Positions 1-21,944 of a stretch of 21,944 nt of DNA are shown piece by piece (positions within the stretch are counted from its first letter, which is position 1; each line of letters begins with the position of its first letter). The notes beneath the pieces are model-generated. The model searched no databases and was not told where the DNA came from. It saw only the letters and a list, made by a program, of their open reading frames with translations. A program made the translations under genes and the position numbers. This DNA is from a bacterium (GTDB lineage: Bacteria > Arandabacterota > Arandabacteria > Arandabacterales > JALGWA01), in the NCBI GenBank assembly GCA_050125095.1, contig JASFEA010000040.1, positions 1 to 21,944 of the forward strand, written 5' to 3'.

Positions 1-1
1 G

Positions 2-214
2 AAAGGGAATGGGCTGCGCACCGCCGTCAGAACGGGCATTGAATGGCGTGTCACGAGCGGCGTCTTTCTCAGACTCGGGTCATGCACCTTCCCGAGGGAG
101 TTCTCACTGGGACTCGGCCTCAGCATCAGGGGACTCAGCCTGGACCTCTCTTCATCGGCGAACATCGACCTCGGGCCCACACATGTTGCGGGCATCGGTT
201 ACCGGTGGAACTGA
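2..214 (+). CDS. 3' end of an outer-membrane beta-barrel protein, PorV/PorQ-like (5'-truncated by window)
   Basis: Not in the ORF track. Frame 2 is open from the window edge to TGA 212-214: KGNGLRTAVRTGIEWRVTSGVFLRLGSCTFPREFSLGLGLSIRGLSLDLSSSANIDLGPTHVAGIGYRWN. It has alternating beta-strand patterning (GIEW, LRLG, SLGLG, LGPTH) and an aromatic C-terminal strand. Confidence 0.7.
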   Translation, partial: KGNGLRTAVRTGIEWRVTSGVFLRLGSCTFPREFSLGLGLSIRGLSLDLSSSANIDLGPTHVAGIGYRWN

Positions 215-474
215 TGTCGGTTTTCGGACGGCGCTGTCGCTTTCCGGACGCCTGCGGGCCTTCCCGTCCGGGATGGGGCGTCCCCGGATGTGTAGGTCGG
301 CGCGGAATCGCAGCCGCCGCATGGCACGGATGTTGCGTTGCTGGAGTGTCGAGGATGCTTGGCGGGCGGACGGTTCCCGCGCTTGTATTGCCGCCCGCCT
401 TTCATACCTCGCCGGCATATGATGCTCCCGGGCCGCTGCCACCTGTCACGAGTGCCCGGGGGAGGGCGGCTCAG

Positions 475-503
475 TTGACCCCGGGCCGCGCCTGTGTTAG
501 ATT
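475..503 (+). promoter_or_regulatory. sigma70-type promoter for block 1
   Basis: TTGACC (475-480), 17-bp spacer, extended -10 TG (495-496) and TAGATT (498-503), lying 20 bp upstream of ATG 524. Confidence 0.65.
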
Positions 504-523
504 CTCCCCCACAAGAGGGGAGT

Positions 524-1345
524 ATGACGAAGAGAAACTTCTGGTGGCTTTACATCCTCATCGGCTTCCTCATCTACGCCGGCCTCATCGAGCCTTACTG
601 GTTAAAGGTAAAGACCTACAACCTGACCATACCCGGCTTCCCGGCAAGGCCGGTCTGCATAGTCCATGTCGCCGACACCCATACCACATCGGTCAGCCTC
701 AGGGAGCGGCGGCTCGTGAAGATTGTGGACGAAATAAGGCCGGACTTTCTGTTCGTAACAGGAGACCTGCTCATGAGTAACGGCTCTCTTTCCGAGGGGC
801 TTTCCTTCTTATCGATGCTCAATGCGCGTGAAGGTGTTTTTGTCGTTTGCGGCAACGCCGACGTCGCCATTCACAGGGCGAGGGACCGCGGCATGCTGTG
901 GGAAGACACCCCGAATGTGCGATTTCTCTTTAATGAGAGCGTCGACTGCGGCGCCTTCACGCTCGTAGGCCTGGACGATCCGGTCAACTACAGAGCCAGG
1001 CCCGGGGAAGCCCTGCAAGGAGTGGACGGAACCAGGCCGGTCGTGGTATTGACCCATTTCCATCCCGACGACCTGCTGGAAGACCTCCGGAAGGCCGGGG
1101 TGGATCTGGTGCTCTCAGGCCATACCCACGGCGGCCAGCTCGGCATACCGGCCCTGGTGCGCGTGATTCCATACGCGTCGAGGAGCGAGTACATCTCCGG
1201 CCTTTTCGATTTGGGCGGCTGTTATCTCAATGTCACAAAAGGCGTCGGCACCAGCATCTTCCCCTTCAGGTTCCTGTGCAGGCCCGAGGTCGATGTCTTC
1301 TATATCTCGGGTGGCGGCACGGCTGCTCCGGGAACGGGCGAGTGA
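524..1345 (+). CDS. Membrane-anchored calcineurin-like metallophosphoesterase (YkuE/YaeI-like), 273 aa
   Basis: N-terminal hydrophobic anchor followed by IEPY. Motifs HVADTH, VTGDL, GNAD, LTHFHP, LSGHTHGGQ, GVG...PFRFLCRPE. Purine-rich SD-like GAGGGGAG lies just before ATG 524. Confidence 0.9.
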   Translation: MTKRNFWWLYILIGFLIYAGLIEPYWLKVKTYNLTIPGFPARPVCIVHVADTHTTSVSLRERRLVKIVDEIRPDFLFVTGDLLMSNGSLSEGLSFLSMLNAREGVFVVCGNADVAIHRARDRGMLWEDTPNVRFLFNESVDCGAFTLVGLDDPVNYRARPGEALQGVDGTRPVVVLTHFHPDDLLEDLRKAGVDLVLSGHTHGGQLGIPALVRVIPYASRSEYISGLFDLGGCYLNVTKGVGTSIFPFRFLCRPEVDVFYISGGGTAAPGTGE

Positions 1346-3210
1346 GAGCATTTCCATTCATCCTGTTTGCGACATGCGCCTTCATACTCACAGCGCCGGG
1401 CGCCGTCTCCGCGCAGACGGGCGATGAGATGTTCAAGAATGTCGAGTCGGAGGAGGAGTATCAGGACCTGCTGAGCGTCCTGGACGCTGCGCTCAAGCAA
1501 CCCATCAACCTGACCGAAGCCGACCCGGAGACCATGGCGGCCCTGCCGTGGATAAGCCCGTGGCTGGCGGCGCGCATCGTCGAGCTCAGGAGCGCGGGCA
1601 TGCTGGGCTCACTGGACGACCTCACGCGCATAGAGGGCGTGACTCCCGAGACGGTTAACCTGCTTGAACCTTTCGTCACAGTGAAACCTTCGGAGAAGGC
1701 GGTACGCGTCAAGGGCACTTCGAGGCTGCGCTTCATATCGAGCCCGCCACGGTCGGATATCAACGCGAATAAGACCTATTTCACCCTGCGCGCCGACTAC
1801 TCGGGCTTCGGAATCGGCTTCACCGCGGAGAAGGACAGGTTCGAAACACAGGTGAATGACTTTCAGTCCATCTACGCCGAGAAGACCTGGCCGTCGCTCT
1901 ATATCGCGGCGGGCAACTACTTCCTGAACTCGGGGTACGGGCTCGTCTACTCGGGGCCTTACGGCTACTCGCCTTCCACGATCGGCCCGTTCAGGTTCAG
2001 CCGCCGGGTCTTCGGCATCGAGCCCTATACTTCGACGGTCGAGAACTTCGCCCTCGGCGGTGCGGCCGTCGCCTTCAGAACTGACGGCCTCGAGATCTGC
2101 GCGGCGTTCTCGAGCACCCATCTTGACGCGAGGGTCGACGAGCACGGCGTAGTCCAGTCCATTCAGACAACGGGCCTGCATGTGAGCGGGAGCGAGACGG
2201 AAGGGAAGGATAAACTGCGAGAAGACCTCGCCGGACTTACCGTACGTTATGACCGCGGCAGGTGGCGCGCCGGCGCGAGTCTGTCCCTGAGCAGGTTCAA
2301 CCGCGACTTCGAGGCGGGAGCCTTCCCCTGGCTCGAAGGGAACACCAATTACATAGGAGGCATTGACCTCTCGTTCGTCGGCGGCGACTTCGGGCTTTTC
2401 GGAGAAACCGGCATCTCGCAGGCGGGCGGCCTGGCCATGCTGGGAGGCGTGGCATTCGAGCGGCCCAGCATGGACCTCCTCGCGCTCGGACGCAAGTACC
2501 CGCGCAGCTTCTTCAGCCTCCACTCGAGACCGTTCTCCGCCTACTCGCGCGCAACCGCGGGAGAGGAAGGCCTGTTCTTCCGGCTTACGCTGAAGCCAGC
2601 CCCGCGCACAGTGATCGCCATAAGCAATGACATCCACCGGAAGGACCTGGGGTTCGGGACCGGCATGACTCCTTCGGGCTCGGAAACCCTGTTCGAAATC
2701 GGCGTGGGCTTCGGGCGTTTCAGATTCGAGGTATCCGAGAAGATTACTGACAGCGAGAACCCGCCCGAGGGCGCCGACGACATGACAACCGAACAGGCGC
2801 GCTATCGCACGCGCGCCGACCTCGAGTACAAGCCCCACAGGGTGCTATGGCTCAGGCTGCGTCTCGAGTATCTCCATTCACGCAAAGAAGAGGGAGCTCA
2901 GATCGACAAGTTCTCCTCAGACCTGATGCGTCTGGATATGCGCCTCCTGGCCGCCGCCTGGTTTACGGTCAAGTCCGGCTTCCACGTGTTCAGGGTCGAG
3001 GACTTCTCGGCGCGCCTCTACCAGTACGAATCCGGCCTTCCCTACTACCCGTCCCTAGAGATGTTGAAAAGCGATGGTTCGCGGTGGTATCTTATTGGTG
3101 TATTGGATTTCGGCCGCGCCGGCACGGCGACGCTCAAGTACGGCGCAACCATATACGAAAACGACGATGACAGGGAAGACCTGCGTTTCGACTACGGGGT
3201 GAGATTTTGA
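1342..3210 (+). CDS. Exported ComEA-type helix-hairpin-helix domain protein with C-terminal outer-membrane beta-barrel, 622 aa
   Basis: GTG 1342 overlaps the upstream stop (GTGA). Signal peptide MRAFPFILFATCAFILTAPGAVSA. HhH_3-like segment PINLTEADPETMAALPWI...LDDLTRIEGV (~1501-1683). Amphipathic strands follow, ending in the BAM-type signature ..FDYGVRF. Confidence 0.8.
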   Translation: MRAFPFILFATCAFILTAPGAVSAQTGDEMFKNVESEEEYQDLLSVLDAALKQPINLTEADPETMAALPWISPWLAARIVELRSAGMLGSLDDLTRIEGVTPETVNLLEPFVTVKPSEKAVRVKGTSRLRFISSPPRSDINANKTYFTLRADYSGFGIGFTAEKDRFETQVNDFQSIYAEKTWPSLYIAAGNYFLNSGYGLVYSGPYGYSPSTIGPFRFSRRVFGIEPYTSTVENFALGGAAVAFRTDGLEICAAFSSTHLDARVDEHGVVQSIQTTGLHVSGSETEGKDKLREDLAGLTVRYDRGRWRAGASLSLSRFNRDFEAGAFPWLEGNTNYIGGIDLSFVGGDFGLFGETGISQAGGLAMLGGVAFERPSMDLLALGRKYPRSFFSLHSRPFSAYSRATAGEEGLFFRLTLKPAPRTVIAISNDIHRKDLGFGTGMTPSGSETLFEIGVGFGRFRFEVSEKITDSENPPEGADDMTTEQARYRTRADLEYKPHRVLWLRLRLEYLHSRKEEGAQIDKFSSDLMRLDMRLLAAAWFTVKSGFHVFRVEDFSARLYQYESGLPYYPSLEMLKSDGSRWYLIGVLDFGRAGTATLKYGATIYENDDDREDLRFDYGVRF

Positions 3211-3221
3211 GGAGTTGGCGA

Positions 3222-5372
3222 ATGAAACGAATGACGGTGAGCCTTCTGGCCGCGGCGATTGCCGCAGCGCTACTTCTGCCTGCATGGGCCTCCATTTATG
3301 GTGAAGCGGAGAGCCGGCTTCACATCGTTCCGCTGGACGGCGGGCTCCTGAGTTCGGACGCGCGGGACATCCGCGTCTTTGTGCTGTCGGCCGATGAGGC
3401 GCTCGTCGAAGTCCTGCCGCCGGCTGCGGGTCGGTTCGGCGCCCGGACCTCAATCGAGCTGGGACCGACAGGGGCTTATAACATCTACCTCGTACCTTCA
3501 CACCTTCCCGGGGAGTTTCTGACGAGAAGCATCGAGGACGGGGGGGTTGAAGTCATTCACTCCAACGAAGAGCGGGTTATTTTCAGGGCCGACTCTGAAA
3601 CGGCCTACAATCTCTATCTCATGGGCTACGTCGTGACCAGGGTCAGGTTCATTCCGCTGCATAAGCTTGCGGGCAGGCCCGACGCCCGTGCGGTGCATGA
3701 GGCTATGCTCGCGGAGCGGCCGCTCACCACCGAGAGGCTGGGCTTCATGAAGGCCATGTCGGAAAGCGCGAGCGCGGACAGCCTTCGGGATCTCATCTAC
3801 TGGCTCGGTTATGACTCAGAAGCAGACGAGTACAGGTCCAGATTTGCGGCCCGGTACGATCTGGATGAGGACGTTACGCCGGTCCTCTACGAGAAGCTCC
3901 GCGGGTACATCGAGCCGGCAGGGGGACAGGTGCATATGGATGACTTCCCGCTTCTACGCGGCAGTCATTACCTGGGCCAGGCGAGCAGTGCGACCAATGT
4001 GTGGGGAGAGATGCCCGGCGCGAAGACAAGCGCCTATTATGTCATATGCGGGCACTTCGACGCCACCGCCTCCCACGATGACGATTTCAGTACCCTGTGG
4101 ACCGAGATGCCGGCGCCCGGCGCGGACGACAACGCCACCGGCACTGCCGCCGTAATCGAGTGCGCGCGCCTTATGGCGCCCATGGCGCTCGACTTCGGCG
4201 TCAGGTTCGCGCTCTTCTCGGCGGAGGAGAACAACGGGGCGGGGAATCTTCAGGGGAGCGCGGCCTTCGTAGATTCGCTTGCCGAGGCCGACTCGATTAT
4301 CGCGGTCATCAATCTTGATATGATAGGCTACTGGGAGGAATACAGGAAATGTGAGATCAGCTACGGCTGGAGGTCGGAGTGGCTCTCATGGGAGCTTGAA
4401 GCCATGGCTGAGAGCCTGGACCTCGAAACGGAGTTTGAGTCATTCCAGCGGGCCCAGATACATAACAGCGACCACGCGTCTTTCTGGCTAATGGGCATCC
4501 CCGCCCTGATGCTGAGCGAGAGGAACGAGGACTATGCCACCGTCCCCATATACCCTTATTATCACTCCGGGTCGGACACTCTCGGCAATCTGGACATGGA
4601 CCAGGTGCGCGACAACGTCGCGCTGATCGTCGGCTACTTCTCCCGCTTCGCCGAGATACCCGGCGACTCGCTGAGCGACCTGGAAGTGAGCGCGGAGAGT
4701 ATGGAATTCGACTGGGACGGTCGCGCCAGGAGCGATCCCATGGTGGCGGGACAGGATCTCAAGCTCACAGTGCGCGCCATCAACACCGGAGGCTCCTTTG
4801 ACGGCAGCCGGGATTACGAATTCAAAGTCTGGCGTTCGGAGATCGAATCCGGAGAGCTCGTTTACGATGATACGGTGGAACTCAACGTCGTCTCAGGCGG
4901 CACGACCGTGGCCGTCGCCGAGTGGAAGACTCCCGAAAATGTTTACGGAGACATCGTGTATTCCGTGTCCCTGCTGCCCGTCGATGAAGGGGTGGAAAGC
5001 GACATCGGCAACAACCAGGCAATGGCCACTCTGGCGATCGCGCCGCAGGAGGCGGTGCTTCAGAATTTCCATGTCTATCCCAATCCGACAGGCAGCCCGG
5101 CCGACGCCAGGATGGCCGGGGATATACTTACGAAGAGGACCGACTTCCTGGCCAGCTATGTCGCGCGGGTCTACGACCCGACCGGCCTGAGGCTGCTCAA
5201 GGGAGAGGGACTGATCGATACTGAGGAGATCGACATACCGCTGTCGGACTTGACAGGTGACGCCTCGACGCTGTCACCGGGGCTCTATATCTGCGTTATT
5301 GAACTCAACGTCCGCGATCAGGACGAGAACATAACGGCCGTCGCCAAGTTCGGCGTCGTGTCGGGACAATAG
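3222..5372 (+). CDS. Secreted M28-family metallopeptidase with Ig/CARDB-like domain and T9SS-type C-terminal sorting domain, 716 aa
   Basis: SD GAGGAG (3209-3214) before ATG 3222; signal peptide present. M28 motifs CGHFDA, PGADDNATG, FSAEE, INLDMIG, SDHASF, YYHSGSDT. CARDB-like region (VRAINTG...ESDIGNNQA). CTD motif VYPNP...GLYICVI...KFGVV. Confidence 0.85.
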   Translation: MKRMTVSLLAAAIAAALLLPAWASIYGEAESRLHIVPLDGGLLSSDARDIRVFVLSADEALVEVLPPAAGRFGARTSIELGPTGAYNIYLVPSHLPGEFLTRSIEDGGVEVIHSNEERVIFRADSETAYNLYLMGYVVTRVRFIPLHKLAGRPDARAVHEAMLAERPLTTERLGFMKAMSESASADSLRDLIYWLGYDSEADEYRSRFAARYDLDEDVTPVLYEKLRGYIEPAGGQVHMDDFPLLRGSHYLGQASSATNVWGEMPGAKTSAYYVICGHFDATASHDDDFSTLWTEMPAPGADDNATGTAAVIECARLMAPMALDFGVRFALFSAEENNGAGNLQGSAAFVDSLAEADSIIAVINLDMIGYWEEYRKCEISYGWRSEWLSWELEAMAESLDLETEFESFQRAQIHNSDHASFWLMGIPALMLSERNEDYATVPIYPYYHSGSDTLGNLDMDQVRDNVALIVGYFSRFAEIPGDSLSDLEVSAESMEFDWDGRARSDPMVAGQDLKLTVRAINTGGSFDGSRDYEFKVWRSEIESGELVYDDTVELNVVSGGTTVAVAEWKTPENVYGDIVYSVSLLPVDEGVESDIGNNQAMATLAIAPQEAVLQNFHVYPNPTGSPADARMAGDILTKRTDFLASYVARVYDPTGLRLLKGEGLIDTEEIDIPLSDLTGDASTLSPGLYICVIELNVRDQDENITAVAKFGVVSGQ

Positions 5373-5374
5373 CG

Positions 5375-7783
5375 ATGCATAGAACCCCGGGCGCGGCCGC
5401 GGCCTTTCGCAGGGACGTTCTCGCCTGTGCTTTCACCTTCTGCGCCACGCTTGTCGTTTACATCATAACGCTGCCCCCGAACCTGCTTCCCGGGGACGGC
5501 GGAGAGCTCATAGCGGCTTCGCGCACGCTCAGCGTCGCGCACCCGCCCGGCTACCCTCTCTATCTCATGCTGGGCAGGATCTTCTCGAGCGTCTTCGCCT
5601 TCGGATCGGTTGCGCTGCGCTTCAATCTGATGTCCGCCGTCCTGGCCTCCGCGGTCGCGGTCATGCTCTACGCCCTCGCTAGGCTCCTCGGGGCGGGCAG
5701 GTGGGTTGCCGTTGCGGTTGCGGCCGGACTGGCCACGCGTGACGCCTGGTGGCTTCAGGCTGTGGGAGCGGAAGTCTATACGCTCAACGCCGTGTTCGTT
5801 GCGGCTCTGCTGCTGATAGCTCTGAAGGGCATCAGGCGGGGAGACAGGGTGATTGTGCTTCTGGGGCTGGCCGGCGGTCTGGCGGTCTCGCATCACCTCA
5901 GCCTCGTCTGGACGCTTGCCGCCGCCGCAATAGCCCTTATCGCGCTGGGAGTGAAACCGCGCATGGGGGCCGTCGCCATGGCCGCGCTGCTCTTCTTCGC
6001 CGGGCTCACCGTGTGGCTGTATATACCTGTCCGCGCGGCGCAGTCGCCGCCGCTCACCTGGGGAGACACGGCCGGATTCGACGGCTTCCTGTCGCATATC
6101 ACCGCCCAGGGATACAGGTGGAGACTGAAATCCCTTGACCCCGGCGCCAGGCTCGTCGATTTCGGGGCGTACGTGCGGCTCATGTTTACGCAGGCCGGCC
6201 CGTGGCTTTCGGCTCTGGCCGCGATCGGTCTGGTGGTCTCGCTGCGGAAGTGGAGGCTGTTGCTCGGACTCCTTCTCGTCTACGTCTTTTACGGCGTGCA
6301 TCTGTCGGCCTATAACATCCCGGATATCGACGGCCACGTCTTCCCGGCCCTCGTCCCCCTGGGCGCCCTCGCCGCGCTCGGGGCGGACTTCCTGGCCGGG
6401 AGACTGGGTAGGGTGCGCAGGGCTGCGGGGGCGGCCGTTCTGGCCGCGGTGTCGCTGATCTTCGTGACCAACGTGATCTCGCTGGACGGGAGGAAGGACG
6501 AGTGGTTCGCGAATGACTACGCGCTGGCCGCCGTTCGGAGCGCCGTGGGCCCGGGCGCCCGGAATCCGTTGGTGATAGGAAGCGGGAGCGCCCTGGACTT
6601 CGCCGCACTCTATATGTCACTGGTGGAGGAAGCTCCAGTCCAGGTCTATATAATGGGGGTATCCAATCCTGCAGCCGCGGGCCTTCCCGGCTCCCCGCGC
6701 CACATGGACGAGTGCGTGGAGTGGGCCCTCCGGGACAGGGACGTGTCGGAGATCGCGTTGATCGGCCCGGCTCCCCAAGTGATCGCCGGGCACGAGACTG
6801 AGATCTGCGGGATGGTCTATGCGCTTGAAGGAGACGGGCGGGATTGCACTCCGCCCGACCGCATTGAGGTGCGCGGGCACGACGGGGATGACAGGGACTT
6901 CAACTCGCGGCTGCTCTCGGGAACTTATCATCTCCACATCGCCAGGTGGCACGTCGCAAGCGGCGATACGGCATCCGCGCGCGAGTCGATAGCCGATGCA
7001 GTCAGGATAGCCTATGACGACGTGGGCACCCATATCTATGCGTCCCGGCTTCTTCTCGAGATGGGCTCGTCCCGCGAGTCATTCCTCATGGCGGAAAAGG
7101 CCGCCGAAGTTGACCCTGATTTCTTCGAGGCCCATGACCTGCTGGCGAGTCTCTATTTCATGGGCGGCAATCTCGACCGCGCGATCGCCGAGTACGAGAT
7201 GGCCCTGGACGGCAATCCCAACCCGGCGCCCGTATACTCCAATCTGGGTAACGCGTACTCCAAGAAGCGCGACTATGCTCAAGCCATGGAATACTATCGC
7301 GAGGCCCTCAGGCTTGACGATGCTACGGTGAACGCCCATATCGGCCTGGGCATCGCCATCAGCCAGACGGGCGACGTCGACCTTGGCATCCAGCACCTGA
7401 GGCGGGCAAGGGAACTCCAGCCCCGTTCTCCGCTTCCATACCACTCGGAAGCCACGGTGCTCATGGGCCTCGAGCGATACGGACAGGCAATGACGGTTGT
7501 CGAAAGCGGCCTCAAAGCCGTTCCCGGCGACGCCAATCTGCTGTCCGACAAGGGGCTGGTATTGCTCAGAACCGGCGAGCCCGACTCGGCGGTGACCTAT
7601 CTTGGGCGCGCCCTCGAGGCCAATCCCGATATGCTCACGGCGCGCGGCAATCTTGCCGTTGCCTATGAGCGCCTGGGCGATGAGGAGAGAGCCCGAGAGC
7701 ACTATCACAAGTACATCCAGGCGGCTCCGCCCGGCCCTTCCCGCGACCGGGCCACGGCGGCGCTGCGTCGCCTGGGCGGTTGA
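5375..7783 (+). CDS. DUF2723/TMEM260-like GT-C membrane glycosyltransferase (protein O-mannosyltransferase-like) with C-terminal TPR repeats, 802 aa
   Basis: Motifs PGDGGELIAA...VAHPPGYPLYLMLGR, AEVYTLN, SHHLS, WLYIPVRA...WGD. Multiple transmembrane segments. TPRs from ~6930 (e.g. VYSNLGNAYSKKRDYAQAMEYYREALRLD). Confidence 0.85.
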   Translation: MHRTPGAAAAFRRDVLACAFTFCATLVVYIITLPPNLLPGDGGELIAASRTLSVAHPPGYPLYLMLGRIFSSVFAFGSVALRFNLMSAVLASAVAVMLYALARLLGAGRWVAVAVAAGLATRDAWWLQAVGAEVYTLNAVFVAALLLIALKGIRRGDRVIVLLGLAGGLAVSHHLSLVWTLAAAAIALIALGVKPRMGAVAMAALLFFAGLTVWLYIPVRAAQSPPLTWGDTAGFDGFLSHITAQGYRWRLKSLDPGARLVDFGAYVRLMFTQAGPWLSALAAIGLVVSLRKWRLLLGLLLVYVFYGVHLSAYNIPDIDGHVFPALVPLGALAALGADFLAGRLGRVRRAAGAAVLAAVSLIFVTNVISLDGRKDEWFANDYALAAVRSAVGPGARNPLVIGSGSALDFAALYMSLVEEAPVQVYIMGVSNPAAAGLPGSPRHMDECVEWALRDRDVSEIALIGPAPQVIAGHETEICGMVYALEGDGRDCTPPDRIEVRGHDGDDRDFNSRLLSGTYHLHIARWHVASGDTASARESIADAVRIAYDDVGTHIYASRLLLEMGSSRESFLMAEKAAEVDPDFFEAHDLLASLYFMGGNLDRAIAEYEMALDGNPNPAPVYSNLGNAYSKKRDYAQAMEYYREALRLDDATVNAHIGLGIAISQTGDVDLGIQHLRRARELQPRSPLPYHSEATVLMGLERYGQAMTVVESGLKAVPGDANLLSDKGLVLLRTGEPDSAVTYLGRALEANPDMLTARGNLAVAYERLGDEERAREHYHKYIQAAPPGPSRDRATAALRRLGG

Positions 7784-7797
7784 CGGCGCGGGCCCCG

Positions 7798-7853
7798 CGT
7801 TGTGCATTCCAAGACCTGACCCCTGATCGTTGTGCATTCCAAGACCTGACCCC
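7798..7853 (+). repeat. Two perfect 26-bp direct repeats (30-bp period)
   Basis: CGTTGTGCATTCCAAGACCTGACCCC at 7798-7823 and 7828-7853, separated by TGAT. Confidence 0.95.
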
Positions 7854-7855
7854 GA

Positions 7856-7884
7856 TTGACACCTCCCGGTCTCGGTGTTATACT
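7856..7884 (+). promoter_or_regulatory. Strong sigma70-type promoter of the nucleobase-catabolism operon
   Basis: Consensus TTGACA (7856-7861), 17-bp spacer, extended -10 TG (7876-7877) and TATACT (7879-7884). Confidence 0.85.
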
Positions 7885-7889
7885 ATGCT

Positions 7890-7983
7890 GCCGCCCTGTA
7901 GCGGCTTTAATTTAGGCGTTCACCCTGATTCCGGAGGCAACGACGCCGGGACGGGTGAGCGTCCTCCCCGAAGAGAAAGAGTT
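7890..7983 (+). promoter_or_regulatory. Structured 5' leader (two hairpins)
   Basis: GCCGC/GCGGC stem (7890-7905) followed by TTTAATTTA. Long hairpin 7915-7963 with an 11-bp outer stem and a 6-bp inner stem. Confidence 0.45.
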
Positions 7984-8847
7984 ATGACCAGGACAGTGAA
8001 GTGCGCCCTCATTCAGACGGGATGCCCCGACGCGTCAGGCGAGATTGAGGCCGTCAAAGAGGCCATGATCTCGAAGCAGATTCCGATGATAGAGCGGGCG
8101 GCGTACCGTGGCTCCAACATAGTCTGTCTTCAGGAGCTCTTCTACTCGCCCTATTTCCCGGCGGGCGAAGACCTCAGGTGGCTTGAAGTCGCCGAGAGCG
8201 TGCCGGGAGAGACGACGGCCAGGATGGGCGACCTGGCAAAGCGCCTGGGCATAGTGCTCATCGTCCCCATTGCCGAGACGGCCGGCGGCAAGTGCTTCAA
8301 CACTGCGGTCGTCATGGGCACGGACGGGGCCGTAAAGGGCAAATACCGCAAAGTCCATCTGCCCGACCTGGTGGGCTTCCGCGAGAAGTTCTATTTCGAA
8401 CCCGGCGACATGGGTTACCCGGTTTTCGAAACCGAGTTCGCCCGGCTGGGCATTTATGTATGTTACGACAGGCACTTCCCGGAAGGGGCGAGGGCGCTGG
8501 GCCTTAAGGGAGCGGAGATAGTCTTCAACCCTTCCGCCACCATAGAGGGCCTGTCGCGGCATCTGTGGGACATCGAGCAGAGGGGGCACGCGGTGGCGAA
8601 CGGCTACTTCGTCGGAGCCTTGAACCGCGTGGGCCGCGAGAAGCCCTGGGAGAGCGGCAAGTTCTACGGTTCGAGTTATTTCTGCGACCCGGCGGGCAAA
8701 GTCCTTGCAAAGGGAAGCGATTCAGGCGACGATATCGTTGTCGCCGACCTCGACCTTTCTATGATTGAAAGCGTGAGAGATCTCTGGCATTTCTATGAAG
8801 GCAGGAGACCCGAGACCTACGGGGATCTTGTCAAACCGCCGCAATAG
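7984..8847 (+). CDS. Nitrilase-superfamily amidohydrolase, beta-ureidopropionase (N-carbamoyl-beta-alanine amidohydrolase)-like, 287 aa
   Basis: Glu-Lys-Cys triad motifs CLQELF, KYRKVH, VCYDRHFPEG, plus EKFYFEPG and FYGSSYF. Adjacent to preA and dihydropyrimidinase. Start set at ATG 7984 because the ORF-track extension runs through the promoter and repeat. Confidence 0.88.
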   Translation: MTRTVKCALIQTGCPDASGEIEAVKEAMISKQIPMIERAAYRGSNIVCLQELFYSPYFPAGEDLRWLEVAESVPGETTARMGDLAKRLGIVLIVPIAETAGGKCFNTAVVMGTDGAVKGKYRKVHLPDLVGFREKFYFEPGDMGYPVFETEFARLGIYVCYDRHFPEGARALGLKGAEIVFNPSATIEGLSRHLWDIEQRGHAVANGYFVGALNRVGREKPWESGKFYGSSYFCDPAGKVLAKGSDSGDDIVVADLDLSMIESVRDLWHFYEGRRPETYGDLVKPPQ

Positions 8848-8868
8848 ACCAGGGTATGGAGTTGGGCA

Positions 8869-10113
8869 ATGCTTAGCACCGAGTTCTGTGGTTTTGCGCT
8901 CACCAGCCCATTCCTCTTGGCATCGGGCCCTGCCACGCGCGACGCAGGCCACATCGTAAGAGGTCTCGAGGCCGGCTGGGCGGGCGCGGTGACGAAGACC
9001 ATCTCCCTGGAGCCCTCGTCGGGCATACGTCTGAGTCCCCGTTTCGCGAACGTGTGCGGGGGATTCTTAAACCTGGAGCTCCTGAGCGACCGGGGTCTCG
9101 ACGCATGGCTTGCGGACTTAGAAGAGATCAAGAGGTCATTTCCCGACCGGCTGCTCGTAGCGAGCATCGCCGCACCGGCGTACAAGCTCGGCGACTGGAA
9201 GATGATGTCGGAGGCATGCGCGCGCGCCGGCGCGGATGCGCTTGAACTCAATCTCTCCTGCCCCCACGGGATCAGCAGCAATGACATGGGCATCACCATA
9301 GGGCAGAGCCCGGAGCTCACCCGCGAGGTGACCGGCGCCGTATGCGAGGCGGCCGATGTGCCCGTCATGGTCAAGCTGGGCTCCAACGTGGGAGACGTCG
9401 CCACGGTGGCGGCCGTGGCGGAGCGGGCCGGCGCCGCCTCCGTGTCGGCGATAAACACCGTCCCCGGGCTCGGAGAGATAGACATAGAGAATCTCATGAT
9501 CGCGCCTTCGATTGACGGCCTCACCTCGACCGGCGGCCTTTCCGGCGCGCCGGTCAAGCCCATAGCTCTCAGGGTGGTGGCGGACGTCCGCAAGGCGACT
9601 TCGCTCGAGGTGAGCGGCATAGGCGGCATCATGACCTGGCAGGACGCATGCGAGTTCATACTGGTGGGCGCCAGGACGGTGCAGGTCTGCACAGGGGTCA
9701 TGCTCAAGGGATTCGGATTGATAGACGACCTCAAGCGGGGCCTCGCCGATTACATGATGCGAAAGCGTCTGGCGGGGCTGCGGGCGGTGGAGGGCCGCCT
9801 GCTGGAGAGCATAGTCACCTACGGGGAGCTCAGGATGACGACGTCGGCCCCGCGCATAAGAACCGACCTCTGCCGGCGGGATGACCTGTGTTACATATCC
9901 TGCAGGGACGCCGGCGGAAACGCTATTTCCTTGGGGCCCGACCGCTACCCCATAGTGGACATGGATAAATGCCTGGGCTGTTCTCTCTGTATGCAGGTCT
10001 GCCCGTCGCCCGGGTGCATAACCATGGAGGAGATCGGCGGCGAGGCGGCGGGCGATCTTCCCGGCGGGGACCTGAGGGAAAACGAAAGGGAACATTATGG
10101 ATCTGGTGATTAG
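8869..10113 (+). CDS. preA: Dihydropyrimidine dehydrogenase FMN subunit PreA (PydA-like) with C-terminal ferredoxin-like domain
   Basis: SPFLLASGP, GWAGAVTKT, NLELLSDR, LELNLSCPHG (catalytic Cys loop), GGLSGAPVKPIAL, VQVCTGVM. C-terminal Cys motifs CRRDDLCYISC and CLGCSLCMQVCP. Confidence 0.9.
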   Translation: MLSTEFCGFALTSPFLLASGPATRDAGHIVRGLEAGWAGAVTKTISLEPSSGIRLSPRFANVCGGFLNLELLSDRGLDAWLADLEEIKRSFPDRLLVASIAAPAYKLGDWKMMSEACARAGADALELNLSCPHGISSNDMGITIGQSPELTREVTGAVCEAADVPVMVKLGSNVGDVATVAAVAERAGAASVSAINTVPGLGEIDIENLMIAPSIDGLTSTGGLSGAPVKPIALRVVADVRKATSLEVSGIGGIMTWQDACEFILVGARTVQVCTGVMLKGFGLIDDLKRGLADYMMRKRLAGLRAVEGRLLESIVTYGELRMTTSAPRIRTDLCRRDDLCYISCRDAGGNAISLGPDRYPIVDMDKCLGCSLCMQVCPSPGCITMEEIGGEAAGDLPGGDLRENEREHYGSGD

Positions 10114-11485
10114 GGGCGGGACCGTTGTAGATGAGGGCGGTCCCTATAAGGGCGACATAGGCGTGAAGGGCGGCAAGGTCGCGGCCATATACTCGCCCGG
10201 AAGCGGCGTCGAGGGGAAGGCTACCATCGACGCCGCCGGCAAGCTCGTCCTGCCCGGTGTCATCGACGTGCACGTGCATATGGAAATACCGTTCTGCGGG
10301 ACGGTCTCTTCGGATGATTTCACCACGGGCTCAATCGCGGCGGCGTTCGGCGGCGTGACGACGATGATCGACTTCGCCATACAGACAGAGGGCGGAACGC
10401 TCGCCGAGGCCGTCGAGAGGAGAAAGGGCCTCGCCGCGGCCAAGAGCGCCGTCGATTTCGGACTCCACTGCGGCATCACCGACTGGAACCAGAAGACGCG
10501 CGGGGAGATGAAGGAGATCGTCGAGGCCGGGGTGCCGAGCTTCAAGCTCTTCATGATCTACAAGGAAGAGGGGTGGATGGCCGACGACGGCATCATGTTC
10601 GAATGCTTCGAGGAGGCGGCGTCCATTGGCGCAACCGTATGCGTTCACGCCGAGAATCCCCACATTATAGACGTCTTCACCCGCCGCGCACTGGAGTCGG
10701 GAAGGACGGACGCGGTGCAGCAGTCGCTCTCAAGGCCCAATTTCTCGGAGAGCGAGGCGGTGCAGCGGGCCATATACCTGGCGTCCGTGAGCGGCGCGAG
10801 GATTTACATAGTGCATATGTCCACCTCAGAGGCGGCCCGTATCGTCGAGGAGTGGCTGTCCTGCGGATACCCGGCCTTCGCGGAGACCTGCCCGCAGTAT
10901 CTGATGCTGAATAACAGGGCTTTCGAGGGGCCCGACGGCCATCTCTATGCCACATGTCCGCCGATACGCTTCGAGGAGGACTGCGACTACTTGTGGGGCG
11001 CCGTCGCGGACGGTTCGATCCAGGTCGTTTCCACGGATCACTGCAGCTTCACGCGCAAGCAGAAGGACATGTGGGGGGGCGATTTCAGGAAGATCCCCTT
11101 CGGCCTTCCCGGCGTCGAGACGCTGCTCCCCATACTGATGACCCACGGTGTAAATGAAGGCCGTTTCCCCCTGGGGAGGCTGGTCGAAGTGCTGTGCACT
11201 AATCCCGCGAGGCTCTTCGGGCTCTATCCCGAGAAGGGCACGCTCAGCGTCGGGAGCGACGCGGATATCATAATCATAGACCCCGCCAGGGAGACGAAGA
11301 TCACTCCTCAGAACCTCCACATGAACTGCGATTACTCCCCGTATGAAGGCGAGACGCTCGTGGGGTTCCCGGATGTGACCGTACAGCGGGGCAAAATCAT
11401 AGTGAAGGACGGGGATTTCCTCGGCGCCGCGGGAGACGGGCGTTTCGTCAAGAGAGCCGCACAGGGAGGTGGCGAGCTTGGGTAA
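10097..11485 (+). CDS. hydA: Dihydropyrimidinase / D-hydantoinase (HydA/HyuA-like)
   Basis: PGVIDVHVH, GGVTTMIDF, SFKLFM (carbamylated Lys), VHAEN, IVHMST, ETCPQYL, STDHC, DYSPYEG. Confidence 0.93.
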   Translation: MDLVIRGGTVVDEGGPYKGDIGVKGGKVAAIYSPGSGVEGKATIDAAGKLVLPGVIDVHVHMEIPFCGTVSSDDFTTGSIAAAFGGVTTMIDFAIQTEGGTLAEAVERRKGLAAAKSAVDFGLHCGITDWNQKTRGEMKEIVEAGVPSFKLFMIYKEEGWMADDGIMFECFEEAASIGATVCVHAENPHIIDVFTRRALESGRTDAVQQSLSRPNFSESEAVQRAIYLASVSGARIYIVHMSTSEAARIVEEWLSCGYPAFAETCPQYLMLNNRAFEGPDGHLYATCPPIRFEEDCDYLWGAVADGSIQVVSTDHCSFTRKQKDMWGGDFRKIPFGLPGVETLLPILMTHGVNEGRFPLGRLVEVLCTNPARLFGLYPEKGTLSVGSDADIIIIDPARETKITPQNLHMNCDYSPYEGETLVGFPDVTVQRGKIIVKDGDFLGAAGDGRFVKRAAQGGGELG

Positions 11486-12704
11486 GGTGACAGGCCTGGT
11501 CTGCCTCAAATGCGGCAAGAGATTCGCCGGGGGCGAGCACATCACTTGCCCGGACTGCGGGCTCGAAGGCATATTCGATGTGGAATACGACTATGACGAA
11601 CTCCGCCACTCGCTAAAAGAGAGCCCGCTTCAGTCGAGGCATGTCAACAACATCTTCAGATACCAGGATTTCCTTCCCCTCTCCGAGCCCGCGCCCGGAA
11701 TGCTCAAGGTCGGGATGACGCCTCTATACAGGTTCGAGAAGATGACTGAACTTACGGGCGTCGACGAAGTCTATCTCAAGGATGACACCGTAAATCCGAG
11801 CAGCTCGCTGAAGGACCGCGCCTCGGCTGTGGGTATCGCCATGGCCGTTGAAGACGGCCGCCGGGCCATCGCGTGCGCTTCCACCGGCAATGCGGCGTCG
11901 TCCCTGGCTGTGCTTTCGGCCTCTGTCGGCGTGGATTCATACATATTCGTGCCCGAGAGCGCTCCCGAGCCGAAGCTTTACCAGATCGGTGCATGCGCCA
12001 CGAAGGTGTTCCGGGTGAAGGGAACTTATGAGGATGCCTTCGATGTGGCCACCGAAGCCATTGAGAAGTGGGGATGGTACAATCGAAACTGCGCCATCAA
12101 TCCATACCTGGTTGAAGGCAAGAAGACGTGTTCGCTGGAGATATACGAGCAGCTCGGGTACTGCGTGCCCGACTGGCTGGTCGTTCCCGTTGGCGACGGC
12201 TGCATATTGAGCGGCCAGTACAAGGCCTTCAAGGACCTTAAGGCCGCCGGCGTCACGGACCGCATACCCAGGATACTGGGGGTACAGGCGGAGGGCTGCA
12301 GCCCCGTGGTGGAGTGCTTTCATGGGAAGGGGGAGCCCTATTGCGCCGAACCGAACACGCTGGCCGACAGCATCAGGGTGGGCAAACCCAGGAACTGGAG
12401 GAAGGCGCTCAAAGCGCTCAACGAATCGGAAGGGGCGGCCGTGACCGTGAGTGACGACGAGATCGTCTCCGCGATCGAACTGCTCGGCAGACACACCGGG
12501 GTTTTCGCCGAGCCGGCCGGTTCCACGGCGTTCGCCGGACTCATTCGCGCAGCGGGTGAGGGCATAATAGAGAAAGACGAGAGGGTGGTATTCCTGGTCA
12601 CGGGGAGCGGGCTCAAGGATCCGGAGAGCCTCAAGTCACGCGACCTTATCACCGACGTCGGTCGCGATATCCGGGAGGTAGAGCGGGCGCTCGAGAGCGC
12701 TTGA
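11478..12704 (+). CDS. thrC: Threonine synthase-like PLP-dependent enzyme (fold type II), 408 aa
   Basis: N-terminal zinc ribbon CLKC...CPDC, NPSSSLKDRA (PLP Lys), ASTGNAA, EGKKT, VPVGDG, FAEPAG, TGSGLKD. TTG 11478 is preferred over GTG 11469 because GGAGG (11465-11469) is correctly spaced for it. The family is clear but the substrate is uncertain. Confidence 0.85.
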   Translation: MGKVTGLVCLKCGKRFAGGEHITCPDCGLEGIFDVEYDYDELRHSLKESPLQSRHVNNIFRYQDFLPLSEPAPGMLKVGMTPLYRFEKMTELTGVDEVYLKDDTVNPSSSLKDRASAVGIAMAVEDGRRAIACASTGNAASSLAVLSASVGVDSYIFVPESAPEPKLYQIGACATKVFRVKGTYEDAFDVATEAIEKWGWYNRNCAINPYLVEGKKTCSLEIYEQLGYCVPDWLVVPVGDGCILSGQYKAFKDLKAAGVTDRIPRILGVQAEGCSPVVECFHGKGEPYCAEPNTLADSIRVGKPRNWRKALKALNESEGAAVTVSDDEIVSAIELLGRHTGVFAEPAGSTAFAGLIRAAGEGIIEKDERVVFLVTGSGLKDPESLKSRDLITDVGRDIREVERALESA

Positions 12705-12804
12705 GCGGCTATGGGCCGGGGCGGCCCTGAGCCGGGCGGACCAGCGCTTGAACGCACCGGCGCCGGGCGGCTGGTTGCCGGGCGGCAGGCGGCAGGGGAG
12801 CAGC

Positions 12805-13281
12805 ATGAAGCAGATAAAGATAACCCTTAAGGTCAACGGCGAGGACATCGAGGCGGAAGTCCCTCCGGCCCTGACCCTGCTTAGCCTCCTGAGGGACGGT
12901 CTCGGGCTTACGGGGACCAGGCAGGGTTGCGGGAAGGGCGATTGCGGAACCTGCACCGTGCTCGTCGACGACAGACCTGTCCTATCGTGCATAATGTTCG
13001 CGTTCCAGGCGGACGGCAAGTCCATAACGACAATCGAAGGCGTCTCAAACGGCGATCGCCTGAGCCGCATACAGGAGCTCTTCGTCGAGCGCGGCGCCAT
13101 TCAATGCGGGTTTTGCACTCCCGCGATGATACTCGTCGGCGAGTCCCTTCTCAGGGAGAACCCGAAGCCGGCGCGTGAGGATGTGAGGGAAGCCATCTCG
13201 GGCGTGCTCTGCAGATGCACGGGTTATAAGAAGATCGTCGACGCCATCGAGGAGGCTGGCAGGGAAGGCGAAAGGGGGTAG
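12805..13281 (+). CDS. Molybdenum-hydroxylase small (2x[2Fe-2S]) subunit, CoxS/xanthine dehydrogenase family, 158 aa
   Basis: GTRQGCGKGDCGTCTV, ITTIEG, QCGFCTP, LCRCTGY. SD GGGGAG before ATG 12805. Confidence 0.93.
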   Translation: MKQIKITLKVNGEDIEAEVPPALTLLSLLRDGLGLTGTRQGCGKGDCGTCTVLVDDRPVLSCIMFAFQADGKSITTIEGVSNGDRLSRIQELFVERGAIQCGFCTPAMILVGESLLRENPKPAREDVREAISGVLCRCTGYKKIVDAIEEAGREGERG

Positions 13282-13284
13282 GAA

Positions 13285-13710
13285 TTGGTAACGGGCAGAA
13301 GCGGCAATCTCCTGCTTATCCGTCTTGTTCACGGCGACGACCTCCTTGAGAGTCTCAAGGCGGTTCTCGCCCGCGAGGGCGTGACTTCGGGCGTGCTGCT
13401 CGGCGGTGTGGGCATGCTGAGCGACGCGGTGCTCGGTTACTATGCCGGTGACGGTGAGTATGAGACTCTCGACGTGGGTGAAGAGGTGGAGCTCTGCGCC
13501 TTGAGCGGCAATATCTCGACTTTCGAGGGCGAGCATGTGATTCACATGCACGTGGCAGCCGGCCGGAAGGACGGCAGCGCGGTAGCCGGACATCTGGTGT
13601 CGGCCAGAGTACATATGACGCATGAACTCGCCGTGATGGTCTCGGATACCGCAATGGTTCGGAAAGTTGATGAGGAAACAGGGCTGAAGCTGCTCTGGTT
13701 CGAATCTTGA
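13285..13710 (+). CDS. PPC/DUF296 domain protein
   Basis: IRLVHGDDLLESL, GGVGMLS, ELCALSGNIS, HMHVAAG, GHLVSA (His-rich metal-site pattern of DUF296). Confidence 0.88.
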   Translation: MVTGRSGNLLLIRLVHGDDLLESLKAVLAREGVTSGVLLGGVGMLSDAVLGYYAGDGEYETLDVGEEVELCALSGNISTFEGEHVIHMHVAAGRKDGSAVAGHLVSARVHMTHELAVMVSDTAMVRKVDEETGLKLLWFES

Positions 13711-13732
13711 GCGACTAGGAGGAGGTAGAGTG

Positions 13733-14902
13733 ATGAAACTTGCTGAGAGAATGTCAAGGCTCGGTACCGAGAGCGCCTTCGAAGTCCTGGCGCGGGCCAA
13801 GGCCCTCGAGGCCAAGGGCAAGGAGGTGATTCACCTCGAGATAGGGGAGCCGGATTTCGACACGCCAGATAACATAAGGAAGGCCGCCGAAAAGGCCATA
13901 TGGGACGGATACACCCATTACTCCGCGGCCCAGGGCATAGTAGAACTGCGCAATGCCGTAGCGGAGGTCGACTCGAAGCGCAAGAAGCTCGACATAAAAC
14001 CCGAGCAGGTGGTCGTTGTTCCCGGGGCCAAGCCCATCATGTTCTTCGGCATGCTCGCCCTGGTGAACGAGGGCGATGAAGTCATATACCCCAACCCGGG
14101 CTTCCCCATTTACGAGTCGGTGATAGAGTTCCTCGGCGCCAAGGCCGTGCCCATCCAGCTTCACGAGAGCAAGGGCTTCTCGCTGGATGTCGACGAGCTC
14201 AAGAGCAAAGTGACCTCGAAAACCAAGATGATGATCATCAATTCGCCGCAGAACCCTACGGGTGGAGTGGTCCCCAGGGAGGACCTCGAGACCGTAGCAA
14301 AGCTGGCGGTCGACAAGGACTTCTGGGTGCTCTCGGACGAAGTCTATTCCGAAATGGTATATGAAGGGCAGCACAACAGCATAGCCGTATTCCCGGGCAT
14401 GAGGGAACGTACCATCATTATCGACGGCTACTCCAAGACCTATGCGATGACGGGCTGGAGGCTTGGCTACGGCGTAATGCCCGAGGAGCTGGCGCAGGCC
14501 CTGACTCAGATTCAGATCAACGCCACCTCATGCACGTGCACATTCACCCAGGTCGCCGGGGTCGAGGGGATAAAGGGCGACCAGTCGGCGGCGAAGGCGA
14601 TGGTGGCAGAGTTCAAGAAGAGACGCGACGTCATAGTTGAGGGTCTCAACGCGATCGACGGCATAACCTGCCTGCTCCCGAAGGGGGCGTTCTACGTTTT
14701 CCCCAATATAAGCGGGACGGGCGTCAGCGCGCAGGAGCTCTCCGACAAGCTCTTAAACGATGGAGGAGTGGCCGTACTGCCGGGTACGGCGTTCGGGAGT
14801 TTCGGCGAAGGCTATCTCCGTCTCTCATATGCCAACTCCGTAGAGAACATCCAGAAGGCGCTGAAGAGCATCGAGAAGATAGTCGCCGGTCTCAAGAAGT
14901 GA
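13733..14902 (+). CDS. Class I/II PLP-dependent aminotransferase (aspartate aminotransferase-like), 389 aa
   Basis: HLEIGEPDFDTP, NSPQNPTG, SDEVY, DGYSKTYAMTGWRLG, GYLRLSYA. SD AGGAGGAGG. Confidence 0.93.
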   Translation: MKLAERMSRLGTESAFEVLARAKALEAKGKEVIHLEIGEPDFDTPDNIRKAAEKAIWDGYTHYSAAQGIVELRNAVAEVDSKRKKLDIKPEQVVVVPGAKPIMFFGMLALVNEGDEVIYPNPGFPIYESVIEFLGAKAVPIQLHESKGFSLDVDELKSKVTSKTKMMIINSPQNPTGGVVPREDLETVAKLAVDKDFWVLSDEVYSEMVYEGQHNSIAVFPGMRERTIIIDGYSKTYAMTGWRLGYGVMPEELAQALTQIQINATSCTCTFTQVAGVEGIKGDQSAAKAMVAEFKKRRDVIVEGLNAIDGITCLLPKGAFYVFPNISGTGVSAQELSDKLLNDGGVAVLPGTAFGSFGEGYLRLSYANSVENIQKALKSIEKIVAGLKK

Positions 14903-15711
14903 AAGTCGACAGGCAGGCGACGCTCTGCCGGGGCCTCGGGCTGGGTCCCGGGGACGTCGTCGGCATAGTCGGCGCGGGCGGCAAGACATCGCTCATGTAC
15001 CGCCTGGTAAGAGAATTCGTAGCCTCGGGCATTCCGGTGGTCGCGACAACGACTACCAGGATATGGGAACCCGCCGAAGGGACCATGCCCGAGGTCGTGC
15101 TGGGAGACGGCAACGACTCCCATATAGAAGTATTGAGCGGCGTGGTATATGGCCGCGGCATGGCCCTGACGGGCAGCGGGGAAGCGGATGGCAAGATAAT
15201 CGGGCACAGCCCGGAGTTCGTGGACAGCATCGGGCGCGCGAAGCCGGGCTGGGCCGTAGTGGCCGAATGCGACGGCGCCCGGGGGAAATCGCTTAAGGTG
15301 CCGGACTCTCACGAGCCGCCGCTCCCGTCTTTGACAAGTGTATACATAGTGGTGGTCGGAGCCGACTGCATCGGGGAGAAGGTGGGCTCCGATGCCGTTT
15401 ACAAACCCGGGCAGGTGGCACAGGTGGCGGGCGTTCCGGCGGAGGCGGTCGTAGACGATGCAGTAATTGCGGCCACTATACTGTCGCCCGATTCGTACCT
15501 GGGCCGGAGGCCTTCCCGGGCGCGGATGTTCGTTCTCGTAAACAAAGTGAGACCGGGAGATGTCCTGCCCGCCGGTGACGACTGTACTCCGGTAGAGGAC
15601 AATCCCGTGACAGCGCTCGCCGGCAGGCTGATCTCCTCGGGAACCATCGAAGGCGTCATCATCGGCTCGGTGGGCCGGATGAGCGAAGAGCCCTTCGCGT
15701 TCTTGAGGTGA
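14899..15711 (+). CDS. yqeC: Selenium-dependent molybdenum hydroxylase accessory protein YqeC
   Basis: P-loop VGAGGKTS, TTTTRI, ECDGARGKSLKVP..HEPPLP, VVVGAD, VNKV. Neighbours mocA and yqeB. Confidence 0.87.
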   Translation: MKVDRQATLCRGLGLGPGDVVGIVGAGGKTSLMYRLVREFVASGIPVVATTTTRIWEPAEGTMPEVVLGDGNDSHIEVLSGVVYGRGMALTGSGEADGKIIGHSPEFVDSIGRAKPGWAVVAECDGARGKSLKVPDSHEPPLPSLTSVYIVVVGADCIGEKVGSDAVYKPGQVAQVAGVPAEAVVDDAVIAATILSPDSYLGRRPSRARMFVLVNKVRPGDVLPAGDDCTPVEDNPVTALAGRLISSGTIEGVIIGSVGRMSEEPFAFLR

Positions 15712-15718
15712 GACGGCG

Positions 15719-16330
15719 ATGGTTATTGACTGCGCGCTCCTGGCCGGCGGTTCGTCCAGGCGGATGGGGGAGCCCAAGCTGCTCCTCAATCTGGGAGGCC
15801 GCACCTTGTTCGAGCACGTACTCGCCGTTCACCTTGCGAGCCGGGTGCGCAGAGTATGCGCCGTGGTGCCGGGATGGCTCGACGGTTTTGGAGAGATAGT
15901 CAGGATGCGAACCTCCGGACGCGCGCATTTCGCCGTTCTCGACCGGGAGTGCGAGATGAGCGAGTCGCTGAAGACGGGTTGGAGGCGCATAATGCAGGCC
16001 GGGAAGCCCGACGCTGTGATGATCTCGCTGGCCGACATGCCGTTTGTCACGCCCGGCGTTATCGATTCGGTCCTGGACTGTTTCGCGGGCTCGGATTGTG
16101 AGATTTGCGTCCCGGTCTATGGCGGGAGGAGAGGCCATCCCGTCGTGCTTAGCGTGGATCTTGAGGAAGAGGTCCTCGGTCTCGAAGGCGATTGCGGTGC
16201 CCGTGCGGTGGTCCGGGGCGCGGGCCGGCGCGTCGCGGAAGTGCAGGTCGATACCGACGGAGTGCTGGTCGACATCGACACCTGCGAGGACTTCGAAGAG
16301 GCGAGAAGGAGGATGGATCAGGTTGGGTGA
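15719..16330 (+). CDS. mocA: Molybdenum cofactor cytidylyltransferase (MocA/YgfJ-like nucleotidyltransferase)
   Basis: LLAGGSSRRMG.PKLLL, MSESLK, LADMPFV, GRRGHPV, LEGDCGAR, DIDTCED. Confidence 0.85.
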   Translation: MVIDCALLAGGSSRRMGEPKLLLNLGGRTLFEHVLAVHLASRVRRVCAVVPGWLDGFGEIVRMRTSGRAHFAVLDRECEMSESLKTGWRRIMQAGKPDAVMISLADMPFVTPGVIDSVLDCFAGSDCEICVPVYGGRRGHPVVLSVDLEEEVLGLEGDCGARAVVRGAGRRVAEVQVDTDGVLVDIDTCEDFEEARRRMDQVG

Positions 16331-17111
16331 GGTCGAACGCGTTTTTGAGAAGGCGAGCGAGTGGCTTCGCGGCGGCCGCAAGATTTGCATGGCCACGATT
16401 ATCGAAACCAGGGGCTCTACGCCGCGGGCCGTCGGGGCCAAGATGGTCATATCCTCAAGCGGCGACAGGTTCGGTACGGTCGGCGGCGGGGCCGTCGAGA
16501 ATAAGGTTCTTGAAGCGGCGCCGGGAGTTCTGAGAACGGGGAAGCCGGTTGTGCTCGAGTTCTCCCTTACCGCCGAGAGTTCTGACCTGGATGCCGCCTG
16601 CGGCGGCGACATGAAGGTGTTCCTCGAAGCCCTGGGCGAGTACCGGGGCCTGTTCGTCATCGGGGCCGGCCATGTGGGCAGGGCGCTGGCGAGGGCCGCT
16701 GCTGCGGCCGGTTTCGCGGTGACCATGGCAGACGACCGCGAGGACCTGCTTAAGGGTGACGACATACCGCCGTCGGTGCGAACGGTGAAGGCGACGCCGG
16801 ACGACTTCGAGGGGCGTCTCTCCATGGACCCGGGCTCTTTTGTCGTCATCGCGACGCGGGGCCACTCCCTCGACAAGGAGTGGCTCGGGGCCGTGAGCGG
16901 CCTGGGGCTGAGATATGTCGGCATGGTTGGAAGCCGGCGCAAGATAGAAAGCGTCTATGGCGCGCTCCGGGATGAGGGTGTGCCAGAGGATTTCCTGAAA
17001 AGCGTTCACGCCCCTGTGGGCCTGGATATAGACGCGGAGACCCCGGAGGAGATAGCCGTGAGCATCACGGCGGAGCTCATCGGAGTCTGGCGGGGGAGTG
17101 GGCCTCAATGA
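16323..17111 (+). CDS. xdhC: XdhC/CoxI family Moco-insertion chaperone, ~262 aa
   Basis: GSTPRAVGAKM, GTVGGGAVE, ACGG, GAGHVG, ATRGHSLD, YVGMVGSRRK, APVGLDIDAETPEEIAVSI. Start TTG 16323 inferred from AGGAGG upstream; the ORF-track extension overlaps mocA. Confidence 0.88.
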   Translation: MGEVERVFEKASEWLRGGRKICMATIIETRGSTPRAVGAKMVISSSGDRFGTVGGGAVENKVLEAAPGVLRTGKPVVLEFSLTAESSDLDAACGGDMKVFLEALGEYRGLFVIGAGHVGRALARAAAAAGFAVTMADDREDLLKGDDIPPSVRTVKATPDDFEGRLSMDPGSFVVIATRGHSLDKEWLGAVSGLGLRYVGMVGSRRKIESVYGALRDEGVPEDFLKSVHAPVGLDIDAETPEEIAVSITAELIGVWRGSGPQ

Positions 17112-17929
17112 CCCTGGACCTGCCGCGCGTGATGGTCGCCGGAGCCGGGGAGCTCGGCTCGGCCGTGTGCCACCGGCTCAGGCGCTCGGGATTCGAGGTA
17201 GTCGCGACGGACATGGCAAAACCCCGCTGCATAAGGCGCAGGGTGTGCTTTGCGGTCGCGCTCGGATCGGGGAGCATGGAAGTGGAAGGGGTCGTCGCCG
17301 AAGAGGCCATGTCGCCGTCCGAGGCTGAAGATATCCTGGCGCGAGGATCGATAGCGGTCATCGCCGGTGAGTACAGGGCCCTCGTGGAAGTTCTCGGGGC
17401 CCGGGTGCTGGTGGATGCGACGCTGAGGAAGGGACACTCAGATAAGATTGCGGGGCTCGCGCCTCTTACGATAGGGCTGGGACCGGGCTTCGTGGCCGGC
17501 GAGACCTGCGATATCGTCATTGAAACCAACAGGGGCCACGACCTGGGACGGGTAATACGCAAGGGCGCCGCCGAGCCCGATACAGGAGTGCCCGGCGAAA
17601 TAATGGGGATGAGCAGGGAGCGGGTGGTCCGGGCGCCGGCCGAAGGCGTATTCGGCGCCGGCATAGCGCTGGGGAGCCTGGTCGATAAGGGTGACGTTTT
17701 GGGCGAGATCGATGGCGTGACGGAAGTCCGCGCCCCTATCTCAGGCGTTTTGCGTGGCCTTATCGTTGACGGCGCGGCTGTCCAAATGGGCCAGAAGATG
17801 GGAGACGTGGATCCGCGGGGCGCCTCAATCGACGTCAATACGATTTCGGATAAGGGCAGGGCCGTGGCGGGAGGAGTGCTGGAAGCAGTTGTGTCCTGGT
17901 GGGTGGAGAGATGCATGAATTCGAACTGA
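17108..17929 (+). CDS. yqeB: Selenium-dependent molybdenum hydroxylase system protein YqeB (EF2563-like)
   Basis: GAGELGSAV, IRRRVCFA, VDATLRK, IGLGPGF.AG, IETNRGHDLG, PDTGVPG, GVLRGLI, GDVDPRG, ISDKGRAVAGGVLEA. ATGA overlap with xdhC. Confidence 0.92.
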   Translation: MTLDLPRVMVAGAGELGSAVCHRLRRSGFEVVATDMAKPRCIRRRVCFAVALGSGSMEVEGVVAEEAMSPSEAEDILARGSIAVIAGEYRALVEVLGARVLVDATLRKGHSDKIAGLAPLTIGLGPGFVAGETCDIVIETNRGHDLGRVIRKGAAEPDTGVPGEIMGMSRERVVRAPAEGVFGAGIALGSLVDKGDVLGEIDGVTEVRAPISGVLRGLIVDGAAVQMGQKMGDVDPRGASIDVNTISDKGRAVAGGVLEAVVSWWVERCMNSN

Positions 17930-18774
17930 TCAGACCCGGCAGCCTCGAGGAATGCCTGGACGCGCTGGCCGAGCACGGCGATCACGCTTCGGTGCTTGCA
18001 GGCGGGACCGACCTCAATATCCTCATGGATATGGGACTCAAGACTCCGGGATTCGTAATAGACATAGGCACGCTCGGGGAACTCCGTTTCCTGAGAGGCG
18101 AAGGCGGCCGGCAGGTCATAGGGGCCGCGTCGACACATGGCGACGTCAGGTCGGGTCTTGAGGGACTCTCCTGTCTCTCGCTTGCGTCCGGGTCGGTGGG
18201 TTCGCCGCAAATAAGAAACGTGGCGACCGTCGGCGGAAATATAGCCAACGCATCCCCTTCAGGAGACGCCTTCCCGCCGCTGCTTGCGCTTGATGCGGTG
18301 GTGGCGCTGGCAAGCAGCCGGGGCGAGCGTGAAGTCGCTCTCCGGGACCTCGCGACCGGGCCCGGCGAGACAGCGATAGAGCCGGACGAGCTCATTACGC
18401 ATGTCTCCTTCGACCTGCCCGGCGACGGCGCATACACCGACTTCGTTAAAGTCGGCCTGAGGAACGCGCTCGCAATTTCGGTCGCCAGCGCGGCGATCGT
18501 GGCGCGCGGCGACGGAAAGGCCCTGACCGATGTCAGGATCGCATGCGGCGCGGTGGCTCCGAGGGCTATAAGAATGCATGACGTGGAGGATATCATAACC
18601 GGCAGGCAGCCGGAGAGGGCGCTCATTGAGGAGGCCGCGAAGGCGGCAACCTCGATCTGCTGTCCCATCAGCGACATCAGGGGTACGGCGGAATACAGGC
18701 GCCATGTCACGGGCGTCATAGTGTCCCGCCTTGTTGAGAACGCCTTCACGCGCCTTGCCGGCTACAGGAGATAA
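17911..18774 (+). CDS. Molybdenum-hydroxylase FAD-binding medium subunit (CoxM/XdhB family), 287 aa
   Basis: LAGGTDL, VGSPQIRNVATVGGNIANASPSGD, KVGLRNALAIS, PISDIRGTAEYR. GGAG before ATG 17911. Confidence 0.92.
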   Translation: MHEFELIRPGSLEECLDALAEHGDHASVLAGGTDLNILMDMGLKTPGFVIDIGTLGELRFLRGEGGRQVIGAASTHGDVRSGLEGLSCLSLASGSVGSPQIRNVATVGGNIANASPSGDAFPPLLALDAVVALASSRGEREVALRDLATGPGETAIEPDELITHVSFDLPGDGAYTDFVKVGLRNALAISVASAAIVARGDGKALTDVRIACGAVAPRAIRMHDVEDIITGRQPERALIEEAAKAATSICCPISDIRGTAEYRRHVTGVIVSRLVENAFTRLAGYRR

Positions 18775-18791
18775 GCGCAGGAGCGCATACA

Positions 18792-20000
18792 ATGCCGGAT
18801 ATGCTTGCAGGCAAAATTCTCGCGGCGGCCCGCGGAGAGGAGAATTACATCTCCGGTTTCCTGAGGGACCTCATACGCATCCGCAGCCTGAGCTGCAAGG
18901 AAGGGGAAGCCGCGGAGTACATAGGGAGGGAGATGGAAAAACTCCCCCTTGATGACCTGTTCACGGATTCTATCGGGAATGTCGTAGCCAGATACGGGAC
19001 CGGTAAACGGGTCGTGCTTTACGATTCGCATATGGACACGGTGGATATAGGCGATCCCGCTGCCTGGAAGGTCGATCCATTCGAGGCGAAGCTCGAGAAC
19101 GGAGTGATCTACGGGCGCGGGGCGTCCGACAACAAGGGCGGGCTTGCGGCCATGATGGGCGGGCTTAAGGTCCTCTCCGCTCTCGGCGGGCAGGGCGACT
19201 TCAGCCTTTACATGGTGTGTATCGTTCAGGAAGAAGTCTGCGAGGGTCTTGCCCTCAGCGTGTTCCTGGAGGAGCATGGCCTTGCGCCCGACTGCGTAGT
19301 GCTCAGCGAGTGCACGAACCTCGGCATTTGCAGGGGCCACAGGGGCCGGGCGGAGATAGAGATAGTGACCAGGGGGATATCCTGTCACGGCAGCGCGCCG
19401 GAACGGGGCGATAACGCTCTCTACAAGATGGCGCCCGTGCTCGATTCCATAAAGTACATGAACGGTCATCTCAAAGAAGACCCTTTCCTCGGTAAGGGCT
19501 CGATAGCCGCAACGAAGCTCGAATGCGAGACTCCCTCTGTGAACGCTATCCCGGACATGTGCAGGGCGTTTATAGACAGGCGCACAGTCCCCGGGGAGAC
19601 CGCCGAAAGCGTGGCTCGCGAGCTCGACGAGGTGGTGAGGGCGGTGCGGGGAGAGGTGCGGCTATCCACTTTCTCGAGGCCGAGCTACAGAGGATACGTG
19701 AAGGAGAGAGAGAAGTTCTTCCCGGCATGGTCCCTCGAGGAGAAAGCTCATGAACTCGGGAGCGCGAAGCTGTCATGCCGGCTCCTCTTCGGCGAGGAAC
19801 CGAGGACCGGACGCTGGCTTTTCTCAACCGACGGCAATTACTCCATGGGCACAAGGTCGATACCGACGTTCGGTTTCGGGCCCGGCGAGGAACATCACGC
19901 CCATACTGCCCAAGACCAGGTAAGGGTAGAGGACCTCTCGAAAGCCGCGGCTTTTTACGCCCTCTTCCCGTTTGTCTATGCCGGAGACGTGACGGAATAG
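18792..20000 (+). CDS. ygeY: YgeY-family M20 metallohydrolase (selenium/purine-catabolism linked)
   Basis: DSHMDTV, GRGASDNKGG, VQEEVCEG, GHRGRAEI, HGSAPERGDNA, FLGKGS, FSTDG, GFGPGEE..AH. Confidence 0.87.
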   Translation: MPDMLAGKILAAARGEENYISGFLRDLIRIRSLSCKEGEAAEYIGREMEKLPLDDLFTDSIGNVVARYGTGKRVVLYDSHMDTVDIGDPAAWKVDPFEAKLENGVIYGRGASDNKGGLAAMMGGLKVLSALGGQGDFSLYMVCIVQEEVCEGLALSVFLEEHGLAPDCVVLSECTNLGICRGHRGRAEIEIVTRGISCHGSAPERGDNALYKMAPVLDSIKYMNGHLKEDPFLGKGSIAATKLECETPSVNAIPDMCRAFIDRRTVPGETAESVARELDEVVRAVRGEVRLSTFSRPSYRGYVKEREKFFPAWSLEEKAHELGSAKLSCRLLFGEEPRTGRWLFSTDGNYSMGTRSIPTFGFGPGEEHHAHTAQDQVRVEDLSKAAAFYALFPFVYAGDVTE

Positions 20001-20016
20001 GAAAAGAGGTAATCTG

Positions 20017-21372
20017 GTGGCAGAAAGCGACCTCTTCATCGAGCGTCAGGGCGACGGCTGCGAGAGCAGGCCTCTTGCCGACCGCATGCGCCCCCGGAAT
20101 TTCGACGAGTTCGTCGGGCAGGACCAGGTCATAGGCCCGGACAGCGTCCTCAGAAAGGCGATCGAGAAGGGCGAGATCCAGTCGGTGATTTTCTGGGGCC
20201 CTCCCGGGACGGGCAAGACCACCCTGGCGCATATAATTGCGGGGATCACGGGCTCGGGTTTCGTCGCTTTCAGCGCGGTCACCTCGGGCGTCAAAGATAT
20301 TCGTGAAGTGGTGTCGACCGCCGAGATGAACCTCAATCTCAAGGGACAGAAGACTATTCTCTTTGTCGACGAGATACACCGCTTCAACAAGGCGCAACAG
20401 GATGCTTTCCTGCCCCATGTGGAGAAGGGCACCATCATATTGATAGGAGCGACAACCGAGAACCCTTCCTTTGAAGTCAACTCGGCGCTCCTCTCGCGCT
20501 CGAGCGTGGTCATGCTCAATAAGCTCACACCACAAGACCTTAAGGAGATTGTCGCTCGCGCGCTCGAAGATAAGGATCGGGGCCTGGGCGGTCTCAAGAT
20601 CAAGGTCAGCGGAGAGGCTCTCGACCACATGGTGACGCATGCCGACGGCGATGCGCGAATCGCGCTCAACGCGCTTGAACTGGCGCTCGCGGCCACGGCG
20701 CCCGGCAGTCGCGGGTTGAGAGAGATTGACCTTAAGACCATAGAGGGTGCGCTCCAGAAAAAGGCCCTCCTCTATGACAAGATGGGTGAAGAGCATTACA
20801 ATATCATCTCCGCGCTGCACAAGAGCCTGAGGGGCAGCGACCCGGACGCGGCTCTTTACTGGCTCGCCAGAATGCTGGAGGCCGGCGAGAACCCGCTCTA
20901 TATCGCGCGAAGGTTGATAAGGTTCGCGTCCGAGGATATAGGCAACGCCGATCCCCAGGCCCTCGTGGTCGCGGTTGCCGCGAAGGACGCCGTGCATTTC
21001 ATCGGCATGCCCGAGGGAGACCTGGCCCTGGCCCAGGCCGTCCTCTATCTGGCGACGGCGCCCAAGAGCAACGCGGTGTACACGGCGTATATAAGAGCCA
21101 GGGACGACGTCAACTCCAGGGAGGCCCCGCCGGTTCCCCTTCATATCAGGAACGCCCCGACGCGCCTGATGAAGGAGATGGGATTCGGGGAGGGTTATGA
21201 GTATCCCCATGAGGACCCCGACGCGGTCGTCGACCAGGAGTACATGGCCGGAAGCCTCAAGGGGCGGCGCTATTACGAGCCTACGAGCCGGGGCTATGAG
21301 GCCACCATAAAGAAGAGACTGGACAAGTGGAGGAAAATACTGGAATCGAGAAGGAGGGACAGGCGTGAGTGA
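20017..21372 (+). CDS. rarA: Replication-associated recombination protein A (RarA/MgsA AAA+ ATPase)
   Basis: PLADRMRP, Walker A GPPGTGKT, Walker B FVDEIHRFNKAQQD, GATTENPSF, SALHKSLRGSDPDAA, PKSNAVY, YEYPHE. Confidence 0.96.
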   Translation: MAESDLFIERQGDGCESRPLADRMRPRNFDEFVGQDQVIGPDSVLRKAIEKGEIQSVIFWGPPGTGKTTLAHIIAGITGSGFVAFSAVTSGVKDIREVVSTAEMNLNLKGQKTILFVDEIHRFNKAQQDAFLPHVEKGTIILIGATTENPSFEVNSALLSRSSVVMLNKLTPQDLKEIVARALEDKDRGLGGLKIKVSGEALDHMVTHADGDARIALNALELALAATAPGSRGLREIDLKTIEGALQKKALLYDKMGEEHYNIISALHKSLRGSDPDAALYWLARMLEAGENPLYIARRLIRFASEDIGNADPQALVVAVAAKDAVHFIGMPEGDLALAQAVLYLATAPKSNAVYTAYIRARDDVNSREAPPVPLHIRNAPTRLMKEMGFGEGYEYPHEDPDAVVDQEYMAGSLKGRRYYEPTSRGYEATIKKRLDKWRKILESRRRDRRE

Positions 21373-21944
21373 ACCGGCGATGGGACGAGCCAGGACGATG
21401 GTTATCGCGCTCGGCGGCAACTCCATCATTCCTGCCGGCAAACAGGGGACTATCGAAGAGCAGATTGAACTCACCAACGCGACAATGCAGCACGTCGCAG
21501 ACATCATCAAGAGAGGCCACCTGGTCGTGCTCACTCACGGCAACGGGCCGGTTGTGGGAAACATATTCTTGAGAAGCGAAATGGCCAAGGAGGTCATCCC
21601 GCCCATGCCGCTCGATGTATGCGGCGCGGACTCCGAGGGAGGCATCGGGTATATGATGCAGCAGTGCCTTCAGAACGAGCTCAGGAAGATGGGCATAGAC
21701 AAAGACGTGATAACTATCATCACGCAGGTGGTCGTCGACGGGCACGATCCCGCTTTCGAGAATCCGACCAAGCCGATCGGGCCTTTCTACACGCAGGAGG
21801 AGGCGAGCTATATCGCAAAGGCCAAGGGGTGGACCATCGTCGAGGACAGCGGCAGGGGCTACCGCCGCGTCGTTCCATCGCCGAAGCCGCGGCAGATAGT
21901 CGAATTCAGGGCGATAAAGCACGCGATAGACTCGGGAGCGATCG
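21365..21944 (+). CDS. arcC: Carbamate kinase (ArcC/YqeA), 3'-truncated by window
   Basis: Not in the ORF track because it has no stop in the window. GTG 21365 follows GGAGG (21353-21357): MSEPAMGRARTMVIALGGNSI...THGNGPVVG...PLDVCGADSEGGIGY...DPAFENPTKPIGPFY...GRGYRRVVPSPKP. Confidence 0.93.
   Translation, partial: MSEPAMGRARTMVIALGGNSIIPAGKQGTIEEQIELTNATMQHVADIIKRGHLVVLTHGNGPVVGNIFLRSEMAKEVIPPMPLDVCGADSEGGIGYMMQQCLQNELRKMGIDKDVITIITQVVVDGHDPAFENPTKPIGPFYTQEEASYIAKAKGWTIVEDSGRGYRRVVPSPKPRQIVEFRAIKHAIDSGAI

Follow-up and report, generated by a model that had tools for sequence, protein, structure and literature searches.

Why does a single stretch of bacterial DNA carry genes of reductive pyrimidine degradation in one row with genes of selenium-dependent Mo hydroxylases and anaerobic purine breakdown? 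The question is raised by the window, the whole stretch of 21,944 nucleotides analysed here, which is one entire contig (C40) of genome G000. We approached it through gene identities, synteny and phyletic patterns, all of them directly observable. In our preferred reading, to which we give a probability of roughly 0.65, the operon represents the form that the anaerobic reductive urate (2,8-dioxopurine) cluster takes in this order, with a pyrimidine-type module joined to its head in one genus.

The operon and its leader

As the original prediction stated, positions 7984-21944 hold 15 tightly packed, mostly overlapping or abutting genes, all on the + strand. The features are as follows.

7799..7853, +: 25-nt repeat, two tandem copies (7799-7823 and 7829-7853)
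7856..7884, +: sigma-70-type promoter, TTGACA-17 nt-TATACT, with TG before the -10 hexamer (11/12 positions match)
7885..7983, +: conserved leader of about 100 nt
7984..8847, +: CN hydrolase, beta-ureidopropionase-like (PydC type), 287 aa (PF00795)
8869..10113, +: PreA-type FMN/4Fe-4S dihydropyrimidine dehydrogenase subunit, 414 aa (NF006183, 395.9 bits, cut-off 335; PF01180 and Fer4_21)
10097..11485, +: HyuA/D-hydantoinase-dihydropyrimidinase, 462 aa (TIGR02033, 482.4 bits, cut-off 393)
11469..12704, +: ThrC-like fold-type-II PLP enzyme with an N-terminal Cys4 ribbon, 411 aa; proposed YgeX substitute
12748..13281, +: Mo hydroxylase [2Fe-2S] small subunit, start codon uncertain (PF01799 and PF00111; XdhC/PucE-like scores)
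13285..13710, +: PCC/DUF296 protein, 141 aa (PF03479)
13730..14902, +: class-I (AspC-like) aminotransferase, 390 aa (PF00155; under every NCBIfam cut-off)
14899..15711, +: YqeC, selenium cofactor biosynthesis marker (TIGR03172, 132 bits, cut-off 73)
15719..16330, +: MocA-like Mo-cofactor cytidylyltransferase (PF12804; TIGR03310, 126 bits, under the cut-off of 186)
16323..17111, +: XdhC-family Mo-cofactor insertion chaperone (PF02625 and PF13478)
17108..17929, +: YqeB, selenium-dependent Mo-cofactor biosynthesis (TIGR03309, 281 bits, cut-off 220)
17899..18774, +: Mo hydroxylase FAD-binding medium subunit (PF00941 and PF03450)
18792..20000, +: YgeY M20 hydrolase, ureido-group cleavage by homology (NF009555, 438.8 bits, cut-off 321)
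20017..21372, +: RarA/MgsA AAA+ ATPase, housekeeping (PF12002, PF16193, PF00004)
21365..21943, +: carbamate kinase, N-terminal 193 residues (TIGR00746, positions 1-183 of 309)

The spacings between neighbours (negative for overlaps) are 21, -17, -17, 43, 3, 19 and -4 nt from gene 1 to gene 8 and 7, about -8, -4, -31, 17, 16 and -8 nt from gene 8 to gene 15, with the XdhC start taken as TTG at 16323. Because the contig stops within the operon, the carbamate kinase gene is truncated at 21943. Several entries in the predicted gene list had to be revised. Dihydropyrimidinase and HyuA, counted as two genes, are one (10097-11485), and XdhC and YqeB are two genes, 37% and 48% identical to residues 2-250 (the N-terminal half) and 271-524 of E. 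coli YqeB, respectively. PCC/DUF296 and class-I aminotransferase genes are also present. Gene 14 encodes no pathway enzyme but the housekeeping RarA/MgsA, the only RarA of the genome, which keeps its position at 74-78% identity across the order.

The strong single promoter that had been proposed is borne out by the near-consensus site at 7856-7884, both hexamers of which are invariant in four aligned genus-level sequences. It is the best of five promoter-like sites, a count not above chance since shuffled sequences average 4.0. The 15 genes are presumably co-transcribed; no + strand terminator-like site was found within the operon, the sole one lying in the leader (7886-7915). In the genus-level alignment the leader is more conserved than the flanking DNA, and at the predicted transcript start it carries a hairpin (GCCGC-CCTGTA-GCGGC) followed by TTTAATTT. 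It is a candidate operator, attenuator or riboswitch; its fold shows few covariations among three sequences, and an Rfam search of it returned no match. The 25-nt repeat is not specific to the operon, as roughly 200 copies (at most 4 mismatches, all contigs) are dispersed through the genome, and it is missing at the corresponding spot in G002 and L120.

A reductive urate cluster with parts on other contigs

HyuA, YgeY, YqeB, YqeC and PreA are identified above curated cut-offs. By homology, most of the operon genes belong to the reductive urate/2,8-dioxopurine pathway published with its enzyme roles in 2025 (PMC12507026; bioRxiv 10.1101/2025.04.24.650524), so the purine part, put forward in the original prediction as the best candidate for an undescribed system, is a described one. 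Like the published clusters, the operon groups HyuA and YgeY (each 39% identical to its E. coli counterpart), carbamate kinase (76-78% identity with the kinase in the sister family's cluster), YqeB, YqeC, MocA and the FAD and 2Fe-2S subunits of a Mo hydroxylase, and the genome also has SsnA, a DPD-type reductase, a carbamoyltransferase and SelD. It differs in that a ThrC-like PLP enzyme stands instead of YgeX, no YgeW equivalog was found in the genome (an OTC-like protein reaches 69 bits, cut-off 500), and SsnA, the reductase and every Mo large subunit are encoded away from the operon. The PCC, aminotransferase and RarA genes are extra, as are the beta-ureidopropionase-like hydrolase and PreA at the head. 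The aminotransferase and PCC/DUF296 genes are specific to this order's cluster. The former is 70-91% identical across the order, and further aminotransferases are encoded elsewhere in the genome; the latter occurs at 2 of 80 ThrC-like loci, both in this order, and every relative in the PDB is labelled 'hypothetical' or 'putative DNA-binding'.

When the rest of the genome was searched, SelD (two copies), SsnA, a fused PreT-PreA and three Mo large subunits (none within the window) were found; YgeX and a YgeW equivalog were not. Contigs C206 and C199 carry the row OTC-carbamate kinase-fused DPD (PreT-PreA)-SsnA, with a second carbamate kinase and the OTC-like carbamoyltransferase on C206. The nitrilase had been placed in the position of SsnA, which does not hold because SsnA is encoded on these contigs, beside the fused PreT-PreA. 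The presence of this member of the canonical set elsewhere in the genome tells in part against the original prediction. The proposed ATP gain through carbamate kinase requires a carbamoyltransferase, which is on C206 and not in the window. C54 carries one Mo large subunit and an 8-oxoguanine deaminase gene, and another large subunit is solitary (C24); C131 begins with PnrA and has ABC transporter genes as well. Three of four relatives examined have separate FAD and 2Fe-2S genes for the C54-type large subunit, only the FAD gene being detected in the fourth (G003). In other phyla, C24-type large subunits are encoded next to ThrC-like genes together with FAD and 2Fe-2S subunits, and the C24 subunit probably pairs with those of the operon.

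The proposed working follows homology to E. coli, C. difficile and C. sporogenes enzymes of assayed activity, and each substrate, as well as the activity of the ThrC-like enzyme, is predicted from sequence. A Se-Mo hydroxylase, made up of the operon's 2Fe-2S and FAD subunits and probably the C24 large subunit and matured by YqeB, YqeC, XdhC and MocA, would produce 2,8-dioxopurine. Reduction of the purine and opening of its first ring would fall to the fused PreT-PreA reductase and SsnA, and HyuA would open the second ring to give 2,3-diureidopropionate. One ureido group would be taken by the OTC-like carbamoyltransferase and carbamate kinase (operon or C206) with a yield of ATP, and the other removed by YgeY. 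The ThrC-like enzyme would then act in YgeX's stead, converting 2,3-diaminopropionate or albizziin to pyruvate and ammonia.

The pyrimidine-type module at the operon head

The same core is syntenic throughout the order. In the sister family it reads Metallophos-HHH-PreT-PreA-M28-TPR-[HyuA]-SsnA-ThrCl-(CysK)-2Fe2S-PCC-AT-YqeC-MocA-XdhC-YqeB-FAD-YgeY-(OTC)-RarA-CK-adenine deaminase-PnrA, M28 peptidase and TPR genes standing between PreT-PreA and the remaining cluster. The window's gene order is not unique to this genome. Two other members of the genus, G002 and G001, share it, as do independent metagenome contigs (PreA 99, 89 and 77% identical), and it is not an assembly artefact. The CN hydrolase and PreA stand at the operon head in this genus only, and since their orthologues in sister lineages occupy separate Pyd clusters, the operon is a physical and perhaps also a functional hybrid; the joining of pyrimidine and purine genes claimed in the original prediction is thus real here, and the two parts are separate loci in those lineages.

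The solved structures nearest to the CN hydrolase are beta-ureidopropionases (2vhh, 8pt4, 6ftq; E 5e-57 to 6e-53). Its orthologues, 51-59% identical, occur in Pyd clusters elsewhere, accompanying DHPase and PreA, with or without PreT, in G009, G003, G017, G019, G179 and G282. PreA forms its own lineage in the tree, with at most 47% identity outside the genus (301 genomes), and neither PreT nor a separate ferredoxin gene adjoins it. The likeness to the PydA-PydB-PydC cluster, of which Clostridium chromiireducens has a ferredoxin-dependent PydAc (PMC7332683), lies in the row of a beta-ureidopropionase-type CN hydrolase, a PreA-type reductase without adjoining Pyr_redox_2 and a dihydropyrimidinase-family amidohydrolase. 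PydAc has two C-terminal ferredoxin domains whereas the window's PreA has one, and the amidohydrolase belongs with the HyuA of purine clusters (59-64% identity to that of the sister family) and not with Pyd-cluster DHPases (42-51%). HyuA is single-copy in G000, G001 and G002 and is the sole gene of its type in G000; neither a uracil transporter nor a beta-alanine aminotransferase was recognised among the operon genes. The simplest reading of the CN hydrolase and PreA is a PydC/PydA pair. If HyuA is shared and also serves them as dihydropyrimidinase, pyrimidine and purine breakdown would both be driven from one promoter.

Alternatively, no pyrimidine is degraded and both proteins have been taken over by the urate route. 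PreA would then be a 2,8-dioxopurine reductase of the ferredoxin type, and the hydrolase would hydrolyse the 3-ureido group in albizziin or 2,3-diureidopropionate (alpha-substituted 3-ureidopropionates). The 2025 report (PMC12507026) describes such a reductase: UacX, a PydA homologue of the PreA/PydA type, replaces YgfK in C. difficile, so the PreA singled out as standing where ygfK is expected has a precedent. In G186 and G172, PreA-type genes (40-43% identical) are found no more than 3 kb from ThrC-like genes. The two proteins could serve the purine route because a CN hydrolase orthologue sits directly upstream of YgeY in G074 and another close to the Mo large subunit, ThrC-like and SsnA genes of a purine cluster in L083, YgeY occurs in 10 of 20 genomes with the orthologue against a base rate of 49/283, and G009 and G003, which carry a purine cluster, have their sole DHPase/HyuA-type gene in the CN hydrolase-PreA cluster. 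However, both steps would then be duplicated, as the genome has the fused PreT-PreA by SsnA and also YgeY; PreA is only 25-32% identical to the reductases (about 360 aa) of purine clusters and groups apart from them; and six of nine CN hydrolase orthologue loci examined are plain DHPase/PreA clusters without purine genes. We consider this alternative less likely, and prefer a pyrimidine-type module joined to a urate cluster.

The ThrC-like enzyme, a probable substitute for YgeX

The original prediction that a ThrC-like enzyme occurs where ygeX is expected agrees with our searches. In G000, TIGR03528 gave no match on the ThrC-like protein and one of 29 bits elsewhere, and YgeX was above cut-off in none of the 18 genomes of its class. 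The two enzymes share the PLP fold type and the same place in the cluster logic; the ThrC-like enzyme is not homologous to YgeX (2,3-diaminopropionate ammonia-lyase) at the family level. Around the 80 best-matching ThrC-like loci, drawn from many phyla by sequence similarity alone, a search with E. coli YgeX found none nearby (0/80); purine genes lie within 10 kb at most of them, including 2Fe-2S (40), YgeY (35), SsnA (26), OTC (25) and 8-oxoguanine-deaminase-like (23) genes. Outside the class, 44 genomes have a high-scoring ThrC-like protein and 37 of them also have YgeY, versus 49 of 283 genomes overall, an association that Fisher values overstate because related genomes are not independent. 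ThrC-like was found in 41 of those 49 YgeY genomes and YgeX in only 4. In the class of G284, where both enzymes occur, 46 genomes with YgeY of at least 600 bits comprise 11 with YgeX only, 29 with ThrC-like only, 6 with both and none with neither, a complementary pattern.

The protein retains the PLP lysine motif S-x-K-D-R of threonine synthases (2zsj, 6cgq, 2d1f, 1uim; E 1e-63 to 8e-56). These four and the canonical enzyme of G161 have GNT and NPxR[IL]EGQK, whereas all 80 best-matching ThrC-like sequences have S[ST]GNA and NP[YFH][LM]xEGKK, with Arg replaced by Leu/Met and the preceding Ser by Ala/Gly. In T. thermophilus ThrC, the GNT, Arg and Ser residues that are replaced here presumably bind the phosphate group of the substrate. 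The genes around the ThrC-like gene are those of purine catabolism and not hom/thrB. The protein may nonetheless be a true threonine synthase, since it scores 211 against TIGR00260 (cut-off 167) and the only other ThrC homologue of G000 (C11) also lacks the canonical motifs. It may also catalyse a reaction other than that of YgeX, because genomes with both enzymes exist (two more in a wider sample) and a long CysK-like PLP protein adjoins it at 27 of the 80 loci.

That the ThrC-like, aminotransferase, PCC and RarA genes are housekeeping genes (threonine/aspartate metabolism, DNA replication) merely sharing a purine transcript, the pathway stopping at 2,3-diaminopropionate or using some other lyase, would fit RarA inside the operon, the interposed M28 and TPR genes of the sister family, the true CysK adjoining ThrC-like in G009 and G003 and the automatic annotation as threonine synthase, but it is improbable given that the ThrC-like subfamily tracks YgeY across phyla near purine genes, leaves no YgeY genome of the G284 class without one of the two enzymes and has motifs unlike those of solved threonine synthases. 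We return to the urate cluster reading, in which the ThrC-like enzyme is, judged from motifs and distribution, a probable and so far unrecognised substitute for YgeX in many bacteria.

Layout of the operon and its match to the published purine pathway

The genome that holds the window, G000, is a 3.35-Mb metagenome-assembled genome in 268 contigs with 91% completeness, and the window is its 21.9-kb contig C40. From position 7984 to the contig end, 15 genes lie on the plus strand, separated by gaps of at most 43 nt or overlapping:

7984-8847, +, CN hydrolase
8869-10113, +, PreA
10097-11485, +, HyuA/dihydropyrimidinase
11469-12704, +, ThrC-like PLP enzyme
12748-13281, +, 2Fe-2S subunit of a Mo hydroxylase
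13285-13710, +, PCC/DUF296 protein
13730-14902, +, class-I aminotransferase
14899-15711, +, YqeC
15719-16330, +, MocA
16323-17111, +, XdhC
17108-17929, +, YqeB
17899-18774, +, FAD subunit of a Mo hydroxylase
18792-20000, +, YgeY
20017-21372, +, RarA/MgsA
21365-21943, +, carbamate kinase, cut at residue 193

The top promoter-like site, TTGACA-17-TATACT at 7856-7884, matches at 11 of 12 positions, and no terminator-like site was found on the plus strand inside the operon. An identical gene order is present in two other genomes of the genus and in independent metagenome contigs. Both this conservation and the tight packing bear out the 15-gene co-directional operon of the original prediction, and the physical fusion of purine genes with genes of the type found in reductive pyrimidine degradation (Pyd), which made it a "hybrid", is real. 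A metagenome scan with PreA returned contigs of the same genus only, three of the five loci being true matches. Gene maps of relatives were drawn by tblastn, since longest-ORF calls masked genes in high-GC DNA, as in G002 of the same genus.

Two papers of 2025 solved the 2,8-dioxopurine pathway, which is encoded by the ygeW-xdhD region of E. coli and by equivalent clusters in clostridia (PMC12507026; bioRxiv 10.1101/2025.04.24.650524). Urate is reduced to 2,8-dioxopurine by XdhD or the selenium-dependent DOPDH; purine reduction and ring opening are carried out by YgfK or the PydA-like UacX together with SsnA; HyuA yields 2,3-diureidopropionate; the two ureido groups are taken off by YgeY and by YgeW plus its kinase partner YqeA (or UacY, a hydrolase, in their place); and YgeX converts 2,3-diaminopropionate to pyruvate and ammonia. 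YqeB, YqeC and SelD are the markers of selenium dependence (PMC12507026; bioRxiv 10.1101/2025.04.24.650524).

HyuA, YgeY, YqeB, YqeC and PreA of the window all pass curated cut-offs, with 30-50% identity to the E. coli proteins. HyuA scores 482 against a TIGR02033 cut-off of 393 and is 39% identical to E. coli HyuA over 456 aa; YgeY scores 438.8 on NF009555 (cut-off 321) and 428 on TIGR03526 (321.5); YqeB scores 281 on TIGR03309 (220) and YqeC 132 on TIGR03172 (73). Other components lie elsewhere in the genome. Contigs C206 and C199 carry a cut, OTC-like carbamoyltransferase (69 bits on the YgeW models against cut-offs of 453 and 500), the second of the genome's two carbamate kinases, the other being that of the window, an 830-aa fused PreT-PreA and SsnA. 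SsnA is split between the two contigs: its N-terminal half, which adjoins the fused PreT-PreA on C206, covers positions 2-217 of 444 with 285 bits, and its C-terminal remainder is on C199. The YgfK equivalog reaches 134 bits against a cut-off of 835. SelD is encoded twice (398 and 355 bits), and the lower-scoring copy has a TGA in frame. The two genes occupy C26:10850-11773 and C59:10192-11112; one sits inside a 753-aa open frame and is perhaps a fusion, and the in-frame TGA of the other probably encodes selenocysteine.

The operon is thus a variant of the known purine pathway, and the original prediction is partly supported. Its assignment to anaerobic purine catabolism stands on the scores of HyuA, YgeY, YqeB and YqeC, but this purine part is a pathway already published. 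Of the genes it proposed to look for elsewhere in the genome, SsnA, two copies of SelD and three Mo large subunits were recovered, and YgfK stayed below its cut-off. A PreA that passes NF006183 is indeed in the window, but such an enzyme in the place of YgfK is already known as UacX. The proposal that the nitrilase takes the place of SsnA was wrong, as SsnA and a DPD-type reductase are encoded elsewhere in the genome.

Comparison with the sister family puts the operon in a longer conserved block. There the upstream part reads Metallophos-HHH-PreT-PreA-M28-TPR-[HyuA]-SsnA-ThrCl-(CysK)-2Fe2S and continues as PCC-AT-YqeC-MocA-XdhC-YqeB-FAD-YgeY-(OTC)-RarA-CK-adenine deaminase-PnrA. The window keeps the Metallophos, HHH, M28 and TPR flanks (494-7783) and lacks PreT-PreA and SsnA at the sister-family places; the CN hydrolase-PreA pair stands directly before HyuA instead. 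In the sister family (L025, L026; G004, G009), PreT-PreA precedes the purine genes and is flanked by HHH and the M28 peptidase; the unrelated M28 and TPR/TMEM260-like genes are therefore inside the conserved block. RarA, the sole RarA of the genome, keeps its place between YgeY and carbamate kinase across the order with 74-78% identity, which shows that the unit has housekeeping genes within it. A search of the G000 assembly found neither the C-terminus of the carbamate kinase nor an adenine deaminase. Contig C131 begins within a PnrA gene 81% identical to that of the sister family, and the operon therefore probably continues into C131 across an unassembled gap.

The ThrC-like enzyme as a proposed substitute for YgeX

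The original prediction set the ThrC-like enzyme, a fold-type-II PLP protein, in the position of YgeX, and this is supported by the absence of YgeX and by the phyletic pattern. In G000, 91% complete, TIGR03528 gave at most 29 bits and tblastn with E. coli YgeX gave no match. None of the 18 genomes of the class holds a YgeX over the cut-off, and 17 of the 18 hold a ThrC-like gene. A scan of the family alignment against one genome per species returned 582 relatives, and neighbourhoods were taken from the best 80 of them, which are 45-65% identical and belong to many phyla. Within 10 kb of these best 80 of 582 lie a 2Fe-2S subunit (40 loci), YgeY (35), a long CysK-like PLP protein (27), SsnA (26), an OTC-like protein (25) and an 8-oxoguanine-deaminase-like amidohydrolase (23); a match to E. 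coli YgeX was found within that distance at none of the 80.

A wide sample of 301 genomes has 283 outside the class. YgeY is present in 49 of the 283; a high-scoring ThrC-like gene is present in 44, of which 37 have YgeY. Four further YgeY genomes carry a lower-scoring ThrC-like gene beside YgeY, so that the total is 41 of 49, and YgeX is found in 4 of the 49. In the class of genome G284, YgeX is common (28 of 101 genomes). There, 46 genomes with a strong YgeY (600 bits or more) divide into 11 with YgeX only, 29 with the ThrC-like gene only, 6 with both and 0 with neither; the two enzymes thus occur together in some genomes. Because the genomes are related and not independent, a Fisher test overstates the association, but the pattern is plain.

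Two further gene associations were observed around the family. A lower-scoring YgeY paralogue of the M20 family, which scores 240-300 bits or shares 33-37% identity with the YgeY of the window, abuts the ThrC-like gene in many genomes (G315:C1, G368:C7, G372:C8, G353:C19, G378:C1, G343:C1, G336:C3, G311:C13; loci L039, L044, L047, L055, L060, L067, L073), which suggests a two-gene module of a decarbamoylase and a PLP enzyme. The long CysK-like protein, divergent and 450-490 aa in length, comes right after the ThrC-like gene and before YgeY at 27 of the best 80 loci (L106:11241-12623, L087:11305-12768, L095:5501-6862, L098:1402-2853 and L091:12414-13880 are examples); it is not YgeX, and it reaches no cut-off for cysteine synthase. 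A true CysK occupies the same place in G009 and G003 of the sister family.

The ThrC-like protein may yet be a genuine threonine synthase. It passes TIGR00260 with 211 against 167, while on PRK08197 it scores 296 against 303, and the sole other ThrC homologue of the genome, on C11, also lacks the canonical motifs. Against this, the motifs themselves are replaced. Four solved threonine synthases and the canonical ThrC of genome G161 have GNT and NPxR[IL]EGQK; in T. thermophilus ThrC, the phosphate of the substrate is bound by these residues. The two motifs are not kept in the ThrC-like protein of the window, and S[ST]GNA with NP[YFH][LM]xEGKK is present in 80 of 80 members among the best 80 of 582. 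A third ThrC subfamily shares 33-37% identity with the ThrC-like protein of the window and combines the Cys4 ribbon with an STGNL motif; the loci concerned are L136:1252-2340 and 2916-4160 (G161), L132-L135 and L137, and in G161 it adjoins the canonical ThrC.

The automatic name for the ThrC-like family is threonine synthase. A literature search joining threonine synthase with purine-cluster terms found no description of a ThrC-like protein in purine clusters, and "threonine synthase" and "nitrilase" have 0 occurrences each in PMC12507026. The published network analysis took Pfam family PF00291 as a whole for the colour of "YgeX" (PMC12507026), and YgeX and the ThrC-like proteins would therefore be lumped. 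In surveys of the pathway, YgeX is one of seven marker proteins (bioRxiv 10.1101/2025.04.24.650524).

The CN hydrolase-PreA pair, the Mo hydroxylase subunits and the leader

The nearest solved relatives of the CN hydrolase are fly and human beta-ureidopropionases (E values of 5e-57 to 6e-53). It reaches no NCBIfam equivalog cut-off, the top one being aguB with 227 bits against 410. Orthologues with 51-59% identity stand beside dihydropyrimidinase and PreA, at some loci together with PreT, in G009, G003, G017, G019, G179 and G282, and these loci are ordinary Pyd clusters apart from the purine cluster. PreA scores 395.9 on NF006183 (cut-off 335) and forms its own lineage in the tree; it is 36% identical to E. 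coli PreA, 42% to the PreT-linked PreA of the sister family, 25-32% to the reductases of about 360 aa inside purine clusters, and at most 47% to any protein outside the genus among the 301 genomes. It lacks a neighbouring PreT gene, and the GltD-like genes of G000 are all at other loci. HyuA is the single copy in each of three genomes of the genus and lies in this operon. Although it meets the dihydropyrimidinase family model, it is orthologous to purine-cluster HyuA (59-64% identity, versus 42-51% to the dihydropyrimidinases of Pyd clusters). A predicted PydC/PydA pair has thus been joined, at the level of the genus, to the purine operon next to the sole cyclic amidohydrolase.

The pair could also have been recruited to the purine route. 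The two routes run on parallel chemistry, and albizziin is the alpha-amino form of 3-ureidopropionate. An orthologue of the CN hydrolase abuts YgeY in G074, another is near the purine cluster in locus L083, YgeY occurs in 10 of 20 genomes that have the orthologue, and in G009 and G003 the only dihydropyrimidinase lies in the "Pyd" cluster. However, a reductase beside SsnA, as well as YgeY, is already in the genome.

FAD and 2Fe-2S subunits are encoded in the window and a Mo large subunit is not; three large subunits are on C24, C54 and C136, with 26-35% identity to E. coli XdhD. That on C24 is solitary, that on C136 belongs to a third Mo enzyme, and that on C54, XdhA-like, precedes an 8-oxoguanine deaminase gene at the contig end. 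In other phyla, C24-type large subunits are beside FAD and 2Fe-2S subunits that adjoin ThrC-like genes. Of four relatives examined, three have FAD and 2Fe-2S genes that belong to the C54-type large subunit itself, and in the fourth, G003, the FAD gene alone was detected; by elimination, the orphan small subunits of the window therefore most likely serve the solitary C24-type large subunit. Their feeding of PreA rather than a Mo enzyme was rejected as the main reading because four genes for Mo-cofactor and selenium maturation lie between the FAD and 2Fe-2S genes. The FAD-2Fe2S-XdhA-like operon that ends in 8-oxoguanine deaminase (C54:16434-19192; also L027, L028 and L030) keeps its order across relatives; its deaminase has 605 bits on NF006055 (cut-off 532), and in L029, a C54-type operon, the 2Fe-2S gene was not detected. 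Through this operon, oxidised guanine could be turned into urate.

Within the genus, the leader (7885-7983, about 100 nt) is more conserved than the surrounding coding DNA; it opens with a perfect hairpin and a T-rich run where the transcript is predicted to start. No Rfam family matched it or any other part of the window. Its role may lie in nucleobase control, as an operator, attenuator or riboswitch. An operator function was rejected for the 25-nt tandem repeat that precedes the promoter, as this repeat is dispersed genome-wide. This element, with a consensus close to TGTGCATTTCAAGACCTGACCCC, is at 7799-7853 and at about 200 sites on the contigs of the genome; it is intergenic, often paired, in tandem at a spacing of 30 nt or inverted at one of about 115 nt, and resembles a REP or MITE element.

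A possible terminal enzyme and its implications

Taken together, these data admit a tentative joint reading, to which we give a probability of roughly 40%. The ThrC-like protein would be a new enzyme of purine catabolism, a PLP-dependent lyase acting on 2,3-diaminopropionate (or albizziin) in place of YgeX. Across bacterial phyla it would be the more common last enzyme of the anaerobic 2,8-dioxopurine pathway, under the name of threonine synthase in all annotations. A pyrimidine module would in addition be fused to the pathway in this genus, one promoter and a shared cyclic amidohydrolase serving both nucleobase classes.

The part most worth pursuing is the ThrC-like family. The fusion with Pyd genes in this genus illustrates, modestly but clearly, the rebuilding of catabolic operons out of modules of parallel chemistry. 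In the samples searched, most genomes with YgeY are without YgeX and have the ThrC-like protein instead. If this protein does the last step, the pathway would be under-counted in sediments, soils and guts, a large family would be mis-named threonine synthase, and an alternative enzyme would be at hand for engineering urate-degrading strains.
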